Shown: positions 1-64,000 of the stretch, piece by piece | Numbering within the stretch: the first letter of the stretch is position 1 | How the letters are laid out: each line of letters opens with the position of its first letter | NCBI GenBank assembly: GCA_035221665.1 | Contig: CM069161.1 | Span: 15,314,001-15,378,000 of the forward strand | Length of the DNA stretch: 64,000 bases | DNA from: Okamejei kenojei | Taxonomy: Eukaryota | Direction: 5' to 3' | Program-made: the position numbers and the translations under genes | Notes under the pieces: generated by a model | What the model was told of the DNA's origin: nothing | The model's database searches: none | The model's input: the letters and a program-made list of their open reading frames with translations, nothing else

Positions 1-180
1 TGTGTTATTGTAAGGTATAATTAAAAAAAATTACAGTATAAATTTAGGGTAAACAAGCAAGGAAATTGTGTCATTTCAAGGTATAATTATCAAAAAATGA
101 TCAAAAATTTCCTGTGTAAAGGTTACTTCTCTCTAGAGTAAACAAGCAAGGAACAGGTATCATGTTACAAGTAGGTGTAA
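1..180. repeat. Degenerate ~55-bp tandem units (aacaagcaagga...gtgtcatttcaaggtataa)
   Basis: Units recur at 1-180 and again at 1640-1830. Confidence 0.7.
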
Positions 181-1615
181 TCATAACTATTAATACTCTC
201 GTTGGTTTGTAACGGATTCTATTTAGCGAATATTCGTTTAAGGTGTTTGTGGATTTTTACTCTCTCACCCTTGGTACTTACTTCTTACTAACCTCAAACA
301 CCCCCTACTTTAAAACACTCGTTCCTCCACTTCTCCCTCACCGTACTACTCTCCTCCCTATTAGACCCTCTCTCTCCTCTTTCTCGCCCCTTCCACTCCT
401 CTCCCTCCTCCTCCACCCTCCCCCCTACCTCTCTCAAAAAAAACCTCTCCTCTCACACCCCTCCTCTCCTTCCTACACCTACCCCCTCCTTACCCCCCCC
501 CTCTACCCCCCTCCCCTACCTCCCCTACCCCTTCTCTCCCCCCCTAAACCTCAACTCCCTCACACACCCTCTCCTACTTCTCTCTCCAAAACCCCCTCTT
601 CTCGCCCCCCACTCTCTGAACCCCTCCCCCTCTCCCCCTCTCTCCCTCCCCCTACCCCCCACCCCCCCCCCCACTCTCTCCCCTCCCCCCTCCTCTCCCC
701 TCATTTACCCCTCTCACCCACTCTCCCCCTCTTCCCCTCCTCCCCCCACTCCCCTCTCAAACCCCTCTCTCACCCCTCCCTAACCCACCCCCCCCCCCCT
801 CCCCCCCCCCACCCCCCTCCCTACCCACCCCATCCTCCCCCCTCCCTTTCTCTCCCCCCTCCTCCCTTTCCCCCTCCACTCTCTCTGTTCATGGTGTTTA
901 GTGGTATGTGTTTTGGTGGGGGGTGGGGTTAATGAGTGGTTAGTGGGGGTTGTGGTTCCCATCCCCCGCTCCCCTCCACCTCCCCCTCTCCCGTGCCTCT
1001 CCAGCCCGTCCACCCCCCATCTCCCTCTTCTCCAATCTCCCCCCTCTCTGCCCCACTCGCCTCCCCCTTGAGATGGGTGGGTGGGGGGGGGGGGGGGGGG
1101 GTGCATCACCCCTCTCTCACCCTCTCCCATTTCTTCCCACCCATTCTCCCCCGCTCCCTCCCCCTCTCCTCCCCTCAAGCGCCCCCCACCCCCTCTCCCT
1201 CCCCCTCCCCCCNNNNNNNNNNNNNNNNNNNNNNNNNNNNNNNNNNNNNNNNNNNNNNNNNNNNNNNNNNNNNNNNNNNNNNNNNNNNNNNNNNNNNNNN
1301 NNNNNNNNNNNNNNNNNNNNNNNNNNNNNNNNNNNNNNNNNNNNNNNNNNNNNNNNNNNNNNNNNNNNNNNNNCGGAACCCCCCCCCCCTTCCCAATCTC
1401 TCTCTCCCCTCTGCCCCCCCCCCCCCCGTGCCCCCTCACCCCCACTCTCACACCTCTTCCATTCTCACCCACCCTCCCTCACCCCCCCCCCCCATCTCAC
1501 CCCCTCCCCCCAATTAGTGTGTGTGTGTGTGAAGCCGCATGCCCCCCCCCCCCCCCCCCCCCCCCCACAAACGCGCGTTGGGGAAACAGGCCCAGCGGGT
1601 CTGCACTTGCTCTAG
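181..1615 (+). mobile_element. Probable non-autonomous Helitron with C/T-rich low-complexity interior
   Basis: 3' hairpin caggccc-agc-gggtctg (1587-1603) then CTAG (1612-1615) followed by T; candidate 5' A|TC at 180/181; 5' end uncertain. Confidence 0.55.
1213..1373. other. Assembly gap (N run)
   Basis: 161 N. Confidence 1.
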
Positions 1616-1870
1616 TATAATATATTTTCAATATGACTTAAGTGTGAACAAGCAAGGAGCTGGTGTCATTTTAAAGTATGATTATCACAAATTTTCTGTG
1701 TAAATTAAGAAATGACAAGCAAGTAAAATGTGTTATTTTAAGGTACAATTAAAGGTATAAATACAGTATAAATTAAGGGTATACAGGCAAGAAAACGGTG
1801 TCATTTCAAGGTACCATAAAAAAAATTCTGCATAATGGAACCCTGCTGGGGGCAATGCCCCCTGGACCTC
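1616..1870. repeat. Continuation of the ~55-bp tandem units, ending in a gggggca-a-tgccccc hairpin; possibly a DNA-transposon subterminal region
   Basis: Same motif as 1-180; hairpin at about 1847-1862. Confidence 0.55.
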
Positions 1871-2714
1871 CATCTCTCTTCCGCTTTTTTCATTTTTCCC
1901 ATCTCATGCCTGGGGAGACCGTCTGGTAGTCCTCCCATAAACGTGACGCTGAGGCCCTGTGATGGACTGCGAATCCAATCCTCCGCGGGACTTCCGAGGA
2001 CAATTCGTTAACCCACAGACAAGGCCAATTATCCCGGTGCCATTCGACCCTTTGTGGCAGCCCATGTGGAGCAGCAGGTGTGCCGACCTCTGGCTTCCCT
2101 GAATGAACTTGGGTCACCGCCCTCTGCCCAGGACCAGATCCAGGGTGGAAGTATTGGCCATGTCCATGGAAAGCTGGTTCACGATTTGCTCTGGCCGGAC
2201 TTTGTTTCATAACCCTGAAGCGGATTGACCTCGTGTGCCACCTGACGCCTGCTGTCGGCTTGGCTGGATTAGATTCTGCCTCCTTTGCTCCACCTTCAAA
2301 ACCAATCGTACTTGCTGCAAACACACTCATTTCTTGTTTAAAGTCTAGTACAGTTGTGTTTCATTCAACTGCCATCATCTAAAAAGAACTTTGAAATTAC
2401 TTGTTGTAATCCACATTGGAATCCATTGGAAACATTTATTTCATTTTATGAAAAGTTACTGCAAAGTGTATCAAAAAGAATGCTTGCCACAGCCTCGCAG
2501 ACTGTTTCCGATGCAGAGTAGTTATTCTCAATTCAATGCCAATAACTGAAATGAACTGAAATATCTTGTTGTAAGCCACTTTATTTTGTGTACTTCATGC
2601 TCCTGAATCTATTGGAAATCTTTATTTAATTGTAAAATGGAAAAGGTATTGCAAAGTGTATCAAAAAGAATCCTACCAGATGCAGTCTCATTTGGTGTTT
2701 CCATTGCAGAGTCG

Positions 2715-3445
2715 ATTCAAGATTCAAGAGAGTTTATTGTCATATGTCCCTGAAAGGACAATGAAATTCTTGCTTTGCTTCAGCACAACAGAACATAGTA
2801 GGCATGACTACAGAACAGATCAGTGTGTCCATATACCCTTATATAAATATATACACACATGAATAAATAAACTGATAAAGTGCAAATAAACAGATAATCG
2901 GATATTAATGTTCAGAGTTTTAACCAAGCCAAGTTTAATAGCCTGATGGCTGTGTGGAAGTAGCCATTCCTGAACCTTGTCGTTGCAGTCTTCAGGCTCC
3001 TGTACCTTCTACCTGAAGGTAACGGGGAGATGGGTGTGTGGCCAGGATGGTGTGGGTCCTTGATGATGCTGCCAGCCTTTTTGAGGCCGCGACTGTGATA
3101 GATCTCCTCAATGGAAGGAAGGTCAGAGCCGATGATGGACTGGGCAGTGTTTACTACTTTTTGTAGTCTTTTCCGCTCCAGGGCGCTCAAGTTGCCGAAC
3201 TAAGCCACGTTGCAACTCTACAGCATGCTCTCTTCTGTGCACCTGTAGAAGTTAGAAAGAGTCCTCCTTGACAAATCGACTCTTCGTAATCTTCTCAGGA
3301 AGTAGAGGCGCTGATGTGGTTTCTTAATAATTGCATCAGTGTTCTCAGACCAGGAAAGATCTGCAGAGATGTGCACGCCCAGGAATTTGAAGCTCTTGAC
3401 CCTTTCAACCATCGACCCGTTGATATAAACGGGACTGTGGGTCCC
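2715..3445 (-). mobile_element. Rex1/Babar-type LINE, 5'-truncated
   Basis: VERVKSFKFLGVHIS..LSW..QRLYFLRRL and KDPHHPGH..LPSGRRYRS..TRFRN; cttgaat-type tail. Confidence 0.85.
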
Positions 3446-5690
3446 CTAATCCCACTTTCTGCAGTCTATTTACAGTAGTTCTGGGGATCACATCTACCAT
3501 TCGTTTCTCGCCTCATGTCTAACCCTGTGAGTTCAGCAGTTCTCCTTTCTCCATAATGACACATCATCCATTTCTTGAGGTTTGATAATTGATTATTAAG
3601 ACTATGAAACAAATGACACCGAATCACTTCTGGAGTGCCAAATTTGCATATTTGTACTTTAGCCCCTGCAGGCAGTTTCAATTTTGTTAATCAGCAATTA
3701 GGATCAAAATTGTACATTGAAACGTGAGTGTGAAAGAGGTGAATCTTTTGCAGCACAGAACCAACCATGCCCATTCTTATCCTTTCACAACAGAACCCTG
3801 AGCATTCTACAAGGAATCTTTCATGAACTAACAAAGAGTAAATCATCCAGCAGACCCATAATGTCAATAGGATTACAGCAAATCAAGGTCCAGTTATATT
3901 TGATAAAATTGATTCAAGGTAAGAATGTTGTGATGCCTACAATTCTCTCAAATTGTTTCATTTCAGAGAATCAATAAATCTACTGTATAAATCTCTGTGC
4001 AAAATGATTTTCTATTTACTGTCTCACTAGGAACGGGCTCTATTAATAGCACTGACCATCCTTCTATAATGGCAGATATAAGCATCAGCCTAACCAATGA
4101 AACTGCTCTTTTAAAAACAAATATTTTGAAATTGTTCTTCACTTGGTCAATGACACACATTGACCTGAACTTTGGAGGCAAATGATGACGCATTGTCACT
4201 AACATAACAAGTTTAGCGCTCGGGATAGGTTTTGAAGCAATGGTGTTTTTTCACTACTGGTGATTCATAAGTGAAGTTGCATCGGAAGCTATGTTTCTTG
4301 AAGCTACACATTGCTACAATTCCATTAGTGGCTGTGAATTGTATATTAATAAGCTTCCCACTTTTCATATTTAAAAAATTGACACTTGTTTCAATACTTC
4401 CCAGACAGCTGCTTAGTGTGGAAAGCCTATTGACCAAAGTCTTCCACAAACAGGGTCTGGCTCTAAATGTAACCAAATTCCATCATTTATCAACATTGTA
4501 AATCTTGGGAGCCCACTAATTCCATTCCAGTCTACAAATCTGTTCCAGAATTTACAAAAACTGTGGATGGAATCTGTGTCTGAAAGTTGGCTGCTGAACA
4601 TCAACAGAGAGATATTGCTCAGAAGTACTACACTCAACTTATTGACATCCAACACCACAGTGGTACAGTACATAGTAGCAACTTCAAGATGGTGCCAACC
4701 CATGGCTATTCGAGTTGTACATTATTCCCGTCTTTCATCATGAAGCAGAGACATTCAGAGAAGTACAGAGGATTAAGGAACTCAAAATATGTCTCCATTC
4801 ATCGTGACTTAAACATTGACTTGCATCGTGATGTAAAGTTACACAAGATTGTTCTCCACCGGCTTGCATAACTTTCAATGATGCAACTTCAACCTGATGA
4901 AGTCGGAAAAGCTGAATGGTGTTGCTAACTGAACAAGCAAACCCAATGTTCAATTATCTGCATGAACACACGTGGCCAAAATGCCTCCTTCTGTAATGCA
5001 AATGTCAATGATTCCAATTTGTGATAAGCCTCGTGCACAACAACCCCTTGACCTTCCATGATGCTCGTGGGATGCTTGATCAATATCCGTACAAACCATC
5101 GATGCTTGATTACTCAGCGAGCAAACGTAAAGTAACCATTTCTGTAGTCTGACTTTAAGATCACCCCCAACAGTGCATTCAACAGCTCACTGTTCAATAA
5201 ACAAACATGCAAAAGGTATCTCAGTGATACATAATCTCAAATGGACTTAAATGTCCAAGAATAAATTTCTTGCGGCCTTTCTACATCAAAAAAGGATAGT
5301 CCAGAATGAAGGAAAACTGGTAAACAGACTAATTTAAGCAGACTAATCATCAAGATATATCCAGATTCTGGAATCTGAAGCAAAAATACAAACTGCGAAG
5401 GAACAGTGGGTCAAACAACATCTGTGGAGGTAAAGGGAAGAAACGCCAACTATAAATCTACCTCCACAGATGCTGCTTGACCCATTAAGTTCCTCCAGCA
5501 GTTTTCTCTTAGTTATTATTTACTATCTTGCCTCGTGTATAGTTGGCTGCTGGCAATACACTTGTGCTGTGCATTGTTCATCCTGTGTGCAGAGTAATGT
5601 ATATTAGCAAGAGGTACCACACGAGTGTTAAATTGAACGTCAACAAGTCGTGTTATTTCTTTTGGATTATTTATGTGGTGATATCATTAC

Positions 5691-6052
5691 CTAGGAGTTA
5701 GGTTAGGGGGTCCACAACAGTTCAATGATGGTAGAAGGAGTTTTGCTGGATTTTGGATATTGTCATTTCCACCACTGTACATGCTGTCTTCTTTATTATG
5801 CGGGGGGCTTTCGCCCCTCCTGCACTTCCCTGGAGATCGACTGCCATGTCGCATTGCCGAGTAATGTTTTAGTTCCTCCCCCAGCAAACTGCCAAGTGAT
5901 CCTCGGCGGATCGGACTGTTCAATCCAGGCAGAGTGAGCTTCCTGTGAGTCTTTGTTGCTGGTGAGAGGTGAGAGTATTCATTTGGTTCATCCTCAGTTT
6001 CCAAAATGGAGGAAAGTTTCTTTGTGGAATTGCCATCGCCGTCCAGTTGATT
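5691..6052 (-). CDS. KCNH4: KCNH4 exon 13 (C-terminal), 362 nt
   Basis: [18 protein letters not shown]...[16 protein letters not shown]...[17 protein letters not shown](R); acceptor tttcag, donor gtaat. Confidence 0.88.
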
Positions 6053-9000
6053 CTGAAAATAATGCATTTGTTCCATTAGCCTGTGCATTTTATCTTCGTG
6101 AAATCTATAAAGAACCCGATTCTTACATTTTTGAAGCATTTTCCCACCAGTTCCAGTTTCCCACTAATGGGTTTGCATTAGTCTGTCATCTAAAGAAAGC
6201 TACGAACACTCATGAATTCAAAGGTTCTTCCGTGAATTTGGCATCTCCAGTATGAAGCACTGCTCATATATGCCATCTCCATCAGACTGTGTTCAATCCT
6301 GACCTCTGGGTCAGTCTGTATGGAGTCTCATATCCTACCTCTGACTGTGTGGCTTTCTTCTGAGTGCTTCAGTTTCCTTCCACAAATTCAAAAGATGAGT
6401 TGGTGAATTATTTGGCTGCAGATTATCTCTAAGATAAGTGGTTGATAGGTGAATTGGGGATTTAGTTAGCATCTGAGCGAGAATAGAGAATAGTTGTGGG
6501 CTATTAAGCGGGGTATGATATTGATGGGATTTCTCCGAGAGCTGGTACAGACACAATAGCTTAAGTGGCTGCCTCATATATTGCTCGAAAAAATTAACAT
6601 AATGTTCCGTTTTTGAATGTACGAAAAAGTCTATATCTTGATATCACGTGAACTATTCTGTTAGGGCAGGCAAGGATTAGTTATTAAAGCAACTTTGATC
6701 ATTTTCTTTCCTCCTCACTTCCATCAAGAGTGAGGAACAGTCCATTGGTTCTTGCTGTCCACTATTGCTTCAGAAAGTAGCTGTTCTTCAGATGTAGCCT
6801 CAAACAAGTTATGCAAGCAAATTATTTGAATGTCATCTCTCTGCTCTCTTCAACTACCTTCCACATATCTGCCTCCATTATCTCTTGCTGGGCAACATTC
6901 CTGTGAGATGCATTGGGAAGTTTTTGTTATTTTGAATGGTTCTGTATGAATTAATTAGTCATTGAATTAGAATGGAACCCGACCTGTTTGATTTCTGAAG
7001 TTTCCCAACTGGGGCCAGGTTCTTCTGGATAAGAATTGTTCTTCTGCTTTCCAAACACTATAATCCTGTTCCAGTGTGGGTACTTTACCTTTTGAGTTTA
7101 TAGATGCAGTGCAGAAAAAGGCCTTCAGCCCATCAAGTCCCCACCGATCAGCCATCCCCGCACACTAACACTATCCTTCACGCACACCGGACATTTTATC
7201 ATTTCACCAAGCCAATTAGCCATCTTTTGGAGTGGGAGGAAACCGGAGCTCCCGGAGAAAACCCACACAGGTCACGGGGAGAATGTACAAACTCCATTCA
7301 GACAGCACCAATAGTCGGGATTGGACCCAAGTCTCCGGCGCTGTAAGGCAGCAACTCATCCGCTGAGCCACCGTGACATCTCTTAGATGTCAGAATAAAG
7401 GTGAGAATGAATTAACTAGTGCAAATTACTAACCCCATTTAGAAACTACATAAAAAGTAGGTATTCATTGTCTGGGGATAGGATAACCTGGGTAACAACA
7501 GTACCAAAAAGCCACAGGTATTTTTCTAGGGCTTTCCTTTCAAGTTTCTCCTGTTTCCAGGAACTTTGTGTGTTTTTTCAGGAAGGTGAAACTTCTGGGG
7601 AGGTCTGGGCTTGTTTCACATCTGTTCAAAAGACATGTTAACTTTTCTAAGTTTAATAACCTCAGAGTAATAAGCTGATGCAGAAATGCAGGATACATCA
7701 CCCTTCGCTAAATGCACACTAATGCAGTCAAGTAAATTAATCAGGTCAAGAAAGAAAGGTCTCAACCCAAAAATGTCCCAATCCTTCTATCCAGTGTTGC
7801 TGCCTGTCCCGCTGAGTTACTCAAGCATTGTGTGTCTACCTTCGGTTTAAATTAGCATCTGCAGTTCCTTCCTACACAAGTAAATTAATCATATTGATAA
7901 GACGTATAAGGCTTCAACAGTCACAAATCAGGAGGTGTAAAGCTGGTGGGGTCACATATTGCAAATATTTAGTGCAGGTAGGAACTGCAGATGCTGGTTT
8001 AAACCGAAGATAGACACACAATTCTGAAGAAGGATCTCGACCCGAAGCGTCACCCATTCCTTCTCTCCAGTAATGCTGCCTGTCCTGCTGAGTTACTCCA
8101 GCATTTTGCGTCTATCTTCGTACCAAATATCCAGGTTGTTTGGGTGACTGGATAAATAGCACACAAATATGTATGTGTCTTATTTTTTTAATTTTTGGCT
8201 ATAAGTGTATAAAAATAGTTATTTTCAGAGTGGAATGATGTTTTCAGGTCAAATTGCAGCATTACAGAAATGTAATTTAATTTATGTTGCATCAACGATT
8301 TGTGTCATTTCCTTTGTAATTCTCTTTTATTGTACTAGCCAGGAAATTAGGTCAGATTGTTCTGATATGTGACAATAATAAACCTAAAACGTAACCTAAA
8401 CCTAAACCTTGCCTGGCTGGATCCAATAGCAGAACAGTCAGTCTCACAGCAATAGTTCCCAAATGAATGAAATGTCACAGAATGTCATCTACATTGACTC
8501 TCATTTCAGTTATTTGCTCGTTGATGCCACAATGTATAATGCACTACATTCAGAATAAAATAACCAACATACCTGAGAGAGTCTTGGGGATTTGGCGCAC
8601 TTTGCGATTCCCTGTGAAAACAACAGATGGAACGTTACTGGACTGGCAGCTCCTCATATCTTGCTTGGGTACCTTGCAACCCAACAGTGTAAATATTAAA
8701 GTCTCCAATTTCAAGCAACACCCCCAAACCCTCGCCCCCACCCCTGTGGCCATGCATACATTTCTCTCACTATCGCCCACCACCAGTCTTTTTCCCTCCT
8801 CCATGCACTCATCTCCCGTCCCCATGTCCCATATTTCCCTTTTACAAACCCTCATTCCCCACCCCCTTGTCTCCTCCACCGATATCCCATTCTGACTTTA
8901 CTTTTCGCTTGTTTTATCTACATATCCAACACTCCTTTCTCTCCTCTAGCCTTTGTTACTTATTTTGACCGTCTGCCAATCACTCTTACCTCTACCCCAT

Positions 9001-12000
9001 GCCAGGCTTTGCCTCGCCCCCACCTTTATGTTCCAGCTTTCTCCCCCATATTCCATTTTTGAAGATGGGTCCTGACCTCTAAATGTTATCTGTCACTTCC
9101 CTCCACAGAGTTTCTTTTTTGCTCAAGATTCCAGATGTGCAATGTCTTGTGTCTCCACAGTACTGTTCTATGAGGCCTTGGAATAAATTTGACCTCAGAA
9201 CACAGATGCAGGATTTTTTAAATTAATTGATGAAATCTAGGATTCGCGGACCAAGCCAACATTTATTGCCCACCCATAGATGACATACATGGGGAAGGTG
9301 ATGGTGGGATACTTTTTTGAACTGCAGCTGTCCTGGTTAAGGTACTTTCACAGTGTTGTTAGTGGGTGAGTACTAAGACATTAACCTCGCAACAATGAAG
9401 GACAGACACACATTTTCAAGCCACGATGATGTGTAACTTGGAGAGATATTTACATTTGGTGATGGAGGTGTCACATTTGTTCTCTTAGTAGGAGTGGTTA
9501 CCAGGTTGGGGAAGCTTCATAGAAGCCTTGAGTTGCTGCACTGCACCAAGCTGTAGCCATATTGTGCTGGTGGTGGAGGGAGTGAATGCTTAAAACATAC
9601 AAACATAAGAACAAGAAGAAAGACTAGACCATTCTGTCTCTCAGGTCTGCTCCACCATTCAATAACATTATAGCTAACCTGCCCTAGTCCAATATCCATT
9701 GATGCTTCGACCCAGAAATCCATTGATCTTTGTTTTATGGTGGTGAATTGGGTGTCAGTTTAGCAGGCGGCTTTATCCTGATCAGTTGTTGCAGTTCTAG
9801 GGTGTTAATGATCTCCATACATCCAGACCAAATGAAGTATGATCTATTATTTCTCATATTTTCCTACAACATAGTCAGAGGCCACTTGACCACTTGTCAG
9901 AGCAATCCAGTCAATTCCATCTCCCCATTTTTACCCTGTATGTTTTTCACACAATAACCTAGGACCTGTACCTGGTAGGGAGAGGAAAGGCTTTGGAGAG
10001 TCAGGAGATGAAATGTCACCTGTTCACATACCCCAGAGATGCTACCTGGCCCGCTGAGTTACTCCAGCACTTTGTGTCTATTTGTGCAAAGCAGCTTCTG
10101 CAGTTCCTTATTACTCTATGATTAACTACTTTCTTTATTAGGAAGATGGGAGAGCACCAAACTGTGCAAACTATAAGCATGGGACTGTGCAGGGAGACAG
10201 TGATCAGAACTATCACTGAACACCATCCCATGGAAACATTATTCCAAATTTTCATTAAACATTTTAATGTTCACTATTTTAAGGCTTATCAGCACTGTGG
10301 TGTGAAAAAGATCTGGAGTTTAATTTCAATTAACAACTTTGTTAAAATAGGGCATGTGTTAATTTATCACAAACATAGAGAGAACATTTAAACCTCAAAT
10401 ACTTCTTACCAGCTGTTGAGAAGGAATTTATAAATGTTTGTACAGGATTTGATGTGACTGCATTTTATAACAAGAACAGCTGCTTCTCCATCAACACAAT
10501 ATCTAACTGGGGAGGTCATCACCCCATCCTGTGGCTGATTCATGTAATCTTCTCAAGTGCAACAAGCTGTGAGCTCTTATCGACAAGACCAAAGGAATTA
10601 TGATTGTTGGTGACTATATAAAATCCCATCAGAAGAAATGATGTGTATCGAGCACCGAACAATGTTCTGCATCTAATCATCCAAAATCTTCTAACCTTCA
10701 TTGCAAAATCCTGAATACTTCAGATGAACATATTTGTAGAGTCCAATGTGATACTCAGTACTGTGCAGCAGGTTTGTGATGCCTCAACTTTCATCCTCCT
10801 GTAAACTTGTACAGGCCACCACTGTGACAGTTACAAACCAATACCAATACTATTGTCTTAGTGTCAGAGACCTTGAGTCCTTGGGTGGGGTCTAGGTGGA
10901 CTTTGAATGTTCTCCCTGTGACTGCATGGATTTCCTCCAGGTACTTCAGTTTCCTCCCACATCTCAAAGATGTGGGAAGGCAGGTTTATTGCCCCTAGCA
11001 TGTAGGTGAGTGGTAGAATCAGGGAAGTGATGAAAATGAGCGGAGCATATAGGATTGGTGTTTGGTACGGACTGTGGGTATATCCATGCTTTGTGCTTCT
11101 ATGACTCGAACATGTGGATATCATGTGCAATGCCAGGATTTATTATTCATCCTCATTTTGCCTTTGACTGAAGAGGTTGTTAAGAATGAATTACATTAAA
11201 GGGGCCGAATATACATGCAGACCAAACCAAATAAAGAGACCATATTTCCTTTCCTGAAGGGCATTAGTAAATGAAATGGGATTTAAAACAACAATCCAAT
11301 AATGTTATGGATACTGTTTAATTTCCCATTTACTTAACATCTTTTATTTACCTTTCCCAACTAGCATCATGGGGGTTGAACTCATGTATTTGGATTAATA
11401 GTTCAGAACTCTGGCTACTTGTAAAGTAACGCAACTGTTATACTTTGGTATCTTGGTAATGTTAGTATTCCAGACATTGAGACAGTACTGTAATTCAGTG
11501 GAGAGACTGGGAACTGTAGATTATGTTAAATCTGCCCTAAATGTCTCTGCTTCCAAGGGGCACAACTCCAGATTCTCTTGCCTACCTTTGTAACTGAATC
11601 CTTCATCCCTGGAATCAATTTAGTAAATGTGTTCTGCACCCTCCTGAGCAACTTTATAGCCTTGCTAAAGTACAATGACTAGAAACATCTGAATTTATCA
11701 GTTGTAGAAGTGATCATATTCTTGGAAGACAATTACATGAACGTAGAATTGTATGGACAGCTGAGAAAGCACAAGGACACTTGGGTAGTTCAATGAATTT
11801 ATTCTCAGAATTGAGAAATCCTTTAAACTATTTGTCTGCAAAATTTGTTTTGATCACAAATTAAGATGCCCAATGTATCACATTCAGTGTAATTCCTGGA
11901 AGAGAAATATTTTCAAAGGTATTATCTTACCTGTGCTTCACATCCTTCTTCAAGGTTGAAGGTCAGGTCACGGTGGATATTAGACACAAACTTGCTTGAA

Positions 12001-15000
12001 TATTCAGGATAGAGCTCCAACACTTCAAATAAGCCTCTCAGATTGATGTATTGCAGATCGCAATAAGTCAATGCTTTCACATCAGCATTTGTTTTACTCA
12101 CTTGGCCCTTCGTTGAAAGATCTGCACCAATCAAGTCCCCTTTGCCTGCAAGGGAAAGCAATTCAGAAAATCTTCAAGTCCCTTAGACAGCAATTCATTT
12201 TAGACCCAAATCCTTTTGGAAGAGGCCAACTGAGGAAAGTAATATTGACCAGAGGTTGACTTGGAGTGTGCAGTGATCAAAAACAGGACCAGGAATGCGT
12301 TTCCTTTGTGAACCAGAGTTACATTACAGAATGATTTACGATTGGGTGAGATGTAGTGTGGGAGAAATCACACATGGAGCAAAGATAATGCAAAGGTTCC
12401 TTTCTGTCAAAAAGTCGATGGTTGTAAATAAAGTCTGGTGCCCAATTGTCGTCAAAGAAATTGAGAACTGGATATGAACTATAACAATTGTTATCTATAT
12501 TAATTTTTCAATTTCAATCAAACTTCAATGGTCATTCATCCTCATCTAAATATTTAGATTAAGTAGCACAATGAAGCTATATCCCTTGAACACCTACACA
12601 ATGCACAGGACCAATGATCCCCCATTGTGATCGAATTCCAGTTAAGGTCTTGCTATTAGAAAGCTACTGAGCAGTCGCCTGCCTCTTCCACACAGTGAAG
12701 GAGGTAGAATGCAAACATAAGACACAGCAGGATTGTGGGCAGAGTTGCTTGAACCTGATCCTCATTAGTTAGTGCATGATTGAATGTCTAACTGAGTGAA
12801 CATTTTTGTCTGAACATGTACTTTTTAATGTATTAATTCAAAGGATGTGGATATCACTAGCCAAGCTGGAATTGAATGTAATTGAACATGGAATTTTACA
12901 GAACAATCCAGCATCTTAGTAAACGGACAGATACACGCACAGACAAACAGACAGACAGATATATTTTTGGACTTTAAGGGAGTCGGAGATAGTGGGGACT
13001 GGCACGTGATAAAGATATTTAACAGCACCGTAAATATTTTTTTGAATGCTATAAAATCACTCAAGCTTATCAGGTGTTTCTAAATAAGACACAAAGTGCT
13101 GGAGTAACTCAGCTGGACAGACTCTCTGGTGAACATGGAGATGTGATATTTTAGGTCGGGCCCAGATTGAAACATCATGTATCTACGTTCTCCAGCGATG
13201 CTGCCTGACCCCCTAAGTTACTCCAGCACGTTGTGTCCTTTTTGGTTACCCAGCATCTGCAGTTCCTTGTGTCTAGACGTTTCTGAATCATCGGACCTTC
13301 TTCAGAGAGACCCTATTGTTGAGAAGAATCCAGATCCCATTTATAATTCACTGCTCAGGACCAATGATCTCTTGCTCATTGAAAAATGACATTGAAAGAT
13401 GAAAGGCAAAAATTAGCCAGTTTAATAATTGAATTTGAATTGGAGAAGGGAATTGTCTACTAGTTCACGAAAAATTGCATGATGTTCTCACTTTGCTGCG
13501 CATATTACATAAGCAAGGCAGTGAAAGAACTCATTTCCTACTTGCGTTATATAAACTTGTAGCTTAGCAACTGCAACGTGGGTTATCACTGCAAGAACAT
13601 AATGCATAAACAAAATAAACTAATTGGTGCTTTGGCAAAAATTTAATCTACTTCATGACCATTGTCATTCAAATTAAGATGGGAATATTTTAAATCGAGG
13701 AGGGTGCACTTTGTATCTGATTATCTAGAAAAATAAATCATCAGAATTGGAAACGAACATCAAAAGAGAATAATCTGGAACATTCTACTTAGGTGTGTAT
13801 CCTAAATGTGATGTTTGTTGAAAATGTGATTTTTCAAGCAGACTTGAATTCTATGGTTAAAAATAGGAATTTTTCTCACTTCAAAATTGTCAGCTTGGCC
13901 AAGTTTGTAGCATTACACTACGAGAATATTGCCAGGACTTGAAGGCCTGAGGTATAGGGAGAATGTCAGGCAAGCTTGGACATTATTTCTTGGAGCACTG
14001 GCGGCAATGATTTTATAGGGTGTATGAGATCATGAGGGGAATAGATAGCGTGAATGTACAGTCTTTTACCCAGAGTAGGGGAATCAAGAACCAGTGGACA
14101 TGGGTTTAAGGTGAGAGGGGCAGATTTAATAGGAACCTATGGGGCAACCTTCACACGGAGGGTGATAGGTATATGGAACAAGCTGACAGAGGAGGTAGTT
14201 GAGGCTAGTACCACTATAATAACATTTAAAAGACATTTAGACAGGTACATGATGCAATTAAGAATACTTGAGTTCAACAAACTAACTGAGTCAAAAAAAT
14301 TGGGCGTAAATACATTTAAGGCTGAGATTAAGTAAACAGACAGACAGATATATGTTTGGACTTTTAGGGAGTCAGAGATAGTGGGCACTGGGCTATAAAA
14401 TGGCACATGATCAATCATGATTTTATCGAATGGGTCAAGGGACCATATTATGTCCTTTTTTAGTTTCCTATGTTCTTAGCCTTAGCTGTTGACATTCAAG
14501 GCTCTGGAATTGCCATCCTAAAATATGTCTTCCTGCTGACTCTCTAACCCCCTTTTAAAAACGCTGCCCTTAAAACCTGCCCCTTTGACCAACCACATCC
14601 AACTAAAGTCAAAATATAAACCGTAACGTGAAAAGTCAAGCAAAGCTCAGACATTGTGAGACCTTACCAAGAATTGCCAACACCACGTTGTCCTTCAAAA
14701 CTTCCATGGAGCCTGAGCACACAAAGTAGTTTGCTTGCAAGGCGTCGCCCTGTCTGATGAGGTACTCTCCTGGGGCGCAGAAAGAGGTTTTGATGTGGAG
14801 AGACAATGACCTCAAGCATCCACGACTGGCCGATATAAAGAGAGGTAACTGCAGAATCTCCTTGTGTAGGTGCATGGCAATGTCGGCACGGAGCTCATCT
14901 GGGAAATCCCGTAAAAGCTGCAGCGAATAAAGTGACGTTTAGACCATAATTTTCCAGATGTATTTTTGACAAAACTAAATGGACATTCACTGTGATGAAA

Positions 15001-18000
15001 AATAAAGATATAATTTGGATAACACAGTGGTGCACCTAATAGACTGCTCTCAAACTCCAGCAACCCAGCTTTCATCCTGACATGTGACATCTAATGGTGC
15101 CCGAGTAGAGTTTGCATGTTCTCCCTGTGACTGCATACATTTTACCCCATGTGTAAACCCATGTGGGGTTTACACCCATATCATAAAGCTATATATGCTG
15201 GTAGGTCAATGGACTATTGTAAATTGTCCCTAATGTGTCAGGTGCAGCCAGCATACTCCTGCATGGGCATATTGAAGAGAGGGAGTGCATGAAGTCTGGA
15301 GAGGAGGGAGCAGATGGTCCCCCTGACCTACTTGCTTTAGTTAATACATGCATGGCCTTGCGGCATTATAGGATAAGCACATCCTAATCAGCGAGTCAAA
15401 AAACCTAATGGATTTTAAAAAGCTAAAAGACAGTTTTCAATTAAGAGTTTAATCATTGCTGGAAAGAGATATGACTTTCTTTGAAATTATCCCTGCTAAG
15501 GCAGGTATGTGCTTGCCACCTCTCCCGATTAGAGCCGTCAACATAGAATGAAGACAATGTACTCCAGTCTATTATATCAGAGATCTAAATTTGAATCTGG
15601 TCTAGCCAGTCCTATTTTCTTTTGACATGCAGTTGAGTTTGAGGAGTTTGAGAAACTTATCCATTTTTCAGCGCAAACAAAAAAATGACACGTCTTTGCT
15701 GATCTCTTTTAGCATGCAGATCTTCCAATAATTATTTTCTAATTGTCTACATAATTATTGTGTGAAAAAATGAGTTATACCAGTGCAGTGAGTAAAACCG
15801 TTCTTTGTTAAAGTATTAATGTGTTGGGTAATGTAACCAGAAGTTCAAGTAATTGTGTGGAAGATAGGTCCCTCCTAACTACTCTTTACCAGTTATGGCG
15901 GGACTGGAGGATCTTCATCTGGCCCTCATTGCTCCAAGATCACAATGAAGAGCACTGATTTTGTTCTTCAATCCCTTCTCCCTGCTGCTTCAACTCTCAC
16001 TTCCCATTCTCGGGGAGGATGCTCTATCTAAACCTGAGACTATCTGTTCAGCTGCCTTCTTTTTGGCCCTGGTCAAATGTCCTCTCAACCCACTCTAGGT
16101 CCTGTAGAATCAGCATTCTCCTCTCTGTGATCTATATATGTGTCTATCCCACTCATGAGATCCATCTGGTATTCCCTTGGGAATGCTCCTCTGAAATGTT
16201 GACCTCTTGCTGGATGGTATTACAATTATTTCGCCCTCCTCAGGAGCTGACCCACTCTAGAGGCAGTGTGAATTGAAATGATACACCATATCTGTGCTAT
16301 GGTAGATCTCACTTGCATCTTGAATGATGTACTGTATAGAATGGATCAGTTCATCAGAACACTGACTTCCTCTCTAACGTGGTAAAGAGACTTCTGGTTT
16401 GTCGATCAGACTGAATGAGTGTAAGGGAGGACATGTTCTATATTGTACCTCATTCGTATCGATCCCGTTATTCACTGACCAGGTGGTCTGGAAATACTCG
16501 AGCATTCGTTGCTTCAGGCTCTGCGGAAGGCAGTGAACTCGAATAAACTCTTTCAGGTCCTTCATGCGAGTGTGGTAGAGAGAGCGTCTTGAGTACATAC
16601 GTTGGATGATGGCAGTAACATTCCCAAACACAACAGCGTGCATCAGAGCTGGAAGAGGAAATGGAAGAGGTGAAACGGAAATCTAATTTCCTGATAAATT
16701 ATTCAAATAATTATCAGTTCGTGGCTTTTTGACTTTTGTTCCCCAATTATTTCCTGAATCAGCTGCTTTCAAAAGAATTATTGGAGTGAAATACAGGAAG
16801 CAGGGTCCCTAGCATGGCCTCTAATAACAGCAAAACCGATGAGGAATTTAGAGATTCAGGATGGTGTTGAATAATATGGCGATGATTTAAGGCATCAGTA
16901 TTAGGAAGAACAACATGCAATTGTACCTTTAACATCCTAAAAAGACCAAAGGCACTTCATATGACATAGTGGATACTGATACAAAGAATATGTGGAGGAG
17001 TGACAATAAGCAATATGGACAGAGGGCATTTTAATGACGGTTTTGAATCAAGAGACAGAGTTGGAATGGCTTGTGGTGTGAATTCCTGACTGAAGAGGTG
17101 GATGCCCCTGGTGAATTATATGAAGCAGGGCATGCACAGGAGGCTACAGGCAGAGATATACAGAGGTTGCAGAAGGATATATGGCTGGGGGAATGTTACA
17201 GATTTAGAGGAATAAGGCTATCTGTGGTTTTCAAAGTAAACATGGGAATTTTCATATTGTGTGTTGGTGAAAAGAGGGCTATCCGGTAAACGATCGATGG
17301 GTGGCTGGCCAATTAAATGGGGTCAGATGCAGAGCATATATGCTTTCAAATGGGATCACATTTATGGGCTTTTTTTGGCCTGCACATGTAGACCTAAATA
17401 CAGATTATGACGCTACACTCGATCTCTACTCTGTGAAGGTACACCTAATCTTTGCTCCATGAAGCTACACCTGAACTCTGTTCTGTATAAGTACACCTGA
17501 TCTCTGCTCGGTGAAGGTACACCTGATCTCTGCTGCGTGATAGTAAACCTGAACTCTGCTCCGTGAAGCTCCACCTGAATTTTCCCTGTGAAGGTACACC
17601 TGAGCCTAGGACTGTGCTTGTACACCCAAATGTGGGCTTGTGAATTTACACCTGAATTTTGGCCTGTGTGAGTACATCCAAAGTCAGGCCTGCAGGGGTA
17701 GACATAAAAGTAAATGTACGCCTATACTCAGGTCTTCACATGTATGTCTAAAGTTAGGCCTGTGCGGCCTGTGGGTCTGCCTACAAATGCCTGAATACAG
17801 ATCTGTTAATGTACACTCACACTCGAGCCTGCACATGATTTCCTGAACACAGGTCAGAACCTCAGTGCACAGATCTGGGGGCTGCATATATGCGAACTGG
17901 AACTCTAACCTGTGTTCCGCAGGCCTCAAGGTGAGAACGCTTGAAAAATTCCAAGAGGTGAATTTATTGAGTAAATAGATAATTCATAAGGAAATCATGA

Positions 18001-21000
18001 GTCATGTCATTAACTAGATACTTTTCAATCACTGCAATGAGCCAAAAGGAAAGTCAGCAGTGTATATATTCTCTCTTCTGCCTTTGTTTTTCACTTTTTT
18101 TTTTTCCGATTTGTCGATATTACATGGCTACACTTTGTCGTGGCAGCAGAATTGGAGTTGTGGAGTATGAAGCATCTTACTGCGGTGTCTGAGCCTTCAT
18201 TCATGTGGGACTTGTGTGATGGAACTATCTAGCCTTTACCATAGTTGCTTATATATATATATATATTTTTTTAGCAAACATGGCCGGACTCAATGAATTA
18301 CCCCCAATAAGCATAGTGCAGATTGAAAATATCTTCTCTGCGTCTGTGTTTGCAGAAACATTTCCGAAGCCAACGCTGGTTAGGCTGCTCAAGGTGAAGT
18401 AGAGGGCAGCAATGTAGGCACTTCGAACGGTAGGGCCACCCAACGAGTTATTAGTGTATGGAGTCTCCAAACGTTTACCAAGCTCGTTTAACCAACCTGG
18501 TGGAGAAAAACAATCAGAGGTCAGGAATTTATGTTTCAGACTATCTGAAAATTGGGCACACCAACACATATATATATATTCATATTGAAATCTGTTGGGT
18601 TCAGATACACTCAAAAACTGAAATAAATGCAACAATCTGTTTATTTCATCTTAAGTTTGATCAGAAATGAGAAACCTCCAATTATAATCTCCAACCTCTA
18701 TTATCCCCTCCCCACCTGGTTCCACCTATCGCCTCAATCATCTATCCCACACACATCATGTTTCTTCACAATCTTTCCTCTTCCCTCTCAGACAGAGTCT
18801 GAAACATTGCGTTGCACCTCTTGCTGCCACAGTTGATACTTGACCTGCTAAGTTTTTCCAGCATTCGTTTTTTTTTGTTTACCTGCATCTATACTAACAG
18901 CTGTAAGTGTAATAAATCAGAAAGTAGCAGATAGAATCGCTGCGGGTAAGAACTAAGATGGGCCACAAGACATTGGTGGAGTTTATATTCTAGTTATGCT
19001 GCAGTTAGATTGACCTCCATGTGTTCCCAAGGTCAATGAAAGGTCAAGGTCAACAAGGTTCTTAGCAAGAACCTCAGAGGTCAACAAGACCAAAAACATC
19101 TGTCCTATATTAAAACAAAACCTGTGACACTGAAGGCGACCCGAAACGTCACCTTTTCCTTTTCTCCAGAGATGCCGTCTGATCCGCTGAGTTACTCCAG
19201 CTTTTTGTGACACAAAGGCTTGTTTGCATGACACTTTACTTGACACAATAGAAAGTGAAATCCACATTTTGTTTGGAGTTAATGACATTGGCTGATAAAT
19301 CTACACATGAATATTGAATTATTATTCATCACCAGTGTCCCAGAGGATGATTGCACCTTCACTCCAGTCTGACTGAACCTGGTGCCGCTTTGTGAAATTG
19401 TTGATATCCTACCAGAAAGAAGGTTGATCCAAGCGCCAGGTTAGGGTTCTTCTGAGCCACAGCATGGCACTACCAAGGCTTTCAACAACAAACTAACTCT
19501 TCCAGTGATCACATATTTCAAATTAATACATAAATGTTGGTGGGGAAGGTATGTACAATTAGGCCCGGGTGTTCCTTGCAACAATGCAAGTTCCAGTAAC
19601 CTTCAACAGCCCATTAAACTATGTTAATTTTCATTAAAGCTGATTTAAGAGCATGAAATAAATTTGCTGAGACATTAACACTGGAGGTAATCTTGGAAAA
19701 CTTGGAATAAATAATTCATTTATGTTACATGACACTGCATTTCTGAGCGAATACCACTGAAAGCATCAGATTAATAGAATACCCATACATTCTGAAGTGC
19801 CCTAAGGAGAATAAACTGGATGTAATATTGAAGAAGGTAAAACTAAACATTAACAGTGAGCACTGGATAGTGGCATCAAGATCTTCGATGGGTAAATATT
19901 TAGGCAGGTTAAGTTCAAGGATATACCTATACGATTCAAAGCTTGGCCGCGACTTACCAATATCCCAGGTTTGTGGATCATTCATTGCCATCTCCCTCCT
20001 GCCAATGACGTACCAGATGCAGGCCATCCAATGAGCGAGCAGCGCAAACATTGACATGAGAAGTGTTAGGACCATGGCACTGTACTGAGAATAGCGGTCA
20101 AGCTTTTGCAACAACCGCAGCAGCCGCAACAGACGCACTGTCTTCAACAAGTGAACCAGAGAGGTCTGGAAAACAAACCAGAGCAGCCGATGTTTACTTT
20201 TGGATGACTTTTCAATTGGCCTCGTAATTCGCGTTGAGTAATTAAATGATCCGATCATTAAAATGACAAACATTGATGCTTGAAAAATATAACAAGAAGG
20301 AGCGGGAAGAATTTCTTGGTCCATCACATTTGGAGAGTAGATCTGTTAGCGGCATTTCTTTGAGCCATCTTCCTGCACCCTACCCGACTCGCACTCATTT
20401 CTCCCTTTCCCCCTCGCCTTCCACCTGCATTTCTTCCTCTGGCTTCACAATTTGCTCATCTTCTCTCTGTAACCACCAGCTCGCTTTGGGGAAAATTACG
20501 GATGGAAGATAAAGGCAGGTCTTGTGAGCAATTTCTACCTCTTGTGAATGAATAGTAAAAGGCCCCGGTAAGCCCAGAGTCTGCGCCTCAGCCACCAATA
20601 CTCCCTAAAGCGATGATCCTTGGACATCTTGTCCTGGTGAACTCAAAACCAGTATTTTGGCTGAGGAAATCATCCAATAGAATCCACCATCCTCTTCTCT
20701 TGTCGAGCTTCCAGGACAATCCATGCAGGTAATTGGTGAGCAAAGATATTTTGTGCAGGAACCTTACTGCAAGATAGAGGAGACAACTAAAGGCCCGTCC
20801 CATGGTAACATGTGGTGGCCCATCCCTCACAACACCAGGATCAAGGTAGAACTTTGCACTAGTGACACTTGGTGTTTGCATATCCAAGGTCTATGCTCAT
20901 CTTGATGCAGCCACATCAGGATGGGAACCTTAGTGGGTACAGTTTCCACTTTCCTCTGCAGATCCGTCTGCCAGGTCTCTTGGGACACAATCCATTTTTG

Positions 21001-24000
21001 ATCTCAACTTCCCAACTTTTCCCAAACGTTATCCAGCAATTACCTGTTTCCACATTAAATATCACTGATCACCTTTGCCTCAATCTCTGAATCATTACAA
21101 GTTGTCCCAAAAAGAAACTCTGCCCTCTATAGATATCCTACCAGGGCAATGTGATAAAGCAGAATCTATTTTCAGACCCACCCTGAGAAAGCATCCAGAT
21201 CGTTATTTATTCATATTTGCTGTCGTACCAGGCAGGCATTTGCCAAGTAGCAGCAGGCCTGAGAGAATTTGGAAAAACAACACTCTCACTCTCTTTAGAT
21301 TGTGAGTAGATTGTTATGGAATCATTACACTGAAACCTAGTTAATTATATGCATGTCAGCATAACAGATGTATAACAGTTATTTCCATCGTCTAATTGAA
21401 ACAATCCAATTGGGTATTTACTACAGAATAGTTCATAAGGTCCAAACCAAAGCAGATTTGAGTGAAGAATCCACTTGTTTTAGGAGAATCATGACACCAT
21501 CCCATGTTCTCACCTGTCCCCCACCAGTTGCTGCTTCAGAGGTCTGTGCCCATGTCAATGTTTCCATTCCTTCAATCAGATATCTGCTCCCACCACTCTA
21601 CCCAAGGGGCCCACATATCTGTCAGACAATGCAGCTTCTTTCATCTATGATTGTGGTAGGCCTCTCTTCCTCATCCTGTCTGGCATTATGACGCAGTTGC
21701 TGCTCCGTCTTCTCTCCAGCACCTCCCTTGTTTCTAGCTGACTGGGATTGCTCTTGTTTGGTCCCACTCTTCTTTATTGAACTGTATTTGCAATAATTTA
21801 TTTTCCACTGCTAACTCTGGAATCCCACAAGGGTATTTTTTTACTCCCTTCCATTTCCCATCTACATGTTATTCCTTGGTTGCATCATTCGAATCCATGG
21901 ATATTTTAAATGGATGTGATGCTTCTCAGCTCCAACACAGCTCCAGCTCTCCGGCACAATCTGCAGCCTTGTATTTGTCTATGCCACAGTCTATACCACA
22001 ACCACTGCCACCACTTCCAAACCAGTATTCTATCTAAGGCTACACAAGACCATTCATGGTGATCGTATTGGGAATGACACAGCTGAGGTTTGGAATATAT
22101 ATCCACTCCAGCACAAGATTGCCCACTTCCACCTGCGAAAATGTGCTCACCATTTTCAAAATTCATCTGCTCTCTGATATCCACATCCTTGCCTTTGTCT
22201 GTGTATGACTCTTCCATCTCAGTCCTGGTTAACCTCCCATCATCCACCCTACATAAACAGCTCACTTAACACTGTGCTATCTTAACTTGGTCTAAGTCTT
22301 ACCATTGATTATAGCTTTGCATGTTGACCTGCACTGGCTTCCACACAGTTAATGCCTCGGATTTAACATCTTATTCGTTGTCTTCAAATCTCTCCAAGTA
22401 TTTCCATTCTTATTTCTATAATCTCGTCCCACTGTAAAACCCCCAATCTCCATACTCACTGACCATTAGCCTTGATCTACATTTCTTTTGATGTCTTGTT
22501 TTCACACCTTACCCTTCCTTATCTCTGTCTCCCTCCCCCTGACTCTCAGTCTGAAGAAGGGTATTAATCCAAAATGTCACCCATTCCTTCTATCCAGAGA
22601 TGCTGCCTGTCCCCCTGAGTTACTCTGCGGCTCTCCACAGATGCTGCCTGACCCACTGAGTTACTCCAGCACTCCGTATTTGCTATATTCTATGCCCTGA
22701 CCTATGAAGGCAAGCGCGTTATTTGCTTTCTTCACCACCCTATCTACTAGTGATGCCAATTTTAGGGAACTATGGACTTGTACCGCAAGGTCCCCCTGTT
22801 CTTCAACACTCCTTAACGCCCTACGATTTACTTTAATGTCCTCCCTTCCCGAAATACATCATCCCGCACTTATCAGAATTAATTTCCATCTGCCGACGCT
22901 CTACCCAACTTTTACTCATCCTCATTTAGCTCTCTTCTCCCCCCCCCCCCACAACATAAATATAAACAATCATGCCTTTACTAAAGTTGTTATAAAAATG
23001 GATACAAATTATATAAATTATTCTGCATCTTATCCATTCAGAAAAACACAGACCTGTGGATCCAGGTAAAAGAGAAAATTATTAAATGCAACTTACCACA
23101 GTAATGTTAAAGGCATAGAGTAGATCAAATGGCAATGCAGCTATTAAATCCACAATAAACCACGTGGTTCCATAATGGATGCAGATAGATCGAGCATCGT
23201 AGACTACTTGACCTGACTGACTGACAAATGTGGTCCGAAAGTTCAGGACAATATCTGTTGGATAAAGAAAGTAAAGCAAGAAGTGTTAATGAAGAAAATA
23301 ACGTGTAAACCAAGCCTTCATAATTACAAATGATTTCATGGAAGATTGCATGTAACACCAATAATCTTAAATGTACAATAAGGATGATGGCATCTGCCAT
23401 GGACATGTTATGGTGGTAGCAGTGGATCTGGGCTGCTTACTAGGCTGGATTTAATATGGCTAATGAACACCAATCCAGCCTCCCAAGTCCGCGTGTGCAG
23501 GGCTTCAATGAAAACAAGTGGGAATTTAGTTACTGTACCCTCAAATGGTCACTGTCTTGGCTAACCATCATCTTCTATGTCAGTGATATTAACCTGGGGG
23601 TCGGGACCCCCATCGGCAACGTGCTGCTGGCCTTACTGTGCATATATAGGATCCTGCAGTAGGAGCAAATGAACCTGGGCTTGCAAGCACTAGGGCAAAA
23701 CAGTGGTGCAGCTGGTAGAGCTGCTGCCTCATAGCTCCAGAGACCAGGGTTCGATCCTCGCCTCGGATGCTATGAGTGTGGAGTTTGCATGTTCTCCTTG
23801 TGACCATGCGGGTTTCCTCAGGGTGGTCCAGCTGCCTCCCACATCCCAAAGATGTGTAAATTTGTAGAATAATTGGCCCCTGTAAATTGCCCGAATATGT
23901 AGGGAGTGGATGAGAAAGTGCGATAACATAGAACGAGTGTGAATGGGTTATTGATGGTTGACATAGAGGGCCAAAGGGCCTGTTTTCATGCTATATCTCT

Positions 24001-27000
24001 AAACAGGGACATGTGCTTTAGATGGAGCCTGGAATTTCATGGCTGCTTTTGACTCTCAAATCCATAATTGAATATTACAAACATTTTCAAGCAATTCACA
24101 AGAATCACGTAATATTGTATAGCCTTTGGTAATTTTTAAATTCACTTTCAAATGCAATTGCCACCTACGGTTCAGTGCAATATCTAGTAAATCAGTCAGA
24201 ATGCTTGGGAATGGAATTAATGGGAAATGAATGACCAAGCAACTGAATGACTTAAGGGTGATGGAAACATTAAAGGGTATGAACATTTTGTCACAATCAG
24301 TATATGTAGTGAAATATTATTAAATTAGTAAAATGGGCAAAATAAAAATGAACGAGATACATGTGTCAAGAACTGTTCAAGAAAACTGAACAACAGCAAT
24401 TTCTTGTTTTCTTTTTGCCTGAAGGAAACTTGGTCTATTGCGTTTTCAGGCGTAGTAATAATGAAGTGAAAATTTGCCTCACCGAAAATGAAAAGCATTT
24501 CCACGGCAACGTCACTGACGGTGGTGCTGCGGGAAGTCGAGGAGCTGTCCTCACTCTCCGTGAAGCAAACGTTGTAAGGAACGGTCACCGCGACGTAGAA
24601 CGTGGCCAGCAGGATAAGCCAGTCCCAGCCAGCTTTGAAGGTACTGTAATGCAGGAGGATGAAGCGGGATTTCTGGATAGATGCCACTTTGTACTCGGGT
24701 AGAGTAGGCTTACTTTCAAACATGTTCTGCCAAAGAAGAGATTGAATTAGTTTAATGAAGCAATAAGTTGCTCCAAAAGTTTTCAGCTTGCTTTAAAGGA
24801 TCGTAAATGTCACAAAGGCATTGAGGGGTGAGACCCTGGAGTGGTTTGGAACCAAAGCTTAACAAAAAACAGAGTAGGTAACAATCTTTTAAATACTGTC
24901 GTAGTAGCAACCTCTGGCAGCTCATTCCATATACCCACCACCCTCTGGGTGAATAAAATTGCACCTCATGCTTTATGTATTATAAGTAAATTAATTTTAT
25001 TATACTGCAACAAAATATATAAAATCACATAACACATTAGTCTGTTATATATTTTCTTGGTTTGTTAACATTGATTAATGTAGCTTGAAGATAATTTGCT
25101 TAAGTTTTAATTTTCAATGTTTCAGATTTTTTGCTTTAAGCTATTGCAGGACGTGAGATTCTTTAAACAAATCACACGCGGGCCTTCAGTTTTTAATGCA
25201 GACTAACAAGGGATTGTTGATGTGAAGCATAGCGTTCAAGATGGAATTAGATAAGCAGTTGTGGTGTGGAAAAGTACAGGTTCACAAAAAGAGCAGGGAA
25301 TTGGGATTAAATTAAAAGTTCCAGTGACAAACTAGCTCAGGCATTATCTCATTTATGTTACCTTATTAACCGCAATTCCCCTGTCCAGGGAATGCATGTA
25401 AACACTCATGTATAAAACCCTGCTCCCAATGGTTACAATCAGCATCATTTTAGAGTGCAGCAGAAGAGACCAAACTCCCTGAATACGTTAATTGGGATAA
25501 ACCTGTAGAAATTGTCAGAGTCATAGAACCATACAACACAGAAACAACACAGGCCCTTCAGCCCAACTCATCCATGCTGCCCAAGATGCTTTATCTAAGC
25601 TTGTCTCATTGCCTGCATATGGCCCATATCCCTTTAAACTTTTCCTATCCCACCCTGTACCTGTCTAAGTGTTACATTTTATTATTGTACCTGCTTCAAC
25701 TATCTCCTCTGGCAGTTCATTTCAAGTACCCACTACTCTCTGGGTGAAACGGTTACCCCTCAAACATGTCACCCAGTCATAGTGCAGCATACCTCTTGTT
25801 GCAGCATCAAGGGGATACATTGCAACAAATTGCCAAGGCCCCTTAGGCAATGAGGAGCCTTGCATTAAAAACAGTGGGTGCATATAATGCCACTACTTCA
25901 GAGTTCTGTCCGTGTTCTTGCCTAAGAAGGTGTTTCCATTCCTTCATCATCATTTGCTCTAAGAAGCTGGCACTCCCGACCCAAAGGATCTGTGCGACCA
26001 TCTTCAGCAGAGTGGCACAGTGCTATCAACTCTGGTGTTATGCTGCAATTTAATTATTGCTGTTCAATTTATGCCATTTTGAATGGGAATTGAAGTCTGC
26101 AAAATGTTGCATAATAAACCTAAATCAATGAAGGCACTTGCTGAAAATCTTAGATTTTATGCTAGAATGCCTATAAAGAAGCAAGTTAAACCCAGGGGCC
26201 TGCCATATACAATTTATGGCAAAATATACAATGCAAATTGTTTTTTATCTTCCTAAATATTAATCCGAAATATTAATCAGGTTCAGTGATTAAATATTAA
26301 TTCGAAATATTAATCAGGTTTTACCATAAGTTCCAAAGTAGATGTCACACATTTATTTAAACATAAAGGCTTTCTGGGCATAACAGCATGATTTGTGCAC
26401 CAAGGTATGAATGGCAGCAAGCAGGGGCTTATCAATAATGACCAGGTTTTACTTACAAGCATTGCAGACTGGGAGCTTTCAGTTTCAGTTTCCTGTCCAT
26501 TGAGAACATGCAAATGGAGTAACAATGAAGAGTAAGTGAGGAACCAACATCGACTAACAGGAGTCACTCACAGCAACACATCAGCAACAAACAAGGCAGA
26601 GAAAGATTTTTAAAAAAGGACACATATGATGTTTTTTACAAGGATTCACAGGCAACGTTTGATCATGCATGATGGGGTTGTGACCAGGCACAGTCCAGAC
26701 ATTAATGGAACATTGACGAACTGAAGATAGACACAAAAAGCTGGAGTCATTCAGCGGGACAGGCAGCATCTCTGGAGAGAAGGAACGGCTGACGTTTCAG
26801 GTCGAAGCCCTTCTTCAGATAGACACATTCCTCTCCAGAGATGCTGCCTTTCTCGCTGAATTATTCCAGCTTTTTGTGTCTATCTTCAGTTTAAACCAGC
26901 ATCTGCAATTTCTTTTTACACTTTGCAAACAGAAACTCTTTCCAATTAACTCAAACCATCTGAGTCAATAAAATAAAAGTGCTAGAAACTTTATTTAATT

Positions 27001-30000
27001 TTATTTATTTTTAGGGGTGACAATGTACAATTAGGTAATTATTTTCTACATAACAGTTAAAACAACAATTTTGCATTTAGATTTCAGAGATATAGCGTGG
27101 AAACATGTCCTTCAGCCCTCCGAGTCCATGCCGACCAGCGATCATCTATTAGTCTAGCACGATCCTACACTCTGGGGACAATTTAGAATTTTACTGAAGC
27201 CAATTAACCTACAAACCATTGATTCTGAAAAAAAATGTCTTTCTCCTGCTGAATGTGCCTAGTTTACCTGAGAAAATCGAAGTCTAGAAAGTGTCAACCT
27301 ACAGAAAGTGTCAAATTTAATGTGATTAACTATAGGAGGTATTATGAAGTGATACTATTCCTTTCTTTCTGTCAGACACTCATGAAAAACAAGAGCTTTG
27401 GACAGCTGAGGCCTGTACTTTAAATGGTGTGACTCATGAGTGAAATTAATATAAATGTTTCCTCAGTAGAGAGAAACTGCTGAAAGCAACAGGTTATATG
27501 ATCATAAGGTCATAAGTGATAGGAGTAGAATTAGGCCATTCGGCCCATCAAGACATTCAATCATGGCTGATCTATCTCCCCCTCCTAACCTCATTCTCCT
27601 GCCTTCCCCCGTAACCTCTGACACCTGTACTAATCAAGAATCAGGTTGTTAGTCCCTGCAGTCTCACGATGAAGGGTCCACCCCTAAAATGAGAACGTAT
27701 CTATTTCCTCCACAGGCACTGACTGTCAGGTTCAGATCCCAGCTTCTCCTGTTCTTTCATTTTTAATTTCCACCGTCTACACAATGCTAGAGAATATTTT
27801 CTTCTCCTCTGCCTCACTCCTCCACGTGCTTTCTGGTTCAAATAAAGTATGCCTTTTTAAGGACATAAGAAATGTTAAAAAAAAACCTTATTTGTACAGT
27901 GATTTCCATGTTTCTTTCACATACCGCAAAGCATTTTATAGCCAAAGAAATATGATCAGTGTTGTAATGTAAGGAATATACCAGCCAGTCTGTGCAAAGC
28001 AACCTTCCACTGCAATGTACCAGTGGCTTGATAACCAGTGTTAAGAATGTTGACAAGTAGAACATATTATTCAGGACTCTGGGAATAACACCCCCAAAAA
28101 AAGCCTGCGGGATTGTATACAACCATCTGAAAGGGCAGTCAGGGTCTTTACTTAACATCTCATCAATACTTTAGACTTTTAGACTTTAGAGATACAGCGC
28201 GGAAACAGGCCCTTCGGCCCATCGGGTCCGTGCCGACCAGTGATCACCCACTCGTACACCAGTGCTATCCTACACACTAGGGACAATTTACAATTTTAAC
28301 AAAGCCAACCTACAGTCCTGTACGTCTTTGGAGTGTGGGAGGAAAGTGGTGCACCCGCAAAAAGCCCACGCAGTCACAGGGAGAATGTACCATCTCCATA
28401 TAGACAGTACCCGTAGTCAGGATAGAACCTGGGTCTCTGGCGCTTTGAGGGAGCAACTCTACCACTGCGCCACTGTGCTGTCCCAGTAATGAACCATTTC
28501 CACAGCTTAGAATTTAATGCTGAGGCCAGTGGATTGGGACTTGAACCTCTGTCTGAAAGCGGGAAGGTGTTGACCTTAGTAAGTGAGATGCTGTTAGCAG
28601 TGGCCGAGGTGGAGCTTGTGAAAGGCAAAAAGAGTTTTCACAATTCAACCAATTTGAATAAATAAATCACATTTGACAGACATGCTGTGCCTTCCAGATT
28701 CTTCCATCTCATTGAGTGACAGTGTTCAGTGTGTATTTACAGACAAGAGCTGTCACTTTGCCAGGGCAAGCCAGCACAACCTGTAATTCCACTCATAATG
28801 AAGGCAGTAATCTGCTGAACAAGGAGGACCACCGCCCCTTTGGAAATACTTTTAAATCTCTCCTTTGCATTGAGGCCATTTCTCCTCTCATGGGAGGGAT
28901 TGGATTATTATCTGCTCCTGCTTTCATGGTAATGTTCCCTTACTTTGCCTAAGTTATTACATATGAGCCCAGATAAAGGGAGCTGTCATTGCAGAAGGCA
29001 GAATGGCTAGATTGCACACTCATTGGTTTTGTAACCCCATCTGAGTTTGCTTTTCTCCAATGACAGTAGACTCCAGTAGTTGACAAGGAGTTATAATGCC
29101 ACTTAACCAGCCATGTCAAGTTAACTTTCCTCGACAAAAGTAGCATCGGAGGTAACAAGCAGATCGACCCGACTCCTGGAGGTGTCTACCCAACAGCTGT
29201 TGAAATTATGAGCAGAAAGTCAGACAAATAATATTGTAATTTCATTGGCGATTGAGGACAATATCATAATTAATGAACAGTAGATTCATGAGATATCTTT
29301 CCAAAATATCAATCCGGCATTTTCTGCTGGAAAAATAAGACAGAAAGTTCTGGAGTAACTCAGCGAAGCCAAGAAAAGGGGTTCAGTTCAAACCCGATAT
29401 GAAACGTCACCTATGTTTAGGAAGGAACTGCAGATGCTGGTTTACACAAAAGTCACAAAATGCTGGAGTAACTCAGCGGGACAGGCAGATTCTCTGGGTA
29501 GAAGGAATGGGTAACGCTTCGGAAGAAGGGTCTCTACCTGAAACATCACCCATTCCATCCAATGTGAAATTGAGTTACTCCAGCACTTTGTATCTCTTTT
29601 TGTAAACCAGCATCTGCAGTTCCTTGTATCCATATTTTCTGCTGGGACCTAATCAAACTAAACATTTCATCATTGTCATTCAAAAGGGATAGAAAGATTA
29701 GTCCAAAATCTTGATAAATAGAATGATATATTATCTCTAACTTGTGTATGACCGCAGATAGAAATGTTATTAAGAATGTTAGAAAGGTCATTCATTAACT
29801 GATTTACATACTTAATTTTACAAATTAGATAAAATTAAAAAATAAAACCAGACAATTAAAATACATTCAAATTGCAGACGTGTCTATGGTTCAAACACAC
29901 GTTAAGCTGTGGCTAAAAAGAAAACTCAATTCTCAGGCCATTAATGAAAATGGCTGCTTTGAACCAAAAAGCGTCCCTTCAATTTGGTTATGACTGATTG

Positions 30001-33000
30001 AAGTTGATGGAGAATTATACTTTACAACCTACTAAGGCAATCTGTCAAAGTGTGACAGAAATGAACTTAGCATAAACTGATGGTCTGTCAGAACCACAGA
30101 AATCTTTCCAGCTACGGGGAGCTTGGTTAAGGATAAGGAGGGAAGTGCAGTCAGTAAAGATTTCTCTGCTACACAAGGCAGTATACTTTGAACATTTCAA
30201 CAAAGGGGAACTTACTTTGACACACTACAGTTGACTTCACTATAACCCCCTTTATTGGAACATTTAAATGGGTGATTTCACCCTTGGTGAGCTTCATGCA
30301 GCCCCTTAGGAAAATAGGAGCTAATTTGAAACCCTGAACAAATTTCAAGCATGTGGAATTCTTTATTCTAAAAGCAACTTTATTACTGCTGATTTTATTT
30401 TAACGGAAAAGTAAATACATTTTGCACATTCATTTGGGATCTCTGTTAAAAACTGGGTGTCCATTTCACTGTGCTCGATTTCCTTACCCTTGGGCTTCAG
30501 ATTGTGCAGGTGAATGTTAAATGACATTTGATCCTTTACCTGAAAGAACGTGCCACCACTAAGTTGTGCTGAGGTTGTTTGTTTGGAAACAGAGGATGCA
30601 AGTTAATTGATGTGTATAACGGTGTTATTCCATTAAAGTGGAAATATGTGAGGGCACCTTTAAGGGCAAGGGCAAGGGCACGGGCACACACACACACACA
30701 CCCCTTCTTGCCTTCATCTTCCTCCTCTGTGTCCAGCTACGTTCTAACCTCCTTCCACACTCGCCCTTCCTCCACCCCTTACTTCCACCTCACCTTGTTG
30801 ACTGGCCATCGTTATCCTTTGGCAAGACTGGCTCCCCTCCTCTCTCTAGCCCTCTACACCACTACACTCACTTCGCCAGTCACCCCTCTCAAGTCCTCCA
30901 CATCCCCAACTTCATTCTTCAATCTGGAACGTTGATTCTGCTGTGTGGGGATTTTTATATTAAACTCTATCGTGTATTGTGTTCTTTTCATTGTATGGTA
31001 ACTCAAATCTCACTGTACCAATTGGTGCATGTGACAATAAATGTAACTTGAACTTGAACAAAAGCCACAAGCATCCTCTTTGAGCTGCCTTCCCTCAGCT
31101 ATGGTGGGGCTGAGCTAGGGGCAGCAGACGTGGTCAAGGAATCGTTCATCAAAGGTACAGCCAATCTGGACGGCCATCCCTCTCCACTCTCTCTCAGTGA
31201 GAAATGTGGAGCATCAGGATCCTCCAAGATTGATTGATTGATTCAAACATATAGCATAGCCCTTTGGCCCACTTAGTCTGGGATGATCATTGACCACCCT
31301 TTCAAACTAGTTTTATGTTATCCCACTTTCCCTTCCATTTCCTACACACTAGGAACCAATTTACAAAAGCAAATTAACCTACAACCCCACACATTATTGA
31401 GATGTGGGAGGAAACTGGAGCACTTGGAGTAAACGCACATAACCACGGGGAGAACGTGCGAGCCGCACACGGACAACATGCAAGGCCAGGATCTCGGGCG
31501 CTGGGAAGCGACAGCTTTATCAGGTGCACCACTGTGCCAGATCTGTTATAATTATCCAGGAACCAAGCTGCTTTGACATTGATGCACTGCCCAGAGGCAA
31601 GAGGACAGGCAGGTCAACGAATCTATATTCTGTTGATGGAAAGGCACACAAGAAGAGGACACACTATCTTCATGGGATGGGAAGAATTAGTTGATCTGAC
31701 GGATCAGTGACTTCCCCTATGGGATTAGTGAACATGTCGCAACCCACTGCTAATTTTAATGTGGAATGATCTTACTAAGGTCACAAGCACAAAGGTCAAA
31801 TGCCCCACCTATGAACGGTGCAGACATGGCCATTAAGAATATCTGTTCTGATCTTGAAAAACTCATTGCCAGGGCAGACAGGTTGATCTTCCAGGGTAAT
31901 TCCAGGGTTCCAGTCTGGCAACGCCTTGACTGGTAACGAGGGAAAATGGAAAGCTAATTCCAATTCTGCACTTCTTGTGACCTAATGTTTAGAGCACAAC
32001 CTTGACATAATCACCACTCAGTTTTGACACGGAGACACACACATACAACATCTCATGATAACATTCTGATCAAGGCATGGGTTATATTATTGCCTGCGAG
32101 AGATTGTAGGTTGTTCCCATCACCAGTGCCACAACACATACCAATGGCTTGGACAGACAACCATCTAGTCTGCTCTGTTAACCCCATCAGTCGGGCTCCA
32201 AGATCCCCAGAAATATCGGCACAAACAAGTTAATGCTGTAGACCTTGAGGACCACTCAACAGTAACCTTTCCCAGTCAGAGCCTGCCGATTCCCAAATAT
32301 CGTGAACAATCCACAGCATATGGAGTGTCCAGTGAAGGGATCGTTTATTCTCAAGGCCTTCTTGAGAAAGTCTCACACCTCCCACTTCCAGAAGTATTCC
32401 TTGGGCACGTCTATTCAAAATGGAGAAGGAGCATTTGGAATGGGACTAAGGGACTCTTGCCCATTTGTTGAAAGCATACAGCTCAGCAAAACCAAATGCT
32501 CTCTTACCAACTCGCATGCACCCACCTCCTGCCTCACCTGTGGCAGAGTGTGTGGATTCCACATCTCTAACCTACAGAACTGGAGATCAAAGGCCAGTGT
32601 AATAGCATTAGCTCAGTAGCTGAAAGATGCTTTTTGCCCTTTGTGACCCAGGAGATGTTACTCTCCCGTTCCTCTTAAATATATTGATTATAACCACAAC
32701 TGAAATTGCTGTCATTCTTTGAGCTGTCTCCTATGGTCTTAAAGGTACCCTGTTTTGGAGGCAACCTGCATTGTACAATGCATTAAAGTCACCAGCTGTG
32801 AATTTGACAGTACTTACACTTACAGCAGAGAAAATGGGCAAAAGGATTGTGATGTGAAAATCCCCTTTTATCCTCCAAAATGTATATTTCAGTAGGTTTA
32901 GAAATCCAGCCATTAATTAGAGATGGGGCAGTGGTAGTATGTTTAATGTGTGCTGGCGGGCTGGAGTAAGGCAGAGCCATGAACTTTGAATGCCACCCAG

Positions 33001-36000
33001 TGAGGGTGATAGGTCAAAGAAGAACACACATTGATGAGGGCACACTGAAGAACAGGAAGAACATTTAGTGGAGAGCCGATTATAATGAAAGAGTATGCCA
33101 CAACAGAACACAACAAGAACTAATAAACACACAAGGGCACAAAGTGCTGGGGTAACTCAGCAGGCCAGGCAGCATCACTGGAGAACATGGATAGGTGACA
33201 CTGCGGGTCAATAGACAATAGACAATAGGTGCAGGAGTAGGCCATTCAGCCCTTCGAGCCAGCACCGCCATTCAATGTGATCATGGCTGATCATCCCCAA
33301 TCAGTACTCCATTCCTGCCTTCTCCCCATACCCCCTGACTCCGCTATTTTTAAGAGCCCTAGCTCTCTCTTGAAAACATCCAGAGAACCTGCCTCCATCG
33401 CCCTCTGAGGCAGACAATTCCACAGACTCACCACTCTCTGAGAAAAAGTGTTTCCTCATCTCCGTTCTAAATGGCTTACCCCTTATTCTTAAACTGTGGC
33501 CCTGGTTCTGGACTCCCCCAACATCGGGAACATGTTTCCTGCCTCTAGTGGGCCCAAGCCCTTAACAATCTTATATGTTTCAATGAGATATCCTCTCATC
33601 CTTCTAAACTCCAGAGTGTACAAGCCCAGCTGCTCCATTCTCTCAGCATATGACAGTCCTGCCATCCCGGGAATTAACATTGTTCGAGGGTCGGGATTCT
33701 TCTACAGAACTAAAGATACAATTTCTTAAAAAATGCTTAATTTAACTGTTCACCCTACAGGTCAGAGTAGTACAATAAATTCTGTTCTGCAAGTGTGCTT
33801 ATTACTCACAAGTGATTAGGTAGCTGCTTTGGTAATCTATGCCCTACAATGTTTATTCAGAAGAAGCACAAATTTCCCTGGTTTCACGGAGCTGAATGCC
33901 ACTCTACAGCCAACGAATATTCAGTCTCTGCTGTGGCTCCTCCTCAGACCCTTGGTGTGCTGACCTATTGGTTCTACGCTGAATGCTTTCCATGACCCGA
34001 CTCTGAAGAAGCCTGGGGTTATTTAATTAAAATTCACCAAGATGACAATCATTTGGACACTGCCTTTAGGGCCTTGGCAATTTCTTACCTCTTTCAACAA
34101 AGTCGCGCAATCCAAATGAGAGCAGAACATTCTAGAATAACACCGAGTGCACAATGAGACCTCGAGCCACGTCAGGGGAAGTTGCCATTCAGCCTCACAG
34201 TAGAATACGAACATGAATACAGATGCAGAAAAGGGAGATACTCACGTTATTCAATGTGACTTTACTTTTGTCTCGTTTCTGCAGGTGGCTGGTCAGGTGG
34301 TAGAGGACCGTTCGGCCCTGCCTGCGTGCGGCACTAAAATGGGACCCACCTCCCTTTTTGTGTTTGTTCTTCTCCTCTGTTGAGAAGAACGGAAGGAGAA
34401 AATATAATCCAGCACCAGGCAATACAAAATGAGATGGGAGGTGTGAGGGGGGGAATAGGGAAGCTTGTGAGTCGCGAACCCCTCCACTGAGTTGCCACGG
34501 CCATTCTAGCTGCTGAACTAATCTGTGAGCGACATCTAGAGGTTTATGGAGGGAAACTCAGACCCTTGATAGAGTGGGTTTCCTCTGGGTTGTCAGGCTT
34601 CCTCCCACATCACAAAAATGTGTGGGTTGGTAGACTAATTGACCACTGTAAATTGGCATTAGTATGGAAGTGAATAGTAGAATATAGGGGGAGTTGTTGT
34701 GGATGTGGTGAGCTGATCTTTCAACCTAAGACTTTAGTGATAGAGTGGGGAAACGGGCCCTTTAGCCCACCGAGTCCACTCCTACCAGTGATCACCACAT
34801 ACACTAGCATCATCCTATACACTGGGGACAATTTACAATTTAACCAAAGCCAATTAACCTACAAACCAGTATGTCTTTGGAGCGTGGGAGGAAACCGGAG
34901 CATCCAAAGAAAGCCCACATGGTCACAGGGAAAATGTGCAAACTCCGTACAGACAGCACAGGTAGTCAAGATTGAACCCGGGTCCTCTGGCACGGTAAGT
35001 CAGCAACCCCACTGCAATATTGCCAGCGACTGTTGTTAGCGGCGTCATGAGGTTAATATTTGTATCCTTGATTTCCTTCCCTCCATGGACCTGCCAACTC
35101 CTGCATCGTCCTCCAGCCCTCCAGTCCGCCCACTCAATTGGAAAGTTCCAATGCTGGTTTGTGGATGATCCATAATTTAAATCTCTCAAGCAATGGCCAC
35201 TGTATCCGAGAGAGATGCAGCCCTTAGCACCCATCAACTACCCATTAACCCCAACTTTATATTAGTGCCATTTTTTAATCTCATCACATCCACATCAACT
35301 CGCCTCATATTCTTTGATCATGTGAATACATTGACATACGATGAGGATAAATTACAGTGAATAGACATTGCAAAGGACATCGTCAAGATTCAACAGCAAA
35401 TCTTCTTGGGTTTCACCAGCCTCAATGGATGTGGGTTGCTACAAAGAGCTTCTGAACGGGAACAATTAATCCACAAGTGGCAAATCCGATCTTTGCCTGA
35501 GATGACGGCTTTGAGACCGAGCAGAAGTGATGGTATAAAAAATATTGAAGTATAACAGCCATTCATGCTCCTACCTTCCTTCCAGTCTCTCTGATGGATT
35601 TTGCCTCGGTTATCTGTGACATCCTTAAAAGAGACGAGAAAAAGTACAACCTCCCCTTTCTCATTTTTAATGGGGACAATGTCAAGTAAACACCAGAATG
35701 CAGCTCCTGTAAATGAAGAACAGAGAAGACCACTTTAGTGGAACAAAAATGATTTCACAATCTCATTGAAGGTTCCGTCACAAACAACTATTAAAGTAAC
35801 GCTGCACTTACAGAAATTCCTCAGTGTTTGCCATTTATCACTGACCTCTTATAATGCCTACGCATATTAAGTGTCGGTAATGTAGCACAGAAATACAACT
35901 GCAATTACTGAGTTTATTGACAACCTAATTCAGAACAATGACATTCTACAGAAAATTGCCCCCAGATATTGCAGTTGCCTAAACAGGGTTTGATTAAAGA

Positions 36001-39000
36001 GTTGAAATGTTTAATTGTCTTTGGTACCAACAATGGAACAATTAAATTCTCACTTGTTGAAATTTAAGTGAAATAATACACATAATATATAGTAATAAAA
36101 AATACAATCAATTAATAACTTGTCTGACTATATCTGATGGCTGGGCCCTAAGACTACAGAATCTAATCATTAACAATAATCTAAAACGATTAGGATTAGT
36201 TTTATAGTTAGAGCTAGGGTTTTGCGGGGTTAAATTAAGAAGGACTGTATGACTCTATGACCCATTAGATGCCACAACAATAATAAATATACAATAAATG
36301 ATCGGGTCATTCTCGGAAAACTAGACCATGATGGTGCAAAGCCCAAACAATGTAGAGCATCCAGAATAGTGCAAAGTCCATAGTGGTTGACTAGGATTGA
36401 AGTGGTTGTGGGAGGGAGGTGGTTAAGTCGCGTGACTCTCAGGATACCTTCCCTTTAAGCTCAGAAATAATTTCCTCCCCCATTTATGTCATAAGTTCAT
36501 AACTTAGGAGCAGAATTAGGCCATTCGGCACCATCAAGTCTACTCTGCCATTCAATCATGGCTGATCTTTCCCTCTCAACCCCTAACTCCTGTCTTCGTC
36601 CCATAACCCGCCATGAAATTGCCATTGACGTGACCTCCACGGCCATCTGTGGCAATTAATTCCACAGGCTCACCACCGTCTGATGAAATAAATTCCTCTT
36701 CATCTCCTTTCTTACTTGTCTGCTGATAGGACAAGAAGTATATTAACCAGGTCCAAAAATCAACATATCCCAGAACTCTACTAACAAGTTGGATTAATCT
36801 GCTCATCACTGAGTTAGGTACATGAAGATTGACCCGAGTTAAATGCAGGATTTTATTTCCTTCTCGTCTTAACTGGTCTATTTATAATTAATGGTTCGGT
36901 CTACTCAATGGATTTCCAGGAAAGAAGAGTGTATGTTACAAGCAGAACCCTCTGCTCTATGGCAGCAAATATCTAAGAACAATTTTAATAGTGATATTGT
37001 CGAATTAACCTGGGTATTAGGCTGGATAGAAAAATCTCATTATGATGCTAATTTAGACCTATTAACATCTGTCCACTTAAGGTCCATATTCCTCTATTCC
37101 CTGCCCACTATATGCCTATCTAAATCCATTTTAAATGTTACTCAAAATATGTGTTTCCAGCACCTTGCCTGGCAGCACATCACAGGCACCTACTCTGTAA
37201 AATACTTGCCTCGCAAATCTCCTGTAAATTTTCCCTCTCACCTTAAACCTATGCCCTCTAATATTTGACATTCCCACCATGTGAAAAAAAAAACTCTGAC
37301 TATCTACCATGTCTATGCACTCATAATTTTATAAACTTCTATTTGATCACCCCTCAGCTTTTCACATTCCAGATAAAACAATCTTCTTCTAGCTGAGTTT
37401 CATTCCAAACCAGGTAATATCTTGATGAACCTCTTGTGCATCCTCTCCAAACCCTCACATTGTTACTACTGCAGCAATGCAGAATCACACAAGGCTCCAA
37501 ATGCGGCCTGCCCAAAGTTTTATATAGTTGCAACACCATATAGTTGCAATGCCATGGCCCATGAAGGCAGGCATGCCATATGCCTTCTTCACAGCTCTAT
37601 CCACTTTTGTAAAGGAAGAGATGAGTCTTGGATAATGGGAAAGATGATGAACCACAGTCAAAAGGAGATTGGATATTGTGGGACTTGAGAGTGGCAATAT
37701 TGCAAAGTTGGCAATCAGGATTAGTGCATTAGTGTATATTGGAAGGTCGGGGTCAAGAGTGTTGGAGTGATTATCGGGGATGCGGAAGATAGTGCATGAT
37801 AGCAGTGTAGGGAGGAGATCTAAGGGATAAAGGTGATATGAGGCTGACCTCAGAGGGGACCCAATCCACTGGTTTGTTGTGAAGATCTACTTGCCCACAG
37901 AATGGACTGTGATCCCAATCGTGTTAAAGAAGGAACTGCAGATGCTGGAGAATCGAGGGTACACAAAAGGCTGGAGAAACTCAGTGGGTGCAGCAGCATC
38001 TAAGGAGCGAAGGAGATAGGCGACGTTTCGGGTCGAGACCCTTCTTCAGACTGGTCAGACCTCTCGGTCCTGGGACTCCTCTACGGCCAGTGTGAGCAAC
38101 ACCGCAAGTTGGAGGAACAGCACCTCATATTCCGCTTGGGGAGTCTGCACGCTTTGGGCTTGAACATTGAATTTTCTCAATTCTGTTAACCCTTGCTGTC
38201 TCCTCCCCTTCCCACCTCTCCCTCAGCCCTCGGGCCCTGGCATTCCCTCTCTCTCTATCTCCCTCCCCCACCCTAGTCGCACTAGCTTCTCATTTTCACA
38301 CCACAAACAGCTTACAATGGCTTGTTCCCTTTATCATCAATACTTTTTTGCATATCTTTCATTCATTGTTCTTTATCTCTCCACATCACCGTCTATATCT
38401 CTCGTTTCCCTGATCCCTGACCAGTCTGAGGAAGGGTCTCGACCCGAAACGTCGCCTATCTCCTTCGCTCCTTAGATGCTGCTGCACCCGCTGAGTTTCT
38501 CCAGCCTTGTGTGTACTCCCAATTGTGTTCTTGTGTTGGATTCCTGCCAACTTTGATCCAAGTGTTAAAATTGACAGAACAATAGTGCATTTAAATTATT
38601 TGGCAGAATCATGTTCATTTAACAGAATTTCAACGTGGTATTCATCACAAAAAAAAGGATGGCTTTGTTATCCATGAGACACAAGAGAAAAAAGAAATTC
38701 GTCTGGATGCCACAAAATTTGTTGGAAGGATACAGTGTTCGATGAAAGGCAGTTTAAATGGAAAACAAATTCCTCTTATTTGCTTCACTATAATATGTAT
38801 TTTCTCAGCAGTGCACAGGGCATCTTAATTTCTTCAGTTGAAGAATGCAAGAATCTTTTACCCTTTTAAGCATTGCCGTCGCAAAGCCCAGATTGAGGTC
38901 AGTTTTGGATGGATGCATTAAATGGTTTAGATCACCTCAACCCACTCAATTGCATTCAAAAGTGCCAGGATGGTCCCAGAGTGACCAAAGCAGCTGGGTG

Positions 39001-40575
39001 ATTTTTTTTTTTTTTTTCCTCACTATAATGAAGACTTTTAATGAAGGTAAATGACATCATTGTAAGGCTGGATTCATGTTTTTTTTGAAAAAAGGAAATT
39101 TGGAGTTTGTAGGAAAGTTGGAACTACGTGAATGTTTCTCAAGGAAACAAAAGATGAAAACTAGTTGCTTGGCAGTACATCCCACTCAAGGGCAGAGTGC
39201 TATATGCTGATGCTATAATAATGCGAGATTAGTATGAACAAGTCAACAGAAAACTGGCATTGGTAGCTTTGATTTCATGCACAGCAATGGAGCATTTGCA
39301 CACTGCTTTAGAAATTCAGTTCCTTTAAAGGCAATAGGACCAAATTCTGGTAGTGGACTGTACTGAGCAAGAAGAAATTATATTGCATGTTTCCAATTCA
39401 ATGCTAGTACGCTGGTCTCTCAGACAGGTTATTGGATTTACGACAGAGGCTTGAGCATCAGAAAATCCGTTCACTGAGTGCTCTTCAGTCAAGGGATCAG
39501 TCTTTTATCCACGTTAAACTGACGCTTTGTTTGCTCTCTCGGTTGGATACAAAGATCCCACAGCACCTTTTTGAAGAACACAGAATTTGGAACCAGTCAT
39601 AAATTATTTTATATCTCAATAAGCATCGGTTACACATATTGCCGGCATTACTGTTGGTAAGGGCTCGTTTTGTTCGTATTGGTTGTTGTATTTCGTACAT
39701 TGAAATGGTGAGTAAACTGCAAAAAGGACGTCGCTGGCTGAAAAGCCTTTTTGAAAGGGCTACGAAAGGCAATATGCAAACTGAGAGTTTATTTTCTTCG
39801 ACAAAATATGATGGATCTGCATTGGACTGATCATCTTTCATAAGTGAAAACATTTTAGCATAAGACAGATGTAAAGGGCAAGGGGGGTGCCCAGTTTAGA
39901 TTGCCAGGGTCTGTGGTTAAAGTATAACAACCCAAGCATGTCTGAGCATCATGTAAGGGATGGGAACACATGTAGCAAAGTGGGCATGTTTCTTTGTATT
40001 GATACAGCCCAGTATATTACACAAGTCTAAGTCATCATTCTGGATAGGCACAAAATGCTGGAATAACTCAGGTCAGACAACATCTCTGGAGAAAAGGAAT
40101 AGGTGACGTTTCAGGTCAAGACCGTTCTTCAGACTGAGAGTCAGGGGAAAGGAAAACGGGAGATATAGACGGTGATGTCGAGAGATATAGAACAAATGAA
40201 TGGAAGATATGCAAACGTGTACTCTCCCTCTTCAATGCTTTTAGATACCATTTTGATGAGTTGCATAATGATTGTATCACAAAACATGGAATAGGTAGGT
40301 CCACGTTATCATGCAGTGCCCTTCATTACTGAAGATCTTACCGGATTTCTTGTAGAACTGTACTTCCCCCTGAAACTCTTGCTTGCTGTAGAGTGCTTTT
40401 TCGATCTGAATGGAAAGTTGGTCACTGGTCTCTGCTCCATGCAGGAACTTGCATCCACAATTCTTCTGCATGACTTCCGTGCGGGCGAAGCCAGTGAGCT
40501 CACAGAATCCATCCGAGCAGTAGACAATGGGAAAGCCTTGGAACACTTGAGCGTTTGCAAGGATAAAGTTGCTGT
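5691..40575 (-). CDS. KCNH4: Voltage-gated K+ channel, Elk/Kv12 subfamily, KCNH4-like (Kv12.3); spliced partial CDS, exons 2-13
   Basis: 12 GT-AG exons splice in frame: PAS/PAC, S1-S6, SVGFG pore, C-linker, CNBHD. KCNH4-type rather than KCNH8-type residues: [42 protein letters not shown], micro-exon ending SPRLSQ. Confidence 0.9.
7095..7378 (-). mobile_element. tRNA-derived SINE (HE1/V-SINE-like)
   Basis: Pol III A/B-box head, ggagtttgtacattctccccgtgacc core, LINE-like tail. Confidence 0.8.
7748..8120. mobile_element. Two Penelope-derived short inserts
   Basis: gatgctgcctgtcccgctgagttactccagc-type motif; ctgaagaaggatctcgacccgaagcgtc near 8025. Confidence 0.75.
8573..8611 (-). CDS. KCNH4: KCNH4 exon 12, 39-nt micro-exon; absent from ORF track
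   Basis: ttttcacag|GGAATC...TCTCAG|gtatg = [13 protein letters not shown]; phase 0-0; resembles the 39-nt SPRLSQ-ending exon of KCNH4. Confidence 0.88.
8643..9155 (+). mobile_element. Penelope-like element 3' fragment (GIY-YIG tail + UTR)
   Basis: [23 protein letters not shown], then pyrimidine-rich UTR and degenerate hammerhead-like end. Confidence 0.75.
11931..12145 (-). CDS. KCNH4: KCNH4 exon 11 (CNBHD, intrinsic-ligand FNL), 215 nt
   Basis: GKGDLIGAD...[15 protein letters not shown]...[13 protein letters not shown]; acceptor ttgcag, donor gtaag. Confidence 0.95.
13920..14260 (+). mobile_element. CR1-type LINE 3' fragment
   Basis: [19 protein letters not shown]...[16 protein letters not shown]...FKRHLDRYM. 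Confidence 0.85.
14668..14917 (-). CDS. KCNH4: KCNH4 exon 10 (C-linker/CNBHD), 250 nt
   Basis: [27 protein letters not shown]...[17 protein letters not shown]; donor gtaag. Confidence 0.95.
16449..16648 (-). CDS. KCNH4: KCNH4 exon 9 (S6, C-linker), 200 nt
   Basis: [35 protein letters not shown]...GIDTNE; acceptor ttccag, donor gtaca. Confidence 0.95.
17414..17900. repeat. 26-bp minisatellite (tacacctgatctctgctcggtgaagg), decaying to the right
   Basis: At least 11 contiguous recognisable units with no spacers. Confidence 0.9.
18302..18496 (-). CDS. KCNH4: KCNH4 exon 8 (pore, start of S6), 195 nt
   Basis: [10 protein letters not shown]...[33 protein letters not shown]; GFG selectivity filter. 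Confidence 0.96.
19958..20165 (-). CDS. KCNH4: KCNH4 exon 7 (S4-S5), 208 nt
   Basis: [28 protein letters not shown]...[25 protein letters not shown]; acceptor ttccag, donor gtaag. Confidence 0.96.
21790..22420 (+). mobile_element. Ancient L2-like reverse transcriptase relic
   Basis: SGIPQG motif, then degenerate LG.II..HG and (YA)DASQL resembling RT GVPQGS/YADDTQL. Confidence 0.55.
22440..22680 (+). mobile_element. Penelope-derived 3' end
   Basis: ctctcagtctgaagaaggg...aaaatgtcacccattcc...gatgctgcctg...gagttactccagc. Confidence 0.75.
23097..23254 (-). CDS. KCNH4: KCNH4 exon 6 (S2-S3), 158 nt
   Basis: [18 protein letters not shown]...[18 protein letters not shown]; donor gtaag. Confidence 0.95.
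23697..24003 (+). mobile_element. tRNA-derived SINE (HE1/V-SINE-like)
   Basis: A box tggtgcagctgg, B box ggttcgatcc, central core, gggccaaagggcctgtt tail. Confidence 0.85.
24483..24726 (-). CDS. KCNH4: KCNH4 exon 5 (S1-S2), 244 nt
   Basis: [16 protein letters not shown]...[22 protein letters not shown]...EMLFIF; acceptor tggcag, donor gtgag. Confidence 0.95.
26720..26920. mobile_element. Palindromic Penelope-derived insert
   Basis: Arms gaagatagacacaaaaagctgga / tccagctttttgtgtctatcttc; hammerhead-like core on the minus strand at 26791-26818. Confidence 0.8.
27885..28590 (-). mobile_element. Deu-domain SINE (SacSINE1/AmnSINE-related), interrupted by a younger SINE
   Basis: caaagcattttatagccaa...gttgtaatgtaagga...cagccagtctgtgcaaagcaa; head gggacttgaacc resumes after the insert. 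Confidence 0.6.
28168..28485 (-). mobile_element. tRNA-derived SINE (HE1/V-SINE-like), near full length
   Basis: Head gcacagtggcgcagtggtagagttgct; (ctaaagt)n tail. Confidence 0.88.
29335..29630. mobile_element. Palindromic Penelope-derived insert(s)
   Basis: aaggaactgcagatgctggtttaca ... tgtaaaccagcatctgcagttcctt. Confidence 0.8.
31245..31540 (-). mobile_element. tRNA-derived SINE (HE1/V-SINE-like)
   Basis: Same core as the 28168-28485 copy. Confidence 0.75.
32060..32620 (+). mobile_element. Degenerate RTE-clade LINE 3' fragment
   Basis: C-terminal CLTCGRVCG zinc-knuckle-like motif; related copy on the minus strand at about 53210-53500. Confidence 0.55.
33210..33680 (-). mobile_element. 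CR1-type LINE 3' fragment
   Basis: [36 protein letters not shown]; (ctattgt)n tail. Confidence 0.9.
34246..34376 (-). CDS. KCNH4: KCNH4 exon 4, 131 nt
   Basis: [44 protein letters not shown]; acceptor caacag, donor gtgag. Confidence 0.9.
34575..35015. mobile_element. Two HE1/V-SINE-like copies in opposite orientation (34575-34710 +, 34730-35015 -)
   Basis: cctcccacat core on + and gtgggagg on - within about 300 nt. Confidence 0.7.
35575..35706 (-). CDS. KCNH4: KCNH4 exon 3 (PAC), 132 nt; absent from ORF track
   Basis: Hand translation [44 protein letters not shown]; acceptor tttacag, donor gtagg. Confidence 0.95.
37100..37610 (-). mobile_element. CR1-type LINE fragment
   Basis: [15 protein letters not shown] and [14 protein letters not shown] motifs. 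Confidence 0.8.
38022..38049 (-). ncRNA. Minimal hammerhead ribozyme core, sense to KCNH4 pre-mRNA
   Basis: CTGAAGA-A-GGGTC-TC-GACCC-GAAA-CGTC on the minus strand. Confidence 0.65.
38426..38453 (+). ncRNA. Minimal hammerhead ribozyme core (Penelope-associated)
   Basis: CTGAGGA-A-GGGTC-TC-GACCC-GAAA-CGTC. Confidence 0.65.
39400..39800 (+). mobile_element. Degenerate Deu-domain SINE
   Basis: aaagatcccacagcac...gaagaa; ttggttgttgtatttcgtacattgaaatggtgagtaaactgcaaaa...ggctgaaaagc. Confidence 0.55.
40043..40215 (-). mobile_element. Penelope-derived 3' end with hammerhead-like core
   Basis: Minus strand ctgaagaacggtcttgacctgaaacgtc at 40105-40132. Confidence 0.8.
40342..40575 (-). CDS. KCNH4: KCNH4 exon 2 (PAS domain), 234 nt
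   Basis: (H)[29 protein letters not shown]...FYKKS; acceptor tttgcag, donor gtaag; phase 1-1. Confidence 0.95.
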
Positions 40576-40924
40576 CTGCAAATGCAAAGGGGGGGGGGGA
40601 CACCAGTTGAACATTTAGAACGAAACGTGCAGATGATAATGACAACTCTCCTTTTTTAAATTTACAAGTCTGGCCAATGAATAGGTGTAATTGTAATGAG
40701 TGTCATTGAACAATTAGTAGCATACAAGCAGAAGTAAAACTGCTTTGGTGTTGATATTTCCATCAATATGTGTCACTGTGAACATCTGCACAATTATGAT
40801 GCTGAATGTGTTGCATTCTGTACTCTTACTGAAGCTGCACAGAAAAGCTGTGGAAGCCTCAGTAAGCTGTGGAAGCTGAACATGGTCTGTCTATATAGTT
40901 AGAGGAGTAAGTTAGACAATTTCT

Positions 40925-41270
40925 ATTGAAGGTGGACGCAAAATGCTGGAGTAACCCAGTGGGACAGTCCTTCTTAAGGGTCTTGACCCGAAACGTCACC
41001 CGTTCCTTCTCTCCAGAGATGCTGCCTGTCCCGCTGAGTTTGTTACACTGACTTTTACAAACAGCACTTGGGCTCACATTGGATGTACCGAGTGATCCAG
41101 GAATCACAAGGCACCAGGGATACCATACTGACGAAGGGTCTGAAGAAGGGTCTCGACCTGACATGTCACCCATTCCTTCTCTCCAGAGATGCTGCCTGTC
41201 CCGCTGAGTTGCTCCAGCGTTTTGTGTCTATCTTCGGTTTAAACCAGCATCTGCAGTTCCTCCCTACACA
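40925..41270 (+). mobile_element. Tandem Penelope-derived inserts
   Basis: Two copies of the gacccgaaacgtcacc...gagatgctgcctgtcccgctgagtt motif. Confidence 0.8.
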
Positions 41271-44154
41271 TAACACACTGACTGATGAGTTAACACTTCC
41301 CAGGTAGTCACGGGTGATAGCTCACCCCATGTCCCCCCAATACCTGAAACCCCACCGCAAGGTACGTGGCAAAGCAACACCGAGACAATGATCAAACTGC
41401 CTCCACCTCATTAAACAGCCATGTGTCATGGAAGTTGCTGTTCCAATTATATTTCATTCAACTCTCCTTTGAGAAAGAAATATAAAAATGAGCAGAGTAC
41501 AATTAACATGTGGAGATTTCTTCAGGATTTTTAAAATTTTGAATAATGATTAATAGCGACATAAATGTAAAACAAGCTGGGTCTGGTTACTAAACCCTCT
41601 AGCATGTGGGAGTTGAATAAATACACTCAGTAACATAATAAGTGCCACTGATGCACTCCAGGTAAATAATTGTATGCTCTTTACACAGCTGAGCTTAGCA
41701 AAACCTCCAAATTGTTTCTCCAATTAGGTCAGGAGCATTCAGATGAGATCACTTGAGCAAAATCTATACAATAGGAAACATTAAAGTAACAAAAATCTAG
41801 GTTGGACGGGGAGGGGGAGATGGATGTTATTGTCTGCAGTGATGCAACGGGAAGTTGGATCTCACCAAAGTTCTGGCAGAAAATAAGGAAAGCAGATAAA
41901 CACCAAAAGGAATTGAAAGATGCAATGCAATTATTTTAACCATCAAACAACAAGGAGAATGGATGTCCCTCTTCCACACTTTGTAAATCTAGTCTCATTT
42001 GAAACTCTGTACCCTGTGTCCTACCTCATTCATTCATCACCAGTGTAGCACCGTGGCTTATTTCTAATGTTAAAAAATGCTTTGCAAATGAAGTCATTGA
42101 TGGTGTAATGTGAGGAGACAAATTTATATTTGGAATTCCTAACACGATTCCCCCAAATGATCAACAATTATTTTGTCTCAGAGAAGCTTCCAGTGTGGAG
42201 GAAAGCTTCAGGATATTAGCCAATGTAGGACAATGGTGTGAAAGATGGAAGATCTATTTCATACACCTCACACAAAGCAGAAACCACCTGCATTTGTATC
42301 AGGATAAATGGCTGATTCAGGGATCTCTGCACTTCTCTCATTCTAGTTGTTTGCTTATCCCAGATTTGAATCACTACATTGTTGTCTATGGAGTTTCAAC
42401 TAACAAAATCTTAAGTACCAAGATTTCCTCCCTTGTCTTCTCTGACTGTGTACCATTACTAATATATCCTTTAAAGTCTACCTCTTTGATCAAGCTTTTG
42501 GTTATCTGCCTCAACATCTTCTCATGTGACTCAGCATCAATTTTCTGCCTGATAATGATGTCACAAGGTGCCTTTGGATCTTACTACAGCTGGTGTTTCT
42601 TTCACATCCTCGTTCAATCCCCAATAGTTGCCCCTCTTGCTCTTGCCCCAAAATATTAACCCATCTGCTTCCTTACCAGTTCCTCTGTGACGCACTGCAT
42701 TTCCAGTACCACTTTCACTTTGTTAGTGAATTGCAACTTATTGATGTTCTCTTTTCTTGAAGGTAGAACAATTAAAGAGGGTGGATGGTTATGCTAACAC
42801 CTCAATGATTTGTCTCCATGCTGGAAGGATTCCTACTTTTCATAAAGCTGACATAATGACTCTGATTAGTTGATGCTGAACCACGCAGATCATTGGCCTA
42901 ATGCCCTGAATGACCTGGTCCTCACCTTGAGTTCACACCTCTCCTTATCAAGCACCCACCCCAACCTTGGCAGTATTGCCATGGCTGCGATTACTTTTGG
43001 TGTTCATGTGGCTGCATAAAACCTATGGATTTGCAGTCACATTGGAAAGAAAATCAGTCTCTCAGGCTGGGATTAGGCCTAGGATACTGGATTGCAAAAC
43101 CATTGAAGTCATTGAAAGACCCCGTTGGAAAATGTACCAGACGTTGCTTGGTGGCTTGTGCAATGCAAACTCCCAATTTTTGGGCAACTCATTTAAGTAA
43201 GTAAGTTTATTGGCCAAGTATTCACATACAAGGAATTTGCCTTGGTGCTCCGCCCACAAGTAACAACGTGCCATACAGTGACAGTTACGAATGACTCAGA
43301 AAACACTAAACATTAATAATAATAATAAACACTAATGATAAAACACCATTGATCAAGCATGTGAACCAACAAAATACCAGATCAAAGGGAGGCTACAGAT
43401 TTTTGGCTGTTGAGTAGAGCAACTACTCGTGGATAAAAATTGTTTTTATGTCTGGCTGTGGCAGCTTTGACAATCCGGAGTCGCCTTATTGAATTGCCTC
43501 GAGAATCCCGCAGGAAGGCACATCATCATACATATGGCTGTTAAATAAAGTAGCTACAATAAAGTGCAAAATACACACAAATATTGTCAGTTTGAAAATG
43601 ATCAGAGGCATCTAAAAACTAAAATATATTTAAACAACCCAAAAATTATAAACTCCTCAAATAAGAGTAAGTTGAAAAAATAATAAAATTTACTTAAGTA
43701 AATTAATTAAACAATATTAGTTAACACATTAAATGACCTTCACTTAACCTTTGAGTCAATGTTGGCAACCCATTTGAATAAGATGAACTTACTGATCCCT
43801 ACTGGTGTAAAGCTACAAGGCTGACATCAGACCTTCTGTACTTACATATTGTATTGGGAAAGCAAGTTATTGAGTCATCTAGCACAGAAACTGGCCACTT
43901 CTGTCTACCAAGAGAGCGCCCACAATGAAGCCATTGATCACACTAATCTGACATTAATCCTACTGTAATTAGCACGTAATTCATTTAATTTCATGAATGT
44001 CCTAATAGAAACATGACAGGTGAACATATCCAAGATAAAGATTCAATTTAATTGTCACATGCACCAATTAAGGTACAGTGAAATTCTAACATTCAGAGTG
44101 ATATTGGGCAGTTGAGGGTTGTCCTTGATTTCACTCACTGTGCAAGTATGCTTA

Positions 44155-44465
44155 AGGGCCTGTCCCACTTACGCAACTTTTTTGGCGACTGCCTGTCATA
44201 GGTCACCCGAACATTTTCACCATGTTGAAAATTCAGCGGCGACCAGCAAGACGCTACGACTCTTTGGGTGACTAGGAGCTACTCACGACCATACAGGGAC
44301 ATGTCGTGGGGTGAAGCCTGTATGGTCGTGAGTAGTCGCCCAAAGAGTCTACCTTGTTCTGGTCGCTGCTGGATTTTCAACATGTTGAACATTTTCGGCG
44401 ACATGTAACGACCTACGATGGGTGCCGGCAGTCACCAAAATAGTCGCGTAAATGGGACAGGCCCT
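44155..44465. mobile_element. PIF/Harbinger-like MITE
   Basis: TIR agggcctgtcccacttacgc / gcgtaaatgggacaggccct; TTA/TAA flanks; largely palindromic. Confidence 0.8.
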
Positions 44466-45599
44466 TAAGGAATTCGGTAAATTACAAAATTCTGCCTTTT
44501 TGTCCTAAATACAGATTAATAGTTTGCAAGCCCAGAAAGGAACAAGGTCTCCATTTAACACCTCAGAGCATGCCAATCCAGATAATCCTTTGTTAGCTGT
44601 CTACTTGTTGGGACCAAATTTGGTTTAGTTATTTTCAGATGGTGAAGACTCATGTGTGAAATTGGACAGTAGCATGGCAACCCGAGTTGATGCGAGTCCA
44701 TAGCAGGAAATTTGAAATGTTAATTTCAAGGTGGAAGCAGCTGTGTCATATCTAGGATGAGATCATTTAATGTGTAGCACCAGCCTCTTTGACAGACCCC
44801 GTCCAATTACTTTTCTTCCTCTTGTGGGAGGGCAAGCTAGCCTTCACTGTTCTATCATTGTTCTATCTGGGACATGTGACAATAAAACACTCTTGACTTG
44901 ACTTCCACTTTACTGTATGTGGATGGAAGAAAGTCCAGAGTTTAAAGAACCAGTGATTAGTTATATCCATAAGCTCCATGGGACTAAGACCCAGTACTTC
45001 ACATGGTATTAATGCAGATATTTGAATCTTTACCTCTAATTTTCTGCAGGAACCAACTAATTTCGATTTACTTTAATGCTACCTCTGGGACCCTCTGCAC
45101 TGCTAGAGTGCACCATTCGTGTAAATGTATCCTCATTCAAATAAATTGTACTCCAGAAAAAACATTCTAGTTAGTGCTTGAGAGAGCGTCTTTCGCACTT
45201 CTGCATTTCCAACATCTGAGACTCATGTTGGAAAACTTTAATCATGGATTTTCAGAAATTAATGTTGGATTGAGATCTCGAGTGAACATTTTGCTTCAGA
45301 TAATGTTAAAAAAAAATAGACGGCCAAGAACCTTCTATTGAACAGTGAATAATACGCAGCTGGCTGCATTAGTATTAACATTAATAAATGACAAATTGCT
45401 GCCCAGTTGTTTTTAAACCTCTGAGTCACAGCTACCTAATAATCTGAGTTTAAACAGCATTTTCTGTCAATTTTTAAAAGTGACATTACAGTTTTTGCCA
45501 ATAGAAGCAGTTATATAATTCCTCCACTAACTATTTTTAGATTGATATCTTAAATTCAGAGTGTAATGTCCTGATGCTTTGCAATTCTAGCAATAAAGA

Positions 45600-46075
45600 A
45601 TAGACAATAGGTGCAGGAGTAGGCCATTCAGCCCTTCGAGCCAGCACCGCCATTCAATGTGATCATGGCTGATCATCCCCAATCAGTACCCCGTTCCTGC
45701 CTCTTCCCCATATCCCCTGCCTCCGCTATCTTTAAGAGCCCTATCCAGCTCTCTCTTGACAGCATCCAGAGAACCTGCCTCCACCGCCCTCTGAGGCAGA
45801 GAATTCCACAGACTCACAACTCTCTGTGAGAAAAAGTGTTTACTCGTCTCCGTTCTAAATGGCTTACCGTTTATTCTTAAACTGTGACCCCTGGTTCTGG
45901 ACTCCCCCAACATCGGGAACATGTTTCCTGCTTCCAGCGTGTCCAAACCCTTAACAATCTTATATGTTTCAATGAGATCCCCTCTCATCTTTCTAAACTC
46001 CACAGTGTACAAGCCCAGCTGCTTCATTCTCTCAGCATATGACAGTCCCGCCATCCCGGGCATTAACCTTGTAAA
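45600..46075 (-). mobile_element. CR1-type LINE 3' fragment
   Basis: ORF 45683-46063: [14 protein letters not shown]...[20 protein letters not shown]. Confidence 0.9.
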
Positions 46076-46797
46076 CCAATAAATTCCAATTTCTTATTCC
46101 TCCTTACAGGCTGAGCATTTATATCCTAACAGCACATGGTGTTACCACTTCTGCAGAGCTCGATTAGTTATAAAGTCTTTGTGATGACCAGGCATTGGAA
46201 AAGACAATTTATAAATTCATGGGCTTATAAATGTATCTTGCATGAAAAGATCTTAGCAAAGCAATGTAATTGCAGAAGGATATATTTATTCTGTTACTCA
46301 AATCCTCTTGCAATAGAGACCAATTTGTCCCATTTGCCTCCCTAAATGTTTGCTGTTCCTGTTGGCTAATTTTCAGGGGTTCATCTAGAAAACCAATCTG
46401 GTTCTGTTCTGAGTTCAGCCAAGTACTCTTCAGCCAATGAAGAATACACTGCACGTGAAAAAATCCTCAGGCAAAATATTGAAATGTTAGACCAGATGAA
46501 ATATTCAGTGCAGGCCAACAGAACTTTTAGTGGTAGGAGATGATTTTGCAAATCATGGCCCAGAAAATTGAAATCAGGTTGGTGAGAGCTGTTGAGCTTA
46601 GATATGCTCTTGGGCAATTGTGTAGAAATGTTCAAGCGGACCTGCAAGAGTGTTCCAAGTTATCAGGCCTGTAAGGTACAAATGCCTGTGAGCCTCCACA
46701 AGGCCCATGTCCACCAAAGACCCAAGTGGAAGATAAGGTAGAGAATTCAGAAATAATGGAATTTCAGCATAGACAAGTCAGATCGACACCAATTGTC

Positions 46798-47013
46798 AAA
46801 ACAAGGAACTGCAGATGTTGGTCTACCAAGAAAAGATACAAAATGCTGGAGGAATTCAGTGGGTAAGGCAGCATCCCTGGAGAACATGGAGAGGTGGCAT
46901 TTTGGGTCAGGACCCTTCTTCAGTTTGAAGAGAGGTCCAACCTGAAACATCATCTATCCTATTCTCCAGAGATGTTGCCTGAGCCGCTGAGTTACTCTTG
47001 CGCTTTTTCTCCT
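46798..47013. mobile_element. Palindromic Penelope-derived insert with 12-bp TSD
   Basis: acaccaattgtc at 46786-46797 and 47014-47025. Confidence 0.8.
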
Positions 47014-48144
47014 ACACCAATTGTCGCGCTGCCTGAAGTGGATGAGACTTTTCGACAATGCGGTGGTCCCAAGATGATGGTAAATCAAACAGTGGAAAAA
47101 ATGCAGTAGCAATTGCAGCTTCATAGCATTTATTTGCAGAATTGACAGGAGCCAAGTTTTCATCAAACTAAATCTGTCACAATTGTGGTTAGGGCAAATA
47201 CATTTATTAACATCAATCACACGTGACAAACCAGATCTGTCAAATATCAAAGATCTTTCAGGTTACCATAAACACCACAAGGGATAGATTACTATCTGCG
47301 CAATCAAAAAAAATATCTAATGGCCACGAGTACCAAGGAAGTACATTTTGAATATTAGAAGTGTGCAGTTGGATACCTGAACCCAATGCAAAGAAGCAAG
47401 TGTTCATTCATAATGAAGCAGGTTCTCTTGGATGAAAGTTGAACGCAAGTGGATTGCAACCAGTCAAAGAAAAAGTGGAAGACATTGTGAAGGCCAGGAA
47501 ATCTGAAACAACAGTGTGCCTTAGAAATTCATGGTACACATTTCCCAGATCTTGGAACAGTACTGACACTACTAATATCAAATGACAAAAAATGGAGTTT
47601 AAGCAAAGAAAGGGCAAATCACACACCGTTTAAGAGAAGTCTGGTGAATGAGCCTATTGGTTCACTTTGATACCACATACATGATAAAATCTGCATGTGA
47701 TTTATCGAATTGTGGATTGGTACCATTTCCAGTTATTCCTCACGTTTGTCTGCCTCAATTACCTAAATGTAAAATGATAGTTGCCAATGTACATCAATGA
47801 ATGAACGAAGAAAAACCAATTGAAGGTGAGGATATTGCCCACCATTTACTCACCTCTCATCCATCTGTTCGACTGAAGTAAGCAGTGTAATTCTTACTTG
47901 ATTCTGCAATGATTGTGTGCTATGGTTCTGCAGTGCGGTTTAACAGCACAAATCTCGGTCAAGCGTGCTACCGGTACAATTTGCAACATATTGGCGCTTA
48001 CATTTTTCTTAAATTACGATTTTTAGTTTAAAACATATAAGCAGAAGTATTTGTTTTATTGTGCATATTTTTGGGAAAATAAACAGGTACCAAAAGAAGG
48101 CCTTGGATCATTGGGAAATGTTTTACAAGTTTAGTTTCTACTGA

Positions 48145-48343
48145 CAGTGTGGGGGTAATTGATTACTGTCGTATATTTAGCTTTTTCCCACTGAATTTAG
48201 GGCACTGTGATGCTTTAGACAACAAGTTATCAGGCAGATCAAGATAAGTAAGATCTTGGCAGGATAATCTCTGAAGCCCAGCAGTGCCCTAAATTCAGCA
48301 GCACAATCTAAAAATATTACAATAATGAATTACCCCAACACTG
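48145..48343. repeat. Old ~200-bp fold-back (MITE-like) element
   Basis: ctgaatttagggcactg / cagtgccctaaattcag and cagtgtgggggtaatt / aattaccccaacactg. Confidence 0.75.
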
Positions 48344-48741
48344 CCATCTGACAGTGCACGTAATCCAGAGCAAGAGGAGTATTGGTGCTCTGGAGACTCA
48401 AGGAACTGTAGATGCTGGAACCTTGAGCAAAACATGAAGTATTGGAGGAACAGTCTGAAAAAGGGTCTCGATCCAAAGTGTCATCTGTTCATTCCCTCCA
48501 CAGACGCTGCCTGACTGGCTGAGTTCCTCCAGCATTTTGTGTTGTGCCCATGTATGGACAGTATCATGGGTAGTGACCTCACTCTGCATTCTTGCCTCTG
48601 CTCCTGTCTCAATCCAATTCTGTTTTTTGATTGCACCTGCCTGAGGTTGAGCAAACTTCTCTTTATAACAATGCAGGATTTCAGACATTGCCCATTTGCC
48701 AGTTTTGATCTGTGAGATTGCTTCGTGATCGCCCGGAGTGA

Positions 48742-49402
48742 AGGGCCTGTCCCACTTACGCGTCCTTGGCACGCAAATTACCCGACCTCGTGGTCGCGTT
48801 GAGGCGCACGGGCATCGTATGGCCACGCGGGGCCGGTCCCACTTAGAAGCGCGGAGGGGTATGTAGTTGTGCGCGACATCGCGCGGGGCTCCGAAATATT
48901 TGTAGTGAACAAAATCTTTGCGCGCCAACGGCCTGTCGCGGAACTGGCAGCCAAAGTGGGACAGGCCCAAGACCCTGTTGCGACGCAACGTCTCGCCTTC
49001 AACAGCAGCAGAAGCGGGCAAACGATCGCCGAACTCGGCCTGGGGCTCACGGCCGTTGCAGTCCGATCCGCCCCCACTTCTACTCCCAGAGCGGGGTCAA
49101 GAAAATTGAAGATAGACACAAAAATGCGGGAGTAACTCAGCGGACGTTTCGGGTCAAGACCTTTCTTTTCAGACTGAAGAAGAGTCTTGACACGAAACGT
49201 CACCCATTGCTTCTCTCCAGAGATGCTGCCGGTCCCACTGAGTTACTCCAGCTTTGTGTCCATCTTCAAATGACGTCACGCGCTCCAGACGACTGTGTGT
49301 ACGCATGTAATCGCGCCCGACCTTCGCAGGACCATCGCGGCTCAACGCGACCACAAGGTCGCGTACGTGGCGTGCCAAGGACATGTAAGTGGGACAGGCT
49401 CT
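48742..49402. mobile_element. PIF/Harbinger-like MITE with nested Penelope palindrome (about 49105-49268)
   Basis: TIR agggcctgtcccacttac / gtaagtgggacaggctct; CpG-rich; extra internal TIR copies. Confidence 0.8.
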
Positions 49403-49699
49403 TTAGATTCTTCCGGCTTCTTTCCTGACATGTTCCCCTGTTGTTAAACAGGCTGATGGTTTTTGTTGTTGGGAATAGGCCAGAAAATAGCAACAGCCAA
49501 GTTTGTTGCAACAACTCAGGATAATTCCTTCATCTTAATTCTCCGTCTCTTGCATGCATGAGGGCAAACCCAAGTGAAACCACTTGCAAGAAACAAGATT
49601 ATCAAACGCCTAATGTTCTGTAGCGGCATTATGTCTGCAACTTTGCCCTTTTGAGAGTTTAATACCCTATGTTAGTGAAAACTAAATCCTGCAATTAGT

Positions 49700-49985
49700 C
49701 TCTCGAATAAAGGGGAAGCCATTTAAGACTGAGGTGAGAAAAAACTTTTTCACCCAGAGAGTTGTGAATTTGTGGAATTCCCTGCCACAGAGGGCAGTAG
49801 AGGCCAAGTCACTGGATGGATTTAAGAGAGGGTTAGATAGAGCTCCAGGGGCTAGTGGAATCAAGGGATATGGGGAGAAGGCAGGCATGGGCTATTGATT
49901 GGGGACAATCAGCCATGATCACAATGAATGGCGGTGCTGGCTCGAAGGGCCGAATGGCCTTGTCCTGCACCCATTTTCTATGTTT
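49700..49985 (+). mobile_element. CR1-type LINE 3' end
   Basis: ttcacccagagagttgtgaatttgtggaattccctgcc; reverse complement of the 45600 copy. Confidence 0.85.
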
Positions 49986-50189
49986 CTATATATGTTTCTA
50001 TGAAACCCGAGTCTATGAGCTTCCATCCCAGACTCTGACATGTTCAATAATAGATAAGGGAATGTGAGCAGTGTTTTAAAGAAGATCGTCAGACCAAATT
50101 CCCATGCAGTATTCCAAAACTTGATTTTGCTGTCATTAATTGTTTCTCTCAAACCTGACATGTTGCTCACTACAACACTACAGCCAGGT

Positions 50190-50670
50190 CCATTGTTTCC
50201 ATTATCTCCTCTACAGTTCGATGACAGGTGGTTTTGGGTTTCCCTCTTTTCCTTTTCTTTTCCGGTGTCCAGTGCAGGGCTATTCTTGGGATGCTGTCTC
50301 GTTCTCTTCTCAGTACATGGCCAATCCAGTTGCAGCGCCTTCCCATGCCTGCCAGTGTCTTTCTTTCGGCTTTCACCATTGACATTCATCCTAGCATCTG
50401 TCGATAGCCCTGGACGTCCATCACGCCCATTTGTGTTGATTCCTTCAGTTGCTGTTTCTGTAATATATTTGTTTTACGAGACAGGGTTGTCAGCCCCGTG
50501 CTCAACCCCCAACCTGGAGGACCAGTGGATCGCCCTTCGTCTCGCCTTTACCCTTTGACCTGTCCAGCATGGGAGACCCTAACAGGAGATGAATCTCCCG
50601 CTGGCATAGCTCTAGAGGTAACCGAGACGCACAAGCTCCCCGACCACGACAAGGTTGCAATCCAACGGGG
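50190..50670 (-). mobile_element. Internally deleted (bipartite) RTE-clade element
   Basis: BovB-like 5' UTR (ccttgtcgtgg...gagctatgcc...ggacaggtca) joined to WIGHVLRR...IPRIALHWTPEKKRKRGKPKTT. Confidence 0.7.
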
Positions 50671-50974
50671 AGATCTCTATCCACAGATGAAGCAAAACCT
50701 GCAGATTATTTGCAGCACTATTGCTTTTTATTTTAGATTTCCAGCATTCGCATTTTTTTTTTTCATTTTCAAGACAACATCCTGGAGTGTTTGAACATGT
50801 CTGAACAACGTGTCCTGACAATTCTTGTGCAGGGAAATAATTACTTGTTCACAGGTCAGAGAATAATTTTGAACAGCACCAAGTAAACTTTTCTATATCT
50901 GAGATGCTTTCTTGAAAACCACAGCAGTTCTGCAGCCTCCTCAAAGGTGGTAAGTCTCTGGAAGTCTCACAGCA

Positions 50975-51255
50975 ATGTGGTGCAGTGACAGGAACTGTTC
51001 TCTCACAGCTCCAGTGAACAAGTTCAATCCTGACTCCAGTGCAAGTTACACATAGACAGCATTTTCTCCCTGTGACCACATGGTGCTCCCACGTCACAAA
51101 GATGTATTTGTTGGTAGGTTAATTGGCCATTGTAAATTACCCCCTGTGCGTAGGTGAGTGGGAGAATTCAGGAAGAGTTGATGGGACTGTGGGAAGAATA
51201 AAATCGGATTAGTGCAAATAGGTTATTGTGGACTTGGTTGGTCAAAGGACTTGTT
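50975..51255 (+). mobile_element. Degenerate HE1/V-SINE-like copy
   Basis: tggtgcagtg head, gttcaatcc B box, ggtaggttaattggcc core. Confidence 0.7.
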
Positions 51256-53904
51256 GTGCTCATTGACTGACCTCATTAGGGAGTGCAGCGGCAGTTTTTC
51301 ATATCTTTCAGGTAATTAGCACCCTAGCCACTATTTGGATGAGAATGGTTGAAGGGGGTGTCTTCTAAACATATACGAACTCACTCACAGAGACCTTCAG
51401 AGCTTCTTCTCAAATATGGCTTCAAAACACTTTGATGAATAAATGCTTTATTGTTGATAGAAAACAGTGAAATACATCCAAACTTCTTCCGACGTTACTG
51501 CAATCTTCATCGAACTCCAGCTTATTACTTTAAACATTAGAAAACTCCTCGTGTCTCTGTAACGCTGGCGAGATCTGGCATGTGGCCTGCATGATCCCGC
51601 ATGGTAGAGTGGTTAGCTGGAGTTCAGAAGAATGAAAAGTAATCTCACCAAAACAATAAATATTCTCTCAGGAGGATACAGTGAGAATTCTCCATTTATG
51701 GGAACATGAAGGAGCCGGGGCCATAGTTCAAGTTAAAGAGAGACCCACTCACTACTGAGGAGAGGGCTGTACGTTTGTTATTCTCTGTCCCAGTGAGCGA
51801 TGGACACTGACCCATTGAGAATGAAAAATCATAAAGGACTGCAGATGTTGGAAATATAAAAAAAAGAGAAAACATTTTAAATAGTCAATAGTTCAGGTCG
51901 CAGCTGTGAGGAGAAGAACGGCGGCAACGTTTCAGGTTGAAGATCTTCTTCAGAACCTGTTGCCACAGTTGCGGCCTGACCCGGAGAATATTGTAGCTTT
52001 TTCCTTTCTCCGTTAAGATTGAAATTGATCATTTTGGAACTACGAGAAAAGTAAAAGTTGTGGAGTCAAGCAGGAAAGCGTTGAGGCCATTGACCAGAGA
52101 GCAGCCATGATGTTACGTGACAGGGTGTCAACTGGCTCATAGATGCTTGTTATCTTTGTTGCTTCCCTTTCACTGACTACTATCCTGGTCAGTACTATCC
52201 TGAACTACTCTCTACCTCACTGGTGACCCTTGGACTAGCTGGCTTTACCTTACACTGAACGTTATTCCCTTTTCATGTATCTATGTCTCAATTGTAATCA
52301 TTTATTGTCATTCTGCTGATTGGTTAGCATGCAACAAAAGCTTTTCACTGTACCTCGGTACATGTGACAATAAACTAAACTGAACTGACAGCCTTCAAGC
52401 TCATTACCACTGAACCTGGAATCTTCCCATCACTGTTCATTGCTAAGCTCACCTCATTTTAGCCATTGTAGTTTCCTTCAGTATAGGGTTTACATCACCA
52501 CTTCAGTATGCTGCCAGGATCACAAAAGGATTGAAATGTCACACTTCTGCATTTAAGGTCTAATTAGGGTGTAGTTGTTAGTTAATTAGTGTTAGAACAA
52601 GAATTTGTTAAATTTTCTTGAAATTGTGTTTCCTGACATCGTCTTGTAAACACATTTTTTTTTTTAAATTTACGTGGTTAATGGATATCTAATGTCAGAC
52701 TTTAAGTTCACTGCTCAATGAGTTATTATATGAGAATAATTGTTGTCCTAATAAACAGCGCTCTGACCCAGATAAAGACAGCACACTGTCCACCCACACA
52801 CCTGCTAGTCTGTTTATGATCCACACAATCTGTTCACTGAATTTCTGAGATGTTTATAGCGTCTTCAATGCAATTGTAAGGGATTTGAAAAGTAGCTGAA
52901 GCTATCTTGAAAACATTGCAGCAGGTTTTTGTTTTGCCAGTACTGCATGGCTCATTGCAGAGTAGTGAAATGATCTCACATGGTAGTAAGATTCTTGCCT
53001 CCCAACCAATAAAGCCAATAGCCAGTGTGAAGTTACATAAGGGTACAGAAATTATACATCAGGGTTGTTTGTTATGCATGGTGACAATATTTATTACACC
53101 TGCCTAATCTCATGGTCCTTTATGGGTGAAGCTGGGGGGAAAGAAGGAAAATGGGAATGAATACCTCAGGATTTTCCCAAGCACCACCTTGAGGACCAGA
53201 GAGCATCCAAACCTTCTACTTCTTAGGCAGCTCCTCGGAATCTAGATCGACTGCTTCCCTTCTGGTTTTAAGGGTTCAGAGATGACCTAAGAGGCTGATG
53301 TGAGCACCACAGACTCTTCCACCAAAAAGGGCAGAAGGTGATTAACAGGGTGGATGGGTGGGTGGTTGGTTTGTGAGGAACAGCACTCCTTCCACTGTTT
53401 ATACAGGACTACTGTATGCTCCTGTTGAATGGATTTGAGGTTCTCAATACCATCCCGAATGTTCCATCTGCTCCTTGAGTCATCGTGGCAACAAAGATGC
53501 CCAGAGGTCAAAGAGGAAAATGACCGTGACCAATCACCGCTCATGGTTTTATAAACCTGTTTACGGTAATGCCTCAGCCTCCTTCGTTCAACGGAAAGAA
53601 ATCCCAGCCTACTCAGCCACTCCTTGTAACTCAAGCTCTCCAATCCTAGCACCAGCCTTGTGAATATTTTCCTGCATCCTCTTTAGCTTAATCACATCCT
53701 ATAATATGGTGACAAAACAGCCCATCCTTCTCCAGTGTCTTGTATTTCTGTAAATTGACAAGACGACTTATGTTCTCAGTGCCCTAACCAATTAAGGCAA
53801 GTAAGCTACACACATTCTTCACCATCCAGTATAACTGTATCATCACTCTCAGGGAGCGATATACCAATAGCCCTAAGTCTCCGTGTTCTAAGACACTTCC
53901 CTAA

Positions 53905-54236
53905 AGGCCCTGTCCCACTTTCCCGAGTTACTCACAAACTCTCCCGAGTTTTCCCCTTGATTCGAACTCGGGGAATGTTGGGTAATGTCGGTAGCGAGTT
54001 CGTAGGAGCCCGTAAGAGTCCTTAGATGTTTCGTAGCGGCTCGTAATGCCCGCCGTAGGAACGCAGGGCATCAGGTAAGTTGGGACATTTTTTCAACATG
54101 TTGAAAAATGTCCACGAGTAAAAAAAATAGCCCCGGGTATCTACGAACGGCTATTACCGTAATTCTCCGTGTTCGAATCAAAGGGAAAACTCAGGAGAGT
54201 TCGTAAGTAACTCGGGAAAGTGGGACCCCAGGGCCT
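53905..54236. mobile_element. PIF/Harbinger-like MITE with TAA TSD
   Basis: TAA|aggccctgtcccactt ... gggcct|TAA; ~70-bp imperfect TIRs. Confidence 0.85.
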
Positions 54237-55484
54237 TAATGCTCTCTTTGTTATGAATGTTCCATCCTATCGTTTTCTCAATAGCTGTTTGATTGCCCAC
54301 TGCCATTCATCATCATGTGGCAGCAGAGCTGGAATCCAATCCATTGATGTTGGGAAGTCCTAGCTCTGCTGTTGCATGCTGTTCCCTTGCAGCTTCTCAT
54401 ACACGCGTGTTGCAACATCACTAGGTTCAGTTTCAGGTACGTCTAAAAGCTCTTTGGAACTTCTTTTTGAAACATGGTTGTTTCCCTAGCTTGATGGTAA
54501 TGGCAGAGCGAGGGTTAGGGTTACATTTTGTGGGGAAGGGAGTCTAATACTGGAGGGCATAGGTTTACGGTGAGGGGGAGGGGTGTGTGGAGATTTGAAG
54601 CCGACCTGTGGGTTTTTAGACAGAAGATGGTGGGTGTCTTGAATGAGCAGCTGGAGGAAGTGGTAGAGGTGGGTACTGTTACAACACTTAATAGACATTT
54701 GGATACGTTTGGAGGGATATGAGCCAAATGCAACAAATAGGCACCTTGATTCAGCCTATCTCCTTCGCTCCTTAGATGCTGCTGCACCCGCTGAGTTTCT
54801 CCAGCCTTTTGCGTACCCTTGATTAGCATGGATGTTTTGAGCTGAAGGGCCTATTTCCGTGCTGTGTGAATCTTTAATTCTATAATAGTATTCAGCCACG
54901 TGTCCCACATGATCTTCTGCAACAATCTTCTGATATCCCAAGCATCACAGAAGGCAGCCAATTTAATGTATGGCTCGGACCACTGAATAATCCAACTGAT
55001 TTGAAGACCTGAGCTCCAGAACTAGGACATCCAGCCCAACTCTTTCAGTACAATTACAACACTGGCGTCTCGCTGATGGTGCAGAAAATGATGCAAAGCA
55101 GAACAAATATAATCCACTTAATTACTGCCTTTTCTTAGCCAAGTGCAAAAGGTGAGAAAAAAATAACGTGGCAGCCGATATGGTGATGTTTTCCCCAAAG
55201 GCATGTTTAAGATTAAACTTTTTCAAGAAAATGAATGCGGAATGCATCAGTCATTTAGCCCTCATTGAGATGCTATGGTGATTCGAAGACTGCAGCTTTG
55301 GAAACACTAAGTTCACCTGTCAGATAAGAGTAAAGGCCATTAAGTCAATTAAGCCCATCCTTCATATCCTTTTGTTAACACTGCAGTGCAGAAAGTCATT
55401 CCATAGACTATCAAAGTTGTTAAAACAAAATCCAACCTAGAGGGATAGAATTGAAAACAAGGGATATTATGCTGAACTTTGTAG

Positions 55485-55770
55485 AAGAGCATCTCATATT
55501 TTGCTTGGGCAGCTTACAACCCAGCGGTATGAATATTGATTTCTCTAACTTCATGTAACCCTTGCTTTCCCTCTCTCTCCATTCCGCCCACATCCTCGTT
55601 CTCCGACTAGTTTTATTGTCCTGATTAAATTTGACCGAGTCTGTGCCTCGTTGTCAGCTTCCCCTCAGCTAACAACGAACCATTCTCCAGCGTCTGCAGT
55701 GTCATACCTTCGATTTTTCCAGCATCTGCAGTTCTTTCTTAAACATTCTACATTTCCTTATCATCGTCTG
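55485..55770 (+). mobile_element. Penelope-like element GIY-YIG tail fragment
   Basis: EHLIFCLGSLQPSGMNIDFSNFM* followed by UTR. Confidence 0.75.
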
Positions 55771-55842
55771 CTTTGATCCACCACCTAAAAGTATTCCAGG
55801 ACTTTTCCTAAAGGTAAGTCAAAGAAATATCTGGACAGCTTG

Positions 55843-56049
55843 TGTAGGAAGGAATTGCAGATGCTGGTTTAAACCGAAGATAGACACAAAAAAGCTGGAG
55901 TAACTCAGCGGGACAGGAAGCATCTCTGGAGAGTAGGAATGGGTGACGTTTTGGGTCAAGACTCTTCTTTGACCTGAAACGTCACCCATTCCATCCCTCC
56001 AGAGATGCTTCCTGTCCCGCTGAGTTACTCCAGCTTTTTGTGTCTATCT
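55843..56049. mobile_element. Palindromic Penelope-derived insert with ~15-bp TSD
   Basis: ~80-bp inverted arms; tatctggacagcttg / tatctggacaacttg flanks. Confidence 0.85.
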
Positions 56050-56344
56050 GGACAACTTGGTTCTTCTTACATTCTAATAGTATTTTCATTGCACCTTAAT
56101 TAATTTGGCTCAATTCCCCAATGCAGCAGGGATCTTGTTCGTGTAAAGCTTCCTTTTTCCTAAACCCATGAATTCTATGTAACTAAGGGAAGTTATCTTT
56201 TAAAATTCATCTCTGCATTGAACATTTAAAGTTATTATTTGGTGAAAAATATGAATGCTTAGACATTGGTGTTGGTTTATTATTGTCACGTGTAGCAAAG
56301 ATCATCGTAAAAATGCACATAAATCAAGATATTACTAGGAACAA

Positions 56345-57030
56345 ATAGACAATAGACAATAGGATCATGAGTAGGCCATTCAGCCCCTCGGGCCAGCACT
56401 GTCATTCACTGTGATCATGGCTGATCACCCACGTTCAATACCCTGTTCCTGCCTTTTCCCCATAGCCCTTGACTCCGCTATCTTTAAGAGCTCTATCCAA
56501 CTCTCTCTTGAAAGCATACATAGAATTGGCCTCCACTACCTTCTGAGACAGAGAATTCCACAGATTCGCAACCCTCTGTGTGAAAAAAGGTTTTCCTCAT
56601 CTCTGTTCTAAAATGGCTTACCCCTTATTCTTAAACTGTGGCCCCTGGTTCTGGACTCCCCCAACATTGGGAACACATTTCCTGCATCTAGCGTGTCCAA
56701 ACCCTTAATAATCTTATATGTTTCAATAAGATCCCTCTCATCCTTCCAAATTCCAGCCAAACTATACAAGTCCAACCACTCCATTCTATCAATATATGGC
56801 AGTCCCGCCATCCCGGGAATTAACCACGTGAACCTACGCTGCACTCCCTCAATAGCAAGAATGTCCTTCCTCAAATTTGGAGACCAAAACTGCATTCAAT
56901 ACTCCAGGTGTGGTCTCACTAGGGCCCTGTACAACTGCAGAGGACCTCTTTGCTCCTATACTCAACATCCTTTGGCTTTCTTCACTGCCTGCTGTACTTA
57001 CATGCCTACTTTCAGTGACTGATGTACAAG
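56345..57030 (-). mobile_element. CR1-type LINE 3' fragment
   Basis: QFWSPNLRKDILAIEGVQRRFT.LIPGM...[17 protein letters not shown]. Confidence 0.9.
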
Positions 57031-58029
57031 GATCTCGTTATACCTCTTCTTTGTTGGGAAAAGGGGAAGTACATGGAATGGGAACATCTGTAATCCCTCA
57101 CGTCACACGCTCAGAAATGGATTAGAAACGGCATCATTCATGTTCTGATTTTAATAAATCAGAATTGTTCGCCTCAAAGTAATTTCTATTTCAAAATGTA
57201 TTCTAATTTTTGTATTTGTTGTAATTCACTCTTCAGAAACAACCTTGTCTCTCTTCTCCACTACCTTCTACAACTTTTACACCATTCAGTTGTGAAAGCG
57301 TTAAATATATCTATACGAAAAGCCCCATATTACTCTGACAAAAGATTCGATCTGAAACACACCTAAAAATCATGTTTCAACTCTCAACTCCAGCAGAATA
57401 AAGTGCTTTTAGTTATTCTAATTGCAGTAAAGCCCACACAGAGGAGGTCCAAGTCTGTGCTGGGCCTTTGACCCACGGATCGTTTTTCTCACTGTGTGGA
57501 GCTGACTGAAAACATCTCTGTAACCAGCCAGCTCAACACCAACAAGAGCAACAATGAAAACCCAGCGCTAATTATGAGCCAGAAGCTTTGATAGTGCTGG
57601 AAAACAGGTCTATGGAGGGAAAGATAATTGCTGCAGTTCAGTTTGAAATTAGTCTGCTGTGATAATACTATCCTTAAAAGGGGTTGTTAGAGTGTCACTG
57701 TGATATAACGTGCAGAATTATTTTTTTATTCGTTGCATGCCCATGATAGCCTTTCACTTGATAGACTACATGGAGGCAGCTTGAAAGCGACAAATCATCT
57801 TTTGATGCCACATCGCATCTTTTAAATATAAAAGCAACTCAGGATTTTTATGGACCATGTTCATTAAAGCAAATGCCAGAATTGTACACTGATTTCAGTG
57901 AGCATACGTCGTGAATGCTGCAAGTTCATTAAAACTGGAATACTGGGACTCAAAGCATGTAACAACATTATAATGTGGGTTTAATTTCTGACTAGGGTTC
58001 CATTACATGTCCTGTGTTAATCAGCAGAC

Positions 58030-58795
58030 AGCTTCAAGTACTTCACGGGCCGACCACATTGATGCCACAGCCAAGAAGGCTCACCAACACTGGGGAGACT
58101 AAGGAAATTCAGCACGTCTCCAATGACTCTTACAAACTTCTTCAGGTGCACCAGAGAAAGCATGCCGTCGGGTTGCACTAGAACTTGGCTTGGGAACAGC
58201 TCTGCCTAAGATCGCAATAAATTGCAGAGAGTTGTGGATGTAGCGACACATCCGGATATCTCTATTCCATCACACAGAACAGACTTCCCAGTCTGAAGAA
58301 GGGTCTCGACCCGAAGCGTCACCTATTCCTTCGCTCCATAGATGCTGCCTCACCCGCTGAGTTTCTCCGGCATTTTTGTCTACCTCCCACCATTGAATGC
58401 ATCTACACCATGTTGCCTCAGAAGAGCAGCCAACATAATCGAAGGCTTATGGTAGAAGGTACAGAAGCTTGAAAGTGTGCATCACCTGACTCAGGAACAG
58501 TTTCTTCCCATCTGTTATCAGGCTTCTGAGCAATCATTCCATAAACTAAGATACTGTTCCATTCGTCACTAGTCCATGGCGGACGTTGGACTTTTAGCAC
58601 ATTGTAACGTATCAGTTCCATAGACAATGCTAAGAACTATATTCTGCACTCTGTATCTTCCGCTTTGGTCTATCTATTGTACTTGAGTTTGAACTAATTG
58701 TATGTATATATGGTACATTCCACCTGTTTAGATAGCATGGCTAACATGTTTTTTCACTGTTCTTCAATACATGTGACAATAATAAACCTAAAACT
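58030..58795 (+). mobile_element. Rex1/Babar-type LINE fragment with nested Penelope end (58288-58385)
   Basis: HIDATAKKAHQ and LTNFFRCTRES-like coding remnants; catgtgacaataa tail. Confidence 0.7.
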
Positions 58796-58811
58796 CAAGG
58801 TCAGTTTATCA

Positions 58812-59491
58812 TGGGCCTGTCCCACTTAGGCGATTTTTCAGGCGACTGCCGGTGACTGTCAAGGTTCCGACAGTCGCCCGAAAAACCGGCAACTGTCAGA
58901 GTGGAACACGCACACGTTGCTTCCTTCACCAGCCCATTATGCAGGTGGGCGACAGGGAAAGCTGGGGCAGCGCTGTCTGAGTGAAATTCACACGGTGCAG
59001 AGCCAATTTGATACAGACACACACCGCGATGAACAGGAAGGTTGGCGCTGTAATTAAGACGGCTAAAGCACAGTGTAAGGCAAGTCCTTTAAAAGGGGGG
59101 GGGGGGAGGGAAGAAGGGGGAGAAGGGGGAAGAAGGAGTGGAGACAACTTTTAAGAAGCCAGAGATACACGGCTGTGAAACTCGGCGGACATTTAACATT
59201 ACTGGTCAGTTATCCCTGGTTCTGAAAACTATTGCTTACATTTTGTTTTCCCCAATGAGCCAATGAAATTCACCGGTCAGCACCGGCTACAACCTACGAG
59301 AACCTTCGACCTCCTGGCAACCCACTAAGACCTCCTGGTGACCCACCTATGGCACGAGAATTCTCGCTACTCTCCATGGCGGCTTCATTCTAGTTGCTGC
59401 TAATTTTTCAGCATGTTGAAAACTTTGCGGCGACCATGATAGCAAAGTCTCCTGCAGTTGCCTAAAAAGTCACCTAAGTGGGACAGGCCCT
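58812..59491. mobile_element. PIF/Harbinger-like non-autonomous DNA transposon
   Basis: TIR gggcctgtcccacttagg / cctaagtgggacaggccc. Confidence 0.8.
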
Positions 59492-60046
59492 GACTATCTT
59501 GCTCGAATTTCTTCCAGCATTCGTGACATGTGCTTACTGAAATCAGTACACAATTAAGATTCATTTGTTAACACACAGCACATCTTGCCAGTTAACATTT
59601 AAGAGCCATAGCCATGCCCACTACCACCGCAACAGAGCAGACTGCTGTTTTCTTAAACGTTTAAAAACCATCACAGCACTCTGGCATTCAAACTACAAAC
59701 ATTTACTTCCTACCTGTTAAAATTTCATTATTTAAAAGAAATTCTCATGTGACACAAAGTGTTCTAACATTACCTAATGCTCAGAAAGCTAAATATAACC
59801 GAGCACTACCAATTCTGCTTGGAGATAAGTGGCAGCAGGGTTGGGAAGCTAATCATTATTGCTTTAAGTGTGATTTCAATTACACACCAAAATGGAAGGG
59901 CTGTCTCCCCTCCACCATTAATTGAGCTGAGCCCCTCTCTATGTCGCCTGCTTGAATTGATTGAAATTGCAAGCTTTCAATTTCTCAATAATATGTTTAG
60001 ATTTATTCAGGTTTCCAGTACTTGCAGATGAGACCCATTTAAGCTG

Positions 60047-60278
60047 NNNNNNNNNNNNNNNNNNNNNNNNNNNNNNNNNNNNNNNNNNNNNNNNNNNNNN
60101 NNNNNNNNNNNNNNNNNNNNNNNNNNNNNNNNNNNNNNNNNNNNNNNNNNNNNNNNNNNNNNNNNNNNNNNNNNNNNNNNNNNNNNNNNNNNNNNNNNNN
60201 NNNNNNNNNNNNNNNNNNNNNNNNNNNNNNNNNNNNNNNNNNNNNNNNNNNNNNNNNNNNNNNNNNNNNNNNNNNNNN
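60047..60278. other. Assembly gap (N run)
   Basis: 232 N. Confidence 1.
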
Positions 60279-60302
60279 AGGGAGAGGGAGAGAGAGGAAT
60301 AG

Positions 60303-60337
<35 letters not shown>

Positions 60338-60480
60338 GAGAGCGAGAGGGACAGAGGGAGAGAGAGAGGAATAGGTAGAGGGAGAGTGAGAGAGAAAAAA
60401 GGAGAGAGGGAGAGGGGGAGACAGACAGATAGAGAGAAAGAGAAAAATAGAGAGTGTGAGAGAGTGGGATAGATAGAGGG
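60279..60480. repeat. (GA)n-rich microsatellite
   Basis: Direct inspection. Confidence 0.95.
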
Positions 60481-61234
60481 GGTGTGTGTTTCAAGGATGC
60501 TAAATGTAATCAGGTACAGGGGCATCTGGATAACAACTAATTAATCTGTCAGATGAACACACCAGCACCTGTGAGAAACAGAAACCTTATAATAACATGT
60601 TAGTTGGTGTATGCTTGGTATTGTAATTGAGAGCAAGAACAATAACGATTTTTTATTTGGTGTTTCCTGCCATTTATCTTTAGATAAATACGATTAAGCA
60701 GCACAGTGTTGCGATTGGCATGGTTGATTAGAGTCAGCTAATGGAATTTGTCAACCAGCTGCAGTCCTGATGCTGACACTTATGCAATGTGGTTCAGAGG
60801 AACATCAGGAATAGAATCCGCAGGAGGTCATTCAATCTACATGGAACGGTTTAGGTTACTGTTCTAACCTGACAAAGATGTAACAGCAAATGCTGGACTG
60901 AAATTCATTTGTTTTACATAAAATTACCAGTGTATCAATGATTTTTAGGAAATTCTTTTTTTTTTCTTGAACCAAGTTCAAAGCCCTGTTCAAAGCCATA
61001 CTCAGACAAGTCTGTATTTGCTACCATAGTTCCCAGTTCATGTAGCATACATTTGGGGGCAACTCATGTAGTTTCAGGAGCTTGCTCCGTGTTCGTGCTT
61101 TACTCCCTACATCTATTTCTGGGATTAACATCATGACTGACATAGACAGACCCTCTGCTGAACAGAAGAGAGACATAGTGGTTGAAGTAGACTGCATTGG
61201 ATCTCTAGCTTGTTTAGTCATTCAGAAGATCCTT

Positions 61235-62610
61235 CAGGAGGGCTGAGCCCTCGGATAGCATCTGGACCTGATGGTGTACCTGGTCGGGCTCTCAAAACCT
61301 GCAAGGATCAATTGGCTGGAGTTTTTGTGGACATCTACAATCTCTCATTACTGAGGGCTCAGATCCCACTTGCTTCAAATGGGCATCAATGATACTGGTG
61401 CCAAAGTAGAATAAGGTGACATGCTTCAATAACTACTGACTGGCGGCACTAACATCCGTGGTGTTGACGTGCTTTGAGAGGATGGATACGATACATAGAA
61501 TCCATCAAGAATCTGGACCCACTGCAATTTGCCTACTGCCAAAATATATCAACGGAAGATACGATCTCGCTGGCTCACCGCACTGCACTGGACCACTTGG
61601 ACAATAGAAACACGTATTTCAAACTGTTGTCCATCGACTACAGTTCGGTGTTCAACACCATCAGCCCCTCCAAACTTGTTTCCAAGCTCGAGGAAATGGG
61701 TATCTGCGCATCTCTTTGCGACTGGATCTCGACATCTTCTTCAACAGAACACAATCAGTACAAATTGGCAACAACACTTCCTCCGCAATAACCATCAGCA
61801 CAGGCACACCGGTCCGGCTGTGTGCCCAGAAAATCAACCGTGCTTTCACTCAGTAAAACTAAAGAGCTGATTGTTGACATTAGAAGAGGAAATCCAAGGA
61901 TCCACAAACCTGTCTTTTTTCAATGGATCAGAGTAAAAAACCTCAAGTTGCTGTGTTTGCATTTCCCTGAAGATCGGTCCGGGACCCAGCATATTGATGT
62001 AATCATAAAGAAAGCCCAGCAATGCCTTTACTTCCGTAGAAGATTGAGGAGGTTTGCTATGTCGACGGATACTCTTGAACGTCTGTGGGGGTACAATAGA
62101 GAGTATATTGACCAGTTGCATCACGGCCTGGGTCAACAACTCAAATGCCCAGGGACGAAGGAAATTACAAAAAGTGGCGGATGCTGCCCAGTCCTGACCT
62201 TCCCACTATCGGAGGAATCTATAAGTTGCCTCAAAAAAGCAGCCAGGATCAGCCAGAACCCACACCACCCTGGTCATGCTCTAATTTCACCTCTACCATC
62301 AGTAAGAAAGTATAGGAATCTGAAAACCATGATCTCCAGGTTCAGGAACAGCTTCTTCTCAACAACCATCAGGCTATTGAACACTACTAACACCAACTAA
62401 ACTTTGAATTATGAACTGGTTGGTTGCACTAGGGTCTTTGGACTTTTGTTTTGTTTTGTTTTGCATGAATATTGAAGTTTTCTATTTATTTAACTTCCTT
62501 TGCTGTTTGCTAATTATGTTAGCGATTGAGTTTTACAGACCTGTTATGATGCAGCAAACAAGAAATTAATTGTTCTGTTTCAGTACATCTGACATCTAAA
62601 CACTCTTGAC
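61235..62610 (+). mobile_element. Rex1/Babar-type LINE, frameshifted RT pseudogene
   Basis: ASGPDGVPGRALKTC.DQLAGVF; LDPLQFAY...STEDTI...IDYSSVFNTI; KTKELIVD; PHHPGHALISPLPS. Confidence 0.9.
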
Positions 62611-63149
62611 AACAAGACTGTGACTGGCTCTTAATCTTGTCCACTTTCCAAAACTACCATTTCTTTTGATCTGCTAAATATTGGAAAATCTCTGCTTGTA
62701 GGACTTTTTTATTGGCCTTCAAACTGCTCAGTGCACCTTCCTGCCAAGGCTTTGTGTTACATGCACTTCATTTAAATACTAACTTGTTTGCTCCAAGTGC
62801 AAAATCAGAAAATACATTTAGAGAATCCAATCAAGTTGAAGTGTTCAAGTTCAAGTGAGTTTATTGTTACGTGTCCCTGATAAGACAATGACATTCTTGC
62901 TTTGCTTCGGCACACAGAACATAGTAGGCATTGACTACAGAACGATCCTAGAGCAAAACACTGCAGAGGTCCAGGAAGCCTCAATAGAATACTTCAAATG
63001 GCTACAAGAACATCCATGCAATCATACATGATTATTTCGATGAACCTGTATATCTCTTTTACCCAATTTTCATCTGATGCCTTTGGATGCTGCTAGGATG
63101 CTATGATCCAAGAATCCAGGGAATAACTCAATTGATACCTATCGTTGTG

Positions 63150-63727
63150 AGACAAAAAATAGACTTCAGACTATCTTAAAGTGAGAGTGTGTTCTACCAG
63201 ATGTATTACACTCCATCAGATCTCTACTGTCAACTGCTACCAATACGACTCTGCATGAGCGGTTTTTTAACTTCAAACAACTTTCTTCTAGTGGTTCTTC
63301 TCTGCCATCAAGGTTGACTAGCCAAGGATCTGTGTTGCCTCATCGGTACATCCGATCAAATAAGAATGAGCCTTTTGTTGAACTGACTGATGTCAACCCT
63401 TCTTTTGCAACTATCAAGTATCAGGGGATGGACGTCCGTCAACTGTCTCACTTCGTGACCTTGCACCATGTCCGTCTTCTCCATCACTCCTTGATAATAT
63501 TAATCGAGAACTTCCTTCAATACTCCCATCATCCCCTATGGAAACTTCTATAAGTAATTCTAAAATTGTAAATGTAAATAACAACATGAGTGAAGTTGAT
63601 GACTAAGCAATATATGTACCAGCAGCTATTGAAACACCATTACCTCCTGAAGCTCCAGTGCTGCGACGGTCATCAAGATGCACTAAACCTCCTGACCATC
63701 TCAACTTATAAATAGGAGGGGAGAATG
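63150..63727 (+). mobile_element. Gypsy/Ty3 LTR retrotransposon integrase tail + polypurine tract
   Basis: VLPDVLHSIRSLLSTATNTTLHERFFNF ... STVSLRDLAP ... LRRSSRCTKPPDHLNL*; PPT aggaggggagaa (63714-63725) then TG. Confidence 0.8.
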
Positions 63728-63774
63728 AAGTGTGCGCATGTGCGGGGTTTCCAGAGTGTGCGGGGTCTCGGGTC

Positions 63775-63980
63775 GGCGAGGCCTGCGGAATCAGCGATAT
63801 TTTGAGGGGTGCCTCAGGAAGGCCGTCAGCATCCATAAAGACTCCTCGCACCCTTGTAATGGACTGTTCGAACTGCTTCCTTCTGGCAGACATTACAAGG
63901 CCTTCTATGTCCGCACCTCCAGACTCAGGAGCAGCTTCATTCCCAGAGCTATAGCTGCTCTGAACCAGCCCTGCTGAGTG
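63775..63980 (+). mobile_element. Rex1/Babar-type LINE 3' fragment
   Basis: CLRKAVSIHKDSSHPCNGLFELLPSGRHY...RLRSSFIPRAIAALN. Confidence 0.85.
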
Positions 63981-64000
63981 CCCCCCACCCCCATGGACTG

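Follow-up and report, generated by a model that had tools for sequence, protein, structure and literature searches.

Single and inverted copies of a Penelope hammerhead terminus in a skate genome and a recurrent inner end upstream of the predicted cut site

What sets the ends of the short, often hairpin-shaped elements that are scattered over this stretch of the Okamejei kenojei genome (64,000 nucleotides, hereafter the window)? An earlier note had described them as a unit of 100-200 nt built from the ribozyme-bearing end of a Penelope element, had hesitated between extreme truncation with inversion and a non-autonomous retrozyme- or MITE-like family, and had proposed that the ribozyme region sets the element ends.

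Architecture of the copies

Throughout, +1 is the first base after the GUC of the predicted cut site. The unit then consists of a minimal hammerhead core (-28..-1), about 65 nt that follow it, and an optional further stretch of about 35 nt, the tail. Both blastn and nhmmer (whose seed arms match by construction) recovered it at all 22 of the listed positions, so that the recurrence reported earlier stands, and further pieces lie outside that list at 18815, 55685 and 13273-13310. The description of many copies as two inverted arms is right for 12 of the 22 sites, the other ten being single-armed without a hairpin. The copies had also been called non-coding, which is incorrect for 37926 and 9060, as these carry a GIY-YIG C-terminus.

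At 37926, an inverted tailed arm (37922-38057) is followed by a direct copy without a tail, and the whole (37922..38517), with its 13-bp TSD, forms a textbook insertion of a Penelope-like element (PLE). The direct copy holds the GIY-YIG endonuclease domain's C-terminal 43 codons (38058..38186, plus strand), a pyrimidine-rich UTR and an intact minimal hammerhead, with its core starting at 38426 and its predicted cut after 38453. Two other sites are symmetric hairpins centred on a palindrome at -33..-25. The one at 46798 (46800..47011) has a left-arm tail and arms that are 72% alike inside a perfect 12-bp TSD; the one at 49105 (49106..49267) has no tails and an internally deleted left arm. The left arm is also internally deleted at 40925 (40928..41040, junction -26 / -22). 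Short antisense tailed arms are joined to sense arms at 7975 (7972..8120; antisense to about +56, sense -29..+69, marginal 7-bp TSD) and at 48395 (48397..48545; to +40 and -32..+60, respectively). Junctions of -26 / -14 and -29 / +1 (or +5) were found at 55843 (55841..56049, left-arm tail, 15-bp TSD) and 26720 (26719..26921, tail on the right arm). The site at 29340 (29327..29634) is a four-arm composite of two pairs, with junctions +35/-25 and -10/-27, all enclosed by a single perfect 12-bp TSD. An older subfamily is represented at 5360 (5362..5509; antisense left arm with tail, junction +6 / -8, TSD not significant), and another old two-armed copy lies at 51835 (51832..52003, junction -29 / about +8). 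Lastly, the copy at 13085 (13087..13273; junction -19 / -8, marginal 10-bp TSD with one mismatch) lies next to a hammerhead core at 13273-13310, older and in antisense, into which it was probably inserted.

Among the single arms, those at 7750 (7744..7878; -25..+103, perfect 15-bp TSD), 10010 (10005..10114; about -8..+100) and 41135 (41133..41270; -30..+103, 13-bp TSD with two mismatches), all on the plus strand, carry the tail. Also on the plus strand are the arms at 19130 (19129..19209; -28..+59, 8-bp TSD), at 58288 within an older repeat (58290..58385; -31..+66, TSD not significant with p=0.07), and at 54755 (54754..54817), which starts from the cleavage site (+1) and has a TSD of at least 8 bp. 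On the minus strand, the antisense arm at 33130 (33132..33212) reaches about -15 and adjoins another repeat, and the arm at 40043 (40043..40222) has kept some 85 nt of UTR. About 75 nt of UTR are retained at 22550 (22475..22690, plus strand), where a second sense piece, +12..+60, follows without a hammerhead. The site at 9060 is a longer truncated copy without a hairpin (8638..9155, plus strand), consisting of a GIY-YIG C-terminus, a pyrimidine-rich UTR and a decayed hammerhead. Outside the original list, 55484..55760 (plus strand) stems from another copy, of which it keeps the GIY-YIG end and the UTR; a tailed terminus piece of 60 nt (55688-55745) lies within this span. The window further contains minus-strand exons that encode PAS and ion-transport domains, presumably those of a KCNH-type potassium channel gene.

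TSDs of the kind left by retro-insertion had been proposed for several copies, and this is borne out. At 20 insertions, with 9060, 22550 and 33130 left aside, a significant TSD was seen 10 times (p<0.02, with 380 mismatched flank pairs as the background); six measured 12-15 bp and four 7-10 bp (two of them marginal), and their sequences were unrelated. Extreme truncation with inversion is likewise supported. There are 13 inverted pairs, and most insertions consist of the terminus alone. The outer ends of the 38 arms counted (18815 and 30421 were too decayed to be included) fall at +95..103 in 16 cases, at +43..69 in 21, and at +7 in one; the two main classes are about 35 nt apart, the longer one corresponding to the known tail. 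Exactly one tail is present in 9/13 inverted pairs, which is not significant by itself.

Penelope origin, and the case for a separate family

The source of the unit is an endonuclease-positive (EN+) PLE, whose hammerhead-bearing terminus (pLTR) it represents; a Penelope origin had already been proposed in the earlier note. In two contiguous copies, 38058-38517 and 8638-9155, a GIY-YIG ORF end runs into a UTR and a hammerhead, and another ORF end lies at 55484. With P0001 the peptide of 38058-38186 shares 84% identity; as P0001 is a chimeric prediction that combines a LINE RT with a PLE end, a search for representatives with it yielded mostly LINE RTs, leaving P0013 as the only useful one. The same peptide matches the C-termini of P0151 (E 3.5e-9) and P0013 (E 4.8e-10), as does 8638-8751. 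Both proteins have weak GIY-YIG matches, and the relatives P0154 and P0155 combine RT with GIY-YIG. The top protein match to the ORF end bears the label Leucoraja erinacea, and the labels of further relatives are those of sharks. Pfam did not recognise the 43-aa and 53-aa ORF ends by themselves, RT pieces of P0151-P0155 were not found in the window, and two scans of JGI metagenome contigs gave no match. The host element probably belongs to the Neptune clade, judging from the CX2-5CxxC linker that precedes GIY-YIG in P0013, P0152, P0154 and P0155; the window pieces end short of this linker. Its form in P0154 and P0155, CX4CxxC, points to Neptune without proving it; the linker motif is also described in Nematis (PMC8557442).

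With regard to the ribozyme, 6 of the 29 arms examined retain an intact set of core letters. Both arms of 37926, and no other place in the window, carry a strict motif (core plus a helix II of at least 4 pairs), which appeared in none of 200 shuffles. The hammerhead frame also matches the read-through end of P0151 weakly (7/9, E 0.009). Rfam returned no matching hammerhead model, only sub-threshold matches to microRNAs and the like that are caused by the hairpin shape. The conserved core, the extra base before helix II, the G10.1-C11.1 pair and the palindromic helix III are shared with the minimal type I hammerheads described from metazoan PLEs (PMC4209133). The predicted helix I differs in comprising only the 2 bp that flank the core, as in D. 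virilis, and helix II has 4-5 bp. According to the available text of the same study, truncated PLEs give mostly single hammerhead motifs, with opposite-strand pairs 100-700 bp apart, and chondrichthyans are not mentioned there.

A canonical EN+ PLE insertion combines a pLTR with an adjacent inverted 5'-truncated copy, and one of its ends carries a 30-40 bp tail (PMC8557442; PMC3846280). The copies described here resemble it in their inverted truncated arm, the optional tail of about 35 nt that usually sits on one arm, the variable TSD and the GIY-YIG C-terminus upstream of the terminus. They differ in being mostly the terminus alone (100-210 bp), and in inner ends that pile up within a 9-nt zone, a boundary of which the accessible parts of those two papers give no mapped counterpart.

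Do the copies form a non-autonomous family of their own? The 13 inverted pairs show 12 distinct junctions, and the one junction that recurs is found in two pairs that are not closely related to each other. Furthermore, the arms fall into several subfamilies with best matches of 77-97%, and in five elements the best match of either arm is its own partner, a pattern in keeping with independent events. No tandem same-strand full units occur among the window matches. As such, the idea of a retrozyme- or MITE-like family was not upheld. Though short, non-coding and hairpin-shaped like DNA-transposon MITEs, the copies have unequal arms, heterogeneous junctions and retroelement homology, and TSDs of 7-15 bp with unrelated sequences in place of the fixed TSD of a transposase. 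With animal non-LTR retrozymes, which are reported in one chondrichthyan genome, they share a non-coding, pLTR-derived and hammerhead-bearing nature (PMC7229834; bioRxiv 10.64898/2026.07.22.740005). In the available text, however, retrozymes are head-to-tail tandems with at least two same-strand hammerheads of the canonical type I, with a 6-bp helix I. The window instead holds dispersed single or inverted copies whose hairpin hammerheads lie on opposite strands and have a two-pair helix I, and they therefore fall outside the definition of a retrozyme.

A recurrent inner end upstream of the cut site

If the ribozyme defined the ends of these copies by self-cleavage, breakpoints would gather at the cut site. 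They do cluster, but elsewhere: among the arms that reach -33..-25, 16/21 stop there, just before the catalytic core, against an expected fraction of 0.11 (P=8.5e-12 under constant hazard), in a count for which arm ends were set by hand and the bin was picked after the data were seen. A simulation in which one arm of each symmetric hairpin was dropped and the search over positions was corrected for gave P values of <0.0001, 0.0008 and 0.01 at per-base hazards of 0.013, 0.02 and 0.03, and in an automatic stringent alignment 11/15 arms end at the boundary. In that alignment three UTR-keeping copies, one of which is the source of the reference UTR, run straight through the zone. At 37926 the recurrent boundary (-32..-28) corresponds to 38422..38426 on the plus strand. 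The ends counted are real, because antisense arm or host DNA adjoins them. Four single-armed copies also end at -33..-25, and fold-back is therefore not required to produce the boundary. Only 5/38 arms pass it.

The cut site, in turn, is not enriched for ends (4/32 at +1..+9, P=0.5). The arm at 54755 starts from +1 and the right arm of 26720 from +1 or +5, so that at most a minor class begins there, and self-cleavage is not a likely cause of the boundary. The proposal that the ribozyme region sets the element ends is thus supported as to position, with cleavage not the likely cause; the recurrent end, for which the fold-back point had been placed at the core, lies 25-33 nt upstream of the cut and not at it. 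In vitro work on Poseidon of Anolis carolinensis gave a comparable picture, with two outer ends about 35 nt apart and no sign of ends defined by the cut site (PMC11167929). That study concerned a different element, ours being probably Neptune, and the part available addressed 3' (RT start) ends, not short run-offs or inversions.

Contigs of related genomes were aligned to 38060-38540 at 88% likeness, giving 79,609, 64,416, 51,998 and 7,400 records in four runs; the 52,000-80,000 contigs per whole-genome run of skates are not copy numbers, nor was contig depth used as such. At the hammerhead's 5' edge (38422) the summed depth goes up about 3-4-fold, and a 5' loose end at this position (-32) recurs in all four runs (202, 155, 199 and 42 contigs), with none at the cut site among the best 24 of 1790 rows. 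Neither signal can be separated from differences in UTR between subfamilies, the loose-end consensus being pyrimidine-rich, and we give them little weight. More telling are joints into A -31 (38423) through a single G, which make up 6/12 rows (best 12 of 292) from three organisms. Within those best 12 their partners occupy five positions, +3, +4, +5, +6 and +7, and a fixed right end with varying partners argues for a fixed 5' end. By analogy, these joints suggest a capped RNA 5' end at -31, since an extra G marks the copied cap at the 5' ends of full-length L1 and SVA copies (PMC3287187, PMC11702581). The window arms that reach -31 carry no extra G, and the joints could instead stem from a 37-38 nt tandem satellite, same-strand repeats of the hammerhead core of that length being present in the contigs, or from a subfamily with G at -32. 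The -31 site resembles what we take to be an initiator motif. In the literature outside subscription journals, Repbase/Dfam and supplements, we found no fixed 5' PLE boundary or cap-like G, nor, within the same scope, any such elements in cartilaginous fish.

What may set the boundary, and its meaning

The insertions are PLE terminus copies, single or in inverted pairs and likely dead-end by-products, and we consider it an even bet that their inner end is set by an RNA 5' end 31 bases before the cut. Transcription would start at the candidate site A -31. As PLE reverse transcription starts internally, it may start on the terminus copy near the RNA 5' end, and run-off from there would yield a cDNA of about 95-135 nt. 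The enzyme would nick and extend both target strands, with two cDNAs growing inward; a single cDNA would leave a single arm, and two cDNAs on opposite strands a head-to-head pair, joined by microhomology, few-base trimming, or annealing at the palindromes -33..-25 and -20..-9 (helix II). The arms past the boundary would derive from the 3' terminus of long RNAs. Several of these steps have a counterpart in the anole: the Poseidon protein cleaves and extends both target strands, reverse transcription has two internal start sites by which the tail is defined, and hammerhead cleavage is dispensable in vitro, in agreement with the unenriched cut site here (PMC11167929). Ribozyme catalysis would be unnecessary for these products. 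Against the model stands Penelope of D. virilis, in which some 120 nt separate the start from the hammerhead downstream (a 46-nt exon plus a 75-nt intron; PMC2377424, PMC4209133). Also against it, the boundary letters are equally those of a splice acceptor and of a palindrome.

The palindrome leads to an unlikely alternative, in which structure sets the boundary of PLE by-products: RNA would start further upstream, RT would stall after copying the hammerhead fold, and the cDNAs would anneal at the palindrome or at helix II. This palindrome covers -33..-25 exactly and is the centre of the two symmetric hairpins, 8/38 arms end at -24..-7, across helix II, and palindromes are known at pLTR 5' ends in rotifer Penelopes (PMC3846280). 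However, single-armed and highly asymmetric copies end at the same place, five single arms taken in isolation show no better folding than their shuffles (z from -0.75 to 0.89), and the constant extra G in the contigs would go unexplained.

Somewhat less probable is a SINE-like, non-autonomous unit of about 135 nt (-31..+103), having its own internal promoter and RT-start signal and amplified from short masters, with the hairpins as faulty insertions. One tail variant is common to five insertions (7752, 7975, 26720, 41135 and 55843), all of them without any UTR; moreover, Penelope promoters are internal (PMC2377424), and pLTRs alone can act in cis (PMC3846280). Five copies are few, though, and the boundary is common to several subfamilies, one of them with ORF-linked copies, while junctions are not shared.

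We regard it as very improbable that the boundary is a 3' splice site (a pyrimidine tract and CAG, then -29) and the copies come from spliced RNA. The tract and CAG do precede -29 in three UTR-keeping copies, the intron in D. virilis extends up to the 5' side of helix I (PMC4209133), and contigs join the ORF end (38127-38138) to 38422-38426 with mostly unknown letters between. Yet no common upstream exon was recognised before -29 in the window arms ending there (12 contexts), introns are usually retained in PLE copies, and the contig joints may be divergent UTRs. The weakest reading, with ends made by ribozyme cleavage or a transposase in a retrozyme- or MITE-like family, could draw on the starts at 54755 and 26720 and on the same-strand core repeats in contigs, but against it stand the unenriched cut site, hairpin hammerheads that lie on opposite strands and cannot excise a monomer, and the variable junctions and TSDs. 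Apart from this last one, the rivals and the preferred model all describe insertions made by PLEs.

The element class, and the anatomy of an inverted copy plus tail, have been described before; the sharp inner boundary with its cap-like G is the part that may be new. How PLEs form inverted pLTRs, and what role their hammerheads play, are regarded as open questions (PMC8557442, PMC11167929). For annotation, PLE hairpin copies risk being mistaken for MITEs or, given the sub-threshold Rfam matches, for microRNA precursors. The many short copies in skate genomes form a natural record of RT stop points, one that points toward a capped RNA end and away from self-cleavage. More tentatively, we propose that PLEs of cartilaginous fish start their capped RNA 31 nt before the cut, placing the ribozyme at the very 5' end, that their commonest product is a cDNA of the strong-stop kind, about 95-135 nt long, and that two such cDNAs of opposite strands are joined into MITE-like hairpins. 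If true, this would account for inverted pLTRs as well as for one-sided tails, the ribozyme would be a decapping switch rather than a maker of ends, and a self-promoting, non-autonomous unit of 135 nt may have arisen.

Penelope copies within or against one another

Three times in the window, a terminus copy, that is, the hammerhead-bearing end of a Penelope-like element (PLE), lies inside or adjoins another PLE copy (13273-13310, 29408 and 55688). Two of the three cases are at the hammerhead and the third is in the UTR, and together these nested or adjoining copies suggest self-targeting by PLE.

Joints at the hammerhead core

Among contigs of related organisms, all four sequencing runs include some that repeat the hammerhead core alone (window 38422-38460) on the same strand, 37-38 nt apart. 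A nested insertion or a jump between templates could produce such repeats, and so could a satellite made of minimal hammerheads. Related-organism contigs also join the ORF end (38127-38138) to the hammerhead edge (38422-38426); the intervening stretch may have been spliced out or deleted in these copies, or their UTRs may have diverged. P0001, a database protein resembling this GIY-YIG ORF end, consists of a LINE RT piece fused to a PLE endonuclease end, and is likely a chimeric gene prediction.

Individual hairpins and neighboring repeats

The arms of the hairpin at 46800-47011 are merely 72% alike, yet a perfect 12-bp TSD encloses them; two different RNA templates are a possible source of such unlike arms. 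The left arms at 40928-40975 and 49106-49172 each lack 35-50 nt internally, a kind of loss that would be expected if palindromes are unstable or collapse during assembly. Hairpin 49105 sits within an older GC-rich repeat (48760-49340) that has internal repeats of its own. Elsewhere, the window holds a tandem array with a period of 26 nt (17414-17672) and several LINE 3' end copies (33210-33683, 45592-46093, 49705-49981 and 56344-57022; repeat families D7, D15 and D19), presumably of the common CR1-type LINE of sharks and rays.

Hairpins within a host gene

Minus-strand exons of a PAS and ion-transport channel gene span 18252-40702, and its introns contain many of the hairpins. These intronic hairpins would make the pre-mRNA of this gene double-stranded in places.

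What the first reader, a model, noticed from the sequence alone, without database searches (positions are those of the whole stretch)
37926..38516. Penelope-like insert with two opposed intact minimal hammerhead ribozyme cores inside a K+ channel intron
Seen: CTGANGA-A-GGGTC-TC-GACCC-GAAA-CGTC on both strands (38022-38049 minus, 38426-38453 plus), flanking a GIY-YIG C-terminal remnant, all bounded by a 13-bp TSD. Known: Penelope-like elements carry minimal type I hammerheads with a very short stem III that are thought to cleave as dimers, and an extra A after A9 is a tolerated core variant. Here GAAAC-GUC leaves no stem III loop and stem I is only about 2 bp, so a monomer is unlikely to fold. 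Inference: the minus-strand copy is transcribed in KCNH4 pre-mRNA and could cleave only by pairing with another sense copy; pairing with its own inverted arm would silence it.
Basis: partly seen in the sequence, partly recalled or inferred. Interest (0 to 1): 0.75.

Follow-up and report, generated by a model that had tools for sequence, protein, structure and literature searches.

The report
Ordinary Penelope retrotransposon fragment, silenced ribozymes
This is a broken, recently inserted copy of a very common jumping gene in a potassium-channel intron, likely of a skate or ray; its two mirror-image ribozyme motifs are a known layout and are predicted to pair with each other rather than cut RNA.

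Summary
A 591-bp insert carries two opposed minimal hammerhead cores, a GIY-YIG C-terminal remnant and a 13-bp TSD. An empty orthologous site in a related organism lacks exactly 591+13 bp.

It is a 5'-truncated Penelope-like element (PLE), probably Neptune clade, with the standard inverted 5' pLTR copy and a 33-bp tail on one arm. That layout, the minimal core with an extra base after A9, and opposite-strand core pairs 100-700 bp apart are all in print (PMC4209133, PMC8557442, PMC3846280). The layout is common in this window: 32 arms in 64 kb, with 9 head-to-head pairs.

In the host pre-mRNA the antisense arm is made first, and the arms are predicted to form a 100-bp duplex, so the core should not fold. 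Cleavage of the host transcript is unlikely. No RNA data were available.

One lead remains. The 5' ends of arms pile up 1-5 nt before the core, at an initiator-like CAGTCT. This suggests short 'strong-stop' cDNAs and priming of both target strands. The KCNH4 label was not verified; the gene is ELK-type (KCNH3/4/8).

The parts
37913..37925 (.). Left target-site duplication TCCCAATCGTGTT; its last 5 nt may also be microhomology with the element end
   Evidence: empty site in organism B lacks 604 = 591+13 bp
37926..37958 (-). 33-bp PLE 'tail', present only on this arm; holds the conserved CCAGCATCTGCAGTTCCTT box
37959..38058 (-). Inverted 5' pLTR arm; sense in the host pre-mRNA; starts 9 nt (5 nt if the junction microhomology is excluded) before the core
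38022..38049 (-). Minimal hammerhead core 1; predicted cut between 38022 and 38021; stem II 4 bp, stem I 2 bp, palindromic ACGU in place of stem III
38055..38058 (.). Inversion junction; TCAG can be read as the start of the arm or as codons S-D of the ORF (microhomology, inferred)
38055..38189 (+). Last 44 codons and stop of a PLE RT-GIY-YIG ORF
   Evidence: 83% to a Leucoraja gene model; 50% to Rhincodon RT-GIY-YIG P0122
38190..38516 (+). 3' pseudo-LTR, pyrimidine-rich, ending at the short (tail-less) end
   Evidence: related copies at 40042-40215 and 55484-55746
38394..38427 (+). TATA-like TATATC at -29 and initiator-like CCAGTCT (A at 38423): candidate element start site; also resembles a 3' splice acceptor
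   Evidence: read from sequence; Inr consensus YYANWYY recalled; pile-up of 5' ends here; function inferred
38426..38453 (+). Minimal hammerhead core 2 (N7=G); antisense in the host pre-mRNA; predicted cut between 38453 and 38454
38517..38529 (.). Right target-site duplication TCCCAATTGTGTT
40342..40575 (-). Upstream host exon (PAS domain) of an ELK-type KCNH channel gene
35575..35706 (-). Downstream host exon (end of PAS domain); the intron between the two is 35707-40341

Best explanation
The insert is a 5'-truncated copy of a high-copy Penelope-like retrotransposon, and its two hammerhead cores are likely inert passengers that are predicted to pair with each other in the host RNA rather than cut it. 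Shown: the insertion and TSD, the endonuclease remnant, the pLTR with its core, the inverted arm with tail, and many sister copies. Inferred origin: the element's RT-endonuclease made a 13-nt staggered cut; one end primed at the short start and copied 458 nt back into the ORF; the other primed at the long (tail) start and copied about 130 nt to just before the core; the two cDNAs joined head to head through TCAG. The core belongs to the parent element, where it would act as a dimer through ACGU or with help from the protein (by analogy with published PLEs, untested here). In the channel pre-mRNA the likely product is a 100-bp hairpin spliced out with the intron.
For: Empty site in organism B. 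EN remnant aligns to elasmobranch RT-GIY-YIG proteins with a CX4CxxC linker. 32 arms and 9 head-to-head pairs in 64 kb; 12-15-bp TSDs at 4 of 19 loci tested; 138,603 contigs of one DNA run lay on the element. The core fits the published min-HHR consensus. Related PLEs carry the same core 3' of the ORF, with stem II covariation. Layout in print. Folding of the host strand: cores fully paired to the other arm, duplex -204 kcal/mol against -3.1 for the ACGU dimer helix. Only 5 of 13 full-length cores in the window remain intact, as expected for neutral decay. In the anole PLE, core mutants did not reduce insertion in vitro and no reads ended at the cut site.
Against: No RNA data: the one candidate RNA run of this organism was probably DNA and held contigs only. 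Folding is an equilibrium prediction and ignores splicing, proteins and editing. Both cores here are intact, though the copy is young (arms 97% alike). No full-length parent element of this family could be fetched. The double-priming origin is inferred; Arkhipova et al. prefer self-priming on an antisense template.
Confidence: 0.85

Rival explanations
1. The minus-strand core cuts the host channel pre-mRNA in trans, by dimerising through ACGU with another sense copy of this abundant family, and so tunes channel expression.
For: The core is intact with all four stem II pairs; sense copies are abundant as potential partners; minimal hammerheads show low activity as dimers and can be protein-assisted.
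Against: The antisense arm is made first and the duplex is predicted at -204 kcal/mol. Two free sense copies prefer another pairing (-27.2) to the double-hammerhead skeleton (-12.7). Stem I is only U-G plus G-C. The insert is absent from a relative whose flanks differ by about 3% (13 letters in about 416), so it is no old conserved control element.
Confidence: 0.04
2. The motif works as a hammerhead in no context in this family; it is a vestige kept for another role (start site, splice acceptor or RT-binding element), and the family is mostly a SINE-like 100-135-nt unit.
For: Stem I is 2 bp against 5-6 bp in relative L003. The core is no better kept than two downstream boxes. All 4 of 4 aligned copies of a related family (L001, L002, L005, L006) carry U4C. 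Rfam finds no hammerhead.
Against: Stem II covaries between families and 12 core columns are invariant in a 10-row alignment (small, related rows). Published PLE cores also have 2-bp stem I (Drosophila, Culex). One arm (54754) starts exactly at the predicted cut. This rival can hold together with the best explanation.
Confidence: 0.3
3. The inverted arm arose by fold-back self-priming on one template, or by later recombination, not by priming of both target strands.
For: Several junctions in the window are palindromic around CAG-T-CTG; self-priming on an antisense template is the published proposal.
Against: Pairs with a TSD have one long end and one short end at near-fixed distances from CAGC boxes, matching two RT start sites and extension of both strands in vitro. 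Here the two arms are separated by 358 nt of ORF and pLTR, not by a palindrome.
Confidence: 0.3

Closest known systems
[quoted passage not shown]
   Same: CUGANGA-H, G10.1-C11.1, GAAA-C-G-U-H, no stem III loop, U-rich upstream; dual cores on opposite strands 100-700 bp apart; Fig. S4A shows a 5'-truncated PLE with a second core on the opposite strand.
   Different: No shark, Callorhinchus, Leucoraja or Squalus entry in the supplement text searched (one file not searchable). Stem I of 2 bp is at the short end of their alignment.
Neptune-clade PLEs, e.g. Acropora digitifera Neptune (Table S1, Fig. S3 of PMC4209133) and elasmobranch RT-GIY-YIG models P0122, P0123, P0125
   Same: C-terminal GIY-YIG with a CX2-5CxxC linker in the relatives; core with 4-bp GGG-opened stem II and a 4-nt loop. 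L002, fetched by protein likeness, carries the Acropora Neptune core but for one base.
   Different: This copy keeps only 44 codons. No tree was built, so Neptune versus Nematis is not settled.
Penelope insertions of Adineta vaga (Pen2a; PMC3846280) and the general PLE scheme (PMC8557442 Fig. 2)
   Same: Head-to-head inverted pLTR, 30-40-bp tail on one end, TSD, confirmation by an empty site.
   Different: TSDs here are 12-15 bp against 8-10 bp; most local copies are only 100-135-nt arms with no ORF.
PAc Poseidon element of Anolis (PMC11167929)
   Same: Hammerhead at the pLTR end, two ends one tail-length apart.
   Different: Different clade; its ORF starts inside stem II, which could not be tested here.
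Non-LTR retrozymes (PMC7229834; bioRxiv 10.64898/2026.07.22.740005)
   Same: Type I hammerhead in a short non-autonomous PLE-related repeat; one chondrichthyan genome was screened in the preprint.
   Different: Retrozymes are head-to-tail tandems that allow double cleavage; this is head-to-head, which blocks it.

Membership tests
EN+ Penelope-like element | ORF with RT and C-terminal GIY-YIG endonuclease | tested here: met
   Remnant aligns to the C-end of proteins with RVT_1 and GIY-YIG hits; RT itself is lost by truncation
EN+ Penelope-like element | pLTR 3' of the ORF carrying a hammerhead motif | tested here: met
   Core 237 nt after the stop
EN+ Penelope-like element | Inverted 5'-truncated copy at the 5' end (head to head) | tested here: met
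EN+ Penelope-like element | 30-40-bp tail on one end only | tested here: met
   33 bp, 37926-37958
EN+ Penelope-like element | Target-site duplication | tested here: met
   13 bp, confirmed by the empty site
Neptune clade | CX2-5CxxC linker between RT and EN | tested here: inconclusive
   Present in relatives P0122, P0124, P0125, P0127; not retained in this copy; shared with Nematis
Neptune clade | Placement in an RT phylogeny | not tested
   No named reference set of PLE RTs was at hand
PLE minimal type I hammerhead | CUGANGA-H, GAAA-N and palindromic N-U-H with no stem III loop | tested here: met
PLE minimal type I hammerhead | Stem II of at least 4 bp opened by G10.1-C11.1 | tested here: met
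   GGGU/ACCC; 82.5% of cells paired, 2 of 4 pairs with two-sided changes in 10 rows
PLE minimal type I hammerhead | Stem I next to the cut site (mostly 3-5 bp, 2 bp in some published cases) | tested here: inconclusive
   2 bp (G-C, U-G or U-A); third position unpaired in 7 of 10 rows
PLE minimal type I hammerhead | Self-cleavage after NUH (dimeric or protein-assisted) | not testable with these tools
   No raw RNA reads of this organism were available
Canonical type I hammerhead (Rfam) | Match to a curated covariance model | tested here: not met
   No hit at gathering score in the window, none at E<=10 in 37800-38700
Non-LTR retrozyme | Head-to-tail tandem units, each with a hammerhead | tested here: not met
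   The two cores are on opposite strands
KCNH4 (host gene) | Orthology within ELK channels KCNH3/4/8 | tested here: inconclusive
   Best solved-structure hit is an Eag-like channel PAS domain; no neighbouring marker gene found

The most novel reading that the evidence does not exclude
This batoid family records the Penelope replication cycle in some 10^5 natural replicates. Its RNA starts at an initiator 3 nt before the hammerhead core, which is why stem I is only 2 bp. A dimeric RT-endonuclease primes both target strands at two start sites (long and short), giving strong-stop cDNAs and head-to-head pairs. The same dimer would bring two cores together for cleavage, and arms that begin exactly at the cut site (such as 54754) would be the first genomic footprint of PLE hammerhead cleavage in vivo.
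Probability: 0.2. Interest if true: 0.6.

Novelty: new member of a known kind. Interest (0 to 1): 0.22.

Why it matters
As an intronic ribozyme switch in a channel gene it most likely does not matter: it is one young copy among very many, and its own inverted arm is predicted to block it. The family is more useful than the locus. How PLEs form head-to-head repeats and what their hammerheads do are both open questions in the papers read. A genome with about one arm per 2 kb lets both be tested by counting ends. Such hairpins in introns could also be substrates for A-to-I editing, as inverted Alu pairs are in primates (general knowledge; untested here).

Tried and rejected
Whole genome not held. 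No DNA copies in metagenome or viral collections. Rfam gave only chance hits. P0001 is a chimeric gene model (LINE-type RT plus PLE EN), so its full-length search returned unrelated LINE RTs; only residues 138-236 were informative. Raw-read run X21 was irrelevant (1 read laid), and X14 was probably DNA, so neither speaks to expression or cleavage. A spliced 5' exon that would extend stem I was considered: upstream sequence looks like a 3' acceptor, but arms starting at -1 or -2 share no upstream exon and loose ends agree at only 0.31-0.42, so it is not supported. A shared tail box with the coral-like relatives was tested by pattern and found in 0 of 7 loci. The short arms fold no better than shuffles. 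A translated trace of the core at the end of Stegostoma model P0123 (7 of 9 residues, E=0.009) is weak. TSDs were not found at 15 of 19 loci, with rough boundaries. No exon 1 or orexin neighbour was found to fix the paralogue. The sigma-70 scan does not apply to an animal. Three searches of earlier findings returned nothing.

Full report
Observation. A relaxed pattern gives 7 matches in the window and 0 in 100 shuffles. They lie in an inverted repeat whose shared part is 100 nt at 97%. The flanking 13-mers match at 12 of 13, a score reached by 2 of 400 random pairs. A 2237-nt contig from organism B lays on 37700-37912 and continues directly at 38517, so it lacks 604 bp: the 591-bp insert plus one TSD copy. 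Its flanks differ by 13 letters in about 416, so the insertion is young. A second sample of organism A has a contig spanning the right junction. The host gene is an ELK-type KCNH channel on the minus strand, with PAS-domain exons at 40575-40342 and 35706-35575 and canonical splice sites. Which paralogue it is was not resolved.

What it is. The reading frame at 38055-38186 has no Pfam hit on its own. It is 83% identical to the end of a Leucoraja gene model and 50% to a Rhincodon protein with RVT_1 and GIY-YIG domains. Those relatives carry a CX4CxxC linker, the mark of Neptune and Nematis PLEs. The organism is therefore probably a skate or ray (inferred). The element lies on the plus strand: ORF end, pLTR, core, short end at 38516. 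An inverted copy of its last part sits at the 5' side and runs 33 nt further. That is the published layout: an inverted 5'-truncated copy with a 30-40-bp tail on one end (PMC8557442), with TSDs in Adineta (PMC3846280). Cervera and de la Pena defined the minimal core, including the unpaired base after A9, G10.1-C11.1 and the palindromic 15.2-16.2 positions. They reported dual cores on opposite strands 100-700 bp apart and figured a truncated PLE with a second opposite core (PMC4209133).

How common. A profile from three local arms gave 36 hits in the window, 32 at E<=1e-5. These form 9 head-to-head pairs. TSDs of 12-15 bp flank 4 of 19 loci tested. In run X3, 138,603 contigs lay on the element, at a summed depth of millions against 24 on the flank. 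The tool warns that this is no copy number; with one arm per 2 kb locally it suggests roughly 10^5 copies (inference).

Is the core under selection? In 28 of the 32 arms (three misaligned rows and one focal arm dropped), non-CpG core columns match the majority in 163 of 177 cells (92%). The 3' linker matches in 703 of 846 (83%; Fisher p=0.002). Two downstream boxes match equally well, 373 of 403 and 180 of 189. Only 5 of 13 complete cores are intact. Related PLEs fetched by protein likeness carry the same core after the ORF. L002 matches the published Acropora Neptune core but for U4C, and L003 has a 5-6-bp stem I. Across 10 selected, related rows stem II covaries and the third stem I pair fails in 7 of 10. 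So the motif is a true member of the family by sequence, with an unusually short stem I.

How it most likely behaves. As monomers the cores are predicted to fold into other structures (stem II probability 0.002-0.012). In the host strand, the antisense arm is transcribed before the sense core. The full element folds with the core paired to that arm, the arm duplex at -204 kcal/mol, against -3.1 for the ACGU dimer helix. Published minimal cores are inactive as monomers and weak as dimers. The anole PLE core cleaves only with protein, is dispensable for insertion in vitro, and left no cut-site reads in public RNA data (PMC11167929). Cleavage of the channel pre-mRNA is therefore unlikely. No RNA test was possible: run X14 was probably DNA, and X21 gave 1 read.

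A lead. Arm 5' ends cluster just before the core: 13 of 32 at -11 to -1 and 9 at -5 to -1, with three rows mis-assigned. Loose ends at 38050-38053 are among the six rows shown per run in three runs, with 100-1137 contigs each and agreement 0.31-0.42; 2089 rows were not shown, and part of the 38053 signal is another subfamily's upstream sequence. The site reads CCAGTCT, like an initiator (consensus recalled), with TATATC at -29. Pairs with TSDs have one long and one short end, and PAc extends both strands from two start sites. I infer strong-stop cDNAs and priming at both target ends. The published alternative is self-priming on an antisense template. One arm starts exactly at the cut site, but that position is not among the loose ends or joints shown, so evidence for cleavage in vivo is weak and mixed.

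Literature seen. PMC4209133: main text parts 1-2 of 4, supplement file 2 parts 1-2 of 3; file 1 was not searchable. PMC11167929: parts 1-2 of 4 and passages; supplements not read. PMC8557442, PMC3846280, PMC7229834: passages only. bioRxiv 10.64898/2026.07.22.740005: part 1 of 5 and passages; it screened one chondrichthyan genome, and its supplements, unseen, may list this family. Searches (listings only) showed no paper on a skate or shark PLE hammerhead or on twin priming in PLEs. Repbase, Dfam and subscription journals were not searched.

Verdict. A real feature and a new member of a known kind, most likely inert at this locus. Interest 0.22. The family-level mechanism is the only part that could surprise a specialist (probability 0.2, interest 0.6 if true).

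Noticed in passing
window, whole (e.g. 7969-8124, 13087-13268, 26718-26921, 29413-29625, 40923-41041, 46800-47006, 49103-49270, 55837-56049): 36 profile hits (32 at E<=1e-5) to the pLTR arm; 9 head-to-head pairs including the focal one; at least two subfamilies.
   Followed up: yes
window 38050-38053 and 38421-38425: 5' ends pile up just before the core: 13 of 32 arms start at -11 to -1, 9 at -5 to -1 (three rows mis-assigned); these are among the top loose ends in three runs.
   Followed up: partly
window 54754-54825 (+); possibly 26823-26921 (+): One arm of the same subfamily begins exactly at the predicted hammerhead cut site; a second does so if one mismatch is allowed. Could be chance.
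   Followed up: partly
window 7729/7877, 46786/47014, 55829/56046: TSDs of 15, 12 and 14 bp around other copies; several begin with 2-5 nt matching the element's continuation, suggesting priming by microhomology.
   Followed up: partly
window 37971-37985 and 37931-37949 (-): Two boxes 3' of the core (CTGAGTTACTCCAGC-like and CCAGCATCTGCAGTTCCTT) are as conserved as the core and lie just inside the short and long ends; candidate RT-start signals.
   Followed up: partly
L001, L002, L005, L006 (e.g. L002 1992-2019): A related Neptune-like family has U4C in the core in 4 of 4 aligned copies, with a TATATAAA box about 40 nt upstream.
   Followed up: no
L001-L007: Contigs of one record titled as a bacterial MAG carry animal-type PLE ORFs, so the bin likely holds host DNA.
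   Followed up: no
L003 1968-2014 and 2988-3072: Another related PLE has the same core with a 5-6-bp stem I and a 47-nt inverted arm at its 5' end.
   Followed up: partly
window 51836-51956 (-) and 55484-55746 (+): A divergent family arm with an intact core but weak stem II; and a second EN C-terminal remnant with partial pLTR and tail.
   Followed up: no
window 61186-62397 (+): Broken LINE-type RT remnants by translation; further LINE-like 3' fragments near 14054, 33304-33701, 45686, 53290, 56438-56895.
   Followed up: no
window 1213-1373 and 60047-60278: Two assembly gaps (N runs) in low-complexity sequence; the first exon of the channel gene was not found in the window.
   Followed up: no
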